A stretch of DNA of 64,000 nucleotides from Lentisphaeria bacterium (GCA_041690595.1 JAWLHB010000008.1:62001-126000); one strand, 5' to 3'; counted from the stretch's first letter, positions 1-64,000 are shown. Notes: a model not told the origin generated them from the letters alone. Program-made: numbers and translations.

Positions 1-951
1 ACCCTCCCGAACGAACCCGACGTCCTCAAGCGGCGGATCGACGAAAGCATCCGCTTGGTCACCCTCCCTCCTTCCCGCCCCGGCGGCGAGTGTTTCCTCT
101 TTGTTCTCGAGGATACCACCACCCGCACCCTTTGCGGCACCTGCGCCATCGCCACCAAGGTCGGCGGCTTCGAGCCATGGTATACCTATCGCCTGCGCAA
201 GCGCGTCCTCAAGTCACCCAGCCTCGGCATACGCCGCACCGTGCACCTCCTCGAACTGCGCGCCGAACACGATGGCCCGACGGAAATCGGCACCCTCTTC
301 CTTGCCCCAGATGCCCGCGGCAACGCCCTTGGCCGGCTCCTCTCTCTCAGCCGATTCCTCTTCATGGCCGAGCATCCACACTTCTTCGAACCGTTGGTCG
401 TCGCGGAGATGCGCGGCGTCATCGACAGCGAAGGCCGGTCTCCATTCTGGAATGCGATCGGCAATCACTTCTTCGGGATCGAGCTGCGCATGGTCGACCT
501 CATGGTCAACCACAGCAAAGCCTTCATCCAGGAACTCATGCCTCCCGAGCCGATCTACGTCGAACTGCTCCCCCCCGATGCACAGGCCGTCATCGGCAAA
601 GTCCATCCGGAAACCGAACCGGCCCTCCATATGCTCGAACTCGAAGGCTTCCGCCGCAATCACGAAGTCGATATCTTCGAGGCCGGACCGAGCGTCAGTT
701 GCGTGCGCAGCGCCATTCGTACCGTCCGCGAAAGCCAGGAGGCCAAGTTGGCCGTCGCGCCCGCCGGCGATGGCGAAGCGGAATGGCTGGTGGCCCGCGC
801 CGGCGAGCCTGCCCAGTGGCGCGTCGCCCTCTCCTCGCTCGAAAACCGCGGTCCGCACCACATCGGCCTGCCTGATGCCACCTCCAAAGCCCTCGAGGCC
901 GCCCCCGGGGATCCCATCCGCTATGCGCCACTGCGCGCCCGGAGGGAATGA
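1..951 (+). CDS. astA: Arginine N-succinyltransferase (5'-truncated by the window edge)
   Basis: Frame is open from base 1 (TLPNEPDVLKRRIDES). AstA motifs TEIGTLFL, GRLLSLSRFLFMA, VAEMRG, SPFWNAIG, ELMP..PIYV and DIFEAGP. Lies upstream of astD and astB. Confidence 0.93.
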   Translation, partial: TLPNEPDVLKRRIDESIRLVTLPPSRPGGECFLFVLEDTTTRTLCGTCAIATKVGGFEPWYTYRLRKRVLKSPSLGIRRTVHLLELRAEHDGPTEIGTLFLAPDARGNALGRLLSLSRFLFMAEHPHFFEPLVVAEMRGVIDSEGRSPFWNAIGNHFFGIELRMVDLMVNHSKAFIQELMPPEPIYVELLPPDAQAVIGKVHPETEPALHMLELEGFRRNHEVDIFEAGPSVSCVRSAIRTVRESQEAKLAVAPAGDGEAEWLVARAGEPAQWRVALSSLENRGPHHIGLPDATSKALEAAPGDPIRYAPLRARRE

Positions 952-2435
952 TGAAACTCACCGGCAATATCCTCATTGATGGACGCTGGCAGCCCGGCAA
1001 CGGCGAAGCCATTGACTCAAGCAACCCCGCCGCTGGTGCGTCCGTCTGGCACGGAAGCGCCGCTGACCGAAGCGACGTCGACGCAGCACTGATCGCTGCA
1101 GCCAACGCCGCCGCCGACTGGGCTAGGCGACCCAGCGACCAGCGCATCGCCATCCTCCGCGCTTTTCAGGAGCAACTGCGCTCTGCCCAGGACTGGTTGG
1201 CCGAACTGATCAGCCGCGAGACCGGCAAGCCCTTATGGGAGAGTCACACCGAAATCGCCGGCATGATCGCCAAAGTCGACATCTCCATCCGCGCCTGGGA
1301 CGCGCGCTGCCCCCCCTATGGCGGCCGTCAGGGCGATCTCCACTGGTCCACCCATTACCGTCCGCACGGCGTGATGGCCGTCCTCGGCCCCTTCAATTTC
1401 CCCGGCCACCTGCCCAACGGCCATATCGTCCCCGCCCTCCTCGCCGGCAACGCCGTCGTTTTCAAGCCGAGCGACCGAACCCCCGCCGTCGGCGAGGCCT
1501 GCGCCCGACTCTGGGAGCAGGCAGGGCTTCCAGAAGGCGTCCTCACCCTCCTCCACGGCGGTGGCAACACCGGCCGCGCCATCGTCGAACATGCCGCCGT
1601 CAACGCCATCCTCTTCACCGGCAGTTACGCCACCGGCAAGGCCATCCATCGCCTGCTCGCCGGCAGGCCCGAAGTCCTGCTTGCGCTCGAAATGGGCGGC
1701 AACAATCCCCTCGTCATCGGGCACACCCAGGCAAGCCAGGCTGCGCTCTACATCGCCATCGCCTCAGCCTTCGCCACGACCGGTCAGCGCTGCACCTGCG
1801 CGCGCCGCCTGATTCTCATCCAGCCCGAAGTGCCCGACACCTTTCTCCCGGAACTCATCGACGCGGCTCGGCGCCTGCGCCAGGATGCCTGGAACAGCCA
1901 ACCCGACCCCTTCATGGGGCCGCTGATCGACAAAGATGCCGCCACCGCTGTCGCCAGCGCGCAGCAGCAATGGATCGACGCCGGCGCCAAGCCCCTGCTA
2001 CGGGCCGAACAGAGCAACGACCGCCCCGCCTTCATCAGCCCCGGGATCATCGACACGACCGGCATCGACATCCCCGACCAGGAGATCTTCGGTCCCCTGC
2101 TCCAGGTGATCCGCGTACCCGACCTCGATGCTGCCATTCACGAAGCGAACCGCACTGCCTATGGCCTGGCCGCCGCCTACGTGGGTGACAACCCCGCTGC
2201 CTGGCAGGCCTTCCATTCCAATGTCCGCGCGGGCGTCATCAACTGGAACCGACAGACGACCGGAGCCCGCGGCGATCTGCCTTTCGGCGGCGTTGGCCAC
2301 AGCGGCAACCACCGGCCGGCCGCCTGGTTTGCCGCCGACTATTGCGCCTGGCCAATGGCCTCCATCACGCAACCCATCGCCGCTCTGCCCAGCGACCTGC
2401 CTCCAGGCCTGAACCTTACCGGAGATCCACCATGA
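948..2435 (+). CDS. astD: Succinylglutamate-semialdehyde dehydrogenase
   Basis: Aldehyde dehydrogenase motifs ETGKPLWE, RPHGVMAVLGPFNFPGHLPNGHIVPALLAGN, LALEMGGNNP, GQRCTCARR, PFGGVGHSGNHRPAAWFAADYCAWP. ATGA overlap with astA. Confidence 0.95.
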   Translation: MMKLTGNILIDGRWQPGNGEAIDSSNPAAGASVWHGSAADRSDVDAALIAAANAAADWARRPSDQRIAILRAFQEQLRSAQDWLAELISRETGKPLWESHTEIAGMIAKVDISIRAWDARCPPYGGRQGDLHWSTHYRPHGVMAVLGPFNFPGHLPNGHIVPALLAGNAVVFKPSDRTPAVGEACARLWEQAGLPEGVLTLLHGGGNTGRAIVEHAAVNAILFTGSYATGKAIHRLLAGRPEVLLALEMGGNNPLVIGHTQASQAALYIAIASAFATTGQRCTCARRLILIQPEVPDTFLPELIDAARRLRQDAWNSQPDPFMGPLIDKDAATAVASAQQQWIDAGAKPLLRAEQSNDRPAFISPGIIDTTGIDIPDQEIFGPLLQVIRVPDLDAAIHEANRTAYGLAAAYVGDNPAAWQAFHSNVRAGVINWNRQTTGARGDLPFGGVGHSGNHRPAAWFAADYCAWPMASITQPIAALPSDLPPGLNLTGDPP

Positions 2436-3229
2436 ACCTCACCCAGCTCTTCACCGAACTCTGGCACCGCTATGCCGCCATCAATCCTCAGGCCCAAGCC
2501 ATCCACGACCTCCTCCAGCAGCGCGGCGACCGCATCGTCAACGACCACCTCGCCTTTCGCACCTTCCGCCACCCACGCCTCGGCCTCGACCAGCTCGCGC
2601 ACCCCTTCGAGAATCTCGGCTACCGCGCTGTCGGCACCTATCACTTCAAGGCCAAGAAACTGCTCGCCAGGCACTACGAAGCTCCCGACGCACCCAAGAT
2701 CTTCATCAGCGAGCTGATCCTCGACCAATGCTCAGAGACCCTGCGGCAGATCGTTCACCAGATGATCGATGCCATCCCCCCCACGGTGCGGGTCGACCAG
2801 GACTTCCTCCTTCGCGGCCGCCCATGGCCACCCGTCTCCCGCGCTGTCTGGCAGCAACTGCGCGACGAAAGCGAATATGCCGCATGGATGGCCGCCTTCG
2901 GCTACTGCGCCAATCACTTCACCATCCTCGTCAACGCCCTGACCACCATCCCCGATCTCGAAGCCCTCTGCGCCCTCTTGCGAGAGAGGGGCTTTACCCT
3001 CAATGAATCAGGTGGCCTCATCAAGGGTGGTCCCGCTGTCCATCTGGCCCAGGCATCCACCCGCGCCCCCGATGTCCAGATCGACTTCGTCGACGGTACC
3101 GCCGCCATTCCCGGCTGCTACTACGAATTTGCCCAGCGTTATCCACTCCCCGATGGCACCCTCTTTCAGGGCTTCGTCGCTGACTCCGCCGATCGTATCT
3201 TCGAAAGCACCGACGCGGGACCACGATGA
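2432..3229 (+). CDS. DUF1338 family protein (HglS/YdcJ-like Fe(II) dioxygenase/decarboxylase fold)
   Basis: NDHLAFRT, PKIFISEL, ESEYAAW, NHFT, LNESGGLIKG, YYEFAQRY, FQGFVADSADRIFEST. ATG at 2432 overlaps the astD stop and has a GGAG RBS. Confidence 0.88.
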   Translation: MNLTQLFTELWHRYAAINPQAQAIHDLLQQRGDRIVNDHLAFRTFRHPRLGLDQLAHPFENLGYRAVGTYHFKAKKLLARHYEAPDAPKIFISELILDQCSETLRQIVHQMIDAIPPTVRVDQDFLLRGRPWPPVSRAVWQQLRDESEYAAWMAAFGYCANHFTILVNALTTIPDLEALCALLRERGFTLNESGGLIKGGPAVHLAQASTRAPDVQIDFVDGTAAIPGCYYEFAQRYPLPDGTLFQGFVADSADRIFESTDAGPR

Positions 3230-4563
3230 TCGAGCTCAACATCGATGGACTGATCGGCCCGACCCACCACTATGCCGGCCAGGCAAGCGGCAATCTCGCC
3301 TCCCGCGAGAACCGTGGCAGCGTCTCGAACCCCCGCGCCGCCGCCCTGCAGGGCCTTGCCAAGATGATCCTTCTCACCGAACTCGGCCTGCCGCAGGCAT
3401 TCCTGCCCCCCCACGAACGCCCGTGCATCCGCCACCTTCGCGCTCAGGGCATCACCGGCACCGACACCGAGGTGCTCACCCAGGCATGGAAGCACCAGCC
3501 CGCCTTGCTGCTCGCCTGCTCCAGCGCCTCCGCCATGTGGACCGCCAACGCAGCCACCATCTCCCCTGCCCCCGATACCGCCGACAGTCGGACTCATCTC
3601 ACCCCCGCCAACCTCGCCAGCCAACCACATCGGCGCATCGAGCCGAACCAGACCGCCAACCTGCTTCGCCTGCTGCTGCCCTCGCCCACGATCCTCCATC
3701 ACCCTCCCCTCTCCGACGTCGACGACTGCCACGACGAAGGTGGCGCCAACCACCTGCGCCTCGCCCCTCGCCACGGCGCCCCCGGACTCGAACTCTTCGC
3801 CTACGGACGCCACGCCCATGAAGCCCCCGGACTCCCCGGCTTTCTCCCCCGCCAGACACGCCAGGCTTCCGAGGCCGTTATCCGCAACCACCGTCTGGCG
3901 CCTGCCAGCACACGCCTCCCGCGGCAGCATCCAGAGGCCATCGCCGCGGGCGCCTTCCACAACGACCTCGTCGCCGTGAGCAACGAGAACCTCCTGCTCT
4001 GTCACGAACGGGCCTGGCTCGACGGCCCGGAAACCATCGCCTGGATCCAGACCGCTTGGTCGCGACTGCCCGCGGAGTTGCCCCTGCACATCGTGCAACT
4101 AGCCGAGAAACGCCTGCCCCTCGCCACCGCCATGACCAGCTACCTCTTCAACAGCCAGGTCGTCTCCCTGCCCGCCGGTGGCATGGCTGTCATTGCCCCC
4201 CGCGAATGCACCGACTCCCCCGCCGCTATCCAGATCCTCGATGAACTCCGCGACGATCCAGCCATCCCCGTGCGCGAGCTGCACCTCGTCGATCTCCGCC
4301 AATCCATGCGCAATGGCGGCGGCCCTGCCTGCCTCCGCCTGCGAGTCGTCCTCCCCGCCGTCGATACCACACACGTCAACCCAAACCTCCTCCTCGACAC
4401 CGCCAAGGCTCGCCTCATTGGCAGCTGGATCCACCGTCACTACCGCGAGGAGCTTCACTGGAGCGATCTTGCCGACCCCGCCTTTCTCGACGAATCCCGC
4501 CGTGCCCTCGATGCCCTCACCCAGCTCCTCCATCTCGGCCCCATCTACGACTTCCAGCAATAA
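3226..4563 (+). CDS. astB: N-succinylarginine dihydrolase
   Basis: NIDGLIGPTHHYAG, SASAMWTANAATISP, DEGGANH, FHND, SYLFNSQ, SMRNGGGPACLRLRV (catalytic Cys). Confidence 0.95.
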   Translation: MIELNIDGLIGPTHHYAGQASGNLASRENRGSVSNPRAAALQGLAKMILLTELGLPQAFLPPHERPCIRHLRAQGITGTDTEVLTQAWKHQPALLLACSSASAMWTANAATISPAPDTADSRTHLTPANLASQPHRRIEPNQTANLLRLLLPSPTILHHPPLSDVDDCHDEGGANHLRLAPRHGAPGLELFAYGRHAHEAPGLPGFLPRQTRQASEAVIRNHRLAPASTRLPRQHPEAIAAGAFHNDLVAVSNENLLLCHERAWLDGPETIAWIQTAWSRLPAELPLHIVQLAEKRLPLATAMTSYLFNSQVVSLPAGGMAVIAPRECTDSPAAIQILDELRDDPAIPVRELHLVDLRQSMRNGGGPACLRLRVVLPAVDTTHVNPNLLLDTAKARLIGSWIHRHYREELHWSDLADPAFLDESRRALDALTQLLHLGPIYDFQQ

Positions 4564-4573
4564 CTGCCACCGC

Positions 4574-4607
4574 CCCGGCACCTGACCTTGGCGTCAGCGT
4601 TGCCGGG
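4574..4607. terminator. Imperfect hairpin between convergent genes, possibly a bidirectional terminator
   Basis: CCCGGCA..TGAC / GTCA..TGCCGGG inverted repeat between the astB stop and the stop of the opposite gene. No clear U-tract. Confidence 0.3.
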
Positions 4608-4621
4608 ACGGAGCACATCGC

Positions 4622-5344
4622 TCAGCCTTTCCCTTTGCCCTTCCCCTTGCCGCGATCGCCTTCCCTGGATTCGCCCTTCTGCTCCTTGCCCTTCCACTCC
4701 GTCTTCTCGGCCTTCTCCGGCTTCACCCGGTCATCCTTGGCCGCATTCTCCTCCTGCATGGCAGCGCTCTTCCGCTCCTCCGCCGCTGCCAGCGCTGCAT
4801 CCTTCCGCTCCTCTGCCCGACGCATCGCCGCCTCTCTCTCCTCGCCCTTCAACTGCGCGGCATCCTTCTTTGCCTGCGCAAACTCCCTCATGGCCGCTGC
4901 TTTGGCCGATTCGAACTCTCGCTTCGTCTGCTCCTTCTCGCCATCCAAGCCATGCTTGCGCTTCTCCGCATCCTTATTTCCTCTGGCCTCTTTACGCTCG
5001 CCCAGCGCCGCGTTCTTCTGCTCCTCCGCCGCTGCCAGCGCTGCATTCTTGCGCTCCTCAGCTCGACGCATCGCCGCCTCTCTCTCCGCGCCCTCCAATT
5101 GTCTCGCATCCTTCCTCGCCTGCGCATACTCCTTGAGCGCTTCGGCCTTGGCCGATTCCGCGGCCCCGATCGCGCTCCGCTTCTCGTCAGCCGCAGCGTT
5201 CTCCGCCCGCTCGCCCTTCTGCCACTCCGCCTTCTCCGCGGACCTTCCCTTGCTGCGCTCGGCAGGCGATTTGCCGTATGTCGTCGATATCGTCAACGCC
5301 GCGACCATCAGCCCGCAGGCTAACACTCTGGTAGATTTTCTCAT
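4622..5344 (-). CDS. Secreted Ala/Glu/Lys-rich helical repeat protein
   Basis: Signal peptide MRKSTRVLACGLMVAALTISTTYG, AGGAG RBS, two internal repeats 82 aa apart, GKGKGKGKG tail. Confidence 0.8.
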   Translation of the reverse strand: MRKSTRVLACGLMVAALTISTTYGKSPAERSKGRSAEKAEWQKGERAENAAADEKRSAIGAAESAKAEALKEYAQARKDARQLEGAEREAAMRRAEERKNAALAAAEEQKNAALGERKEARGNKDAEKRKHGLDGEKEQTKREFESAKAAAMREFAQAKKDAAQLKGEEREAAMRRAEERKDAALAAAEERKSAAMQEENAAKDDRVKPEKAEKTEWKGKEQKGESREGDRGKGKGKGKG

Positions 5345-5566
5345 CGTGCTTTCTCCTCTTCTGCTTTACGGTTGGGCGAAGGAAACGTGACAGCCCTCGC
5401 AGCGTCACCCCCCAGCGCGAATGTACCTGTACCAAGGTAGTGCGAGTTCTCCGCCAGCGCAATAGCATCCCACCGCGCCTTCATAATCAGCTTAACACCG
5501 TAACCTGCTGAAATACCGCAAGTTACGCCCCGCTCCACCACGTCTCCACGTCTCCGCGTCTCCGAC

Positions 5567-6073
5567 CTATTCCGTCAGGCCCGCCCGGAACGCCTCATGA
5601 AACGCCACCTTCCCCCGCGGCATTGGCCCATCCAGGGACAAGGCAAAAAACACCTCATCCGGTACCCCCTCGACGCCAAGATCCGGAGTGTTCCCGAACC
5701 CGAAGCGCGTGTAGTACGTCGGATGCCCCACAAGGCAACATCCCCGGGCACCAAGCCCTTTCAGACGCGACAGCCCCTCCCATATCAACGCCCCCCCGAT
5801 CCCCTGGCCCTGGTACTCCGGCACCACCGACACCGGCCCCAGACCGTACCAGTCCACACTGCCGTCCGAGATCACCACCGGCGAGAAGGCCACATGCCCC
5901 ACCACCCGCCCATCAACCTCTGCCACCAGCGAAACCGTCAGTGCCCTGGCGGCACGCAATGCGGCGACGATGAAATGCTCCGTCTGGTTGCTGATAGCCA
6001 GCGTCTTGAAAGCCCCCAGCGTCACCTCGCTGATCACATCCACGTCGGCGCCCGTCTCATCCCTGATCACCAT
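5567..6073 (-). CDS. GNAT N-acetyltransferase (YhbS-like)
   Basis: SLVAEVDGRVVGHVAFSPV, LGPVSVVPEYQGQGIGGALI, LVGHPTYYTRFGF. Start MVIRDE at 6073 follows an AAGGAG RBS. Confidence 0.9.
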   Translation of the reverse strand: MVIRDETGADVDVISEVTLGAFKTLAISNQTEHFIVAALRAARALTVSLVAEVDGRVVGHVAFSPVVISDGSVDWYGLGPVSVVPEYQGQGIGGALIWEGLSRLKGLGARGCCLVGHPTYYTRFGFGNTPDLGVEGVPDEVFFALSLDGPMPRGKVAFHEAFRAGLTE

Positions 6074-6497
6074 CTTCTCCTTCACCGTGTTCCCCTTCTT
6101 CAGGCCCAACCCTTCATGATGTGGATGGATAGCTCCTCGGCGCCACGACCAGTACCCCTGGCCAGAAATTGCGCCGATCTCCATGAAACTCAATTTTACT
6201 CGCCTGAAATGACGCACAGTCTATGACACGTTGCCGCCGTTATCAAGAGACACAACTATTATTACAACAACGCCGCGCCCCACCCTCGCACCGGTCCCCC
6301 TCTACCACTCAGGCACCGTCCTTCAGACCCGCGATGCGTCTCGTCATGGCTCCGAATCCAGGTACGCTTCGATCAGCCGTGCGGTCAGCTCAGGGACGCG
6401 GGTGTCTGTCCTGATCACCCTTACCGCCCTGCCGTCAAACGCCCGTCAACCGGAAGAAGAGGCCTTGCACAAGCAGCACGCCTACCACCACTGACTA

Positions 6498-6580
6498 ATA
6501 GCGAGAATTTTTCTCGTTATCAGTTTAACCACGAACCATATTGAGCTATAGTAGGAAAAATAACGAGAGTTTTTCTCGTA
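6498..6580 (+). promoter_or_regulatory. Twin palindromic operator-like sites flanking a sigma70-like promoter upstream of the ATPase gene
   Basis: ATAGCGAGAATTTTTCTCGT (6498) and ATAACGAGAGTTTTTCTCGT (6560), with TTTAAC-17-TATAGT (6524-6552) between them. Confidence 0.6.
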
Positions 6581-6592
6581 CGAGGTGACAAT

Positions 6593-7939
6593 ATGTTGAT
6601 CAGCTTCTCGGTTGAAAACTGGATGTCGTTCCGCGACCCAGTCTCCTTCTCCATGGTGGCAAGTCGTGAAAGGCAGCATGGGGAGCGTCTCCCCAAACTC
6701 CCCAAATACCGAATGAGAGTTCTGCCTGTCGCAGCCATCTACGGCGGTAACGCTTCAGGCAAAACGAACTTCTTCAAAGCTCTGAGTTTTGTGAAGTCAT
6801 TCGTGGTCAGAGGCTCGCAGCCCGATAGCCTGGTACCCGTCGATCCGTTCCGACTGAATACGGATAGCGAGAAAGTGCCTTCTCGTTTCTCCCTTGAACT
6901 CCTGATTGACGAGGACATCTACGAGTTCAGCTTTGCGGTGAGCAGGAATTCTGTTGTCGAGGAGAAGCTTGTCCTGATCAAGAGCACCAGCGAGACTGTC
7001 CTCTATGACCGACATGACGGTGATTCGAACTTCGATGCATCTCTGGCCGAGGATCAGTTCCTATGCTTCGCTTTCAAAGGCACTCGTGACAACCAGCTCT
7101 TCCTGACCAACTCGGTATCGCAAAAAGTCGAGCGATTCCGTCCCGTCTACAACTGGTTCAAGAACTCCCTCGAAATGGTTGCCCCAGATTCCCGATTTGA
7201 ACCCTTCGAGCGTTTTCTCGATGAGGATCATCCGCTCTATTCGGCCATGAATGAACTCCTGCCTCTGCTCGATACCGGTATCGCCCGCCTCGGGGGAGAG
7301 CTGATTCCGTTCGATGACCTTCCTGTCCCCCAATCAATGAAAGCCAAGCTGCAGGAGGATGTCAAGGAGGGTGTCACGGTCCGCCTGTTGCGCCAACCTA
7401 CCAACGAACGCTACTTGGTTACAAGGGAAGCTGGTGAACTGGTGGCAAGAAGGCTGGTCTCTTACCATCCAAGGTCGGACGGCACCGAGGTAAAATTCGA
7501 GATGCGCCAGGAGTCGGATGGCTCGCAGCGCGCAATCGATTTACTGCCAGTTTTTCTGCGACTGTCACAGACCGCGGCACCGAAGGTTTTCGTCATTGAT
7601 GAGCTTGACCGAAGCCTGCACACCATTCTTACTCGACAGCTTCTTGAGGCATACCTGACCAATTGCTCACATGAGACGCGGTCGCAGCTGCTCCTGACCA
7701 CTCACGATGTGCTTCTGATGGACCAGGACCTTTTGCGTCGTGACGAAATGTGGGTGGTGGAAAGGGATCGATCGGGTGTTTCCACACTCCATTCGTTCAG
7801 CGAATACAAAGATGTCCGCTACGACAAGGATGTCAGGAAGAGCTATCTGCAAGGACGCCTTGGAGGGGTTCCTCGCATCCTGATCGGATGCGCAATCGCA
7901 TCGCATTGTACGAGCAGCGACCCAGGCGAGGCAGACTGA
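6593..7939 (+). CDS. RloA/AbiLi-like ABC-type ATPase (AAA_21)
   Basis: [13 protein letters not shown] start, Walker A GGNASGKT, signature ESDGSQR, Walker [31 protein letters not shown]. Confidence 0.88.
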
Positions 7940-8535
7940 TGGCAGGAAAACGACGGGACTTCAAACGCCGCGTCGGCAAGCGGCCATACAGAAAGCTGTT
8001 CGTAATTGCCGCGGAGGGGGCCAAGACCGAGCCCCAATACTTCGCCATTCTCGACAACCGCAACTCCGTAATCCATGTGCAGTGCTTGAGAACGAAACAC
8101 CACAGCTCCCCGCCCCAAGTTCTCAAGCGAATGCAGGCTCGGCTTGAGAAGGAATCGCTGCGCAAATCCGATGAAGCCTGGCTCGTTGTAGATCGGGATC
8201 AGTGGACTGAGGAGCAGTTGACGCAGCTTCACATTTGGTCAATGGGTGCGGTCAACTACGGATTCGCCCTCAGCAATCCCAAGTTCGAATTCTGGATACT
8301 GTTACACTTTGAAGACGGCAGCGGCGTTTCGAACTCCCAACAGTGTTCGGACCGATTGAAGCAGTTTTTGCCTGGCTACGACAAGGGGATTGATGCCGAC
8401 AAGCTAACGCCGGCGATGATCGCCAACGCGATTCGCCGTGCCAGAGGCCGGGACATCCCCCCGTGTGAAGACTGGCCCCGCAATGCGGCCGGTACGACGG
8501 TTTACAGGCTGGTCGAAAACATTCTCAAGGCATAA
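7939..8535 (+). CDS. RloB-like (Toprim-like) protein
   Basis: IAAEGAKTEPQYF, EAWLVVDRD, SNPKFEFWILLHFE, TTVYRLV. TGATG coupling to the ATPase gene. Confidence 0.88.
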   Translation: MAGKRRDFKRRVGKRPYRKLFVIAAEGAKTEPQYFAILDNRNSVIHVQCLRTKHHSSPPQVLKRMQARLEKESLRKSDEAWLVVDRDQWTEEQLTQLHIWSMGAVNYGFALSNPKFEFWILLHFEDGSGVSNSQQCSDRLKQFLPGYDKGIDADKLTPAMIANAIRRARGRDIPPCEDWPRNAAGTTVYRLVENILKA

Positions 8536-8588
8536 CCACCTTTTCCGTCCCACAACGCAGGCCTCCATCAGAACGCCCCAGCATCGTC

Positions 8589-10028
8589 TCACGACCAGAT
8601 GGGACGTTCCGGCATCTCATCCAGCAATGGGTCGTGCTGCAGCTTCATCTGGCGCAACAGCCGCTCATACATCTCCTTCGCCACGACGTCTACCTGCGCC
8701 TGCGTCAGTTGTGGCCGTGGATCTCGCGCCGCCCAGATGTCCTTCTTCCAGGTCGGCTGACCCGCGGCCAGCGCCAGCCGCCGACGCCGACGCCAATCCG
8801 TAAGCAGATCCACCAGCTCCAACGGATCATTCACCAGATCAAACAGCTGGTAGCGGTCGATTTGCGGATACCACACCAGCTTCCACCGCTCAGTGCGAAG
8901 ACAACGCTGACTATGCCGCAAGGGTTGCCCCGGTTCCTCAGGGCTGTAGAAGACGCTGAGCGTCTCCTCGCGAACCCGCTCCATTCGTCCCTGCATGACC
9001 CCAGCCAGGCTGTGCCCGCTCGTCGCCGACCGGGGGCGATCCACCCCCAGTAGCTCACACAGAGTCGGCATCAGATCCACGTGATGAGCCAGCGCTCGCG
9101 ATCGTCCACCCGCCGGCACGCCTGGCCCGCGGTAGATAAGAGGAGACGCGATGGAGTGGTCATACATGTTCTCCTTGCCGAGCAGTCCGTGACTCCCGAT
9201 AGCCAGCCCCTGATCCCCGGTGAACACCACCAGTGTCCGCTCCAGCTCACCACCTGCCCGCAGCGCCCCCAGAATCTGTCCCACCTGATAGTCCACATGG
9301 CTGATCATCGAGTAGTACCGGCATCGGTACCGCCGCATCGCCTCCTGCTCCCGCGGCCAGTTTTCCAGCAACTCATCCCGAATGACCATGTCACCATTGT
9401 CGAACGGGTGCTCCGGCATGAAATTCGGCAGCAGCGGCATGCTCTGCGTATCATACATGCTCGCCCACGGCTCCGGGCTCTCGTGCGGGTCGTGCGGCGC
9501 CGAAAACGCCAGATAGCAGAACCATGGCCGATCCTCAGGCGCCGCGGCAATCGCTCGCCGCGCCAGTTCCGCGAACAGATCCGTTGCATGCCCCTCCACT
9601 TCGCCATCGCCTTCCAGGAAACGCATGTGGTGTCCGTTCAGCGGAACCGTGTTCAGGTTGTCGCTCGGGTACACGCCATGGACGGCATCGTACCCCTTAT
9701 CTCGCGGATGCCCGTCATTGTGCCATTTCCCCACGTGAATCGTGTGGTAGCCAGCCGACTTCAGCGCTTGCGGCAACAGCGTCAGCTCCTCGTTTATCGG
9801 CATCCCGAACCATGGCACCTGGTTGATCCAGGATGTGCAGCCGGTCAGCAACTCCGCCCGGGCAGGTGTGCAGATCGGTGTCGTGCAGAATACCCGCTCG
9901 AAGGCAAAGCCTTCCGTCACCAGACTATCGAGATTTGGCGTATGAATGTGGGCATTGCCCAACTGGCCGATCGTGTCGAATCGCTGATCGTCCGTCACAA
10001 TCACCAGGACATTCGGTCTCGTGCTCAT
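8589..10028 (-). CDS. Cys-type formylglycine sulfatase (no signal peptide)
   Basis: RPNVLVIVTDDQR, CTPARAELLTG, GKWHN, APHDP, GLLGKENMYD. Start at MSTRPN. Confidence 0.92.
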   Translation of the reverse strand: MSTRPNVLVIVTDDQRFDTIGQLGNAHIHTPNLDSLVTEGFAFERVFCTTPICTPARAELLTGCTSWINQVPWFGMPINEELTLLPQALKSAGYHTIHVGKWHNDGHPRDKGYDAVHGVYPSDNLNTVPLNGHHMRFLEGDGEVEGHATDLFAELARRAIAAAPEDRPWFCYLAFSAPHDPHESPEPWASMYDTQSMPLLPNFMPEHPFDNGDMVIRDELLENWPREQEAMRRYRCRYYSMISHVDYQVGQILGALRAGGELERTLVVFTGDQGLAIGSHGLLGKENMYDHSIASPLIYRGPGVPAGGRSRALAHHVDLMPTLCELLGVDRPRSATSGHSLAGVMQGRMERVREETLSVFYSPEEPGQPLRHSQRCLRTERWKLVWYPQIDRYQLFDLVNDPLELVDLLTDWRRRRRLALAAGQPTWKKDIWAARDPRPQLTQAQVDVVAKEMYERLLRQMKLQHDPLLDEMPERPIWS

Positions 10029-10270
10029 CAGGAACTCCTCCCCCTCTCGCGGCATCTGCCATCGGTACCCGAGCCACCAGACCAACAGAACGATGCACGC
10101 TGCTATGGTATGTGTGTGAAGCCACTGTATAGCGTAAGGCAACCCCTTCAAGAGACTCGACTCACAATTCCGCCGCCTCATCGGCCCCATCACCCACCAA
10201 CCCCGTGACATGACCAGCCGCGGACGGTGACTACAGCACATACCGACCACACGAACCAAAAGGAGCATGC

Positions 10271-11104
10271 ATGCAAAGGAAAACCATCTCTCTCCCGGTG
10301 GGCCTACCCGTGCTGTGGGCTGCCGCAGCCTTGCTGGCGCTGGTCGTAAGCTCCACCGCCGGTGCCTTCGACCATTCGCATCAGCGCTACGGCGCCCTGC
10401 TCAAGGCGCATGTCGCAAAGGGAGCCGTCGACTATCGGGCGCTGAAGGCCAACCCTCGCGCCTTGAATGGCTATCTCGATGAACTGGCGAGTGTATCGAA
10501 GCAGCAGTTCCAGAAGTGGTCCAGGGAAGAGCAGCTCGCCTACTACTTCAATCTCTACAATGCCGCGACCCTCAAGCTTATCGTCGATCACTATCCGGTC
10601 AGCAGCATCAAGGATATCGGCGGTTGGCTCAAGGGGCCGTGGGATCAAAAGGTGGTGCGCCTCTTCGGTGACACCATTACCTTGAACAATCTCGAGCACG
10701 ACATCCTGCGCAAACAATACGATGAGCCCCGGCTTCACGTGGCGCTGGTCTGTGCCGCCAGGAGCTGCCCGCCGCTGCGGAGTGAAACCTACACCGCCCA
10801 GGAGCTGGACAAGCAGCTCGATGACCAAGCCAGAGTCTTCCTGGCGAGTCCCGCCGGCCTGCGCCTCGACAGACGCACGGCCACCCTTCATCTCTCCGCG
10901 ATTTTCGACTGGTATGGCGATGACTTCGTCGGCACGTTCACGCCCAAGAGCGGCTTTTCCGGGCTGAAGCCAGTCGAAGCCGCGGTGGCCCATTTCTGCG
11001 CCGGTTACCTCAGCGACTCCGATCGCCTGTTCCTTCGGCGCGGTGGCTATTCCATCGCCTACCTCAACTACGACTGGTCCCTCAACGACGCAAGCGCCAA
11101 ATGA
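10271..11104 (+). CDS. Secreted DUF547 domain protein
   Basis: Signal peptide. EQLAYYFNLYNA, TLNNLEHDILR, PRLHVALVCAARSCPPL, LSAIFDWYGDDF, YDWSLN. Confidence 0.9.
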   Translation: MQRKTISLPVGLPVLWAAAALLALVVSSTAGAFDHSHQRYGALLKAHVAKGAVDYRALKANPRALNGYLDELASVSKQQFQKWSREEQLAYYFNLYNAATLKLIVDHYPVSSIKDIGGWLKGPWDQKVVRLFGDTITLNNLEHDILRKQYDEPRLHVALVCAARSCPPLRSETYTAQELDKQLDDQARVFLASPAGLRLDRRTATLHLSAIFDWYGDDFVGTFTPKSGFSGLKPVEAAVAHFCAGYLSDSDRLFLRRGGYSIAYLNYDWSLNDASAK

Positions 11105-11350
11105 GCCAGCCCCAGGCCAACCGGCCGATAGCAGCCCCACCTCGTCGACAATCGTGTAAGCACTGCTGGTGGCCGCAGGGGCGGCGACGCCCCCGTCACC
11201 CTCACGCTTCAGTGAAACCTTTGGCAAAGCCGGGTTCCTTCTGTAGTATCAGTGTTGACCGCCATCACGGCTCCCTCCATTCGCCCGCCTCCTGGATGCC
11301 GATGAGCAGCCCCTCACCGGAGAAGTGTTCCAATCCCAACCCTCTACTGA

Positions 11351-11761
11351 TCACCGTACGGCAAGAGTTGCTTGGCTCGCGATAACAGCTGCCAACTCCA
11401 TCTGGCTGGATTTGCTCATTTTGGGATCGTTCTGGTCACATGGCCAATCCACGATATTGGCATGTTTCGGGGGCGGTTCTTCAGCAACCACATCTAGGCC
11501 GGTACCGCGGACCACGGACGCACTGCAGAAAGCGACCCCATGCACCGTGCGACCTGTAATCTGCTCATCCGCGATTTCCCAGACCTGTTCCATTTCCCTC
11601 TGTTCGCACCGATATACGGACGTATTCCCGTATTGCGGATTGGGCAGGTAAGCGACTGCCTTGATGACCCCAGACGCATTGAAGTATCTGGATGAAGTAA
11701 GGAAACGCGCCAAATTCTCATCGGCACCAACTAACTCGCATAATCCTGAGGGAAGCACCAT
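11351..11761 (-). CDS. Small hypothetical protein with a possible ADP-ribosyltransferase/RES-like fold
   Basis: 136 aa, TGATG-coupled to the upstream gene. Pattern E-N-L-A-R...A-Y-L-P...T-S-V-Y-R...H-A-N-I recalls R-S-type ART-like toxins (inference). Confidence 0.65.
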   Translation of the reverse strand: MVLPSGLCELVGADENLARFLTSSRYFNASGVIKAVAYLPNPQYGNTSVYRCEQREMEQVWEIADEQITGRTVHGVAFCSASVVRGTGLDVVAEEPPPKHANIVDWPCDQNDPKMSKSSQMELAAVIASQATLAVR

Positions 11762-12267
11762 CACCCGCTGACGATATTCTGAATACACGCAAGAATCAAC
11801 GAGGGAATCTCCTTCCCATTGAATCTGGCAACGGCATGTCCTTTGTCAGTTCCGCTCAGCCAAGCGTACGCAAGCCGATCATCCGCATCAACACTGATCG
11901 TGACACGATGATGCCGATCTCGAATCCAATCGAAAGAGAGGGCTCCATCCGGTTCCGGCGCGATCTCTGGAAGAGGATACTCATCAGGCAAGGCAAAGAT
12001 GAAAGCTCCTGCATTGAAGACCGCATCGCGACAAACAGCGAGGCCACCATAACCATCCCAATCGTCCTCCGAACACTCCTCAGCTACATCGACAAGCTCC
12101 GACATCAACATGCTCTTTCGACCGCACAACGCCTGCGACTGCTCAGCTTTCCACAGCCAATCGCAACTCTCCTCGCTGACCACAGAAGCTTCATCCGATA
12201 CAGCGGAGGCATTTTCGTAGCTAAAAGCAAAAGCCCTGCAAGGACCTACTGAAATAGCTGCAGACAT
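11761..12267 (-). CDS. Hypothetical protein (acidic, DWDGYGG and PEPDGALSFDW motifs)
   Basis: 168 aa, overlaps both neighbours. The motif type is one I associate with genes next to TIGR04255. Confidence 0.7.
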   Translation of the reverse strand: MSAAISVGPCRAFAFSYENASAVSDEASVVSEESCDWLWKAEQSQALCGRKSMLMSELVDVAEECSEDDWDGYGGLAVCRDAVFNAGAFIFALPDEYPLPEIAPEPDGALSFDWIRDRHHRVTISVDADDRLAYAWLSGTDKGHAVARFNGKEIPSLILACIQNIVSG

Positions 12268-12983
12268 TGTTCTGTCACCACTCGTTTGAATACGTGGTTC
12301 TTCAGAGACCGCAAGACTTGGATCTCCTCCATAATAGTAGACCAGTTGTCGGCCTCGAGGTTCCTCTTTCCAATCGCTTCTATGTCCAGTATTACAGGCA
12401 GGTGGCCCTCTCCCGCTGGCTGTGTGACCAACACAATGTTGACAAGACACTTGGTTTCCTTGTCCACCAGCTGGTATCGATGCAGAAAGTTTCCGAATGT
12501 GAAACGCGCTTCGTCAGGCGACGTGGGATGAAGCACAATATAATCCTCCAACTCCACGGCATCGCCATCGAAAGGTAGGCGAAGGCAGTTAATGTACCTC
12601 AACCTCAATTCAATAACCTTAACAGGATTAGTAGTGTCCTTATATAGACACCAGTTACGCTTTATCTCCGGTATATAGTCGTCCAGTGTCGTGTAGGGAG
12701 CAAGCCTGTTGAAGGAAAAGCCAGAACGGCGGATCTGCACCAATTGCTTTTCATCCGAACTGACAAATTGCAGCCCTTCGAGTCGCTGATGCTTCTCTTG
12801 CAGCTCATCGGTTGAAGAGAAGCGGTGATCGTGTGTTCGCTTCACGCGGGTAACCGGATATGACTCGCCGAAGATGCCTTTATGTAAATCCTCGCTCAGG
12901 ATAAACTGCGGTGGCAGATCGCAATCGATGTCGATTACCGCCTCTACAATCGGAGGTCGCTTAAGCTGGAGACCGTCGTTCAT
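12246..12983 (-). CDS. TIGR04255 family protein
   Basis: PPIVEAVIDI, LVQIRRSGFSFNRLAPYT, LRLRYIN, VILDIE, LRSLKNHVF. Confidence 0.82.
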   Translation of the reverse strand: MNDGLQLKRPPIVEAVIDIDCDLPPQFILSEDLHKGIFGESYPVTRVKRTHDHRFSSTDELQEKHQRLEGLQFVSSDEKQLVQIRRSGFSFNRLAPYTTLDDYIPEIKRNWCLYKDTTNPVKVIELRLRYINCLRLPFDGDAVELEDYIVLHPTSPDEARFTFGNFLHRYQLVDKETKCLVNIVLVTQPAGEGHLPVILDIEAIGKRNLEADNWSTIMEEIQVLRSLKNHVFKRVVTEQCLQLFQ

Positions 12984-12990
12984 GCTGCCC

Positions 12991-13019
12991 AATGTAGTCT
13001 GACCTTTGGCGCTGCGCAA
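12991..13019 (-). promoter_or_regulatory. Sigma70-like promoter for the TIGR04255 cassette, probably leaderless
   Basis: Minus strand TTGCGC-17 nt-TACATT, then 7 nt to the ATG. No Shine-Dalgarno. Confidence 0.45.
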
Positions 13020-13134
13020 GCTCTGATAATGAGCTGAATGAGCTGGATGAGCACTCACCCGCCAAACGCCAGGCATGCGTGTTGTCGTTCGATCCTCGAC
13101 TCTCTCGATCGTCAGCGCTTTGCCGTAAGCGGCT

Positions 13135-15072
13135 TCACGGCTTTGGCAGCTTCGCCCACTCCTGGGGCGGGCGCAGGTCGACCTCGTCCAGGGCAGCGGC
13201 GGTGCGGCTGCCGGGGGTGAAGAGGACGGCCAGCTCTATCTTGCCATCAGCCGGAGCGATGGCCTCGAAGGCGACCATGCGGGTGCCTGGGTTCGGCGAG
13301 TCCCAATCGGCTCGCGGCTGGGCGGTATCCACCTCGTTCCAGACGATGTCCGCGGGAGCAAGCAGCCGTAGCTGCAAGCTCTGCTTGTCCTGCGTCAATT
13401 CCACCACGGCTCCAGTCGTACCCGCCATGGTGGCGCGGGTGACCATGCCCCAGCGCACCCGATCGCCGGGAATGAGGCCGCGCAACGAGTCGCGGATCAG
13501 TACCTGGCCGGAGGGAAGCAATGCCACGCCCCGGTAGACCGCCTCGGCCTGGCCCGCGTAGACCTCGCCCAGATCGACCACCGAGTGCGGGAAGGATCCC
13601 TCCGCGCTGAAGCTCACCAGCCGCGCCATGCCTTTGGCCACATGCAGATGGCCGTTGATCGTCAGCGTGTTGTGGCTCAGGTTGTTGAGTCGGAAAAGGC
13701 GCCACCGGTCGCTATCCTGGCCGCGGTCCCAGAGCTTCATGCCCCGCGCCTCGATGGCATGGTAAGGTTCGGCGCCCAGATCCAAGCCCCAGCGCACGCC
13801 GTCCGCATCGAGCACGAAGGAGCCGGCATCCATGTGGCCGTGATTGGCCGTCGCCGCTCCCGCTTTGAGGCCGACGAAGATGGCTTCCCGATCCTTCCAC
13901 CCGCTGCGATGCACGCTCACCGGCACATCACCCCCGCTCGCCCAGTGCAGGGGCGACTGCACCGGCGGATCCGTCGGCAGCTCCCGCAGCCAGAGCAGCG
14001 TCAGCGGCGCGAAACGATCCCCTTGTCTGGCGTTGGCCGTCGCCAGACGCCGGCGCAGCAAGGCGACCTCCGGCGCCGCCCAGTCCGGACGCCCATAGCG
14101 CTCGGCGAACCAGTGGTTGATCGGCTCATGGCTGCGCGAGTCACCGCCGTCGGCATAATTGAAGGTGCGGCCGCTGGGACCGGTGACCAGGCTCAAGTAC
14201 TCGCCGGTGAGGCTGAACCCCGGGGCCGTGCCGAGCAGGAAGTCGCTGCCGGTGGCCTGCTCGAGCATCGCGATGAGCAGCACGTTGTAGGTCGTGCCGT
14301 AGCTCCAGTACATGGGCCCTTCCGGATAGGAACCACGCGGGGCGTAGGCATGCATCGAGAGGTGCACATTGTTGACGGCGCGCAGCACGATGGCCGCCGC
14401 CAGCTCGGGCTCGTCTTCGAGGATCGCCAGCCCCCCGGCCACCAGGCCACCGTGGCAGACCTGGCCCCAGTTGTTCGTGGCGCGAACCCACCAGCCCTCA
14501 TGCTCCTGCGAAGTGCGCAGCCCCTTGCTCACGATACCGTCGCGGATTCGCGTGCGGGCATCGGCATCGAGCTCATGGTAGAGCCAGTCGTAGCCGACCG
14601 CCAGGGCGAAGGTCATCTCGCCCACATCCAGAAAATGGCTGGGATTCCAATCGCTGAAGGCGGCAGCAGCCAGCATCTCCTCCTGACAGCGCCGAAGATG
14701 CTCGGGACGTCCATTCAGACGCCAGGCCATGGCCAGTGTAAGCACCCTCGCCAGGCAGGTGCGCGACTGCGCCAGGAGCCGTCTCCCCTCCATCTTGCGC
14801 GTCACCGGAGGTTGCGTCAGCAGGGCATCGGCCTGGCGCAGGATCTCGGCAGCCAGCTCAGCCGCCAACCCGCCGGCCGCCACGCGCTCGCGCAGCGCAG
14901 CAAAATCCGCATCATTGGCAAGCAGCCGCGGATGAACACGTGGCGCCGACGCCAGCCGCTCCTGGACCATCGCCGCTGGAATCTGCCCCAGCGTCAGGCC
15001 CGCCTCGTCTTCCGCTCCGCTCCCCAGCGCCGCCATCATTGCCATCGCTGCCATGAGTATGGTGATCCTCAT
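13135..15072 (-). CDS. Secreted heparinase II/III-like polysaccharide lyase
   Basis: Signal peptide MRITILMAAMAMMAALGSGA. HFLDVGE, NNWGQVC, YPEGPMYWSYG, HGHMDAGSFV, SHNTLTING. Confidence 0.88.
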   Translation of the reverse strand: MRITILMAAMAMMAALGSGAEDEAGLTLGQIPAAMVQERLASAPRVHPRLLANDADFAALRERVAAGGLAAELAAEILRQADALLTQPPVTRKMEGRRLLAQSRTCLARVLTLAMAWRLNGRPEHLRRCQEEMLAAAAFSDWNPSHFLDVGEMTFALAVGYDWLYHELDADARTRIRDGIVSKGLRTSQEHEGWWVRATNNWGQVCHGGLVAGGLAILEDEPELAAAIVLRAVNNVHLSMHAYAPRGSYPEGPMYWSYGTTYNVLLIAMLEQATGSDFLLGTAPGFSLTGEYLSLVTGPSGRTFNYADGGDSRSHEPINHWFAERYGRPDWAAPEVALLRRRLATANARQGDRFAPLTLLWLRELPTDPPVQSPLHWASGGDVPVSVHRSGWKDREAIFVGLKAGAATANHGHMDAGSFVLDADGVRWGLDLGAEPYHAIEARGMKLWDRGQDSDRWRLFRLNNLSHNTLTINGHLHVAKGMARLVSFSAEGSFPHSVVDLGEVYAGQAEAVYRGVALLPSGQVLIRDSLRGLIPGDRVRWGMVTRATMAGTTGAVVELTQDKQSLQLRLLAPADIVWNEVDTAQPRADWDSPNPGTRMVAFEAIAPADGKIELAVLFTPGSRTAAALDEVDLRPPQEWAKLPKP

Positions 15073-15301
15073 TTTCGGGTTCCCGGCTCCATCGAAGGTG
15101 GTTATCTCAATCGGCCGCGACCTGACCTGCCTGCCCGCGGTGTCCACCCTCGAACGTAACGATGCCGCCAACGAAAGCAAGCACCACCCACAGATCTGCT
15201 GCCGCTGAAATTTGCACGTCATATGACGAAAATCACCATTGTCTCATGGGCGAAAGGCGCTATCTTTGGGGGAACTACATCACTTACATGAGGACCTGCG
15301 C

Positions 15302-16435
15302 ATGGCGCGACAAGGACGGAATTCGCGGTACTACCCTCAATACCCGGAGTACGTACCGGTTGCCGTGCGGCGGGCAAAGGCGGCAGCCGCCGCAAAGAAA
15401 TTGAGCAAAGATGGGCTGGCCTTGCAGCCAGTCATTGTGGCCGGCCGGCAGATCGCGACTACCTGGTGGGGCGCGAAGTGGAACGAAAATCTGGAGCGCT
15501 ACGCCGACTACAGCAACCGGATCGGTCGCGGCCGCTCGTACGTCCGCAACGGGTCGGTTCTGGATCTGCGCATTACCGGCGGCAACGTGCGGGCGCTGGT
15601 CAGCGGCAGCCAGCCGAAGCCCTACGAAGTCGTGATCACCATCGCCAAACTGGACGGGGAAAACTGGAACAGACTCTGCGGCGAAACCAACGATCTGGAT
15701 TCACTGCCGGACCTGCTGGCGGGAAAGTTCTCCGCCGCCCTTCAGGAACGCTTCTTCGCACCGGGGACGGGACTCTTTCCGTCGCCCCAGGAAATCACCT
15801 TCTCCTGCAGTTGCCCGGACTGGGCGAGCATGTGCAAGCACGTCGCGGCGGTACTCTACGGCGTCGGCAACCGACTTGACGCCGAGCCCCGCCTCCTCTT
15901 CGCGCTGCGGCAGGTCACCGAAGACGAGCTGGTGCGGCACAGCGTCGGCCGGACGGCGCGCGGCCTGTTGGATCGCGCCGCCACCGCCACCGGCAACGAC
16001 GTCTTGGACGAAGCGGATCTCGGCGATGTCTTCGGCATCGAGTTGGACGACGCGCCGGTCATCGCCGTGCAGTTGCCACCAGTGCCCACGCCAGCCGTGA
16101 GCCGACCCGCGGCCACCACGCCCGCCAGGTCCAAGCCAGCAGCTCCCGCCAAGAAAGCCACCCGGCCCGCCCCAGCCAAGCCCAAGCCAAAACCCGGTCG
16201 TCCCGCCAGCAAAGCGGCGGTGCCCCCAACCCCGATGCCAGGCGTCAGCAGCCCGATGATCGATCAACTCGTGGCGGCTCTGCCGCGCAACCGCCGTCGG
16301 CTGACGCCAGCCGCAATCGCCGCGTGCCTGCCGGCATGGAGCAAGACACAGGTCGCCAACACCATCGCGCGAGCAGTGAAGACGGGACATCTGGAACGCG
16401 TCGAGACGGGCGTCTACCGACAGCCCAAGGCCTAA
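15302..16435 (+). CDS. SWIM zinc-finger protein with Pro/Ala/Lys linker and putative C-terminal winged helix
   Basis: TWWGAKW, NRIGRGRSYVR, GLFPSP, CSCPDWASMCKH. Lies directly upstream of the SNF2 gene. Confidence 0.88.
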   Translation: MARQGRNSRYYPQYPEYVPVAVRRAKAAAAAKKLSKDGLALQPVIVAGRQIATTWWGAKWNENLERYADYSNRIGRGRSYVRNGSVLDLRITGGNVRALVSGSQPKPYEVVITIAKLDGENWNRLCGETNDLDSLPDLLAGKFSAALQERFFAPGTGLFPSPQEITFSCSCPDWASMCKHVAAVLYGVGNRLDAEPRLLFALRQVTEDELVRHSVGRTARGLLDRAATATGNDVLDEADLGDVFGIELDDAPVIAVQLPPVPTPAVSRPAATTPARSKPAAPAKKATRPAPAKPKPKPGRPASKAAVPPTPMPGVSSPMIDQLVAALPRNRRRLTPAAIAACLPAWSKTQVANTIARAVKTGHLERVETGVYRQPKA

Positions 16436-16438
16436 GCC

Positions 16439-19096
16439 ATGGCCGGCGGTCAGTTGCTACAGGCTTATCTGCAGGCGGACGACCTGCTCCTTGACTGGGA
16501 AGCGGCCGACGACGCGCCCAATGCCGCCTCGACCCGAGTTCAGCAGGAGACCTTTCGCCGCTATCACGCGGAGCCCGAGCAATGGCTCTACCGCCTCGGC
16601 TTCGTCCCGCTCGACCTCCCGCTCTCGCCGTCGCTCACCTTCTGGCGCGAAGTAGCCGCCACCTTCGTTCACGACCTGACGATGACCGCCGACCTGGAGT
16701 TCCAGCGCGAGCAGGCGGTGATCGAATTCGGCGACGACACTCAGGCTCGCCTGCTGGCGGCCGCGCCGCTCGGCTACGGCCTGGAAGAGCTCACGCCCGA
16801 CCGCCTGCAAGCCGTCTGGGAGACGCTGCAACAGGCGTGGCGGCGGTCGATCGCGGATCATCCCGGCACCGTCGATTCCCTGCTGCGCGCTCTGCGGCCG
16901 GATCTGGAACTGGCCGGACGAGTCTTTTTCCATCTGGTCGAGAACAAGAAGGGCCCCGCCCCCTTTGCCTTCCTGGCCACCTACTCCACAACGCTCGGCG
17001 CCGGAGGCACACCCCGTCACCTGCCGCTCAGAAATGCTCTCACCGAGTTCGCCGGCGACCAGGCGAAGCTGCTGGACCTCCTGGCCACCGTCTACCGCGC
17101 CGCCGGCCAAAGCCAGGTGCTGCCCGAACTCCTCGAAAGTGGCCGAATCTTTCATCCGCTGGGCGTCGAGGCTGACCAGGCGCTGCGCTTCCTGCGCGAG
17201 ACACCCCTCTACGAATCCTGCGGCATCCGCTGCCGCATCCCCAACTGGTGGACCAGCCGTGCGTCCCGCGTCGCGGTGAACGTCACCCTCGGTGATCGCC
17301 AGCCGTCGCAAGTTGGCCTCGATGCGTTGGTCTCCTGCCTGCCCGAACTCCGGATAGGAGACAGCCCGCTCACCCCGGACGAGGCGCGCCGTCTCTTGGC
17401 TGAGGCGGAAGGCCTGGTCCTGATCAAGAATCGCTGGGTGGAAGTAGACCGCGAGCGCCTGCAGGAAGCGCTCGACATCTACGAACGGGTCCACGCCGGG
17501 CTCGGCGACGGCCTGACCATGGGCGAGGCCATGCGCCTGATGCTCCGGCCGGATGACGCAGCCGACGGCCTCGCCGCGGGCGCCGAGGTCTCCTTCGGCG
17601 ACTGGTTCGCCGATACGGCCCGGCGCCTGGCCGACCCGACTCTGCTGCGCCAAACTCAACCCACCGCGGACTTCCGGGCCACCCTTCGCCCCTACCAGGC
17701 GCAGGGGCTCAACTGGCTGGCCTTTCATCAGTCACTCGGCTTCGGCGCCTGCCTGGCGGACGACATGGGCCTGGGCAAGACCGTGCAGGTACTCGCCCTG
17801 CTCAGTCTCGGGCGCCCGCCGGCATCCCCGCCCGACCTCCTTGTCGTGCCCGCCTCCCTTCTGGGCAACTGGCAGGACGAAATCGCCCGTTTCCTGCCCA
17901 CCCTCCAGGTCCGCATCGCCCACGCCTCCGCCGGCGAGGATCGTCGACTCGACCAAGCCGACGACACGGCGTCCCTCGACGCCGCTGACCTGGTCATCAC
18001 CACCTACGCCACCGTGCAGCGCCAGGCGTGGCTCCGCCAGCGCCAATGGCGTCTCGCCATACTCGACGAGGCCCAGGCTATCAAGAACCCCGGCACCCGC
18101 CAGACCCGCGCCATCAAGGAGCTGCGCACTCTACGCCGACTGATCCTTACCGGCACCCCCGTCGAGAACCGCCTCGGCGACCTCTGGAGCCTCTTCGACT
18201 TCATCAACCCCGGTCTCCTCGGCAACCGCGCCCAGTTCAAACGCCTCGCCGCCGACATGGCCAAGGAGCCCAGCGGATACGCCAGGCTGCGCCGCGTCAT
18301 CAGCCCCTTTATCCTGCGCCGCGTCAAGACCGACCGTTCCATCATCGACGACCTCCCCGACAAAGTCGAGATGAAGTCCCATGCCGACCTGACGCCGTCG
18401 CAAGTCCTCCTCTACCGCCACCTTGTGGCGACCCTGGAAGAAGCCCTCGAAGACAGCGACGGCATCCGCCGGCGCGGCCTGGTCCTCGGCGCCCTGATGA
18501 AGTTCAAGCAGATCTGCAACCACCCTGACCAATACAGCGGCAGCGGCGACTACGCCGAAGCCCACAGCGGCAAGTTCATGCGCCTGCGCGAAATCTGCGA
18601 AACCATCCGCGAGAAGCGCGAACGCCTCCTCGTCTTCACCCAGTTCCGCGAAATGACCGATCCGCTCGACCGCTTTCTGGCCGACGTCTTCGGCCACCCC
18701 GGCCTTGTCCTGCACGGCAGCGTGCCCGTGAACCAGCGCCGCCAGCGCGTCGACACCTTTCAGACCGCGCGCGACTACATCCCCTACCTGGTCCTCTCGG
18801 TCAAAGCCGGCGGCGTCGGCCTCAACCTCACCCGCGCCAACCACGTCATCCACTTCGACCGCTGGTGGAACCCCGCCGTCGAAAACCAGGCCACCGACCG
18901 CGCCTTCCGCATCGGCCAGACCCGCAAGGTCATCGTCCACAAATTTGTCACCCGCGGCACCATCGAGGAGAAGATCGACCGCATGATAGCCGACAAGAGC
19001 GCCCTGGCCGCCGACCTCATCGCCGATACCGGCGAAGCCTGGATCACTGACCTCCCCACCGCCGAACTCCGCAAGCTCTTCACCCTCTCCCTCTGA
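16439..19096 (+). CDS. SNF2-family helicase/ATPase
   Basis: LRPYQ, LADDMGLGKT, ILDEAQAIKN, LTGTPVEN, KAGGVGLNLT, DRWWNPAVENQATDRAFRIGQ. Confidence 0.95.
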   Translation: MAGGQLLQAYLQADDLLLDWEAADDAPNAASTRVQQETFRRYHAEPEQWLYRLGFVPLDLPLSPSLTFWREVAATFVHDLTMTADLEFQREQAVIEFGDDTQARLLAAAPLGYGLEELTPDRLQAVWETLQQAWRRSIADHPGTVDSLLRALRPDLELAGRVFFHLVENKKGPAPFAFLATYSTTLGAGGTPRHLPLRNALTEFAGDQAKLLDLLATVYRAAGQSQVLPELLESGRIFHPLGVEADQALRFLRETPLYESCGIRCRIPNWWTSRASRVAVNVTLGDRQPSQVGLDALVSCLPELRIGDSPLTPDEARRLLAEAEGLVLIKNRWVEVDRERLQEALDIYERVHAGLGDGLTMGEAMRLMLRPDDAADGLAAGAEVSFGDWFADTARRLADPTLLRQTQPTADFRATLRPYQAQGLNWLAFHQSLGFGACLADDMGLGKTVQVLALLSLGRPPASPPDLLVVPASLLGNWQDEIARFLPTLQVRIAHASAGEDRRLDQADDTASLDAADLVITTYATVQRQAWLRQRQWRLAILDEAQAIKNPGTRQTRAIKELRTLRRLILTGTPVENRLGDLWSLFDFINPGLLGNRAQFKRLAADMAKEPSGYARLRRVISPFILRRVKTDRSIIDDLPDKVEMKSHADLTPSQVLLYRHLVATLEEALEDSDGIRRRGLVLGALMKFKQICNHPDQYSGSGDYAEAHSGKFMRLREICETIREKRERLLVFTQFREMTDPLDRFLADVFGHPGLVLHGSVPVNQRRQRVDTFQTARDYIPYLVLSVKAGGVGLNLTRANHVIHFDRWWNPAVENQATDRAFRIGQTRKVIVHKFVTRGTIEEKIDRMIADKSALAADLIADTGEAWITDLPTAELRKLFTLSL

Positions 19097-19167
19097 CCGC
19101 GCAACCCTCTTTTTTTCACCTGACGAAGGCTCAGGCCAGCTGCTCGCCCCGATGCCATTGCTTTTTC

Positions 19168-19224
19168 AATTAAGTTCCTTAATCTTAATAGGTGACTTGC
19201 ATTTACCTGCGGCATGCCTATAGT
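19168..19224 (+). promoter_or_regulatory. Palindromic site plus sigma70-like promoter of the 19269 operon
   Basis: ATTAAG-TTC-CTTAAT at 19169-19183, then TTGCAT-16-TATAGT at 19197-19224. Confidence 0.6.
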
Positions 19225-19268
19225 GAGACCAGTTCCAAAGAGATCTGATTGAAGCTGGAGATGGTCAC

Positions 19269-22200
19269 ATGCCTCCTTTGCGTACCTTGATCGCTTGTCT
19301 GCTGATGGTCGTCGGCCTCCTCGCGGCCGATGAGGACGATGCGCGCTGGCGCGAGAAGATCGGCTACAACCCGAGTGTGCATGGCACCCTGCCCAACACC
19401 TCGGACAACGACGTGATCGCCCGGCTGCCTTACGCCTATTATCCCACCGAGAACAGGCTCGAGGTGAGCTTCGACTATGCGGTGGCACTCAACCTGCTCC
19501 CGGCGGATCGCCCGGCACCCGCGCAACCTCCTTCCGACCTTCACATCAGAGTTTATCCGATCGAAGGCCAGGTGCCTGTCGCGACACATTCGGTGGCGCT
19601 CGATGCCAGGGGACGGGGATACGCCAGCTTTCTGCTGCCGCGGCTCCAGGCCGGCGTCTATCGCGTCGACTATCGCTTCGGCGATGTCGTATTGCCGGCC
19701 AGCCGAACCTTCAGCCGAAGCTATTTTGCTTTCGAAGGCAACGACCTTGGCACCGGGCACAACGTCTACCCACCCTTCACCCCCGTCGAGGTGAAGGGAG
19801 CCCAGGTATCGGTGGTGGAGCGTACCTACACGGTGAACGCCCTTGGACTCTTCGACAGCGTGATCAGTCGGGGACGCGAGCTGTTGGCTGAGCCCATGCA
19901 ACTCATCGTCGAGAACAGTGATGGCCGCCGCATGGAATGGACGGCTGGGGACCCCCAGGACGGCGTCAAAGGCGAGGCGATCCATCCAGATCTGGCACGC
20001 TTCACCACCTCGGCTCAGGCCGACCAGTTGCAGACCCACAGCACCGTCAGCATTCAGGAAGATGGTTGTGCCAGAATCGAGCTGACACTTGCCCCCCGTG
20101 GCAACCAGGCACCCACCATCTCGCGGGCTTGGATCGAGCTGGCGGTGAAGGAGGAGGAAGCCCCCCTCTGCCACTTGGTCGGGATGAACTCGATGCGCCA
20201 CAACTACGCGGGTAAGGTACCACGCGGCGGCCGGATCGTCTGGCTCAACCAGCCGTGGCGCCCGGCAAGATTCGAGGTCGAACCATTCGAGGGAGAGCCA
20301 CCCGCCTCTCATGAAGTCTGGGACGCAACCAGGAACATGCACTGGGGCAGTCAGCGCTGGGACTTTGCGCCATACGTATGGCTCGGCGCGGAAGAGCGCG
20401 GACTTGCCTGGTTCGGCGACCATGTGCAAGGCTATGCACTGGCAGGTGGCCGCGGTGTCCAGCGCCTGGCTGTCGAGCCAGGGCGGGTGGTGCTGCGCGT
20501 CGAGTTGATCCAGCGACCAGTCACCCTCGATGCCCCGCGCTCCTTCCAGTTCGGCATCCAGGCCAGCCCAACCAAACCCATGCGGCCGGACTGGCGCGAT
20601 TACGATGTACCGGGAGGAGGCGGCATGTCGGTCGTCGTCTGGGGCGGCTTCAACTGCTCCAGCAAGTACCCCGCCGCCAACGACTGGTCGATCGTCGACA
20701 AGATCCTCGAGGGGCGCCAGACCCGGAAGGTCGACACGGCATTCTTCGAAGCCAAAGTCGCCGAGCACGGCTTGCAGAACGCCAGGGCCAACAACGAGCC
20801 ATGGATCAAGTCCGTTCTCCACTTCGCCAATCGTGAAGCCAACGCCCGCCCCGGTTCCGGCACCACCGTCTACTTCGAGGAGCACCAGACCAACGGCAAC
20901 AAGCCGGAAATGATCGAGTACATGGACGAATGGGCAGACACCGCCTGGTCTCGCTTCCGCTACTACCTCTACAGTGGCTACCAGCAGACGCCGCGGGTCG
21001 TCGAGCAAGGCACCTGGGGCCCGGAGGTGCGCAGCGCCAATTCCCCCAGCTACCGCGACTTTGCCGTCTACTACGCAAACGAATGGATGCGCCGCGGAGT
21101 GGGCATCTACTACGACAACACCTATCCGATGACCGACTACAACCGGCAGCACTTCGACGGCCGCGATATCGCCTGGTCGAGCAGCATCTGGGGCCATCGC
21201 GACTACTACCGGCGGGTCTGGAAGCGCAGCCGCGAGCTGATGGCCACGGGAGAATCGCCGCTGCCGCTGCACATCGTCGGCCACGTCACCAACTGCCAGC
21301 TTCTCCCCTTCACCACCTGGTGGGATGCCACCCTCGGGGTCGAATCGCCGGGCCATTGGCAGCCCGAACCGATGCCGGACGCAGCCGCCCGCCAGAAGAG
21401 CCTCGACCAATGGGGCTTCGTCATCCTGCCCACCCCCAAGGCGGGCGCCGCCGGCCAGGCGCTTCCCTATCCGCCGGACTACCTGCGGGCGATGGAGATG
21501 GGGCGCATGGCCGGGCTGATCCCGCACTACCGCCACTCCCTGCGCAGCGATGATGCCTTCGGCGGAATCGGCCTCGCCTATGGGGCCACCGACAAGCCGG
21601 CGGCGGAGATCGTGGAGCATCGCCGGCTCTCCGACAAGGCCATGGGCATGGTCCACGAAATCCGCGGTGGCGGCAGCCCCTACGATCACGACGCCATCCA
21701 CACCCTCGTCTCCGCCTTCAATCGCTTCGGCGATGGCAAGCCCGGCGTTCAGGTCCACAACTACTGGGCACAGGATCCCTTCCTGATCGTAACCAACACC
21801 GACATCAAGTGGATCGCTTTGGAGCGGGTCCAGCCCCATGGCACCCTGGATTCGGAACCCGTCCTCGTCCTTCTGCAAAGCTATGATGCCCAGCCTTGCG
21901 AAACTCACCTCACCCTGCCCCAAGGAACGGCATTCCTCGATCTGTTTAACCGGTGGATGCAGCCGGCCAACGAACCGCTCCGGTTCGCAGCCGACTACGG
22001 CACTCGCCTGCTACTGGTCGGCAACCGCGAAGCGCTGACACCCTTGTCTTGGGACGATGACGTGCTCCTGCGCGGCGATTTCGACTTCGATTTGCCGCCA
22101 GGCTGGAGATCACGTGGAGGTGGAGCACCGAAGATCGTCGCCGATCCCCACTCCCCCGGCAATCAGGTGCTGCGCGTCACGCCAGGTCATCCGTCGCAGA

Positions 22201-22691
22201 ACTTCGTCCATGGCGAAACCGACGGCGACTACGTGCTGAACCTCCGCTTCCGGGTCCCGGAGCTTACCGAAAAACCGCCCCACCCACAGCCCTACGGCCT
22301 GCTGCAGATGCTGCACCGCGAAATCGGCACATGGCCGAAACAGAGCGGACAGGTTCTCTCCATCGGCGTGCAGAACGACAGCAACGGACAACCACGCCTG
22401 ATCATATCCTATACCACGCGCCGCGACGGCTCCGATGAAGGGTTCGCAAGCATCACCACTGACCGCCTGAAGGACGTTGGGTCGCTGGTCCCGCTGGACA
22501 CCGAGTGGCACACCGTCAGAGTCGTCGTGCACGGCATCCGCCACACCGTCAGCATCGACAGCCACGAGGTGTTCAGCGGTGAGACTGATGTTACGGATGG
22601 CGGTCGGTTGACCCTCGGCCCCGGATGGGGCAGCTGGTCACCCGGCCATATTGATGTGGACGAGCTGGTCGTGCGCCGGATGAAAGAGTAA
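19269..22691 (+). CDS. Large secreted glycoside hydrolase-like protein (DUF6067/GH123-like core, C-terminal ConA-like domain)
   Basis: Signal peptide. PPFTPVEV..ERTY..LGLFDSV, WLGAEERGLAWF, GIYYDNTY, and a terminal EWHTVRVVVHG...IDVDELVV beta-sandwich. Confidence 0.6.
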   Translation: MPPLRTLIACLLMVVGLLAADEDDARWREKIGYNPSVHGTLPNTSDNDVIARLPYAYYPTENRLEVSFDYAVALNLLPADRPAPAQPPSDLHIRVYPIEGQVPVATHSVALDARGRGYASFLLPRLQAGVYRVDYRFGDVVLPASRTFSRSYFAFEGNDLGTGHNVYPPFTPVEVKGAQVSVVERTYTVNALGLFDSVISRGRELLAEPMQLIVENSDGRRMEWTAGDPQDGVKGEAIHPDLARFTTSAQADQLQTHSTVSIQEDGCARIELTLAPRGNQAPTISRAWIELAVKEEEAPLCHLVGMNSMRHNYAGKVPRGGRIVWLNQPWRPARFEVEPFEGEPPASHEVWDATRNMHWGSQRWDFAPYVWLGAEERGLAWFGDHVQGYALAGGRGVQRLAVEPGRVVLRVELIQRPVTLDAPRSFQFGIQASPTKPMRPDWRDYDVPGGGGMSVVVWGGFNCSSKYPAANDWSIVDKILEGRQTRKVDTAFFEAKVAEHGLQNARANNEPWIKSVLHFANREANARPGSGTTVYFEEHQTNGNKPEMIEYMDEWADTAWSRFRYYLYSGYQQTPRVVEQGTWGPEVRSANSPSYRDFAVYYANEWMRRGVGIYYDNTYPMTDYNRQHFDGRDIAWSSSIWGHRDYYRRVWKRSRELMATGESPLPLHIVGHVTNCQLLPFTTWWDATLGVESPGHWQPEPMPDAAARQKSLDQWGFVILPTPKAGAAGQALPYPPDYLRAMEMGRMAGLIPHYRHSLRSDDAFGGIGLAYGATDKPAAEIVEHRRLSDKAMGMVHEIRGGGSPYDHDAIHTLVSAFNRFGDGKPGVQVHNYWAQDPFLIVTNTDIKWIALERVQPHGTLDSEPVLVLLQSYDAQPCETHLTLPQGTAFLDLFNRWMQPANEPLRFAADYGTRLLLVGNREALTPLSWDDDVLLRGDFDFDLPPGWRSRGGGAPKIVADPHSPGNQVLRVTPGHPSQNFVHGETDGDYVLNLRFRVPELTEKPPHPQPYGLLQMLHREIGTWPKQSGQVLSIGVQNDSNGQPRLIISYTTRRDGSDEGFASITTDRLKDVGSLVPLDTEWHTVRVVVHGIRHTVSIDSHEVFSGETDVTDGGRLTLGPGWGSWSPGHIDVDELVVRRMKE

Positions 22692-22773
22692 TATCGCACC
22701 ATTGCCGTCGACTCCAGAGCCTGGCAGCGACGGTTTCCCCAAATCAGGGCTAATGCAAAAGGAGCCTTTAATC

Positions 22774-25700
22774 ATGATCGGAAACCTGAAGATCACGACC
22801 TGTCTGATCCTGACCATGCTGCTGACCGGAGGCGCTGTCTTCGCCGGAACGAGTGGACTCAGGTTTCCCGAAGAAAAAGTGCCCGTGTTGAATGTGCCCA
22901 AAATGAAGACTCCTCCAAAGATTGACGGCGTGATCGATCCCGATGAGTGGCGCGAGTCGGTCAAGGTCATGGGCATGGTCAGCACCTCCAGCCTGCACTA
23001 CAAGGACCGCCCTGTATCGTTCCGCGTCGCTTGGGACGAAAATCATCTCTACATCGCCGCGGTCAGCGACATCCTGCCGGGACACCGCCTGTGGCGGCAG
23101 CGCCGCGATCGCTTCACCACCGGCGTCGTCTATGACGACAGCTACGAATTCGGCGTCTTCATGCACGACCGCAACAAGCTGCCCGAGGAAGTCAGCAGCT
23201 TTCAGAAGATCATCATCAACTCCCTCGGCGCGGGCGAATACATGAAGATCTACCCGTCGATCGGCCAGAACATGTACAACTGGCAGCCCGATCCCCAACT
23301 CGCCAACCGCATCTACGCCGAGGACGGCAGACAGTGGTGGGCTCTTGAACTGGCACTGGACCTCGACGACCTGCAGATGCCGGTCAAGAACCAGGCCGGA
23401 GACCGCATCGACATGCTGCTGGCCGCCGATCTGAAGAATCCCCAATGGCAATGGCTCGATTTCCCCAGTGCCTCCGGCCACCTCGAGCACTACGGCTTCT
23501 CCCGCCTGCAGCTTACCGACACCGAGCCCTACATCCAGATCGAACAGATCAGTGGCCTCCACGATGAGAAGATCGATCTCAAGACCATCGTGCACAATCC
23601 AGGTACCAAGCCCGTCACCATCGAGGCCATCCTGCAAGCCAACTACAATCCACCTCCCAAGACCGAAGAGAAGGCGCGAGTCATCGCCAATGTCACACGC
23701 ACGCTCACCATCCCAGCAGGCGCTTCGGCCAGATTCGACGTAGCCGAAGCCTTCCCCGGCCTCGTCTACGCGAAAACACAGTGGGGCGGCGCCGTCAACT
23801 TCAGCGATCTCCATGTCACCCTGCGCCGCTCCGATTCCGAAGAGGCACCGACAATCTACAGCTACCACTGTCAATTCGCCGGTACCGACAAGAGCTATCT
23901 CGTCGCTGTCCCCCGCACCACCCCTTTCGATTGCGGTGTGCGATTCAATCCCTCCAGCAATCAGATGGACATCTTTGGCGACACGCTCGACGCCGCCATT
24001 CCCGAGGGCACCAAACCCGCCAAGCTCAAGTACATAGTCAGCCGCGACGGCCAGACCCTGCAGCAGGGCTTTATCGATCTGTACATCAACTACAAGTACG
24101 AAGGGCTGGTCCCGCTCACCGATCCACAACCCGGAACTTACTCCGTCAAGCTGGCGCTGGTGGACAAGGACGACAACGAACTGGTCGCCAGCGACAACCT
24201 CACCTTCGATAAGAAGGACGAGGCCAACGTCTTCTCCCACTGGTGGAACAACAACTACGGCGACACCGAGAAGGTACTGAAACCATTCGAGCCCATCCGC
24301 ATCGAGGGCGAGCAGGCCGCCGTCACCCGACGCATCTACACCCTCGACGGGCTCGGCCTGCCGCGCCAGATCGAGGCCAACGGCGGCAATGTACTGACCG
24401 CCCCCACCAGAATCGTGGTGACGGTCAGCGGACAGGACCACATTGTACCCACTGATGGCACCGTGACCTACACCGCGAAGAAGGACTGGCGCACTGAATT
24501 CACCGGCGGCCCAGTCGAAGTCGCCGGCATTACCTTCTCCGTCAGAGGCTGGATGGAGCAGGACGGCCTGGTGAATCTCGACCTGACTTACGCCTCTGGA
24601 GCGGCGGCGGCAGCCCCTGCCATCGAGGGCCTGCGCATCGAATGGCCCGTCGACGACCAACACGGCAACTGGATGCAGTGCATCGGCGGCGTCGGCGGAA
24701 ATTACGCCCCCCGCACCATCGGCAAGGTGCCCGACGGTCCAGGCCAGGTATGGAACACCCTCGACGACATCGGCAAGGCTGGCTCGCTCATGCTCGTCGG
24801 CAACTGGCAAAACAACCTCTGGATCGGCAACGACCAGCGCGGCCTCTGCTGGTTCGGCGACGACGACCAGGGCTGGGTACACAACGACGCCACTCCCGCG
24901 CACAGCCTCTTCCGAGACGGCAACGCCGTGGTCATGCGCAACCACATCGTCAACCTCCCCCCAGGCGCCCCACCCTTCACCCTCGACGCCCCGCGCACCA
25001 TTCACCTGCAGTACAACGCTACTCCCTTTCGCCATCTCGCTCCCGGCTGGCGCCTGACCCAGGTTTCCGCCTGCAACGGCTTCTCCGCCAAGGACTGGAA
25101 GTTCGACGAAGACGAAGGTAAGGATTTCTTCACCATCCTCAGCATGCCGTCGAAAGACCCGGCCAAGTGGCCCTACTACCTCGAGACCTACAAGCAGATT
25201 GCGCAAAAGAAGGCGGAAGGCGGCTGGACCAGCAATCGCCATCGCCTGAGTATTCACCTCAACAACCAGATCGCCCTGCGCGGATATGGCCCCAAGACAC
25301 GTGAGCCGGGGCTGTACGACTACTTCGCCGCCGACTGGGGCACCGAGTACGCCGGAGAATCCCTGAACCAGACCTACCGAGACTACATGCTCTACCTGAT
25401 GAACATGCACGTGCGTGACGGCGGCCTCGCCCATTACTACTTCGACATCAGCTTCACCCGCTCTACCCCCGCCCTCGCCGCCGGCATCGGCTACCGCCTC
25501 GCCGACGGGCGTGTTCAGCCCGGCAGCATGGATGGCCCTCTGCGCGAGTGGTACAAGCGCTCTTGGGCGCTGATGCAGGAGCACGACCTCTATCCCGGCG
25601 GGGTCTCCGGCCATGCCACCCACTCCATGCCACTCCGCGCTTTCCCCTGGTCCGACGCCTGGCTCGATGCCGAATACCCCATCAAGGATGCGGCAACCGT

Positions 25701-26685
25701 CTATACCATCGACAGCATGATCGCCATGAGCTGCCCGCACAACTTCGGGGTCAACATCAACCATCACGGCCACATGGACCCGCGCTGGCCTGCCCTGTTC
25801 GACGCCGGCATGGGCGGCGGCCAGGGCAGTCTCTTCAACACCCCTCCCTTTCGCCACTTCGGCATTACCGCCAGCGACGTCGAATTCCTCGGCTTCTGGC
25901 GCAACGCCAAGATCATCCGGCCGACGGACGATGGCCTCCTGGCCTCTGCCTGGAAGCGCCCCGGCAAGATCATGCTGCAGCTCTTCAACTATGGGCTCGA
26001 TCCCGAGGGCCAGGAGAAGACCCGCTCCGCCAAGCTGAAACTCGATCTGCACGCACTGGGCGTACCCGCCGGCCTGCAGCCCGGGCAGCTACGCATTCGT
26101 GAAGTGGCCATGGACGGTCACCGAGTCGATGGCCGCAGCGCACAATTTGCCTGGTACGCGACCCTGCTCGAACAACCCCGCTGGGCAAACGACAAACAAC
26201 CACGCCTTCGCCCACCCGCTAGTCCCACCATCACCACCGACGGCACCGTGGACAACGTCCACGTCTACTACCACGATTGCCGCTTCCTCGAGATCACCTG
26301 GGACGAAACACCGGTCAAGCTGGATGCCGTCGCCGAAGCAGTGGGGGGACACGCGAACCTGGAAAGCGCCCTGCACTGGGGCTACAGCCGCGCCGCCATC
26401 GTCGATGCGGTGGCCAGCAGCGACACCGATAGCGTCACGGTCAAGGCATGGAAACAGCCAGGCACCGCCATGCTCCTCGTCGTCCGCTCCACTGAGGACG
26501 CCAAACCCGTCACGGCAACCGTGCAGGCCGATCTCGATGCGCTCGGCGTCAAAGTCCCCAAGCTGTGGAGAGCCTTCACCCAGTGCCTCGGCGGCGAACT
26601 CGATCCTCACACCGGCAAGATCACTCTCCAGAACCTGAAACCCGGCGAATCTCGACTGGTCTTCATCGACACCTTCGCGGAATAG
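22774..26685 (+). CDS. Large secreted glycoside hydrolase-like protein (N-terminal CBM9/DOMON-like, DUF6067-like core)
   Basis: Signal peptide. PPKIDGVIDPDEW...AWDENHLYIA...DDSYE (CBM9-like), WIGNDQRGLCWF, YYFDIS. Paralogous to the 19269 protein. Confidence 0.6.
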   Translation: MIGNLKITTCLILTMLLTGGAVFAGTSGLRFPEEKVPVLNVPKMKTPPKIDGVIDPDEWRESVKVMGMVSTSSLHYKDRPVSFRVAWDENHLYIAAVSDILPGHRLWRQRRDRFTTGVVYDDSYEFGVFMHDRNKLPEEVSSFQKIIINSLGAGEYMKIYPSIGQNMYNWQPDPQLANRIYAEDGRQWWALELALDLDDLQMPVKNQAGDRIDMLLAADLKNPQWQWLDFPSASGHLEHYGFSRLQLTDTEPYIQIEQISGLHDEKIDLKTIVHNPGTKPVTIEAILQANYNPPPKTEEKARVIANVTRTLTIPAGASARFDVAEAFPGLVYAKTQWGGAVNFSDLHVTLRRSDSEEAPTIYSYHCQFAGTDKSYLVAVPRTTPFDCGVRFNPSSNQMDIFGDTLDAAIPEGTKPAKLKYIVSRDGQTLQQGFIDLYINYKYEGLVPLTDPQPGTYSVKLALVDKDDNELVASDNLTFDKKDEANVFSHWWNNNYGDTEKVLKPFEPIRIEGEQAAVTRRIYTLDGLGLPRQIEANGGNVLTAPTRIVVTVSGQDHIVPTDGTVTYTAKKDWRTEFTGGPVEVAGITFSVRGWMEQDGLVNLDLTYASGAAAAAPAIEGLRIEWPVDDQHGNWMQCIGGVGGNYAPRTIGKVPDGPGQVWNTLDDIGKAGSLMLVGNWQNNLWIGNDQRGLCWFGDDDQGWVHNDATPAHSLFRDGNAVVMRNHIVNLPPGAPPFTLDAPRTIHLQYNATPFRHLAPGWRLTQVSACNGFSAKDWKFDEDEGKDFFTILSMPSKDPAKWPYYLETYKQIAQKKAEGGWTSNRHRLSIHLNNQIALRGYGPKTREPGLYDYFAADWGTEYAGESLNQTYRDYMLYLMNMHVRDGGLAHYYFDISFTRSTPALAAGIGYRLADGRVQPGSMDGPLREWYKRSWALMQEHDLYPGGVSGHATHSMPLRAFPWSDAWLDAEYPIKDAATVYTIDSMIAMSCPHNFGVNINHHGHMDPRWPALFDAGMGGGQGSLFNTPPFRHFGITASDVEFLGFWRNAKIIRPTDDGLLASAWKRPGKIMLQLFNYGLDPEGQEKTRSAKLKLDLHALGVPAGLQPGQLRIREVAMDGHRVDGRSAQFAWYATLLEQPRWANDKQPRLRPPASPTITTDGTVDNVHVYYHDCRFLEITWDETPVKLDAVAEAVGGHANLESALHWGYSRAAIVDAVASSDTDSVTVKAWKQPGTAMLLVVRSTEDAKPVTATVQADLDALGVKVPKLWRAFTQCLGGELDPHTGKITLQNLKPGESRLVFIDTFAE

Positions 26686-26705
26686 CCCCTCAACCGTCCA
26701 CGGAA

Positions 26706-26737
26706 AGGCAGGTCGAAACACGAGATCAGACCTGCCT
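26706..26737 (+). other. Intra-operon 9-bp stem-loop (possible mRNA stability or attenuation element)
   Basis: AGGCAGGTC-N14-GACCTGCCT between two co-oriented genes. No U-tract. Confidence 0.35.
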
Positions 26738-26776
26738 GGGGAACTCCAGCGGCAATCGTTCCACGAGTAAATCGAC

Positions 26777-29700
26777 ATGATACCCAATCTATCCCTGAAG
26801 CTACTGGCGACCTGTCTGCTGCTCGGGCTCTCGCTCCTGGCAGAGCAGGAACTCGGCTACATGGCCCCATTCAGCACCGCGGAGTTCACCGGTAAGCATG
26901 TCAATGCCTCGTCATATGCCGTGCCTGACAACTTCGTAGACGGCCAATGGCATGGCATCATCGTGGCATCCGATGGCAAGACTTACTTCAGCGTCTCCAG
27001 TCACTCCCCTGCGCAGAGCGCCCAGTTCTATCGCTTCGATTCCAGCAGCCAGAAACCAAAAGTGGAGAAGATATGCGACGTCGCCGCCTGGTGTGGCCAG
27101 ACAGAAAGCATCGGCAAGTGGAATGCACAAGGCAAGATCCACTCGCAGATCTTCGAGGCAAACGGTAAGCTCTATTGCAGCACCACCCCGGCACATCGTG
27201 AACCTGATCATCCCTACGAGGGCGGGCATTTCCTGAGCTACGACCTTGCCACCCGCGAGTTGCAGGACTTGGGCCTCTTCCCGGATTCCCACGGTGGTCT
27301 GCTGACCATGCTGCACGAGCCCGCCAACCAACGCCTTTATGCCATTTCCCAAGGCAACCAGACCCTCTGCTATCTCGACCTGAAGAACGGCAAGATTACC
27401 AAGGTCGGATCATGCCAGGAAAACCCACTCCAGACGCGCACCTTGATCGCCGACAAGCAAGGGAATGTCTACGGCTGCGAATGGGGCAACCGCGTCTGGC
27501 GCTACAGCCCGGAGACGAACGAGATCGAGCTGTTGGATGGCCGCCTGCCGGGCGATCCGGACCAGGCGCAACCAGAGCCAGACCCTGACAGCAGAGCCTG
27601 GCAGAGCACCCAGTGGAAGCTCCCCGTCTGGGATCCCCAAACGCGCTGGTGGTACGCTGTGAAGGGTAACGACGAGTACCTCTTCCGCTTTCGCCTGCCC
27701 GAACGCGGCAGCACGGAGATCGTAAGTGAAGGACTGGCGCCCTTCGGATTCCGCCCGCGGCGCAAGGCCGAGCAGCGGTTGGCCAGCCTCGCATTTGTCC
27801 GCCGGGGACGCGAGCTTTTCTACTGCTCCTATCCGGTCTGGCGGCCGATGGCTCATCTCATGCGGTACCAAATCGACACCGGTAAGGTAACCGATCTGGG
27901 GCCTATCGTCACCGACGATGGCCACCGTCGCGTTGCAGAAATCCACGGCATGGTAGTGGGCGCCGACGGCAAGCTGCATGCGGTTGGTATGGTTTGGTCG
28001 CGCGAGAACAGCCGCGACCCAGCCAATCCCTGGGCCAATCGCGGCCAGTGTTACTTCCACGCCCGCCTCCTCGTCATCGATCCCGACCAGGACTTCCAAC
28101 CAAGTACCGCCCTGAACGGCTTCCCCGCTCAAGCGCCGACCATCCGGGAATATGCGCCTGGCCGACAGGTGCAGCTATCGTATCCCCCGACGGGTGCATC
28201 TGGCCCCTTTCCTGCATTGATCCTGATCCACGGCGGCGGTTGGGGCAGCGGCTCGCCCGACCTTCTGGCCCCCATGGCCGGGTACTTTGCCGATCGGGGC
28301 ATGCTGGTTGCCAACATCGGCTATCGCCTGACCAGCCAGACGGGTGTTCGCGTACCCGATTGCGTCACCGACGTAAAGTTGGCCACTCGCTGGGTGGCCG
28401 ACCACGCTGAAGAGCTTGACATCGATCCTGAGCGGATCGTCGTGGCCGGAGAATCGGCCGGCGGCCACCTGGCGGCATGTGTCGGCATGGTACCAGGTTT
28501 TCTCCCCGATGGCACGCCAGAGCCATCCATAGCGGCCCTGGTCCTCTACAATCCCGTCATCGACACCGCTTCCGAAGACGGCTGGCAAATGCGCGGCTAC
28601 AGCGAGGCTGAACGTCAGGCCCTCTCTCCGGCCCATCACGTGCGCCAAGCCCTGCCCCCCACCCTGATCGTCCATGGCAAAGCCGACACCTGCACTCCTT
28701 TCGCCTGGAGCGAACGCTTTGTTCAAGCCATGCGTCAGGCTGGAAATGAGATCGAATTTGAGGAATTGGACGGCGTCGGGCACGCCTTCCTGATCCCCGG
28801 CTACGGGACCAGTCGCACCATCGCCGCGGCGATTGATCGCACCGATGACTTCCTCTCCAGCCAAGGCATGCTCGCACCACTCATGCCCGCCGCCTGGCTT
28901 GGGGACGCCAGTCACCTCCTGACGGAGCGCCCGCCCCTTTACGTGCTGAATCCTGACGGAAAGCGGTGGTGGTTCCAGGTTCATCGTTTTCCATGGTGGA
29001 TCGGCAAGGGCTGGAACAATCCAGATCTGGCGCTCACCGTCATCGACCCGAACGGCGACATCGTGCTGGATGAAACACGCCATGTGGGCGGGGAGACGAG
29101 GGTTTGGATTCCCGCCGGCGCACCAGGCGTCTACCGCATCGATGTGGATTCAAACAACAGCCTCAACTACTGGTCTCTCCGCGGCAGTCTGCCACATGCT
29201 GTCGTCGAAGTATCCACCGACACGCTGAAACCGGAGCGTGGCGGTCACGACCGCAGATTCGGCGGCTGGAGTTTCAACCCATTCATCCCCCGGCGCTGGT
29301 ACTTCCATGTACCCGAAGGAACCGAACGGTTCCGGATCGTCGCCATCAATAACAAGGGCCGATCGCACCGCGAAGATCATGGCCTGACAGTCTACTCACC
29401 GCGCGGGCAGCGGATGGCCGTTTTGTGGGGACAGGCCAATCCAGACGAACTGCCCCAGAAGATTGCAGAGCGCGAGTTCCGCCTGCAACAAGCCACGATC
29501 ATCGTGGAGCCCGGCAGCGCCGGCCGCTTCTGGAGCATTGAGATCCGCATGGGAGATTCCCACACCTATTCAGACATCAACCTGATCCTCGACGGCGTCC
29601 CGCCCTACCTCGCTCAGGCGCCGGAGTGGTGGTTCGATCCGCGTACCGGTGAGCGCCCGAAACCCCTGATCTACGACGAGAGCCGCTTTGTCCAGTCCGA

Positions 29701-30475
29701 CCGCGAAGGCGTGGCCGACGCCATCGTCCAGCACTGGACCCCCTGCCCCTCGTTCGGCGATCCCGACGGCTGCGAACTCGGCACCCCCAGCCGCGTCGCC
29801 CTCCACAATCCCGAAGGTCGCGATCTCAAACTCGTCATCGGCACTTATTTGCCGCGCGGCATGTTCCCAGACGACAGCGGGAAACTGCCTGAAGCGGAAC
29901 TGCCACACGCCGCGGTCACGATTACCAGTCCGAATGGCTCCCATCTCCTGGCCGAATCGGTGCCCCTCCACCACCTTCATCATGGGGACCGGTGGGAAAC
30001 CCTGCTCGATGGCGTAAAGGGCACGCTCCTTGTCGAGGTCAGGCAGACGGAGCATTTCTGGATGTACACCTATCCAGCCACGCGTGGCGTGCTTATCGGC
30101 GAAGAGCTTGCCGACGGCTGGGGACGCTTCCATCTGGAGGCAGGCTCTGCGCGCGACTGGTATTTCCACGTCCCCGCCGGCACCACCTCATTCGCTCTCC
30201 ACTACCGCGCCCACCGGGAGTCCGACGTCATCGACGTGGAAATCCACGCCCCCGATCGCCTGGTCGCCCGGCATTACGGCCAAATGGGGCAACTCGACAT
30301 CGAGGTTCCGCCCGGTCTCGGCGGGTTGACCTGGCACATTCGACTGGATCTGGGGGGAGCGACGCTGTTTCAGTCGCAGCAGCCCCGTTTTCCTGCGGCC
30401 ATGCTCGATCTGCAGCTCAAGGGCGTCCCCTTCCGGCTGGCTCCAACCTATGAACAATGGTTCCCCGAACAATGA
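26777..30475 (+). CDS. Secreted multidomain protein: beta-propeller, alpha/beta-hydrolase esterase, duplicated C-terminal domain
   Basis: Signal peptide. Propeller-like repeats (YDLATRELQDLG, YQIDTGKVTDLG). IHGGGW, GESAGGHLA, HGKAD..P, GVGHAF. Confidence 0.75.
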   Translation: MIPNLSLKLLATCLLLGLSLLAEQELGYMAPFSTAEFTGKHVNASSYAVPDNFVDGQWHGIIVASDGKTYFSVSSHSPAQSAQFYRFDSSSQKPKVEKICDVAAWCGQTESIGKWNAQGKIHSQIFEANGKLYCSTTPAHREPDHPYEGGHFLSYDLATRELQDLGLFPDSHGGLLTMLHEPANQRLYAISQGNQTLCYLDLKNGKITKVGSCQENPLQTRTLIADKQGNVYGCEWGNRVWRYSPETNEIELLDGRLPGDPDQAQPEPDPDSRAWQSTQWKLPVWDPQTRWWYAVKGNDEYLFRFRLPERGSTEIVSEGLAPFGFRPRRKAEQRLASLAFVRRGRELFYCSYPVWRPMAHLMRYQIDTGKVTDLGPIVTDDGHRRVAEIHGMVVGADGKLHAVGMVWSRENSRDPANPWANRGQCYFHARLLVIDPDQDFQPSTALNGFPAQAPTIREYAPGRQVQLSYPPTGASGPFPALILIHGGGWGSGSPDLLAPMAGYFADRGMLVANIGYRLTSQTGVRVPDCVTDVKLATRWVADHAEELDIDPERIVVAGESAGGHLAACVGMVPGFLPDGTPEPSIAALVLYNPVIDTASEDGWQMRGYSEAERQALSPAHHVRQALPPTLIVHGKADTCTPFAWSERFVQAMRQAGNEIEFEELDGVGHAFLIPGYGTSRTIAAAIDRTDDFLSSQGMLAPLMPAAWLGDASHLLTERPPLYVLNPDGKRWWFQVHRFPWWIGKGWNNPDLALTVIDPNGDIVLDETRHVGGETRVWIPAGAPGVYRIDVDSNNSLNYWSLRGSLPHAVVEVSTDTLKPERGGHDRRFGGWSFNPFIPRRWYFHVPEGTERFRIVAINNKGRSHREDHGLTVYSPRGQRMAVLWGQANPDELPQKIAEREFRLQQATIIVEPGSAGRFWSIEIRMGDSHTYSDINLILDGVPPYLAQAPEWWFDPRTGERPKPLIYDESRFVQSDREGVADAIVQHWTPCPSFGDPDGCELGTPSRVALHNPEGRDLKLVIGTYLPRGMFPDDSGKLPEAELPHAAVTITSPNGSHLLAESVPLHHLHHGDRWETLLDGVKGTLLVEVRQTEHFWMYTYPATRGVLIGEELADGWGRFHLEAGSARDWYFHVPAGTTSFALHYRAHRESDVIDVEIHAPDRLVARHYGQMGQLDIEVPPGLGGLTWHIRLDLGGATLFQSQQPRFPAAMLDLQLKGVPFRLAPTYEQWFPEQ

Positions 30476-31980
30476 TCCCACACTTGGTCCGTACGCCTTC
30501 CAGCGCCAGACTCCACGTCAGCGACCGTCCCTTCACCATCCTCGGCGGTGAGCTGCACAACTCCAGCGCCTCCAGCCTCGACTACCTCGAGCCGATCCTC
30601 GACCGCCTCGTCCGCTGCAACCTCAATACAGTGCTGGCCCCCGTCTCCTGGGAACTGCTCGAACCGACTGAAGGCGACTTCGACTACTCGCTGGTGGATG
30701 GCATGATCCGCCTCTGCCGAGAGCGCCGGCTGAAGCTGGTGCCCCTTTGGTTCGCCACCATGAAGAACGCCGTCTCCTGCTATGCACCCGACTGGGTGAA
30801 GACCGACCTGAAGCGCTTTCCGCGAGCGGAAACCACCCCCGGCATCCCGAGTTGGACAGTCTCCCCTTTCTGCAATGAGGTGCGCGAGTGCGACAGCCGC
30901 GCCTTTGCCCGGTTGATGACTCGCATCCGTGAACAGGATCCGCATGGCGCGACCGTCATCATGATGCAGGTGGAAAACGAAAGCGGGATACTCAACGCCT
31001 CACGCGACTACTCCCCCCTGGCGCAGGCAGCCTTCACTGCCGCGGTCCCGGAAAAACTTCTCGACGATTTGCGTGCGCATGCCGACACCCTGCATCCCGA
31101 CCTGCGCCGGCCAAGCCGCGACCGGGGCACCTGGGCCGCCATCTTCGGCTCCGATGCGGATGAGATCTTCATGGCCTGGCACATCGCCTCTTTCATCGAA
31201 ACCGTCGCGGCGACCGGCCGCCGCGAGCACGACCTGCCCATGTTCGCCAACGCCTGGCTCTGCGGAGGCCCCGGCTTTCCCCCCGGCAAGTATCCCTCCG
31301 GCGGCCCTATTCCAAAGATGTTCGACATCTGGCAGGCCGCCGCCCCATCTCTCGACTTCCTCGCCCCGGACATCTACCAGCTCAACTTCCGTGAGCACTG
31401 CGCCGCCTTCAGCCGAGGGGGAAATCTGCTCTTCATTCCGGAAGCCCGCAACACCCCCATCGCCGCCGCCAACGCCCTCTACGCTATCGGCCACCACCGC
31501 GCCATCGGCTTCTGCCCCTTCGCCATCGACGACATGGCCGAGGATCACCCACTGGTTGAGACATATGCCAAGCTGGCCGAGCTGCTGAGCTTCCTGCCGG
31601 ACGGCGCGGAGACCACCGGCTTCGTCCAGGAACAGGAGACCGAGCGATGGGAGGCACAGCTTGGCGACTTCCGCTTTGCTGTCCGCACCCAGCAGCCGCT
31701 TGACCATCTCCCAGTCCCCGGCAGCGCGCTGCTGGCTCGACTCGGCCCGGCGGAGTATTTATGCCTGGGGCGCAACCTCACCTTCACCTTCACCGCCCCT
31801 TCCGGTTTGGCAGCCGAACTGGTGGCGCTCGATACAGGCACCATCGTTAATGGGCAATGGCGCCAGGGTCGGCGGCTCAACGGGGACGAAACGGCCCATG
31901 GTACCGGTGTACTGCTGCGCGACCGGCTCGAGTTCTGCCGCTTCCGCCTCTTTGACCCCACAACGGATTCGCACCCGTGA
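30472..31980 (+). CDS. GH35 beta-galactosidase-like protein with DUF5597
   Basis: GGELHNSSASS, NTVLAPVSWELLEP, IMMQVENE, PGKYPSGGP, LAPDIY, LFIPE, RRLNGDE. Confidence 0.88.
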   Translation: MIPHLVRTPSSARLHVSDRPFTILGGELHNSSASSLDYLEPILDRLVRCNLNTVLAPVSWELLEPTEGDFDYSLVDGMIRLCRERRLKLVPLWFATMKNAVSCYAPDWVKTDLKRFPRAETTPGIPSWTVSPFCNEVRECDSRAFARLMTRIREQDPHGATVIMMQVENESGILNASRDYSPLAQAAFTAAVPEKLLDDLRAHADTLHPDLRRPSRDRGTWAAIFGSDADEIFMAWHIASFIETVAATGRREHDLPMFANAWLCGGPGFPPGKYPSGGPIPKMFDIWQAAAPSLDFLAPDIYQLNFREHCAAFSRGGNLLFIPEARNTPIAAANALYAIGHHRAIGFCPFAIDDMAEDHPLVETYAKLAELLSFLPDGAETTGFVQEQETERWEAQLGDFRFAVRTQQPLDHLPVPGSALLARLGPAEYLCLGRNLTFTFTAPSGLAAELVALDTGTIVNGQWRQGRRLNGDETAHGTGVLLRDRLEFCRFRLFDPTTDSHP

Positions 31981-33617
31981 ACCCAGACCTCAACCGCGCC
32001 CCCTTCAGCCGCTTCGGCTCCTATCTCACCGTCGTGCATCATCGCGAGAACAACCCTCGCCGCCCGCGCGATATCGAGCCTGGGCTCTGGCTGAGCGGCG
32101 TCCACGGCTTCAACTCGGGCCGCGAGAGTTTCCAGCTGCTGCTGGGGGACTGGCACCTGGTGGCGCACCCATCTCACCTCATCCTGCGTGGCACCACCGG
32201 GTGCGCCGATCTCTGCATCGCCGAACCGGCCTGTCTCCGCCTGCGCTGCCGCGAAGGGGAGCTGCGCCTGCGCCCAAGCAAAGGGCGGTACAACTATATC
32301 CTGCCACAGCGACAGCATCGCTGGACCGTGAACAGCTCCCGCACCTTTGTCCTCTACACGATCGACCGGCTCAGCGGTGAACTACGGGAAGAAGATGGCG
32401 ACCTTGTTCTCGGCGGCGGAGGCGAGTTGGCGCTGCGCCCCCACGTCGGCTTTGCAGACCTGCCGCCGGTAGAGGGCACCTTCGACGAGGCCGTAAGCGC
32501 CGTCGACGAGGCTTTCGAGCAATTCGTGGCCCCCTATCGTGCCGGCGCCGGCGATTGCACCCGCACTGCCGAGGAAGCCGCCTGGCTCAACTGGTCATGC
32601 GTCGTCGGCGTGCAGGGCCACTTCCGGCGACCGGCCATGCTGATGAGCAAGAACTGGATGACCAACGTCTGGAGCTGGGACCACGCCATCAACGCACTGG
32701 CCCTCGGCCCCCATCACCCCAGCCTCGCTTGGGACCAACTCATGACCATCTTCGACCACCAGTTGCCAAGTGGCCAGCTCCCCGACTTCATCAATGACGC
32801 GGTTCGGCTCTACAATTATGTGAAGCCGCCGATTCATGGCTGGGTGCTGAGTCAACTGCTCGCCGCCAACAGCTGGTTTGCGGCGCCGGAACGACTGCTG
32901 GAGATCTACGAGCCACTGGGCCGCTGGACGGAGTGGTGGTTCCGTTTCCGGCTGCCGGAAGGCCGTGGCGTGCCGGAGTACTACCACGGCAACGACAGCG
33001 GCTGGGACAACGGCACGGTCTTCGACGCTGGGACGCCCGTAACCAGCCCGGACTGCGCCGCCTTCCTCATCCTGCAGATGGAAACCCTGGGCAACCTGGC
33101 CACTCGACTCGGCAAGCCGCGGGAAGCCGACGCATGGCAACAGCGCGCTGCCGATCTACTTCCCTTCCTGCTTGAGCACTGGGACGGGCGTCGCTTCCGC
33201 GTTACCAGCCGCGAAGGAAACGTCTGCACGCTCTCCGACAGTCTCTTCGGCTGCCTGCCCATTATCCTCGGCATGCGCCTGCCCGCCGACATTCGAAAGG
33301 TGTTGCTGACCGAGATCCGCCGCCACCTGACGGAATGGGGACTCGCCTCCGAGCATCCAGATTCACCACTCTACGAAAGCGAAGGCTACTGGCGAGGCCC
33401 GATCTGGGCGCCGCCAACCCTCCTCATCGCCGAAGGGGTGCGCGCCGCCGGCGACACCATGCTGGCCGACGACATCGCCCGCCGCTTCTGCCGGCTGTGC
33501 CGCCAGAGCGGCTTTGCCGAAAATTTCGACGCAGTTTCAGGTGCTCCGCTCTGCGATCCCGCCTATACCTGGACAGCCAGCACCTTCCTTCATCTCCTTA
33601 AGCCTCCTGAAAATTAA
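31977..33617 (+). CDS. GH63/MGH1-like six-hairpin glycoside hydrolase
   Basis: VWSWDH, KPPIHGW, HGNDSGWDN, YWRGPIWAP, FAENFD, YTWTAS. GTG start overlaps the upstream stop. Confidence 0.85.
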   Translation: MNPDLNRAPFSRFGSYLTVVHHRENNPRRPRDIEPGLWLSGVHGFNSGRESFQLLLGDWHLVAHPSHLILRGTTGCADLCIAEPACLRLRCREGELRLRPSKGRYNYILPQRQHRWTVNSSRTFVLYTIDRLSGELREEDGDLVLGGGGELALRPHVGFADLPPVEGTFDEAVSAVDEAFEQFVAPYRAGAGDCTRTAEEAAWLNWSCVVGVQGHFRRPAMLMSKNWMTNVWSWDHAINALALGPHHPSLAWDQLMTIFDHQLPSGQLPDFINDAVRLYNYVKPPIHGWVLSQLLAANSWFAAPERLLEIYEPLGRWTEWWFRFRLPEGRGVPEYYHGNDSGWDNGTVFDAGTPVTSPDCAAFLILQMETLGNLATRLGKPREADAWQQRAADLLPFLLEHWDGRRFRVTSREGNVCTLSDSLFGCLPIILGMRLPADIRKVLLTEIRRHLTEWGLASEHPDSPLYESEGYWRGPIWAPPTLLIAEGVRAAGDTMLADDIARRFCRLCRQSGFAENFDAVSGAPLCDPAYTWTASTFLHLLKPPEN

Positions 33618-33669
33618 GTTCCTTACTTCATGCAAGTCATTTGATTACCCCCTTCCAGCGTCATATACT
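33612..33669 (+). promoter_or_regulatory. Second copy of the palindromic site plus sigma70-like promoter of the GntR-pilin module
   Basis: AATTAAGTTCCTTA at 33612-33625, then TTGATT-17-TATACT at 33641-33669. Confidence 0.65.
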
Positions 33670-33705
33670 ATCTGTGCGGGAACATCCACTCATAAGGGCC
33701 CACTC

Positions 33706-34800
33706 ATGAATGCTCCGAATCGCAACGCCACCGTCTTGAGACACGAAGAGGTCGCCGGCCTGTTGCGGGATGAGATTCTGCACAATTATCAGCCCGGCGA
33801 GCGCCTGCCGCCAGACACCGCGAACGCCGACCGATTCGGCGTCTCCGTGGTGACCCTCCGAGATGCCATGCGATTGCTGGTCAAGGAAGGCTTGCTCACG
33901 CGGCGACGCGGCAGCGGCACCTACGTCCGCGATCGGTCCCAGGACTCCCTGGCTCGCGTAGCCATCCTCTGCAGAGAGGATCTTGCGACCCACTCCGCCA
34001 GTCCCTATGGGCGGCTCGTGCTGCAGGCGTTGCAGCGCCGGATCAGAGCCGCGCGGTTCGTCCCTGAAGTCCATTTCGAAGTAGACGGCAACGTTGAAAC
34101 ACAATCCATCCTGCGCGAATCACCCGACTCTCCATTGACCGGCCTGGTCGTTCTCAACCCCATCCACGACGACCGGACGCTCGAGCGCGTGACCGGACTT
34201 GGCATCCCGGTCGTCTCGTGCAACCAGCACTTCCCTGGTGGATTCAAGGCTTCCAACGATAATTCCGGACTCGTGCGCGACGCTGTCCACTACCTGCACG
34301 ACCACGGCCGCTCGCGCCTGGCCCTGGTTACTCTGAACAAAGTCGGTTCCGTACACCCTGGGGTTGACGACTGGATGGAGGAATCCTTCCTCGCCGCGCT
34401 CGCTCGCCACGGTCTCACCTTCAACTCCGACTGGGTCTGCGGCGTCTCACCAACGGACGGCCCAGGCGCCGCCTTCGATGCAGTTCACCAGCTCTGGGAG
34501 GCGAAACGGGAACGCCCCGACGGCCTGCTGGTGACCGATGACACCATCTACCCTGAAGTCGCCATGGCCCTTCTGGAGTTAGACGTTGTTGTGCCCGAGG
34601 ATCTGCTCGTCATCAGCCACGCCAATCTCGGCGCCCGGATGTTCTGCCCATTCCCAACCGTGCGTTTCGCTTTCGATCCCGCCCGAATGGCGAACGTCTT
34701 GGTCGACGCCCTCTGCGACCTGATCGCAGGCAATACGCCATCGCCCCCCTTTACCGTCTTGCCATTCCATATCATCGAACCTGAAGGAGAAATGTCATGA
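33706..34800 (+). CDS. GntR-HTH / LacI-type sugar-binding transcriptional regulator (AraR-like architecture)
   Basis: [42 protein letters not shown], followed by a periplasmic-binding-protein-like domain ([18 protein letters not shown]). Confidence 0.9.
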
Positions 34801-35558
34801 AGAACTCGCCACACAAGCATTTCACCCTCATTGAGCTATTGGTCGTGGTAGCAATTATAGCCATACTGGCGAGCATGTTGCTTCCCGCCTTGAGTCATGC
34901 ACGCGCACGCGCTCGCCAGATTTCGTGCACCGGTAATCAGAAGCAGCTCGCCATGGGCGCTCTGATGTATGCCGACGCTCTCGATGACTGGCTGCCGGCG
35001 CATTACAAGTCGGATGGCACAGTTGATTCCTGGGGTATGGTCATCGTCCGTGATGCCTGGGGCACGCCAAGGCCGACCGGGCTCGGTCTCCTGATCTCTA
35101 CCGGGACCATCGGTTGGGATACTCCTCGGATCATGGCCTGCGATGGTGCCATCATCGACAGCGCGGCAGCGGACGCCAGTCGCTATGTCTCCTTCAATGC
35201 GCGAAAGAACATCCGCGAATTCGGTGCCAATGGGATTCACGATTATGTTTACTCTCCGCATGTGTTGACCGGCAATCGGCGACTTGGCAGCGATTACATG
35301 AACGAGCATCCGCAACTGCTCGCCGATGGCGGCTTCGCCCTCTTCAACGGTGTGAGCTATTATACTGCCTGGAACAACTACTGCGGACTGCGGCCACACG
35401 ACCTGCGGGGCATCAATATCGGCTTCACCGACGGCCATATAGCCTGGTACGATATCAACCGCGTTCGCCAGCTTGCCGGCGGCTATCACTTCACCGTCAA
35501 CTACATCACCAGCGGGCTCTGGTCCTCCCAGATCACGCGCAGCAAACTTGGCTTGTAG
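34797..35558 (+). CDS. Prepilin-type N-methylation / DUF1559 / H-X9-DG protein no. 1
   Basis: [27 protein letters not shown]...C.GNQKQ and C-terminal [18 protein letters not shown]-coupled to the regulator. Confidence 0.92.
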
Positions 35559-35838
35559 CTCTCAGAAACCTCGTCTCAAGCCCTCCGGCAAACACCCATT
35601 CCCGCCGGCATACCCGGGTGGTTCCATCATGGGGATCACCTGCTCCTGACAGATCGAATGCCACAGCTTCAATGTAGAACGAAGCGCGGCTGACCATAGT
35701 CAGGTAGCCTTCGAGGATCGACTCGTCAAGCTTTGTTCAGTTGTCAACGCGGCTCGACTTTGGATATCACCCGGAGTATTCTCCTTCTGCACCAAGAGCC
35801 CGCCGATACCTTAACCAGCGGAAGGAGATAACCGCCCT

Positions 35839-37206
35839 ATGCAAGCTGTAAACAGACCGAATATCATTCTGATCAATTGCGATGATCTCGGCTATGGCGA
35901 CCTGGCCTGTTACGGCTCTACAACCAATGATACACCCCACGTGGATCATCTGGCGGCAGAAGGCGTCCGCTTTACCGATTTCTACATGGCATCCCCTGTC
36001 TGCTCTGCTTCGCGAGCGGCGATGATGACCGGATGCTACTCGCAGAGAGTCGGCTTTGCCAACTGCCAGGTGCTCTTCCCTGGGCAGGCACAAGGCCTCT
36101 GTCCTCGCGAAATAACCATAGCCAGGCAATTGAAGCGTGCCGATTACGATACCAAGATCGTCGGCAAGTGGCACTGCGGCGATCAACCGGAGTTTCTGCC
36201 GACCAACCACGGCTTCGACGAATATTTCGGGATACCATACAGCAATGACATGGGCCGTCAGGTCGGCCGCGCTGACGCTCCGCCGTTGCCGCTGATGCGC
36301 AACGAAGAGGTCATCCAGCAGCAGCCGGACCAACGCGGCATTACCGAGCGATACGTGGATGAGTGTTTGCAGTTCATCCGCCGGAAACGTGAGCAACCCT
36401 TCTTCCTGTATCTGGCTCACATGTACGTCCATGTGCCGCTCTTCATCCCGAAGCAGTTCCTGGATCTCTCGCGCAATGGCGCCTACGGCGGCGCGGTCGC
36501 CTGCATTGACTGGGCGGTGGGCATGATTGAAGCGGAGTTGAACCGGCTGAGCATCAAAAACGAGACGCTGATTATCTTCACCTCCGACAACGGGTCGCGC
36601 GCCCGCGAGGAGGGGGGCAGCAACGCGCCCTTGCGCGGCAACAAGGCAGAAACATGGGAAGGGGGGCAGCGAGTGCCCTGTATCATGCGCTGGCCCGGAA
36701 AGATTGCGGCCAGTACCACCTGCGCGGGAATTGCCTCGTCGATCGACCTTTTTGCCACACTGTCCGAGATCGCGGGTGTACCGCTGCCGGCAGATAGAAA
36801 ACTGGACAGTGTGTCGCTGGTACAGACGATCTGCGATGGGGCGCCTTCCAAGCGCCACGTCTTCGCTTACTACAAGGGCCCGAACCTCGAGGCCGTGCGC
36901 AAGGGCGATTGGAAACTGCACGTCTGCAAGAACGGCCAGCCGTTGTCGGAGCTTTACAACCTGCGTGATGATATCGGCGAGACCCGTGACCTGTACGATA
37001 AGCATCCCGCTATCGTCGCCGATATCGAGGCTGAGGCCGAGTCCTTTCGGCGGATGTTCGGGGATCGTCGACTGGACCTTGTCGGCACGGAAGTTCGCGA
37101 AGTCGGTGTATGCAGGAACCCCGCACCGCTGACTGAATACGACGAGGACCACCCCTATATGATCGCCTGCTATGATCTGGCCGATATGCCGACCATGGCT
37201 GGATGA
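35839..37206 (+). CDS. Cys-type arylsulfatase-like sulfatase (no signal peptide)
   Basis: RPNIILINCDDLGYGD, CSASRAAMMTG, GKWHCG, FTSDNG, WEGGQRVP. Confidence 0.93.
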   Translation: MQAVNRPNIILINCDDLGYGDLACYGSTTNDTPHVDHLAAEGVRFTDFYMASPVCSASRAAMMTGCYSQRVGFANCQVLFPGQAQGLCPREITIARQLKRADYDTKIVGKWHCGDQPEFLPTNHGFDEYFGIPYSNDMGRQVGRADAPPLPLMRNEEVIQQQPDQRGITERYVDECLQFIRRKREQPFFLYLAHMYVHVPLFIPKQFLDLSRNGAYGGAVACIDWAVGMIEAELNRLSIKNETLIIFTSDNGSRAREEGGSNAPLRGNKAETWEGGQRVPCIMRWPGKIAASTTCAGIASSIDLFATLSEIAGVPLPADRKLDSVSLVQTICDGAPSKRHVFAYYKGPNLEAVRKGDWKLHVCKNGQPLSELYNLRDDIGETRDLYDKHPAIVADIEAEAESFRRMFGDRRLDLVGTEVREVGVCRNPAPLTEYDEDHPYMIACYDLADMPTMAG

Positions 37207-37282
37207 ACCATCAACCGGCTATTCTGCTGATCGGCGCCGCCAACGGGCGAATTTGGAAGAACCACTGAACTCAAGATCATGA

Positions 37283-38281
37283 ATGCATTTCAGATTTCGC
37301 TTTGAGCCGGCCCCGAAGCATGGCGGCTTCGCCATGGACGACTACTGGATATGGTGCGGCTCGGCGATCCGTGGCGACGATGGGCAGTATCACCTCTTCG
37401 CCTCGCGTTGGCCTAAGCGATATCCCTTTTACAACGGTTACGTCTGCTACTCGGAGATTGTCCGAGCCGTGGCCGACAATCCCCTCGGCCCCTTCACCTT
37501 TGTCGATGTGGTCGTGCCAACTCGTGACCTGCACTTCTGGGATGGAGGCCACACCCACAACCCCACCATCCACCGGATCGGCGGACGCTATTGCCTCTTT
37601 TACGAAGCGATAACCTTCCCGAAGGGGCGGCCATCGGATCGGGAGATCCGCAACGGCGGCCCGATGCGCGGCGGCAGTTACCCGGCAATCGGTCTTTGCA
37701 TCGCCGACTCCCTGGATGGACCATGGCAACGCTTCGACCGGCCTGCCTTGGCCCAGCGAGACGGTGCGTGGGACCGCGAGATCGTCACCAATCCCGCGGT
37801 CTGCGAAGCGCCTGATGGACGCATCCTGCTCTACTATCGGTCGTACGACATGACGGTCGGCCTGGCCGAAGCCGACGAACCGGAAGGGCCGTATCGTCGT
37901 ATCGGCGACGGACCGCTGCCCTCGCTGCAGCCTCCCAACCGCGTAGAAGATATGTACGTCTGGCACAGCGGTGAACACTTCGAGATGCTGGCCAAGGACT
38001 GCACCGGCGGCGTGCTCAGCGGTGAGCGTGGTGCCGGCGTGCATGCCACCTCGCCCGACGGCGTTGCCTGGATCTTCTCCGATCCCGTCAAGGCTTACTC
38101 GCGCACCATCGCCTGGGACGACGGCAGCGTCGCCTCCCAAGGCTGTCTGGAGCGTGCCCAGCTCCTCATCGAAGACGGTGAGCCGCGCGCACTCTATGCC
38201 GCTACTGGTGACGGTCCGGGCGGCTTCAATGCCTGCACCCGTACTTGGAACATGGCGATCTCACTTGAACCACAAAAATGA
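37283..38281 (+). CDS. Five-bladed beta-propeller glycoside hydrolase (GH43/GH117-like)
   Basis: WIWCGS..GDDGQYHLFASRW, THNPTI, DSLDGPW, TNPAV, EDMYVW, LERAQLL. Confidence 0.8.
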   Translation: MHFRFRFEPAPKHGGFAMDDYWIWCGSAIRGDDGQYHLFASRWPKRYPFYNGYVCYSEIVRAVADNPLGPFTFVDVVVPTRDLHFWDGGHTHNPTIHRIGGRYCLFYEAITFPKGRPSDREIRNGGPMRGGSYPAIGLCIADSLDGPWQRFDRPALAQRDGAWDREIVTNPAVCEAPDGRILLYYRSYDMTVGLAEADEPEGPYRRIGDGPLPSLQPPNRVEDMYVWHSGEHFEMLAKDCTGGVLSGERGAGVHATSPDGVAWIFSDPVKAYSRTIAWDDGSVASQGCLERAQLLIEDGEPRALYAATGDGPGGFNACTRTWNMAISLEPQK

Positions 38282-38316
38282 CATGCCGCACGATGCCTGT
38301 TGCGCTCTTATCCTTG

Positions 38317-40146
38317 CTATTGTGATTCCTCCTCCATATTCTCATCGGCATCACGAAACTCGATTCCGGACAGTAAAAATCCGAATGGATCGCTGCCCGG
38401 GGCAGTGCTTTGAAAATGGGCGTAGCTGATGCCGTTCGGCCGACAATTGAGCAGGTCCAATGCTCTCTCTGCACCATCATCTACCGCCCAGGAAGCGGCT
38501 GCCAGGTCAGGGTCCTGACAGGATTTCCAACGGAGCGTGAGGAGATGGCGCTTCTCCGTGCTCAGCGCCTGGTGTCCGTTGATGCGACCGGCCGGATCGA
38601 TGTCGAGCAGATAGGCTGCATAAAGGGACACCGTCGGATCTTCCGGACTCACCCAGCGATCATGCAGAGATATCCGCGCGCCTTGGAATCCGGTTGCCAG
38701 GCGTAGTTGGCAACGGAGCGTCCCCGACGAAGCGGCGGGAAAGTTCCAGATGGCGCCCTGAGGTTCGTACAGCAGGCGCGGATCGGGATGCCGAGCTATC
38801 TGCAGTGCCTCGGACATCGGCTCGTCCGGGTCCGGGACCAGTTGCGGCCCTGGCCGTCGGTTGTGCGCACAATGGCCGCCATAGCCGTAGTTTTGCCCGG
38901 CAACGCCGCGAACCACCTGGTGGTGCGACCAGTTGACCAGGCCGCGCCCAAAGTCGTCGCTTCGTCTGCTTTCGTACAGCCAGTTCACATCGAAAATCAC
39001 CAGAAATCGACACTTTTCATGCTGCCCGACAGAGACCAGCACTTTGCCGTATGGCAGTTCTACGGCTTGACTCTGGTGTAGTCCTTTGTCGGCGCTGAGA
39101 TCGTTGCCGCCACTGCGACGATAGTCGCTATCGTTGCGCAGCGGATTGAGGAGCAGTTCTCTGAATCCACGCCAGGTTTCGCCGTCATCTTCCGAAATCG
39201 CCACATGAAATGCATTTCGATTAGTCAGGAATGCTCCCTTCATCCCTCGGCGAATGCTCTCCGCACACTCCGGCACCGATTCCCTGTCCTGTTCCGGCAA
39301 AACAGCGGCGTTGCACCAGAAGAGCATGATGCGGCCATCCTCGAGTCTCTTCAGCGTCGGCATTACCTGGCTGCCGGGAAAGCGCGAAGGTTCCGGCGCC
39401 GTCCACGTGACACCGCCGTCATCCGAGAAACTCTGGTTGAAGTACTCGTCGGCAGTGCGGGTCAGCATCCACAGACGACCATCGGATAGTTCAACCAACG
39501 TCGGTTCCTGATGCGGATCCGACCGCAACCACTTGTGCGGTGGGCGGATCGGAAAGGATGGTGGCGGGGGCACGTGGGCGGTATGCCAGTGTTCACCGTC
39601 GTCATCGGAATACAAGACAACGGCGACTCCCTTGGCGCAGCCGGCGATCAGTAGACGCCGCCGAGAGCGCATGGCGATAATCCCGCGCAGAGAGGAGAGC
39701 GTTCCATCGTACACCCGGCGAACCCGGAAGGGACCGTCTACATGATCGCCAAGGCATGCATAGGTACCTGGATCGGTCATGGAATTCGGTAGAAAACGCC
39801 AAGGACATTCTTCGACAGCACTGGAGACAATGGCTAACCAGCGGCCGCTGTAGGGGCTTTGGAATACCGCCCCCGGCGTGCCGGGGAGCATCGGTCTTTC
39901 CTGCCAGGAGAGACCGTTGTCCTGGCTGCGCATGTAGACGGGACGAATCTTCTCCGTATAGGTGGCCAGTCTCGGCCGCATGCTCAGCGGTACGGGAATG
40001 ACTCCATCCTTGGCCAGATAGCCACCATAGTGCCTGAGCTCACCGTCCGGTAACCGCATCAGATCGCGGCTGGCATTGGAGGGGGGAACCCCGACAATCC
40101 TTGGTTCATGGATTTCCTTCAGAAGTTTATCCGCATAGGATGGCAT
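38317..40146 (-). CDS. Asp-box (BNR) sialidase-family protein
   Basis: Asp boxes SQDNGLSW, SDDDGEHW, SDDGGVTW, SEDDGETW, plus EPTLVELSDGRLWMLTR. Confidence 0.82.
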   Translation of the reverse strand: MPSYADKLLKEIHEPRIVGVPPSNASRDLMRLPDGELRHYGGYLAKDGVIPVPLSMRPRLATYTEKIRPVYMRSQDNGLSWQERPMLPGTPGAVFQSPYSGRWLAIVSSAVEECPWRFLPNSMTDPGTYACLGDHVDGPFRVRRVYDGTLSSLRGIIAMRSRRRLLIAGCAKGVAVVLYSDDDGEHWHTAHVPPPPSFPIRPPHKWLRSDPHQEPTLVELSDGRLWMLTRTADEYFNQSFSDDGGVTWTAPEPSRFPGSQVMPTLKRLEDGRIMLFWCNAAVLPEQDRESVPECAESIRRGMKGAFLTNRNAFHVAISEDDGETWRGFRELLLNPLRNDSDYRRSGGNDLSADKGLHQSQAVELPYGKVLVSVGQHEKCRFLVIFDVNWLYESRRSDDFGRGLVNWSHHQVVRGVAGQNYGYGGHCAHNRRPGPQLVPDPDEPMSEALQIARHPDPRLLYEPQGAIWNFPAASSGTLRCQLRLATGFQGARISLHDRWVSPEDPTVSLYAAYLLDIDPAGRINGHQALSTEKRHLLTLRWKSCQDPDLAAASWAVDDGAERALDLLNCRPNGISYAHFQSTAPGSDPFGFLLSGIEFRDADENMEEESQ

Positions 40147-40309
40147 GATATCGCCTCGTTTGCTTTGATTGACCGCTCGCCTGGATGTATAAGCGCCATC
40201 TTCTCGATGATCTCAGAATCTAATCCAATCACCAGTGGATGCGAACCAAGCAGGTGTTGCGCTCCTTGCAGGAGCCTGTCGCCATGCCGTCACTCATGCT
40301 GGAGTTGAC

Positions 40310-42412
40310 CTATGGCGACAGCAGGAACAGCTTCGTGGCCCCGGATTCGCGAGGGATGACCAGGCTACCTTCATCCAGTATCAGCGTGCCGCCATCGAAA
40401 AGCTCTTCGGCCTGACGGGCGCGTCCACCTGGCAAGTGGATGACGGGAGCGGGATCATCCTGCATGTGGATGGACAGCAGGCGATTGTTGATGTAGACCG
40501 GGTCGCCCCCTTCGTAGTAGATATGAACACCGGCCCGACGGGCGATTTCGCGGTAGATGGCCGCGGGCAGGTTGCCGACGGCGCTATACCAGGCGGTATG
40601 CGTTGCCAGTTCCTTGGAAGCCAGGGCCGGGGCACCGTCTGCTCGGTAACAGGCGTGGATCGCCGCCTCGGAATCGCTGATCTCGAAAAGCGGGGCTACC
40701 GGTGCGCTGAACCCATAATGGAGGCCGGCGGGCAGCCTGCCGAAAAAGCCTGACGGCGCAACGACGACCTCACTATCCTCCACCATGCGGCGCTTGACGC
40801 CGATGCCGGTCGTTGCCTGAATAGCCTCCACGGAGAATCCGTCGTCATGCGGATAACCGGGAGCATAAAACCAGAGCACGCTTCGGCCGTCGCTCTTGAC
40901 CTTTGTCTCGATGAAGCGTTGCGTTTTTGCTGAAATGCGAAAGGCGTTGAGAAAGATGATCAACCGGTATTGACCAAGCGGCAGTTGGTCGTGCTCCAGA
41001 TCGGAGAAAGTGTAGAGGTCGTAGGGGGCGCCCAGGCGGTTCAGTTCGTCCGGTGGCCGAACCAGCAGATCAGTGGCCAGTGGGGAGAATGCCTGCACGT
41101 CGTACATCGACTCGGGGTCGGCAAACACGGCGATCTCGGCGACGGTCCGCAGGGGTATGTCGTGCAGCCGTTGCTGAATGCGAACCATCTTGGCGACTTC
41201 GTCCATGAGCGCCGGGTCGTAATAGAACCCCCCAAAGAAATCGAACCACCAGAGGCCAGTTTGCTTGATCCGGGTCATGGCAAATTCCCGCCGCAGCACC
41301 ATGCGCGATTGGAATTCGTCCCGCAGGCAATTGTCGCTGCCCGGATAGGGGCGCCCGTTCTCGGCGGTGGGCGGAGCGACATGGGTGCGATGATCGATCT
41401 CCTGAAAGAAGAGCTTGTCACGCAGACCGATGGAATCAACCGTGGCCAGGAAGCCGCTGGCGCCCTCGAATTCGCGCGGCGCACCATACTTGGCCGGGGC
41501 AAAGATCATGTCGATATCCGGTGAGTTCCAGACCGGTTCGTAGGCAAGCTGACCTTCTTCGAGCAGTCGCTTGCCGCCGAGCTGAACCAGGTACCCGTAG
41601 AAGAGGCCGAGCAGCTTGCGATGCTGAAGCACCTCTTGTGCCTGTTTGGCGAAAAAGAGTATGGCATCGGCGATGATGCCGTGATGAAAGCGCCAGTAGT
41701 GGCGGGCGTCGGCATCCTCTACCGGATCGCGAAATACACCGTGGCTGGTGCGGTGGAGGACGTCGAGCGGGATCAGCCGAGCCTCCGGATCGCCGGTGAA
41801 ACGGCGGTAGCTGGCCTCCTTGAGCGGATGCGGGCGAATGACGGCGTCGGCCTTGCTGGACTGGGAGTTGGTGTACCACTCGGTGGAACCGCCGCAGAAG
41901 AGAGTGTAGGCAAAGACACGGTCGCCATACTTGCTTTCAAAGTAATGCAGCATGTCGCGCAGATAGCGCGTGGTGATCTCCCGCCAGGTGCTCTCCCCGG
42001 CCATTTCGACCAGGTTCCGAAAGGTGTTCGATGCTTCAGGATGCGCCTTCAGATACCAGTCGCGGGTGTCAAGCTGAAGCATGATGTTGAAACACGCATC
42101 CGGCGCCTCGTTGAGGAACACCTCCATTTGTCGGTCGATCGTCGCGAAATTGTACTGCCCCGGCCCTTCCCAGATCTCCCCGTACCTGGAATACGGAACA
42201 TCGAGGGTGCAGTTGAGCCCGCTGTGCAGGATGCTCATGAGGCGAACGCCAGCCTGATAGAAGTCGCGGACGTTGCGGGGCTCGGCGCGGAAAGAACGAA
42301 AGGCCAGCGGATCATAGACGGTATCCCTGATCCGTATCTTGAGCGTGCCCTGATGCCGGACCACTTCAGCGGTCAGCGGGGAGAGCCTGGCGGCTTGACC
42401 ATGTTGTGTCAT
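40310..42412 (-). CDS. GH42-like TIM-barrel glycoside hydrolase with trimerisation-like domain
   Basis: GPGQYNFATID, GGSTEWY, FQEIDHRT, GLWWFD, LGAPYDLY...YRLIIFLNAF, ARRAGVHIY. Confidence 0.7.
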   Translation of the reverse strand: MTQHGQAARLSPLTAEVVRHQGTLKIRIRDTVYDPLAFRSFRAEPRNVRDFYQAGVRLMSILHSGLNCTLDVPYSRYGEIWEGPGQYNFATIDRQMEVFLNEAPDACFNIMLQLDTRDWYLKAHPEASNTFRNLVEMAGESTWREITTRYLRDMLHYFESKYGDRVFAYTLFCGGSTEWYTNSQSSKADAVIRPHPLKEASYRRFTGDPEARLIPLDVLHRTSHGVFRDPVEDADARHYWRFHHGIIADAILFFAKQAQEVLQHRKLLGLFYGYLVQLGGKRLLEEGQLAYEPVWNSPDIDMIFAPAKYGAPREFEGASGFLATVDSIGLRDKLFFQEIDHRTHVAPPTAENGRPYPGSDNCLRDEFQSRMVLRREFAMTRIKQTGLWWFDFFGGFYYDPALMDEVAKMVRIQQRLHDIPLRTVAEIAVFADPESMYDVQAFSPLATDLLVRPPDELNRLGAPYDLYTFSDLEHDQLPLGQYRLIIFLNAFRISAKTQRFIETKVKSDGRSVLWFYAPGYPHDDGFSVEAIQATTGIGVKRRMVEDSEVVVAPSGFFGRLPAGLHYGFSAPVAPLFEISDSEAAIHACYRADGAPALASKELATHTAWYSAVGNLPAAIYREIARRAGVHIYYEGGDPVYINNRLLSIHMQDDPAPVIHLPGGRARQAEELFDGGTLILDEGSLVIPRESGATKLFLLSP

Positions 42413-42567
42413 GTGCAGCTACTCTTCTGGATTGGTGCGGTGGGGCATGAGGCCCCGGTCTTTCCGGACGACGAAGAATTCGTAAGCATAGTACTCGGCT
42501 CGGCATGGCGCCGGTGCAACTCGGGCTCCTGGGCGAGTTTATCGAGCACGGCGAGTGCTTCGCCGTC

Positions 42568-42905
42568 GGCCGCAAACGTGCCGCCCTGACTGTCCGCATG
42601 TCGCCCACGATATGCTCGCACTCCGGGTTGAGACGCCGGCTCTGCGCCAGCATGGCGGGCGCGATATCCACAAGTGTACAGGTCAGCGCCAACTTGAGAT
42701 GCGCCGCATCGTGCCCCCCACCGCTGCCAAGATCCAGCAGGGTGCGCGGTGTCCGCCGGCAGTGGGTTGCGAAGAGGCGAAGGTAGAAAGCCGCTTCCTC
42801 GGCATAATCGTCAACTGGCGTCAGCAGTGGATACCACGCCGCCATGTCGCTGTACAGCCGCGGCACCTGCCCATCTCTTGAGTATTCCGCTGATCCATGG
42901 TTCAT
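42568..42905 (-). pseudogene. Truncated, frameshifted class I SAM-dependent methyltransferase
   Basis: LYSDMAAWYPLL..DYAEEA..LLDLGSGGG..LVDIAPAMLAQSRRLNPECEHIVGDMRTVR. The expected LGxxFDAV appears only as GGTFAA in another frame and the C-terminal half is absent. Confidence 0.7.
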
Positions 42906-43135
42906 GTCAGACTCCGCGGTCAAACGCACGCCCCGCCAAGTTCAGGCGTTGTGGTCGTCCTCATATTCCCGATCGAAAACATTAACCACCAAAGATGCCC
43001 CGTCAAGCAGGACGTTCCCGTTCGATCATCGGTCATTCATACTGCCGCCATGTGGACCTCCGTGCCGCTTCCACCGAGAATCCCCCGCAGGCTTACGGGG
43101 GTGAACCAGTGCACTGCTGGATAGTGCCAGAAACC

Positions 43136-43202
43136 AGCAAAAATCTTTTGCTTTCATCCTTGACATTCGCTTTGACGCGACTAATTTGACTGCACCGGTG
43201 CA
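43136..43202 (+). promoter_or_regulatory. Sigma70-like promoter bracketed by two palindromes
   Basis: AGCAAAA-ATC-TTTTGCT (43136-43152), TTGACA-16-TAATTT (43160-43187), TGCACCGGTGCA (43191-43202). Confidence 0.55.
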
Positions 43203-43240
43203 CCACTCATAGCCCGCCTTCTTACACCAGATCCTTCCCC

Positions 43241-44359
43241 GTGAAAGCATCCCGCCCCCGTACCGAAAGCGTTCAAGCCCATGTGGAGAACTACATCCGG
43301 CGGCATCGGCTTGTCCCTGGAGACCCAGTGCCATCCAACCGTGAGCTGATGCGGAGCCTGGAAGTCAGCCAGACGACTGTAACCACCGCCATGCGTGAGC
43401 TCGTAGCGCGCGGCATCCTGATCCGCCGCCATGGACGGCCACTGGAAGTGGCACCGACTCACCAGCAGGACCGTGGTACCGTGGCTGTCGTCATTCCCGC
43501 AACCCCTCTGCGCTACTACTTCGACATCATCGACGGACTCGAAGGACAGTTGTCCGACATGGGCTACCAGCTGTCGGTCGTCTACCAGCGGCAGTTCTTT
43601 TCCGCCGATTCGTGGCAGCTCTTCGAACGGCTGGGTCATCTCAACCTGCGGGCCGTCGTCTTGACCGTATTGGAAGATGTCGCCGCAATCCTGGATTTTC
43701 GCCAACGCTGCCCAGGCGTGGCCGTCATGCTGATGGACAGTGCCATCGACGGACCGGTCCATGAGGCGATCAGCGACAACGCCGAAGGTGGCCGCCTGGT
43801 GGGCCGGCACTTAATGGAACAGGGCTGCCGGCGACTTCTGTACATCGGCAGTTGGGAAGGCCCCGCCTATACGTGCGAGGAACGGCTGCGCGGTCTGCGC
43901 GCTGCATGGCGAGACGCCAACCGGAACCCGGACGACATCCGCGTCATCCAGTCTTCCAATACCCGCGAGCGAGCCCGGCTAATGATCGGAGAACGACTGG
44001 ACAAGGATGGTCTCGACTTCGATGGCGTCTTCGCCTATATGGACCTCGCCGCCGCCGGAGCATGCGACGCGTTGCTGGACCGTGGCATCCGCATCCCGGA
44101 GCAGGTCAAGGTCGCGGGCTTCAGCAATCTCGCCGAGCTGCACGATTGTCCAGTGCCGCTGACCAGCGTCGAGCAACACGTCCGCGAATTGGCCAGCCAT
44201 GGAGCCCGCGAGCTGGTGCTCGCCATGGAATCTCCCGAGCCGCGGCTGGTGCGGCTGTTGCGACCGGTCACACTTGTGGCGCGTCGATCCACCACGATGA
44301 ATGCCGCCGCCACCCACACACCTTTCGATGTCCCTGAAACTGCTGCCGTCCTGACTTAG
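43241..44359 (+). CDS. GntR-HTH / LacI-type transcriptional regulator
   Basis: [77 protein letters not shown] start. Confidence 0.9.
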
Positions 44360-44385
44360 ACGAACCTTCCTCCAAGGAGAGCCAC

Positions 44386-45027
44386 ATGATGACCCTCAGA
44401 AGAGCCGCTGCAGATCGAGAATTCACCCTGATCGAACTACTGGTCGTGGTCGCTATTATTGCTATCCTGGCCAGTATGCTGATGCCGGCCCTGTCCAAGG
44501 CCAGGGAAAGTGCCCGGATGGCCAGTTGCGCCAACAACTTGAAGCAATGCGGGCTTGCCAGCACCCTCTATCAGGATGATTTCGACGACTGGTTCATCAT
44601 GTCCCGCGAACTGCCAAGCTGGTATTTCTGGTATCGGGAGCCATTCATGATGGCCTATACGCCGAAGAGCACGTTCTACTGCCCCAGCAACCAGCGGACC
44701 AACAGCACCGGCACCCGCTACTACGGCTACGGCTACAGCCGTCACTTCTCCGATGGGGCCAGCTATATCCCCCGCCATCGATCGAACCAGGTGCCCAACC
44801 CTGCTACCCGCCACCTGATGATCGATGTCAACGTCACCCTCTCTACCTATAACTGGTACGATTATTGGACACTACGCGACACCGGCAAGCAGCCCCAGAT
44901 CTTTACCAGTCATGACGGTGGTCGCGCCAATGTCCTTTTCGCCGACGGGCACGTCGGCGGCTATCGTGTCAAGGAGGCGATCATGCTTTCCGCCGACGCC
45001 GGCTATGGCGCCAACATGTGGCATTAG
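44386..45027 (+). CDS. Prepilin-type / DUF1559 / H-X9-DG protein no. 2
   Basis: [69 protein letters not shown]. Confidence 0.93.
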
Positions 45028-45038
45028 GAGCCCCGATC

Positions 45039-47900
45039 ATGCCCGACACTAATCCATTTGCCAGGCTGACGGGGCTGCTTGCCCTTCTGACGGCCATGTC
45101 ACTCCTCGCCGGTGAACCCGATCTGCTGCTGACCACGCAACCAGGAGCATCGGTGAAGGCGACCGCCAGCGGCTATTACTTCGCGGGTCAGGAATTGCCG
45201 ACCGACAAGACGCTGGCGCCGACCACCGGCTGGTATCCGTTGCCCCTGCCGGACGACGCGGGGCGCCTGCTGGCGGACGGCTTGCTGACGTGGGAGAGCG
45301 CCATCAAGACCCACTTCCGCGGCAATCAGCCGAAACAGCTGGTGATCGCGGTAGATCTTGGTCGCCCCTGCCGGATTGCCCGAATCGAGGCCTGGGCAGT
45401 TGGCGGCCAACAGCAAGGCAACGAGATCCAGCAAGTCGCCGTCGACTACGGCCTGCGCCTCTCCGCCGGCGAGCCATGGGACGGTCACTGCCAAGCGGCC
45501 AACCCCAAGGAACCGGACGCGTCCGCCGAGACCCCTTACGCCATCGCCCTGACCGACTTCGCCCTGCCGGCGCGGTATATTCGAGTCATCTGCGAAAGCC
45601 GAGCGCCGATGATGGTATTGGGCGAGCTGAAGGTCTTCGGCAGGCCGATCGCCACGCCACCAACAGATGCGATCCCTCCAGAGACATTGCGCTTCGAGGC
45701 GGAGTGCATCGAGGGAGCGGTAAGCATGAAGAATGACAGTCTGCTGGACAACCACGGCATCTATATCCACGACAACCGCCTGCTGGTGGATCTTCCTGAC
45801 ACCCCGCCCCGTTATACCTGGATCCGCTATTTCGATAACGGCCAACGGACCATGGACGTAACGCTGGCGGGGCAGACGGTGTCGCTGCCCAGTTCCCCCG
45901 GCTGGCTCTGGCAGCGGTTGCCGGGGATGGTGGCAGGCGAGACGGAATTGCGGCTCCTGCGCACCGGCAAGCATGCCCCGCTTGTCGATGCGCTGCTCTT
46001 CACACCAGAGGCGGCTTTCGATCCCACTGAAATCACCCAGATGGACGCCTTCATGCAATTGCCTGTCGTGCTGCCGGTGGCCGGGCCCGCCAAGCGATTG
46101 TGGCAGGACCGCGGCGAAGCACTGGGACCGGTTGCCTGGGCACAGGCCGTCCGCGAGTTGTACGGCTATCCACCTGCCGCACCGCGTGCACCCGTGGTGG
46201 ATGCCTTTGGCAACCTGCTGATCGATGGCCAGCCGCGCTTTCTGCTAAGCTTCTACCATGTGGGACCGGCCGATCCGCGCCTGGCTGGCGTGCCGGTCAA
46301 TGCCGCCATGAGCGGTAGTCCCGATTGGGCCGATTTCGCGCGCCATGACCTCGACTGCATACTCAGCTATCATAGCCAATGGCGGGCTTACGATGTCATT
46401 GCCGACCTTCTCAAAGACAACGCCGACCATCCGCGCCTGGCCCTGCATTACATCTGCGACGAGCCGGAAAACGTCCATGTCAGCGTCGCCGAATTGACCC
46501 GCCTCAACGCTCTCGTCCAGACCTTGTCCCCCCGCCAGCCCACCTTCATCAACGTATCGCCCAACATGGCAGGCAACCGAGGGGTGCTGGGCATTCCCGA
46601 CGTCGTCGGTCTCGACCAGTACCCGATTCCAGGCGGCCGCCTGGCGGATATCGGTTTCAATCTTGATCTGGCCCGCCTCTCTTCAGGCGGCAAGCCGGTG
46701 ATCTTCGTTGTCCAGACCTTCTCGTGGGCTGCGTACGATCGTCCCAGCGGCCGCTATCCAACCGCGGAAGAAGTGCGGGTCATGGCGATGCTCGCGCTTG
46801 TCCACCAGGCGCGCGGATTGTGGTTCTACGAGTTTCCTGCCCCAAAGATGAGCAGCCCCACCTATCTCGGCGACATTCAGCCGGAACTGTGGGCCGACTT
46901 GATGCTCCTGCTGGAAGAGGTGCAGGCGTTGATTCCGGTGCTGACCGGCCCCGAGACCATCCTGCCGTTCACGGTGACGTCGGTGAGCGGCAAGCCCGTG
47001 GAGTTGCGCCTGGCGATCAGTGCCGACCGTCAGCAGGCAGTCCTGTTGGCCGCCCATCCCTGGCCAGAGGGCAGTGCTGTGCAACTCGATTTCTCCAATG
47101 GGCCGCTGGCCGAGGCCACCTTTACCCCCCGCTTCGCCGCCGCTGGTACCGACCTGCGACAAACCGCACCGGGGCAGGCCCGCCTGACACTGCCCGCTCA
47201 CGGCTCGGCCACCTTCGACGTGGACGGCGCCGCTCTGGACCAGATAGTCTTCCTGACCGGCGATGCCGCGATTGCGGCCCTGACCGAAAAGCTGTCCACA
47301 AGCACGGATCGCCCCATCGCCAAGGTCCCGGCGATGGCGGGCAGCCAGCCACCCGACGAAGCGACCTGGCAACAAGCGCTCGACCTGCTCGACACCTGGC
47401 GCTCCACCAACCGGCCAGATGCCGCCCAGGCAATCGCCAGGGACAACGGCCTCCACCTGCGGATCATCACCCGCTTCCCGAAGGACAAGAAGGCCACACA
47501 CCTGACCCGCGACAGCGCGGTCTGGGCCGATCCGTGCATCGAGCTTTTTCTGGGCAATCCCGCTACTCGGCGTTATGCCCAACTGGTCGTCAACATCGCC
47601 AACGTCCAGCTCGACCAAGCGGTCATTCCGGAAGCCGCCGCGGGACAGGATCTGACTGTGGACTACTCGTGGAGCAGCCAGGTGACGGCGGGCAGCGAGC
47701 TTGCCGACTACCGGCTGGTTATCCCCTGGGAAGAGCTGCGCCGCATGACCGGCACTGAACCCGGTGCGCCCATCCTCTTCAACCTTGCCTCTGGCACATC
47801 CCGCTGGGACTGGGCCGGCCTGACCGGCGGCGGCTATCATCTGCCGTGGAAGTTCGGCCTGCTGCACCTTCCCCAAGTCAACGCCGCGGCGGCCCCATGA
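45039..47900 (+). CDS. Large secreted modular protein: discoidin-like, GH-like TIM barrel, CBM9-like
   Basis: Signal peptide. VDLGRPCRIARIE...ARYIRV...LGELKVFG, YICDEPE, VGLDQYPI, ARGLWFYEF, RDSAVWADPCIELFL...LVIPWEEL. Confidence 0.7.
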   Translation: MPDTNPFARLTGLLALLTAMSLLAGEPDLLLTTQPGASVKATASGYYFAGQELPTDKTLAPTTGWYPLPLPDDAGRLLADGLLTWESAIKTHFRGNQPKQLVIAVDLGRPCRIARIEAWAVGGQQQGNEIQQVAVDYGLRLSAGEPWDGHCQAANPKEPDASAETPYAIALTDFALPARYIRVICESRAPMMVLGELKVFGRPIATPPTDAIPPETLRFEAECIEGAVSMKNDSLLDNHGIYIHDNRLLVDLPDTPPRYTWIRYFDNGQRTMDVTLAGQTVSLPSSPGWLWQRLPGMVAGETELRLLRTGKHAPLVDALLFTPEAAFDPTEITQMDAFMQLPVVLPVAGPAKRLWQDRGEALGPVAWAQAVRELYGYPPAAPRAPVVDAFGNLLIDGQPRFLLSFYHVGPADPRLAGVPVNAAMSGSPDWADFARHDLDCILSYHSQWRAYDVIADLLKDNADHPRLALHYICDEPENVHVSVAELTRLNALVQTLSPRQPTFINVSPNMAGNRGVLGIPDVVGLDQYPIPGGRLADIGFNLDLARLSSGGKPVIFVVQTFSWAAYDRPSGRYPTAEEVRVMAMLALVHQARGLWFYEFPAPKMSSPTYLGDIQPELWADLMLLLEEVQALIPVLTGPETILPFTVTSVSGKPVELRLAISADRQQAVLLAAHPWPEGSAVQLDFSNGPLAEATFTPRFAAAGTDLRQTAPGQARLTLPAHGSATFDVDGAALDQIVFLTGDAAIAALTEKLSTSTDRPIAKVPAMAGSQPPDEATWQQALDLLDTWRSTNRPDAAQAIARDNGLHLRIITRFPKDKKATHLTRDSAVWADPCIELFLGNPATRRYAQLVVNIANVQLDQAVIPEAAAGQDLTVDYSWSSQVTAGSELADYRLVIPWEELRRMTGTEPGAPILFNLASGTSRWDWAGLTGGGYHLPWKFGLLHLPQVNAAAAP

Positions 47901-49192
47901 AGCAGCACCAGAGCGTCTCAACGCCAGTGGCCATCGATGATGCCGAGGCGGCGCTGGCCTTCCTTCAGCCACGGGTCCTACCCCGACTGGGTGCCTGGTC
48001 CTTGCGCACGATCACGGCGTTGCAGGACGCAGAGCGCCTGGCTCCCGGCTACCGCGACCTGATTGTCGCCGCCGACGGCAGCCGCAAATGGCTCTACCCT
48101 CGGGCCAACGCTGCTGAGCGCATCGCCGCCTGGCTGTGGCTGGGCGCCGAACTCCGCGACCCGGCGATGCTGACCGCAGCCCGACACTTCGGCGAGGCGA
48201 TGACCAACGACCCGGCCAGAGGCATCTACCAGGGCCCCGAAGAGGATGGACTCGGCAGCGTCTGGTACTGGCGCGATAGCGGACTCTACATGACCAACTA
48301 CACCATGCGGGTCCCGGACGGCTTTCTGCCTTTGGCGGCACACTCTGGGGAAACCATCTACCGCAACATGGCCATCCTGGCCGGCGACCAGCTGCGGCGC
48401 AGTCAGCACCCGGCCACCGGCATCCCGCGCGAGGGCTGGTTGCCGCGCCATCCGAAGCCGGGGGCGGCGCCACCGACTGGGGAATGCCTCGCCAACTGGC
48501 TCAGCCCTGTCAAGATCAACTCACGTGTTGGCTACGCGACCCTTGCCTTCGCCAAGCTCTACCATGCTACTGGCGACGCTGCCTATGCCTCCGCGTTGGA
48601 GCGTCTGGCCGCCGGGCTGTCTCGTTACCAGAACCCCGACGGATCCTTTCCACAAGATCTGCGGATCGACCGCTTTGCGCCATTCAGCCCCGTCGTCAAA
48701 GGCCACTTCCTTTACTACATTCTCAACGGGACAGCCCAGGCCGCATGCCTTTGTCCAGAAGTCCCGGAACTGGCCACGATTTCAACTCGCCTTGGGCTTC
48801 TGCTGGCCGGGTGGTTCCGCCACACTGGGGCACTTCCCTATGGTCAACCACACGGGGAGCCGCCGCAGGAGGCGGACGCATGGCGGAGCGCGACGCCGGA
48901 TGCCATCGCCGGCTTCGCCTGGCTCGCCAAACTGACCGGCGACCCCAGTTATCGGCACCTTGCCTGCCGATTGGCTGTGCAAACCCTTCTCACGACCATT
49001 GACGCACCCGATGATCCCGATGTGCATGGTGCTATCCCCATTACCTCGGCAACAGCCGACAGCGGCTGGACGGCAGGCGGCCACTTCCACTTCTGGACCA
49101 TTCTTGGCTTGGAGGCGTTGCAAGTGACCCGTTGCGCGTCAGCCGGACAGCCGCAACACGGCCAACATCCGGCCTGTGCCGGAACTGCCTGA
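47897..49192 (+). CDS. Hypothetical (alpha/alpha)6-barrel protein, six-hairpin glycosidase-like
   Basis: Helical repeats AFAKLYHATGDAAY, YQNPDGSF, WLAKLTGDPSYR. ATGA-coupled to the upstream gene. Confidence 0.6.
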   Translation: MKQHQSVSTPVAIDDAEAALAFLQPRVLPRLGAWSLRTITALQDAERLAPGYRDLIVAADGSRKWLYPRANAAERIAAWLWLGAELRDPAMLTAARHFGEAMTNDPARGIYQGPEEDGLGSVWYWRDSGLYMTNYTMRVPDGFLPLAAHSGETIYRNMAILAGDQLRRSQHPATGIPREGWLPRHPKPGAAPPTGECLANWLSPVKINSRVGYATLAFAKLYHATGDAAYASALERLAAGLSRYQNPDGSFPQDLRIDRFAPFSPVVKGHFLYYILNGTAQAACLCPEVPELATISTRLGLLLAGWFRHTGALPYGQPHGEPPQEADAWRSATPDAIAGFAWLAKLTGDPSYRHLACRLAVQTLLTTIDAPDDPDVHGAIPITSATADSGWTAGGHFHFWTILGLEALQVTRCASAGQPQHGQHPACAGTA

Positions 49193-49330
49193 GCAAGATT
49201 CTGGTACGCGGCAACGGGGGCAGCAAAAGACGTCGGCTTCAGCAGTTCCGTTGAGACGAGGCCGAAGCCATGGCACACTCGCGTCAAACCCATGGCATAC
49301 ACCTTGGTGAATAGCTTTTTGCACGTAAGC

Positions 49331-49366
49331 TTGTAATCACAGCTCCCCCGACTTATATAGTTAAGT
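49331..49366 (+). promoter_or_regulatory. Putative promoter with an inverted repeat over the -10
   Basis: TTGTAA-17-TATATA and ACTTA-N6-TAAGT (49351-49366), then an AAGGAG RBS. Confidence 0.45.
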
Positions 49367-49386
49367 ACTGGAAGAAGGAGTCCTCC

Positions 49387-50271
49387 ATGACTATCGAAAT
49401 GAACCAAGTGCATGTCCAGCCATCAGGTTTATCTCGCCCCGACGAAGAGAGCGATAGCTTCACGTTAATAGAACTGCTGGTGGTCGTCGCCATTATCGCA
49501 ATCCTCGCTTCTCTGCTGTTACCTGCTCTGGGCAAAGCTCGCGAACGAGCGCGATCCACCGCCTGCATCTCGAACCTCAAGCAGATTGGCTTGGGCGCAG
49601 CGACCTATGCCGACGACTACGCGGGGTTGGCAGCCATCTGCGAGGAGTCCGGCGGCACGCAGTCGACCGAACCGAAGCGGTATCCGCTGAACCCCGCATT
49701 CGTGTTGCTGGCCAACGACTATCTGGGCATCAGACCGAAGACAGGCAGAGTTGTTCAGTACGGCGTGCTGCGCTGTCCGAGCAAATCAGTCCAGATTTCG
49801 AACGACCTCATCACGACCTCCTATCTTGCGGGGCAATTGGTTCGGGTTTCGACGTACACAGGGCCCGACGGCAATATCGATATCGACAGCAATCCGCTGA
49901 CCAAAGAAGAAGCATGGTCCCTGTACGGGGAGGTTCCCCCAACGGGCTGGAGCAACTTCACGCTTCCGATGAATCTGTATCGGGCGGTCAACCCGTCGGC
50001 CTACGCCTTGATGTTCGATGAAGCGGTGGCGGAAGGTTTTGAGGCTTGGGACATTTGGAGTAACGGAGGTCAGCGAGCGAGTCCGCCCAGCAATCATGGC
50101 CCAACGGGGAGACCATGGATGAACGCGGTGTATGCGGATGGCAGCGTCGACAGCCAGGTCGGGAACTGGGACTTCAAAGCGGATTGCTACGGACGCGGCA
50201 ACGTCGGCCCCAATTCCACATTCGCAACGTGGTACGTACCCTTGCCGCGGCGCGCGCCATTTCCCCACTGA
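49387..50271 (+). CDS. Prepilin-type / DUF1559 protein no. 3
   Basis: [50 protein letters not shown]...NAVYADGSV. Confidence 0.92.
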
Positions 50272-50302
50272 GTCCTCACCGCTCGAAAGATGAGTATCGT
50301 AC

Positions 50303-53300
50303 GTGAAACACTTGATGCCCTCGCCATGTGCAGTTGTCCTGATCTTCGGTTTCCTTGCGGCCGCGGCTTGGGCCGCGGAATCCTCCCCTGCGTATCGGGA
50401 AGAGATTCGCACGCCGCACTGGCAGTGGGTGGATCAACATGCCGGGGGCACAATCGACGTGCTCTTCATCACCAGCTTTCTCGGCGGTCGCGAACCCGAA
50501 GAACTGGCGCAACGCTTTGATATCGAGATCAAGGTGGTGCCGGTTTCCGCAAATCCGAGTGCCATCTCAACCGACTATGACGAGGCATACTTGGCCAAAG
50601 CGCTGGCCGCCAAGCCGGATGTCATCGTGGTATCGTACCGCGGCGCCTGGAGCAAGCTGAGCGAGGAGGCGCTGAGCGCATTGGCCAACGCAGTCGCTGA
50701 AGGAACGCCCCTGATCGCCCTTTCCGCGGCCAACGCGCCGGAGGCGCTGCGTAAAGATCCGCGGCCAGAGCTTGAACGCCAGGGCGAAGAGGTGGTGGAA
50801 CGAAACCTGGCGGTTCAGCGCCTGCACTTTCCCTGGGGGCGCGAAGGGGGACGCATCGGCCTGAACGTCAGCCGCTCTGGAGCCGGGCACTTCATCAATG
50901 TAGGTATGGGGCATGGCGCAGGTGGCAAGTTCAATTCCTTCATTCCTGGCGTCGAATCCCCCCCGGCAACGCCCGCGGAGTATGAGATCGCCTATGCTGT
51001 ATTCGCGCGGCTCATACGATGGGCGGCGAACAAGCAAACAGGGCCGGTCGGCACGTTGACGTGGCAAGGTACGCCGACGCTCGGCTCGCCACTTCCCGTC
51101 ACCGTTACATTGTCAGAACCCGCGGCCGCTGCCATTTCGCTGGAATGGGATCTGCACTCGCCGTTCGGCGAGCGCTTGGCCCAAGGCGCCGAGACGATTC
51201 CTGCGGGGACGTCCAAGGCGGTGAGTTTTGATCTTCCACTGCACCAGACGGGCGACCTAACGATCCAGTACCGGCTGCGGAGCGATAGCAAGGTGACGGA
51301 TTTCGGCGCGGCCGAGGTCCATGTCCCTTCTCCGCTCACCAATCTGGAGATCGATATCCCTGACCTGATCGCCGCCGAGGATCCGGTTTCGATCACATGG
51401 TTGGTGGAAGGAGATAGCGAGCCGGTAGATGGGTTTCTGCTACAGGTTTATGACGCAAGCGACCGGCTGGTGTCGTGGATGCGCCGCGGACCGGATGTCC
51501 GCGAGTGCCGTCTGGAGGGCTGGCACCCGCAAGACATTCGGCACCGCCTGCGGATGCTGGCGCTGGACGAAGCTGGATCTATCCTGCATGAAGAACGGGC
51601 GCCTCTGGATGTGCAGCTCGACCGTAGTCTCGATCCCTCTCGCTTCCATGTCATGGCCTGGGCTACCGAGGCCGGCGATCCGCAGGAGCAGTGGCGGTAC
51701 CATCGCCTGCGGCAGCTCGGCATCACCGCGCTGTCACCGATCGGTACGGGGATGGGGGTGCCGGAGATGGCGGCCGCCGCCGGGCTGCGACTCGCGCCAG
51801 TGAATATCTGCGTGCCGCCAGGCCGATTCAAGAAGGCGTTCGATCCCGTCAAGGAACGAGCAGCCCTGACGGCTTACAGCCAGGCCATCGCGCCGCTCTC
51901 CCCGCTTGGCTATTCCCTGGCGGACGAGCCGAGCGGCGTGGACCTGGCGGCGTTCCGCAACTGGGCCGCCGACATCATTCAGCAGCATGACCCCGGTGCT
52001 CGCGTGGGGTACTGCGGCACGCACATGAAGGTGGGCATGGACGTGCCTCGCATCCTGGCGAACTGCGACTTCATGATCCACTACTCCCCGCACTACCTCT
52101 ACACGTCGGACTTGTGGCGGGGCATCGAGCGGGACCTGCACCGGTCGTTCACGCCAAAGGGAGGCCTCAACACCGCTTACACCCATTACGTGCCTTGGGC
52201 CGATCACGAGCCCTACTGCCGCACCGTGCCGTGGCTGCTGCTCTTCGAGGAAGCCAACGGGATCTCCTATTTTGCCTCCGCGGGCGGCAATTTCAGCATT
52301 TTGGGAAGCGATCTGCGGACCACGCACGAGACGCGCTGGTGGAGCGAGGAGATCCGCGAGCTGCGGCAGGGCATCGCCACGCAACTCATTTCCATGCAAC
52401 GCGAGCATGGCGGAATTGCCTTGCTCTTCCCCACGGATCTGCCCGAACCGCTGGTTGGCTCCGCCGCCGGTGCCACGACCTTGTGGGCCGAGGCCCTGCG
52501 AGAGCTGAATCTCTCCTTCACATTCGTAAGGTCTGGAGAGCTGGCGAAGCTGGAACCGGGTACGACGCCGCTGCTCATCTGCCCGCCCGCACCTGTTCTT
52601 GCCAGCGACGAGCTTGAGGCCGTCCAACGGTATGTCGAGGCGGGCGGGGTACTGGTGGCGACGGCGCCCTTTGCGCTGGTTGCGCCCCAGCAGGCGAAAG
52701 CAACGGAGCCGCCCTTCTGGGAAGAGCAGCCCGAGGTCACTGCAAAAGCTCCGCTCCCCGAGCTCGACGAGCCGCGGGACGATGCCGCGATCGAGGAACT
52801 GCTGGAAGGGGCGCCGGTCAAAGAGCAGGAAGCTCCGCCCCCGCCCCCCGTGGCTGCAAGCCTGTTCGACATCGAACCGCTGTTCGGCCTGCGGCGCCAG
52901 CCGGCCGGCACCGCAGCGCGCGAGGAGCTTTTTGAAGCCATCGCCATGCGCTCCCGCATCCCCGCCGAGATCACTTGGGTAGAGGCGGGTGCCGAATTGT
53001 CCGCGCTCGAAGGTCGCACCGCGGGCGAATCCGGACTCATCGCTACTGAGGCAGAAGTCAGCGCCACCTTCCCTGTTCCCGACGACGATGCCCCAGAGTT
53101 TGCCAAAGATGCATTCTCGTCTCCAGCCGCGTTCCGCGTCCGCCGGGGCAGAGGAACGGCCTGGTACCTTAACGTCGTGCCGACCGCCGCGTCGGCCCGA
53201 TCACTTGCCCAGCATTTCAGAACCGTGGCCGGTGCTGCGCCGGCGCCCGCACAGGTGACGGTCGGTGATTCCCCGGCACCGGCGGTATATCTCTATCCCA

Positions 53301-54817
53301 TGGTGGGCGGTGGCGTACGTACGCTCGGAATCATCCAGGATTACGAACGCGTCAAGCCTGCACTCGAGAATAGAGAGGTCCAGACGGCGATCTACCATAA
53401 CCATGGCCCGCTGCGGTGGGCAGAACAGAACGCAACACTGAAACTGGACCAACCGGTGCACCTCTATGATATGCGCCGCAAACGATACCTGGGAGAGGTT
53501 GCGACGGCTGATTTCCTATTGCGTCCCGGACGCCCTGAGCTCTTTGCTCTGCTTCCCTACAAGGTAACGGATGTAGAGGTAAGCGCCGCGGGTTCCATCA
53601 GCGCAGGCGCCGCGTTGCAGGTGGATCTGCGCATCGCGACGGAATCGGGTAGCTGCGGCGACCACACGGTGCTGGTCCGGTTTGCACCAAACGAGGAGAC
53701 GATCGGGACCGGGTTTACGGGTACGTTCAGACTGCAAGCCGGCAAGGGCACCGTTACCGTACCTTCCACATTCAGTGATCCAAATGGAGAGTGGTTGCTT
53801 CAGGTGACCGACGTGCTCACCGGGATCCATTCAGAGACCGAGGTGCGCATAAAACCACCGGGGAATGTTGGACCGCTATTGCCCCGGAACGAGGTACAGG
53901 TCGAGAAGATCGCTCTCGACTGGCCGCGGGGCGAATGGAAGCCGTATCAGGATCCCGAGACAGAAACTCGTTCCAAGGTCGATGTCGGGGTCGGAACCAT
54001 TTCGCGCACCCCGATCAACTATGGACCGTTCAGCGGCATGATTTGCCTGCACGCAAAGAGGCTGATCGGCCTTCAGAGTCGCCAGGCCAACTATCAGTTC
54101 ACGTACATGGCCTGTAATGACTGGAAGAAGAAGGGCTGGGAGGACGAGCGCCGGATTCAGGCGCATTCTCTGTCGGGCCTGGGCATGAACCGGCCGGCGG
54201 GACATCTCTGGTACTACAACGGCTATATCGACATCTATTACGACGATGTGCGTGTAACCGGGTACCGCATTGCCGAGGTGAAGGAGGTCGATGCGGGTGA
54301 GGATGGTCGTGTCGACGTCAGCTGGGAATCGCCGGCGGGCGAAGCCGTCCTGTCATTTGGCCTTACATTAACAGGCGAGCCTCTGCTGCAGCAGCTTCAG
54401 GTGCGACCGTCCGTAGCGGTGGAATCCGTGAGGGTGGAATTCCGCTCCTACATCGGCGGCTTCGGCAATTCGGAGACCCGCTACGTGCGCACATCATTGG
54501 GCAGGAACGCCAATGTCACGGATCCGCGAGATGCGCCCTGGGCATTCTACGCCGACGATGTCAACGACCAGGCATACGGCAAGGGCATGGGTGCCGGTGC
54601 GATTCTGATACTGCCCGACGAGTGGGACCGCGTCCAGTACGGCATCACCGGCAGGCTCGAAAAGAAGGTCGATCTCCAGCCCGGCCAGACAGCGGCTTTC
54701 CATTGGGCCTTGTGGCTCTATCCTGAGCTGACCAACGAAGAAGCATTCACGGCTTTCGAACAGAGCAGAGATCAGGCAAAGAATATGCTGACTGATTTCT
54801 TTGGCGGGCAGAACTGA
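50303..54817 (+). CDS. Giant secreted GH42-like multidomain protein (1504 aa)
   Basis: Signal peptide. GYSLADEP TIM-barrel motif, trimerisation-like LLICPPAPVL..EAVQRYVEAGGVLVA, Ig-like GEWLLQVTDVLTG. Confidence 0.65.
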   Translation: MKHLMPSPCAVVLIFGFLAAAAWAAESSPAYREEIRTPHWQWVDQHAGGTIDVLFITSFLGGREPEELAQRFDIEIKVVPVSANPSAISTDYDEAYLAKALAAKPDVIVVSYRGAWSKLSEEALSALANAVAEGTPLIALSAANAPEALRKDPRPELERQGEEVVERNLAVQRLHFPWGREGGRIGLNVSRSGAGHFINVGMGHGAGGKFNSFIPGVESPPATPAEYEIAYAVFARLIRWAANKQTGPVGTLTWQGTPTLGSPLPVTVTLSEPAAAAISLEWDLHSPFGERLAQGAETIPAGTSKAVSFDLPLHQTGDLTIQYRLRSDSKVTDFGAAEVHVPSPLTNLEIDIPDLIAAEDPVSITWLVEGDSEPVDGFLLQVYDASDRLVSWMRRGPDVRECRLEGWHPQDIRHRLRMLALDEAGSILHEERAPLDVQLDRSLDPSRFHVMAWATEAGDPQEQWRYHRLRQLGITALSPIGTGMGVPEMAAAAGLRLAPVNICVPPGRFKKAFDPVKERAALTAYSQAIAPLSPLGYSLADEPSGVDLAAFRNWAADIIQQHDPGARVGYCGTHMKVGMDVPRILANCDFMIHYSPHYLYTSDLWRGIERDLHRSFTPKGGLNTAYTHYVPWADHEPYCRTVPWLLLFEEANGISYFASAGGNFSILGSDLRTTHETRWWSEEIRELRQGIATQLISMQREHGGIALLFPTDLPEPLVGSAAGATTLWAEALRELNLSFTFVRSGELAKLEPGTTPLLICPPAPVLASDELEAVQRYVEAGGVLVATAPFALVAPQQAKATEPPFWEEQPEVTAKAPLPELDEPRDDAAIEELLEGAPVKEQEAPPPPPVAASLFDIEPLFGLRRQPAGTAAREELFEAIAMRSRIPAEITWVEAGAELSALEGRTAGESGLIATEAEVSATFPVPDDDAPEFAKDAFSSPAAFRVRRGRGTAWYLNVVPTAASARSLAQHFRTVAGAAPAPAQVTVGDSPAPAVYLYPMVGGGVRTLGIIQDYERVKPALENREVQTAIYHNHGPLRWAEQNATLKLDQPVHLYDMRRKRYLGEVATADFLLRPGRPELFALLPYKVTDVEVSAAGSISAGAALQVDLRIATESGSCGDHTVLVRFAPNEETIGTGFTGTFRLQAGKGTVTVPSTFSDPNGEWLLQVTDVLTGIHSETEVRIKPPGNVGPLLPRNEVQVEKIALDWPRGEWKPYQDPETETRSKVDVGVGTISRTPINYGPFSGMICLHAKRLIGLQSRQANYQFTYMACNDWKKKGWEDERRIQAHSLSGLGMNRPAGHLWYYNGYIDIYYDDVRVTGYRIAEVKEVDAGEDGRVDVSWESPAGEAVLSFGLTLTGEPLLQQLQVRPSVAVESVRVEFRSYIGGFGNSETRYVRTSLGRNANVTDPRDAPWAFYADDVNDQAYGKGMGAGAILILPDEWDRVQYGITGRLEKKVDLQPGQTAAFHWALWLYPELTNEEAFTAFEQSRDQAKNMLTDFFGGQN

Positions 54818-54869
54818 AGAATGCCGCCCGATGCTGACCAAAAGGCGCCCGCATAATGGGGGGCACACC

Positions 54870-56870
54870 ATGGGAACCTATATGACTGAGCCAGAATCCT
54901 GCACCAACAGACTCGGCATGAAGATGCGGCCCGTTCTTGCCGGCCAATTCGAAATGGGATCGGCTGACGGCGAATTCAACGAACGGCCGGTGCATAGCGT
55001 CTGCATCTCACAGCCGTTCTTCATGTCAGCGACGCCCGTAACCAATGTCCAATACGAGGCTTACGACTCCAGCCACCGCGCTTTGCGGGGCAAGAACGGT
55101 TTATCCAATGAAGACAACGAGGCCGTCATTTTTGTTTCCTGGCACAATGCCGTCGGTTTCTGCGAATGGCTGAGCGAAAAGGAAGGGCGGCCTTACCGTC
55201 TTCCAACCGAAGCCGAATGGGAGTTTGCCTGCCGGGCAGGGACCTGCACACCCTATCATAGCGGCGAAGAGCTGCCCGAGCTCTATCATCGCGCGCAAGG
55301 CTTCTGTTGGGAACCGGTAGCTGTCGATCTGCGGGTGGGAACCACACCGCCAAACGCCTGGGGGCTGTACGACATGCACGGTCTCGTTGAGGAATGGTGC
55401 CTGGATTGGCATGGCGATTACCCGGCGGAATCAATGACAGATCCGGTGGGACCGGTTGACGGCGTTTTTCGGGTGACTCGCGGCGGCAGTCACAACACCG
55501 GCAGCCGATTTCTCCGGAGCGCGTGCCGGACAGGAACTTTGCCCGAGGACCGGAGTTGGGCAATCGGCTTTCGGGTTGTTCAGGCACCGCCTGCTGAAGG
55601 GAGAGGCCGGGAATCGGGCAGCTCAAAGGCTTGGCAGCGACAGGTTGCAGCGCTGAAAAAGGAGTGGACCCCAATTGGCGGAGCCGCCGAGGCGCCAGTC
55701 TTCTCTCCTCCACAACCTTACGTGATTCCGCCAGCACCTGACAGTGGCGAGCCGTTCTATCGTCACAACCATTGCCCGTCAATCGCGTGGTGCGACAACG
55801 GCGACCTCCTGGCCATTTGGTTTTCCACGATCAGCGAAGGCGGGCGCGAGATGACGATACTTGCCAGCCGCCGGCGGGCGGAAAGCCGCAACTGGGAGCC
55901 CGCCAGCGAGTTCTTCAATGCGCCCGGCCGCAACATGACCGGCTCCAGCCTGTTCAATGATGGAGAGGGAACGCTCTTCCACTTCAACGGATTGGGCGTG
56001 GCTGACGCATGGGCTGAATTGGCGCTGGTAATGCGGAATTCGCGCGACAACGGTGTAACCTGGTCCAAACCGCTGCTGATCGATCCCGAGCACCGGTTGG
56101 GGAATCAAGTCATCAGCGGCACATCCCTGACCGGTGACAAGATGATGATTCAGCCATGTGACGCCGTCTGGAGCGGCTCTGGCGGAACGGTTATTCACAC
56201 TAGCCGCGACGGCGGCCGTACCTGGGCAAACCCCGCCGACCAGAATCTGGAGACGCTCTTCCGCGAGAATGGTAGAGGCAACCGGATCGCCGGTATTCAT
56301 GCCGGAGTCGTTTCCCTGAAAGACGGACGGCTGATGGCGCTGGGCCGCAGTAACGACATCGACGAACGGATGCCCCTGAGCCTTTCCGACGATGGCGGAT
56401 GCTCCTGGAAGTACAATGCAAGTGAGTTCCCACCCATATCCGGCGGACAGCGCTTGGTCTTGATGCGCTTGCGGGAAGGACCGATTCTCCTTATCACCTT
56501 TACCGACGACGCCTCACGCGTGCCGCATTCCACAAACAAGGATTTCCCCAAAGCCGAACGTGTGGGCATGGTGATGAGAAGCGGCGCAGGAGATCTCTCG
56601 CGCGTTTTCGGAATGTTTGCCGCCCTTTCGTACGACGAGGGGCAAAGCTGGCCGGTGAAGAAACTCATTGCCCCGGCAAGCGGTAGCGGGACACTGGACG
56701 GTGGCGGTTGGACGGGACCGTTTACGTTCAGTCCTGCCTCGGCTGAACCGAAAGGGTATCTTGCGGCCACACAGTCTCCGGACGGCCTCATACACTTGGT
56801 ATCCAGCCGGTTGTACTATCGTTTCAATCTGGCGTGGATCGAGGACACTTCAGGAGCAGAATCATCATGA
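54870..56870 (+). CDS. FGE-sulfatase (SUMF1-like) domain fused to an Asp-box sialidase-like propeller
   Basis: FEMGS, YRLPTEAEWEFACRAG, PNAWGLYDMHG, RVTRGGS, IGFRVV. Asp boxes SRDNGVTW, SRDGGRTW, SDDGGCSW, SYDEGQSW. Start codon uncertain (54870 or 54882). Confidence 0.85.
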   Translation: MGTYMTEPESCTNRLGMKMRPVLAGQFEMGSADGEFNERPVHSVCISQPFFMSATPVTNVQYEAYDSSHRALRGKNGLSNEDNEAVIFVSWHNAVGFCEWLSEKEGRPYRLPTEAEWEFACRAGTCTPYHSGEELPELYHRAQGFCWEPVAVDLRVGTTPPNAWGLYDMHGLVEEWCLDWHGDYPAESMTDPVGPVDGVFRVTRGGSHNTGSRFLRSACRTGTLPEDRSWAIGFRVVQAPPAEGRGRESGSSKAWQRQVAALKKEWTPIGGAAEAPVFSPPQPYVIPPAPDSGEPFYRHNHCPSIAWCDNGDLLAIWFSTISEGGREMTILASRRRAESRNWEPASEFFNAPGRNMTGSSLFNDGEGTLFHFNGLGVADAWAELALVMRNSRDNGVTWSKPLLIDPEHRLGNQVISGTSLTGDKMMIQPCDAVWSGSGGTVIHTSRDGGRTWANPADQNLETLFRENGRGNRIAGIHAGVVSLKDGRLMALGRSNDIDERMPLSLSDDGGCSWKYNASEFPPISGGQRLVLMRLREGPILLITFTDDASRVPHSTNKDFPKAERVGMVMRSGAGDLSRVFGMFAALSYDEGQSWPVKKLIAPASGSGTLDGGGWTGPFTFSPASAEPKGYLAATQSPDGLIHLVSSRLYYRFNLAWIEDTSGAESS

Positions 56871-58645
56871 AAGGCAGCGCCAAACCTATAGAGGCTCAGG
56901 CCGATTTGGTCATTGTTGGTGGCGGCATAGCCGGATGCGTGGCGGCGGTGGCCGCTGCCAGAATGGGCACGAAGACGGTACTGGTTCAGAATCGCCCGGT
57001 GCTCGGCGGCAACGCCTCTTCCGAAGTCGGGCTGCTGATGGCCGGTGCCGACCGCGATTTCCCTCACGTCCGCGAGACTGGCATCGTCGAAGAAATCGAC
57101 CTGCTCAACCGCTACCACAACCACGAGGTCCAATGGCGCAACTGCATCTCCGACGCCACCCTCGAAAACCTGGTCAAGGAAGCCGGGGTGGATCTGTACC
57201 TGAACACACACATTCACGCGCTGCAAATGCAGGGCCAGAGTATCCGCTGGGTCACCGGCGCCCAACAGGCGACAGAACGGATCTTCCAGTTCGAGGCGCC
57301 GGTCTTTGTCGATGCCACCGGCGACGGCACGCTCCTGGCCATGGCCGGCGGCGCCTTCATGACCGGCACGGAGGCGCGAAGCACCTTCCAGGAGTCGCTG
57401 GCGCCGGAAACGGCCTCAGACGTCATGCAGGGCTCCACCCTGATGTATCGCGTCAAGGACATGGGCAGGCCTGTTGCCTTCCACAGCCCCCCGTGGGCTT
57501 ACTGCTTTCCAAGTGCCGACGATCTGCCTGTGAAGATCAGATTCCTGGACAAGCCCCAACTCTGGATCGAATTCGGCGCCAGGCTCGATACCATCGGAGA
57601 CGCTGACGCGATCCGTGAGGAACTGCTCAAGATCCTTTACGGGGTCTGGGATCACGTCAAGAATCACGGTGACTATGGCGCGGACAACTACGTGCTGTCG
57701 TGGGTTGGTTCGGTGCCCGGCAAGCGCGAAAGCCGTCGTGGGGTCGGCGACTACATCCTGAACGAGAACGACCTCACGCACCCGACGGATCTCCCCGACG
57801 CGGTCGCCTATGGCGGCTGGCCGATCGACGTTCACAACCCCGACGGCTTTTATGCCAGGCACAAGTGGCTCGATTACACACACCTGAAGAGCATCTACCC
57901 CATTCCTTACCGCTGCTACTACTCGCGGGATATCACCAATTTGTTCCTGGCCGGCCGGATCGTCAGCGCCAGCCACGTGGCCCACGGCTCGATCCGCCTG
58001 ATCCGCACCTGCGGGATCGGTGGCCAGGCCGTCGGCACGGCCGCCGCCTTGTGCAGGAAGTATGGCATGACACCGCGCGCGCTCGGCCAGGAGCACATCC
58101 GCGAGCTGCAGCAGGAACTGCTCAAACACGACGGCTTCATCCCGGGCATTCGCAATGAAGACCCTCGCGACCTGGCGCGCCAGGCCCGGGTCTCCGCATC
58201 GTCAGCGTTTCGCGATGCCGAGACCGGGTACCTCTTTGCTGCCGACAAGGTCATCGAAGGTCTCTCCCGCGGACGAATGAACGACGAAAACCTCTGGATA
58301 TCTGCTCCCATGGACGAAGATCGGGAACCATGGATTGTGCTGGAGTGGGAGGCGCCTGTCAAGCTCAATCGCGTTCAACTGACCTTCGATACCATGGTCA
58401 GGGAACAACGGTTCTTTGACCGGCCGGTTCTTGGCCCCCTGCCCACCTGCATTCGCAATGGCCGGCTGGAGGTGCGTGATGACAGCGGCAGCTGGCGGAC
58501 AGTCGCCCGCATGGATGACAATTACCTGAGGCACCGGCTTCTGATCTTTGCGTCGGTCGCGACCGACGCCATCCGGTTTTGCGTTGAAGAGACCCAGGGC
58601 GACCCACATGCCAGGCTCTATGAGGTGCGGGCTTACAAGGAGTAA
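56867..58645 (+). CDS. FAD-dependent oxidoreductase (PF12831-like) with C-terminal discoidin-like domain
   Basis: VIVGGGIAG, RPVLGGNASSE, FVDATGDG, GKRESRR, GGWPIDVH, IPYRCYYS, C-terminal ARLYEVRAY. Confidence 0.9.
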   Translation: MKGSAKPIEAQADLVIVGGGIAGCVAAVAAARMGTKTVLVQNRPVLGGNASSEVGLLMAGADRDFPHVRETGIVEEIDLLNRYHNHEVQWRNCISDATLENLVKEAGVDLYLNTHIHALQMQGQSIRWVTGAQQATERIFQFEAPVFVDATGDGTLLAMAGGAFMTGTEARSTFQESLAPETASDVMQGSTLMYRVKDMGRPVAFHSPPWAYCFPSADDLPVKIRFLDKPQLWIEFGARLDTIGDADAIREELLKILYGVWDHVKNHGDYGADNYVLSWVGSVPGKRESRRGVGDYILNENDLTHPTDLPDAVAYGGWPIDVHNPDGFYARHKWLDYTHLKSIYPIPYRCYYSRDITNLFLAGRIVSASHVAHGSIRLIRTCGIGGQAVGTAAALCRKYGMTPRALGQEHIRELQQELLKHDGFIPGIRNEDPRDLARQARVSASSAFRDAETGYLFAADKVIEGLSRGRMNDENLWISAPMDEDREPWIVLEWEAPVKLNRVQLTFDTMVREQRFFDRPVLGPLPTCIRNGRLEVRDDSGSWRTVARMDDNYLRHRLLIFASVATDAIRFCVEETQGDPHARLYEVRAYKE

Positions 58646-58933
58646 CAACACCACCAATCCCAAGCCCGCGAGGTGGCGCTCCATCATTCTCATCAGTCCA
58701 GATTCCCAAAGATGAGTCCATGAACATTGGCCAACCATTGGACCCGTTGATTGACTTCGGCGGTTCTGGGGTAGCGGAACTGGACGGCACAGAGTGGCAT
58801 GACAAGAAGGGTAGCCGCGCCTGGCCAAGGCACCGAGCGGATTTTCTCAATCACGCGAGCCGAATGCCCCTGTGGTGCGGATCGGCTGCCAGTCGAACGT
58901 GGTCGTTTCATTCTACTTGCCCGCCCTGTCATC

Positions 58934-58962
58934 TTGATATTTCCGATGGAATATCTTATACT
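58934..58962 (+). promoter_or_regulatory. Near-consensus sigma70 promoter with an inverted repeat in the spacer
   Basis: TTGATA-17-TATACT, with GATATT-N8-AATATC at 58936-58955. Confidence 0.65.
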
Positions 58963-59004
58963 TAAAATTATGCAGTAAAATCCCGCGATATGGAGATACA
59001 TCCG

Positions 59005-59709
59005 ATGAAAGTGCGTTTCCAGACAGTATCCTTCACCTTGATCGAGCTACTTGTCGTCGTGGCCATTATCGCTATTCTGGCCAGCATGCTTCTGCCGGCG
59101 CTCTCCAAGGCGCGCGCCTATGGCCAGCTCGCCGTCTGTACCAACAACCTCAAGCAGATCGGTCTCCAGATCTCCATCTATGCCGATGACCACGGCGGGC
59201 TGGTATGCGAAGGTTGGGACGGGACGGAAGAGTGGATTCACCGCATGCACCAGACCGGATATCTTGACTATCCCTATGCGCCCGGGAGTACCTGGAAGAT
59301 CTCCCCGAGCAGCATTTTCTTTTGCCCTTCCGACAAGTATGTGCAGCAGAACTACGGTACCTATGCCGGCAATGGGGAGTTCATGGACAACAACTATCCG
59401 AACGCGGGTACCCGACTTGGCGGGAAGATCACCTCGGTCTACGATGCCACCGCCCTCATGCTGGTCACCGCCAGCCACAGCTACCACTACATGATCTACA
59501 AGTACGCCTACCCAGGCCAGGATATTTATGTTGTCCCGACCAGTCTCACCTACCGTCACTTCGATGACGCCAATGCCGTTTTCGGTGACGGTCATGTCGC
59601 CCGTGTCCCGGGGCCGATTCCCTGCTATACCTACAACCGCGGGGGCTATCTCAACAGTGAATATCCTGATAGAACCGCGTATAATCTATTCTGGTCCGGC
59701 AACAAGTAG
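59005..59709 (+). CDS. Prepilin-type / DUF1559 / H-X9-DG protein no. 4
   Basis: [66 protein letters not shown]. Confidence 0.93.
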
Positions 59710-60182
59710 CCGTTGGATACCTGCGGCGTTCAGGTGATGGATGTGGTTCCGCCGTCGTTGGGGCCCGCGACGCTTACGCTTCTACCTTGGTTCGACGACC
59801 GTGGCGGAGAACACACTCTTCACTTCCTTCATTTGCCTTTTGTCATTGTATTACCATTTTACCATAGTCGCTGGTGATCCGCGTGGGCGGCACGGTCCTA
59901 TTTGAATCCAACTCGACGTGATGCACCTCGACAGCTCCCCAAACTCGACTCGCACGGTATGTGATGCCAAAAAGACTGAAAGCAATTGGCTGCCAGCTGC
60001 TCAATCGTGAAAAATATACCTGCGCCGCGCGAAGTTCGTCCGTTGCTGATGTGGAGTTCATTTCCAAGAGTGTGAGCGGTGAACAACAGGATTTTCCACT
60101 CCGCCCAGAACATCGACATGAGGCGGCGGATGTACTGGGTGGCGCACCGACGGAGGCGCCTTCCTTGCATCCGGCGAGGCGG

Positions 60183-61232
60183 ATGGACGTTGTCGCTCTC
60201 TGGCTGGCCGGACTGTACCTGCTGATTCTGGCGATGGTCGCCGTGGGCGGAATTACCCGGCTCACCGAGTCCGGGCTGTCGATCGTCGACTGGCGGCCCG
60301 TTACCGGATGGCTGCCGCCTCTCTCCGAAACAGCCTGGCTGGCCGAGTTCGAGAAGTATCAGACTTCGCCGCAGTTTCGGCAGACCAACAGGGAGATGAC
60401 GCTATCCGGCTTCCAGCAGATTTTTTTCTGGGAATACCTGCACCGTGTGCTCGGCCGTATCGTCGGCCTCGTCGCGCTGATTCCGTGGCTCCTGCTCGTT
60501 GCGCGGGGTACGCTTCGCGGTCGCTGGCTCCTCGGCACGGGTGCACTCTTTCTGCTGATTGTCGTCCAGGGCGTGGTCGGCTGGCTGATGGTAAAGAGTG
60601 GTCTGGTCGACCGACCGGCGGTCAGCCATTATCGCTTGGCGGCACACCTGCTGCTCGCATTCGGCACGGCCCAGTGGGTGCTGTGGCTCTACCTTGGCTG
60701 GCGGCGTCATGGCCGCGTCGGACAGCCGACGGCCACGACCTCACCGGCCATTCCCACCTGGTGGACAGCGGTGCTGCTCGGCACGATCGCGCTCATGGTC
60801 GGGCAGATCGTTCTCGGGGCGTTCGTCGCCGGTCGTCGCGCTGGGCTCTTCTTTCCAACCTTCCCCGACATGAACGGACTGTACCTGCCCGGCCCTTTCT
60901 TCACCGGTGGGCTTGGCGACATCCTTACCGAACCGGTGGCAATGCACTACGCGCACCGGGCGCTGGCTTTTCTGCTGATCATTCCTTTCGGCATGCTGAT
61001 CGCCACCGGCAAACGCCTGCCGCGCTCCATACGTCTGGCCGCGTGGAGTGCCGGCGCGCTATTTGCCGTGCAATTTGTGCTGGGCGCCATTACCGTCCTG
61101 TGGCATGTGCCGATTGCGGCAGCGGTGAGCCACCAGTGCGTCGCCATGCTGCTGCTCTCAGCATTGACGATCGTCGCATGGCAGCTCTTCCAAGGTCGCC
61201 GGCACGATTCCGTGAAAGTAGCGTCCGGCTGA
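60183..61232 (+). CDS. ctaA: Heme A synthase (COX15/CtaA, type 2)
   Basis: GGITRLTESGLSIVDW, FEKYQTSPQF, WEYLHR, GWLMVKSGL, SHYRLAAHL, HR and HQ heme ligands. Start uncertain (GTG 60072 is an alternative). Confidence 0.92.
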   Translation: MDVVALWLAGLYLLILAMVAVGGITRLTESGLSIVDWRPVTGWLPPLSETAWLAEFEKYQTSPQFRQTNREMTLSGFQQIFFWEYLHRVLGRIVGLVALIPWLLLVARGTLRGRWLLGTGALFLLIVVQGVVGWLMVKSGLVDRPAVSHYRLAAHLLLAFGTAQWVLWLYLGWRRHGRVGQPTATTSPAIPTWWTAVLLGTIALMVGQIVLGAFVAGRRAGLFFPTFPDMNGLYLPGPFFTGGLGDILTEPVAMHYAHRALAFLLIIPFGMLIATGKRLPRSIRLAAWSAGALFAVQFVLGAITVLWHVPIAAAVSHQCVAMLLLSALTIVAWQLFQGRRHDSVKVASG

Positions 61233-61360
61233 CGTGCACGACTGCGGTCAGTGGGGCGATAGTGCAGAATTGGCCGAACGGAGCCTTATGCAACGAGTTG
61301 CGCGCACAGGTGATAACGCTGTGATAACAGTCTAAAGTAACCACGCGTGGAGATTCGCGA

Positions 61361-64000
61361 ATGCCCATAGCGCAGCTACGTGATGCGTTCGAGCATGATT
61401 GCTATGTCGGCTGCATCAATTTTTTCGTTGCCCATGACTGTCGGGATGACGGGGAAGTTCACGCACTGGTTTTCGAGCGTGCGGAGTTGGCGCGCCGATG
61501 CCGCAACGCGACGCAGTTCATGGAGGCCAGCGGCGTCCGCGGAATCAGCGAATACACGGATCACCGTCGCATCTATGAGCTTGCGGAATGGTGTCTGGGC
61601 AGACTCAATGCCCGCACCTCCGCCGCGGGTCTGGGGATATTCGCGCAGCAGCTCTGCACCATCGCCAAGCGGCATGGCGATGCGTGGATACGAACGTGGT
61701 GTGGCTACCTGAGAGTTGACTGCATCGAGAACTGGTGGCTTCTCCATCGCTTCTATCTCGATGGGCTATGTGAGCGACCTGACGACGATGCGTACTACCT
61801 CGGGCTCATGGCAGGTGTCCCGGGTACAGATTTGCAGATGCCACTCGAGCAGTTCATACGTCAGCATCCAGACCTCCTGGAGCACGATATCTGGCGCTTC
61901 TTCGAGATCGAAGGGAACGACGTCTACAGCTTGGCCAAGTATGAAGGAGAGATCGGCTGGCGGGACATTCTTGTGCAACTGTCACGGGAGGGCATCATCG
62001 ACCGCAAGGCGCTGCTCGGCGCGACGATACAGGCCATGCAACGCGGCTTCAGCCCGCACCGGACGCGCTGGTACTGCAAGCTCCATGAGGTCCTCGCACC
62101 AACGCCCGATGAGCGGCTCGCCCTGAAGGACGATTACCTGCAGCTATGCAACACAGGAAGCGATCCGGTCGTCAGCCTGGCGGTTCAGGCGCTCACGACT
62201 GTACGGAAGAACCACGAACTGAGTTCCGCGGACTTGCTCTATGCCCTACCCTTCGCGCTCGGCAGCAAGGTCAAGGGCAACGTCCGCGCGGCGCTCTCCC
62301 TGCTGGATCGCTGCCTTCAGACTGGCGCGGAACAGCGTGAGGAGTTGCTGTCGATGATCTGTGGTGCCTTCTGTCACGATGCCGCCGACGTGCAGCAATC
62401 CGCGCTCGCCCTACTCCGCCGCCACAATGCCTTCGACAGCCCTGTCGTTCTGGCGAGACTGGCGCAATACACCGACTTACTCGCGCCGGCCATTCAGGCG
62501 GAATTGCCGCGGACTTTGGTGCCCGCAAGCCATGCGTCGGAACCCGACGTGGCAGCGCTTGTCGAGCGGGTGAGGGCCATTCCTGGCGACTGGCAGGAAC
62601 GTCTCGACATCGCGCCATGCCTCGATGCACTGGCGTCGGGGACTCTTTGGACGAAACCACTCGACCTGCGCCGGATACCTCCGCGGGCGGATGAGGCGTA
62701 CGCCGACTTTGCACCATTGCGCAACATGGACGACCTGCTGGACAGCTGCCAGCTCTACCTGCGGGATCCCCTCGACATCTTGCTCGCGGAGCGCATCTTC
62801 GAGGCGCTTGGCCGTTTTGGACATGAGCAGAGCGAGACGTTTCGGCAGCATGCGGCGCCGCTCCTTCAGCAAGCCGAGCGGGCGCTGAGAAGCATCGAGG
62901 ACGTTTCGCTCCTGCCCGAGTTCTGCGCGGTCGTCATCTCCTGGATCAGCGGCGAAGTGCCCAGCGTAGCCGATCCCATGGACACCCTGCACAAGCTTTG
63001 GGTGCAGCGATGCATGGAGATCGCCGAGCGCGTCGCCAGGCGGCAGCCGTTTGTGCTTGCCAGTACGCCGACCCACGGCCATCGATTGTCGCCTGCTCTC
63101 TTACGCAAGCGCCTGAGCCAGGGCACTTTTGCCGCCGCCGATCTCGCCTTTTCCCTGCTGCGGCTGGCGCCATACGATGCGTCTGTCATCAATCAGGTTC
63201 AGCAACAACCTGGCGCTGGCGAACAGCTCGATGCTATCGCACGGATTCTACGGCACCCAGGCATGGTATGGACGGCCAGCGTTTACTTGAAACGCGAGCA
63301 GGCCACCTACCCCGGCCGCACCGAACTTTGGGATTCCTGGACTGCCGCCGATACGGTCATTGAGGTGGTCCCGGAACTCGACGATCTGCGCACGAGCTTC
63401 CTCAGCAGTACCCCATGGCATCCAGAAACGCCCTTTTGCCTCTTCCACACATCCTTCCCTCTCCACCCGGAGATTCGCCACGTGGCTATTGGAAACTATG
63501 CTGCCGCCTGTCATGCAGCCGCGGATGCATTCTTCAGCCGCCGGCTTCGACCCGAGCACCTCGATCATCCCGATCTGCCGTTTGGCCCCAGTGGCTGGTT
63601 CATGTTGGCCACTTGCCTCTTCTGCGTCGATGATGTCATCCGCGACTTCGCCGGCGAACTGCTGAGCGATGCCATCGCTGACGGACGGCTTGGCGCCGAT
63701 GGCGTCGAGTGGATGCTCGCCACCTACTGCCGGAACGGGCTGGCGACCTGCAAGCGCATAACGCCTTCCATCGAGGCGGCCGCCGCCGCTGGCCCCCTGC
63801 AGGTAGCGGTGCTGCGGGATGGCATCCTTGGCGCGCTGCCACGCATCGAGAGCTGGCCTCGCGACAGCTTCGCCTTGCTCCAATGCCTGCACGATCTGCT
63901 TGTGCTGAGCGGTTCTACCGTCGACCGACAACCGGCACGCCATGTCCTTGCCGGCATCAAGGGAAGCAGCAAGGCCGCCAGACTGGCGATGGCAATTCTC
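61361..64000 (+). CDS. DUF6493-like alpha-helical protein (3' end runs off the window; absent from the ORF track)
   Basis: ATG at 61361 after GGAG. Translated by eye at the 5' part and the end: MPIAQLRDAF...LLEHDIWRFFEIEG...WRDILVQLSREGIIDRKALL...RGF...WYCKLHEVLAPT...KGSSKAARLAMAIL. The ends are in the same frame, and the track lists no closed ORF in this frame, implying no internal stop (880 codons). Confidence 0.8.
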   Translation, partial: MPIAQLRDAFEHDCYVGCINFFVAHDCRDDGEVHALVFERAELARRCRNATQFMEASGVRGISEYTDHRRIYELAEWCLGRLNARTSAAGLGIFAQQLCTIAKRHGDAWIRTWCGYLRVDCIENWWLLHRFYLDGLCERPDDDAYYLGLMAGVPGTDLQMPLEQFIRQHPDLLEHDIWRFFEIEGNDVYSLAKYEGEIGWRDILVQLSREGIIDRKALLGATIQAMQRGFSPHRTRWYCKLHEVLAPTPDERLALKDDYLQLCNTGSDPVVSLAVQALTTVRKNHELSSADLLYALPFALGSKVKGNVRAALSLLDRCLQTGAEQREELLSMICGAFCHDAADVQQSALALLRRHNAFDSPVVLARLAQYTDLLAPAIQAELPRTLVPASHASEPDVAALVERVRAIPGDWQERLDIAPCLDALASGTLWTKPLDLRRIPPRADEAYADFAPLRNMDDLLDSCQLYLRDPLDILLAERIFEALGRFGHEQSETFRQHAAPLLQQAERALRSIEDVSLLPEFCAVVISWISGEVPSVADPMDTLHKLWVQRCMEIAERVARRQPFVLASTPTHGHRLSPALLRKRLSQGTFAAADLAFSLLRLAPYDASVINQVQQQPGAGEQLDAIARILRHPGMVWTASVYLKREQATYPGRTELWDSWTAADTVIEVVPELDDLRTSFLSSTPWHPETPFCLFHTSFPLHPEIRHVAIGNYAAACHAAADAFFSRRLRPEHLDHPDLPFGPSGWFMLATCLFCVDDVIRDFAGELLSDAIADGRLGADGVEWMLATYCRNGLATCKRITPSIEAAAAAGPLQVAVLRDGILGALPRIESWPRDSFALLQCLHDLLVLSGSTVDRQPARHVLAGIKGSSKAARLAMAIL

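Follow-up and report, generated by a model that had tools for sequence, protein, structure and literature searches.

A highly variable pilin in most sugar-regulated polysaccharide-degrading gene clusters of a Lentisphaeria-related genome

Some minor pilins bind a ligand or a cargo, among them Neisseria ComP, Streptococcus sanguinis PilB/PilC, Vibrio TcpB with TcpF, and ETEC CofB with CofJ. In Akkermansia (Verrucomicrobiota), the type IV-like machine MUL2 (Amuc_1098-1102) is tied to glycan acquisition (PMC13174399), and in Verruconatronum alginivorum a pseudopilin lies within a glycan-induced gene cluster, as described in the available parts of PMC13274419. PVC bacteria play a major part in breaking down complex glycans, be it in guts, in sediments or in the sea, and how they capture these glycans without SusC/D is an open question. 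So is the role of DUF1559, a very large family without a function. The available parts of PMC8567305 and PMC4807772 describe it as heavily expanded, scattered and often flanked by genes with signal peptides.

We analysed a stretch of 64,000 nucleotides (the window) and the 97%-complete Lentisphaeria-related genome to which it belongs. The initial annotation had described pilin-headed glycan modules in this window, which our analysis confirms in part, and had read each pilin as a SusD-like substrate adaptor on a shared filament, which is supported in part. The presence of a separate pilin in most sugar-regulated clusters, combined with scarce outer-membrane glycan importers, points to an undescribed and testable way of capturing polysaccharides. 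No description of a pilin-per-glycan-operon layout was found in the literature searched, nor by term in PMC3542564, PMC13526803 and the supplements of PMC11685898.

Four prepilin genes and their neighbours in the window

The four DUF1559-type prepilin genes of the window (Table 1) are real. All four products match both N_methyl (PF07963; E 3e-5 to 5e-4, cut-off reached in two of four) and SBP_bac_10/DUF1559 (PF07596), where three are above the cut-off and the fourth is below it (17.4 bits vs 23.3 required). The H-x9-DG motif attributed to all of them is exact only in gene 4, since genes 1 and 2 have H-x10-DG and gene 3 has H-x13-DG; genome-wide, H-x7-12-DG occurs in 130 of 176 pilins, with exactly x9 in 74. 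With 213-294 aa and no T2SSG match in Pfam they are not GspG-type major pseudopilins, and the true GspG is encoded on contig C53. Of 3040 sliding windows along the genome, 34 have four pilins within 26 kb.

Each pilin had been placed first or second behind its own promoter and a distinct palindrome. Genes 1 and 2 are indeed second, behind regulators with GntR and Peripla_BP_3 domains, and upstream of genes 3 and 4 there are gaps of 194 and 359 bp. Single sigma-70-like hexamers are present at 33664, 43160, 49356 and 58957, but a strict promoter scan of positions 42900-50400 found no + strand promoter before regulator 2 or pilin 3. Palindromes do exist at the loci, but when five intergenic regions were shuffled 200 times each, 93 to 170 shuffles per region contained one of equal length. 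Therefore, the palindrome argument carries no statistical weight, and we rejected the palindromes as operators.

Table 1. Features of the window, with positions counted from its first nucleotide
Feature	Position	Strand	Basis
Regulator 1, GntR-HTH and LacI-type sugar-binding domains; overlaps start of pilin 1 by 4 bases	33706..34800	+	Pfam GntR E 1e-15, Peripla_BP_3 E 1e-17
Prepilin 1, DUF1559-type, His at -1	34797..35558	+	253 aa; Pfam, sequence
Sulfatase, no evident signal peptide, 280 bp past pilin 1	35839..37206	+	Pfam Sulfatase E 5e-57; sequence
Possible GH43-like protein (weak)	37283..38281	+	Pfam E 0.002, below the cut-off
BNR-repeat (sialidase-like) protein, opposite strand	38317..40146	-	Pfam BNR_2 E 3e-17
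684-aa protein without Pfam match, divergent from regulator 2	40310..42364	-	Pfam
Palindrome of 12 bp without mismatch, 31 bp downstream of a TTGACA hexamer; candidate operator, within chance expectation	43191..43202		Shuffles
Regulator 2, GntR-HTH and LacI-type sugar-binding domains	43241..44359	+	Pfam GntR E 2e-14, Peripla_BP_3 E 8e-25
Prepilin 2, DUF1559-type, Glu at -1, predicted type IV pilin fold	44386..45027	+	213 aa; Pfam, structure model
Exported modular protein of 953 aa resembling glycosidases, with beta-sandwiches, a GH2-like barrel and a CBM9-like domain at the C-terminus; 11 bp past pilin 2	45039..47900	+	Model, Foldseek
(alpha/alpha)-barrel protein, weak GH47/GH127 similarity	47897..49192	+	Weak similarity
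Prepilin 3, DUF1559-type, Ser at -1	49387..50271	+	294 aa; Pfam, sequence
1504-aa exported protein, weak GH42 trimerisation-domain match, 31 bp past pilin 3	50303..54817	+	Pfam
FGE-sulfatase-like domain fused to BNR (sialidase-like) domain	54801..56870	+	Pfam E 7e-40 and 3e-20
FAD-dependent oxidoreductase (PF12831)	56867..58645	+	Pfam E 3e-84
Prepilin 4, DUF1559-type, Ser at -1	59005..59709	+	234 aa from second ATG; Pfam

Three of the pilins had been reported to lie directly before carbohydrate-active genes. Pilins 2 and 3 closely precede large exported proteins. Pfam gave no match for the 953-aa protein next to pilin 2, but its model is most similar to GH2 beta-galactosidases/glucuronidases (Foldseek E ~1e-11, with low global TM). 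The claim is weaker than it was put: the sulfatase is separated from pilin 1, the GH43 match is under the cut-off, and the 1504-aa protein has only weak GH42M/DUF4350 matches in Pfam and no sequence match in the PDB. The gene after pilin 4 encodes the heme A synthase CtaA, with no glycan gene downstream. As the initial annotation had stated, Pfam scanning of 40 window proteins revealed no pilus-assembly, SusC/D, TonB or ABC-transporter families.

Pilin 2 is predicted to adopt a full type IV pilin fold (model pLDDT 86, helix 2-53). In the VIA structure comparison, the top 24 of 48,161 chains were all pilins or pseudopilins, with 6xxd as the best match (Z 6.7, rmsd 3.2, 117 aligned), and ComP and PilV/PilX were among the fold matches; Foldseek gave no match to this model at E 0.001. 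In the ESM Atlas, the nearest clusters consist of pilin-like families without a name from Verrucomicrobiota, Armatimonadota and Lentisphaerota. The fold comparisons found no lectin or CBM fold for the pilin head, which does not exclude a lectin fold.

Pilin placement in the genome, the class and published proteomes

The genome encodes 177 DUF1559-type pilins, including the four of the window. Directly upstream, 64 of 134 co-oriented non-pilin neighbours are GntR/LacI-type regulators, compared to a background of 57/3747 and to 26/1132 for control genes from the same neighbourhoods. Downstream, glycan domains were found in 43 of 125 pilin neighbours vs 15 of 133 random genes; these numbers become 56 and 16 if DUF4838 is counted, whose proteins have an N-terminal domain common to GH67/GH115. 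Moreover, 65 of 131 downstream neighbours have at least 600 aa and a signal-peptide-like start according to a heuristic predictor (249/3747 in the background), and a CBM9-like domain is common to 17 of these 65 but to only 16 of 232 distant ones. Among proteins of at least 600 aa, the glycan-domain enrichment was not significant, neither without (34/82 vs 8/23, p 0.37) nor with DUF4838 (47/82 vs 9/23, p 0.095), so the signal is largely one for big exported proteins. Many downstream partners have no Pfam match. Transporter genes are not enriched near pilins (14/881 vs 132/5499), and an enrichment of sulfatases was rejected (3/131 vs 50/3747). The spacers are short, with a median of 32 bp upstream and 50 bp downstream of the pilin, and roughly one pilin in four is followed by no gene in its own orientation or sits next to a housekeeping gene.

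Taken together, the pilins are not randomly placed: regulator and glycan-domain neighbours both exceed the background, and most sugar-regulated polysaccharide-degrading clusters of this genome have been given their own highly variable pilin. The expected association with CAZymes, sulfatases and GntR-LacI genes was thus borne out for regulators and glycan domains, but not for sulfatases or for length-matched glycan domains. Regulators and large exported proteins show the strongest association with the pilins, and a role in enzyme secretion or display therefore fits about as well as a SusD-like one.

The filament machinery postulated outside the window is present. The genome has T2SS and T4P machines, including a full T2SS operon, PilB and secretins, and a single PilD. 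Contig C7 carries a pilin-secretin-PilM-PilB operon headed by a DUF1559-type pilin, and on contig C2 a 218-aa exported protein, PilM, two ORFs and a secretin follow each other in a MUL2-like gene order; the 218-aa and a 341-aa protein of C2 gave no sequence match to the Akkermansia MUL2 structures. Only four TonB receptors are encoded, and SusD_RagB had no match in the genome or the window.

The same layout recurs at other Lentisphaeria loci (regulator in 10/27, glycan gene in 14/25) and is rare outside Lentisphaeria-labelled ones (1/44 and 1/46). At least 100 pilin candidates were counted in 27 of 61 class genomes, 11 of which have no TonB receptor match. Pilin counts track LacI-type regulators (rho 0.72) and fall with TonB receptors after removal of genome size (rho -0.54); these are first-look candidates from related genomes, which overstates the significance. 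A pilin directly precedes the C7-type secretin in 8 of the 26 genomes with that secretin, and none lies within 1.5 kb of it in the 15 of 15 genomes of family f6. With a single query at E 1e-30, this secretin was not found in 35 of 61 genomes, including those of the pilin-rich families f7, f9 and f11. Therefore, it cannot be called a universal machine.

Published proteomics (available parts of PMC13274419, mainly Table S3) provide a view of expression in V. alginivorum. Its alginate cluster pgaptmp_000046-60 encodes a pulG-like pseudopilin of 251 aa, of which the genome has 67 homologues. The pilin pgaptmp_000050 reached 0.513% of protein with alginate but 0 with mannose or sucrose, thereby outranking every other cluster protein (PL29 0.021%, the adjacent protein 0.168%) as well as GspG (0.064%). 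A second pilin, pgaptmp_003013, annotated as DUF1559, was detected only on sucrose and belongs to a GH32 operon, and a constitutive 251-aa pilin accounts for 0.9-1.8% of protein. The anticipated co-induction of pilins and enzymes is supported by an alginate-only and a sucrose-only pilin inside the matching operons, but in one replicate of a verrucomicrobium of another class than the window's organism, with a shallow mannose proteome and pilin identity by annotation. Rows for a laminarin-induced 'type II secretion system protein' in the available supplements of PMC11361711 are not assignable to the DUF1559 family.

Possible roles of the unit pilins

We consider it probable that these pilins are filament subunits specific to individual glycan units. 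As to their task, our preference goes to the capture of glycan by substrate-specific pilins on a shared filament machine, a tentative reading that we rate at somewhat less than an even chance, and the same caution applies to the binding of glycan by a unit pilin. In such a unit, consisting of a sugar-sensing regulator, one pilin and a large exported glycanase, the sugar would cause the regulator to release expression, as shown for the analogous units of V. alginivorum. The pilin would be cleaved by the single PilD, which must then tolerate residues other than Gly at -1 in this lineage, and built into a shared type IV filament machine, with the operons on C7 and C2 as candidates. On the conserved pilin scaffold with its invariant residues, the heads (median identity 20%) carry hypervariable loops rich in Tyr, Trp, Gly and Asn (Tyr+Trp 10.3% vs 5.4% in other exported proteins), and these most likely recognise the glycan of the unit. 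However, Tyr/Trp-rich loops also mark protein-binding surfaces, which counts against glycan capture. So do the lack of a lectin or CBM match for the head, the absent enrichment of sulfatases, transporters and length-matched glycan domains, the scarcity of Gly at -1, the rarity of the layout outside Lentisphaeria-labelled loci and the family f6 genomes without a pilin near the C7-type secretin. The filament may hold the polysaccharide at the secretin or draw it to periplasmic enzymes, and would thus stand in for SusD/SusC in genomes poor in TonB receptors. A far-reaching version, which we regard as rather unlikely, is that Lentisphaeria and parts of other PVC lineages replaced SusC/SusD with an inducible library of glycan-binding pilins with antibody-like loops, whose shared retractile filament draws polysaccharide into the periplasm by way of a secretin, in a manner similar to DNA uptake by competence pili.

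Alternatively, each unit could encode a dedicated pseudopilin that recognises the adjoining large enzyme, which a shared T2SS or pilus would export or display for extracellular or surface-bound degradation. This is unlikely in our judgement, but it accounts for the many large exported neighbours, their CBM9-like domains and the full T2SS operon. Characterised T2SSs use a single set of pseudopilins for many different substrates, which speaks against it. Pilin similarity does track the enzyme family: the best pilin match has the same family downstream in 20 of 61 cases (2.2 expected), and enzyme-family labels change 24 times on the pilin tree vs 30.6 times after shuffling (0/200 shuffles as low), on a quick tree of 46 of the 176 pilins with 29 of 43 branches open. 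Likewise, a pilin immediately precedes the orthologue of the 953-aa enzyme in 3/3 genomes with near-full-length matches. But regulator similarity co-varies with pilin similarity as well (5/26 vs 29/3966), so co-duplication of whole units explains the pairing of pilins and enzymes. Furthermore, a homologous large neighbour is absent for 51 of 69 related pilin pairs, and the 12 pilins that precede one DUF4838 family require 8 changes on the tree. It is also awkward for an enzyme adaptor that pilins before DUF4838 enzymes of the same family are barely more alike than average (18.4 vs 16.4 bits) and that unit 1 of the window lacks a cargo that is evidently exported. Predicting a complex between pilin 2 (residues 25-201) and the 953-aa enzyme (residues 190-926, the N-terminal domain being left out for size) gave a result that weighs neither way (score 0.00, mark 0.32). 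In V. alginivorum, the alginate pilin is 3- to 24-fold above its enzymes, whereas the sucrose-operon pilin is near 1:1 with an adjacent lipoprotein (0.033% vs 0.044%), and the authors propose T2SS export of the lyases, a PulG-size pseudopilin being induced as well (PMC13274419, available parts).

The remaining explanations appear less plausible still. The pilins could be uncleaved single-pass anchors off the filament pathway, whose periplasmic heads bind oligosaccharides or organise enzymes and transporters at the inner membrane. Gly is found at -1 in just 14 of 177 pilins (Ala 16, with Arg the commonest at 55), neither Gly nor Ala occurs there in the window, and in Tuwongella the DUF1559 family fractionates unlike plain pilins (PMC8567305, available part). 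We nevertheless consider such an anchor improbable, because Phe+1 and Glu+5 are each kept in 176 of 177 pilins, with a short basic leader, and one member heads a secretin operon. In addition, verrucomicrobial and planctomycete members keep Gly or Ala, and other pilins of this genome, including minor pseudopilins of the T2SS operon, mostly lack Gly at -1 too (present in 4/23), so the specificity of PilD has probably shifted. Somewhat more improbable is a regulated adhesin, attaching the cell to glycan-bearing particles or varying its surface against phages, with no part in uptake or export. Such a role would suit the hypervariable heads, the abundant constitutive pilin of V. alginivorum, the reading of MUL2 as attachment (PMC13174399) and the chitin adhesion aided by Fimbriiglobus type IV pili (as cited in PMC11131199, available part). 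But phage evasion explains neither one pilin per sugar regulator nor induction on soluble alginate and sucrose, and attachment by glycan binding overlaps with glycan capture. Finally, in a genome full of both, the pilins might merely co-duplicate with glycan units, as whole-unit duplicates, pilin 4 and the quarter of pilins without a fitting downstream gene would allow. Fixed order and orientation, short spacers, the local control genes, recurrence at other Lentisphaeria loci and the invariant scaffold residues already largely refute this very improbable explanation.

Comparison with known systems

The fixed order of regulator, pilin and glycanase predicts a substrate for each pilin and names candidate machines, which turns both the capture of glycans without SusC/D and the function of DUF1559 into single-gene experiments; a cultured strain with inducing substrates has been published. 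The layout would also provide a marker gene with which to find PUL-like units and new glycanase families.

In N-terminal motif, Pfam matches and names of homologues, the pilins described here agree with the known DUF1559/SBP_bac_10 and N_methyl H-X9-DG family, but the available parts of the DUF1559 literature do not state the gene order, the relaxed -1 residue in Lentisphaeria or the link to a secretin operon. The V. alginivorum alginate cluster likewise contains a pseudopilin; the available parts of PMC13274419 mention it briefly and give neither the pilin-per-operon rule nor the name DUF1559, and that organism has TonB systems. MUL2, a single conserved locus, encodes just one pilin-like protein, in contrast to 177 variable pilins distributed across glycan units. 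Bacteroidota SusC/SusD loci are also inducible units in which a regulator and glycanases accompany a variable gene that sets specificity, but their variable gene encodes an alpha-helical lipoprotein instead of a pilin, and the genome studied here has four TonB receptors, no SusD match and no adjacent susC-susD pair. Ligand- and cargo-binding minor pilins likewise employ the pilin fold as a specificity module, with one or a few genes per genome compared to a regulated library of more than 100.

Pilin genes of the window

The four DUF1559-type prepilin genes claimed for the window, which covers positions 62001-126000 of contig C8 in an 8.1-Mb genome (61.5% G+C, 97% complete), are real according to profile matches and sequence. 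The initial annotation had placed carbohydrate genes directly behind three of them; this holds for pilins 2 and 3 but less well for pilin 1, where a gap intervenes and the GH43-like gene is weak. The distinct palindromes assigned to the pilin loci do exist, but show no excess over chance. A strict promoter scan of window 42900-50400 gave no sites where expected.

The structure model of pilin 2 (pLDDT 86) has a predicted type IV pilin fold. A structural search with this model returned pilins in all top 24 rows, with a modest best Z of 6.7; a Foldseek search yielded no significant match. The pilins keep a pair of cysteines, a Tyr-Gly-x-Asn strand and a His...Asn...Asp-Gly-His end almost without change; outside these residues the sequences share about 20% identity and are rich in Tyr/Trp.

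Features of the window, of other contigs (C) of its genome, G000, and of loci cut out for study (L numbers)
Feature	Location	Observation
Pilin 1	window 34797-35558 (+)	After GntR + LacI-type regulator; sulfatase 280 bp downstream, then weak GH43-like gene
Pilin 2	window 44386-45027 (+)	After GntR + LacI-type regulator; 953-aa exported protein 11 bp downstream, structure model resembling GH2 enzymes, then alpha-barrel protein
Pilin 3	window 49387-50271 (+)	After intergenic gap; 1504-aa exported protein 31 bp downstream, then FGE-BNR fusion, then FAD oxidoreductase
Pilin 4	window 59005-59709 (+)	After intergenic gap; CtaA downstream
Large glycan cluster	window 19269-33617	Just before regulator 1, no pilin; two GH123_N-type giants, esterase fusion, GH35/42-like and MGH1-like genes
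Arginine succinyltransferase pathway	window 55-4563	AstA, aldehyde dehydrogenase, AstB
AAA_21 (AbiEii-like) ATPase	window 6593-8535	Small partner; lower G+C at 6001-8000
SWIM + SNF2 helicase pair	window 15239-19096
Families f16, f41, f160	e.g. L029:10281-13892, L021:12777-16517, L084:1-3537	Paralogous 1000-1250-aa exported proteins adjoining pilins, no Pfam match at E 1e-4; could represent new families of glycanases
551-aa ORF	L192:1365-3020	Upstream of pilin; residues 342-393 match DUF1559, perhaps through fusion or because the ORF is called too long
Pilin-led operon (DUF1559-type)	C7:123277-133481 (L236)	Secretin, PilM, two membrane proteins, PilB, 732-aa exported protein, TPR/mannosyltransferase-like protein
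PilM-secretin operon	C2:283500-291062 (L242)
PilD	C11:11189-12445 (L245)	Long insertion between two Pfam domains
1500-aa ABC-secretin ORF	C3:215713-220215 (L241:7714-12216, - strand)	ABC transporter (membrane + ATPase domains) joined to secretin; could reflect a genuine fusion or loss of the stop codon separating two genes
Other pilin-like gene clusters	C11:176000-182000, C33:5300-11500, C17:80400-88900 (L251-L253)	Large unannotated partners; recall minor-pilin/tip-adhesin sets

Placement of pilin genes in the genome and its relatives

A profile of the N-terminus identified 177 stereotyped pilins among the 5701 genes predicted by our own caller. Of the enrichments beside pilins that had been anticipated, that of GntR/LacI-type regulators was found: they represent 64 of the 134 co-oriented non-pilin upstream neighbours compared to 57 of 3747 other genes, and 100 of the genome's 134 regulators of this type are no more than three genes away from a pilin. 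As a local control, a regulator is located upstream of 26 of 1132 genes from the same neighbourhoods. Downstream neighbours are frequently both long (600 aa or more) and, according to a heuristic predictor, signal-peptide-like at their start (65/131 vs 249/3747). We subjected all 125 co-oriented downstream neighbours that are neither pilins nor regulators, together with 133 random genes, to a Pfam scan. A manual count of the matches gave 43 of the former and 15 of the latter with a GH, PL, CE, CBM or lectin domain (56 and 16 if DUF4838 is added), but the difference is not significant among proteins of at least 600 aa (34/82 vs 8/23; first 122 neighbours and first 128 random genes). Sulfatases are not enriched in the genome-wide neighbour count, nor are multi-pass transporters in the vicinity of pilins.

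The layout recurs in other Lentisphaeria loci. The pilin family is present in all class-level relatives, and named homologues come mostly from Lentisphaeria, Victivallales and Omnitrophota, so that the genome probably belongs to Lentisphaeria. A species-level genome collection provided 77 loci (pilin called in 75; crude ORF calls, pooled counts). In these, a co-oriented GntR/LacI regulator precedes the pilin in 10 of 27 Lentisphaeria-labelled loci (plus three divergent AraC and one FCD) compared to 1 of 44 others, and a glycan-domain or sulfatase gene follows in 14/25 vs 1/46. Across 61 genomes of the class, with 11 to 366 pilin candidates each, genomes richer in candidates tend to have more LacI-type regulators (rho 0.72, or 0.65 when corrected for genome size) and fewer TonB receptors (partial rho -0.54). 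The correlation with DUF4838 is weak, and there is none with sulfatases after correction for size; the p-values are too strong because the counts come from kin genomes.

Filament machinery, processing and glycan importers

The type IV filament machinery that the initial annotation presumed to be encoded elsewhere was located in the genome. It comprises 19 T2SSE-family ATPases over the cut-off (eight full-length and PilB/GspE-like, 11 shorter and, by length alone, taken as PilT-like or Tad-type), six secretin and 15 PilC-domain matches, a single PilD, and a full T2SS on contig C53. The pilin-led operon on contig C7 is a candidate dedicated machine. Of the 26 genomes having the C7-type secretin, 8 carry a pilin directly before it (the contig breaks off in two more), whereas the 15 genomes of one family all lack a pilin there. 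A Kiritimatiellia locus likewise has a pilin in this position.

Glycine at position -1 is the usual rule for prepilin peptidase sites. Since it is rare in this genome (14/177 stereotyped and 4/23 other pilins), while Verrucomicrobiae and Planctomycetota loci retain Gly or Ala, PilD specificity would appear to have shifted lineage-wide; the PilD insertion may be linked to the relaxed residue.

TonB receptors are scarce: the genome encodes four, next to 12 sugar-type ABC binding proteins, and among the 27 pilin-rich genomes of the class, 11 gave no match for such a receptor. No SusD was found in the 97% complete genome.

Possible functions of the pilins

Substrate-specific co-induction is supported by published proteomics of the verrucomicrobium Verruconatronum alginivorum with one replicate per substrate (PMC13274419). 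Not counting PilV, FimT and PulJ rows, Table S3 of that study contains 52 pilins of 197-276 aa, of which 14 were detected, three of them above 0.02% of protein. One is constitutive (0.9-1.8%), one from the alginate cluster reached 0.513% on alginate only, and one from a GH32 operon, annotated DUF1559, 0.033% on sucrose only. Size and annotation suggest that the constitutive and alginate pilins belong to the same family. The authors suggested T2SS export. Expansion of the DUF1559-type family is reported, with no function assigned in the available text, in PMC8567305 and PMC4807772. A description of the regulator-pilin-glycanase layout as a system was not found in the literature searched, which covered few subscription papers.

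Pilin similarity tracks the family of the neighbouring enzyme, orthologues of the 953-aa enzyme keep the upstream pilin, and regulators co-vary with pilins too; homologous large neighbours are absent in 51 of 69 related pilin pairs. This shows that the units duplicate together, which is compatible with glycan binding and enzyme binding alike and does not discriminate between the two. We tentatively favour glycan capture by the pilins, which would be processed and assembled, bind glycans and contribute to their uptake. That the pilin instead serves the neighbouring enzyme as an adaptor seems rather unlikely to us. An anchor that stays uncleaved is doubtful, an adhesin slightly more so, and a mere passenger role highly improbable.

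The gene order of the C2 PilM-secretin operon resembles that of the Akkermansia type IV-like pilus locus MUL2 (Amuc_1098-1102), described in PMC13174399 and also treated in a preprint (10.64898/2025.12.30.696933), yet its proteins have no sequence match to the solved MUL2 proteins. The pilin units represent a putative new use of type IV filaments: they would work like polysaccharide utilisation loci, yet are not SusC/D loci.
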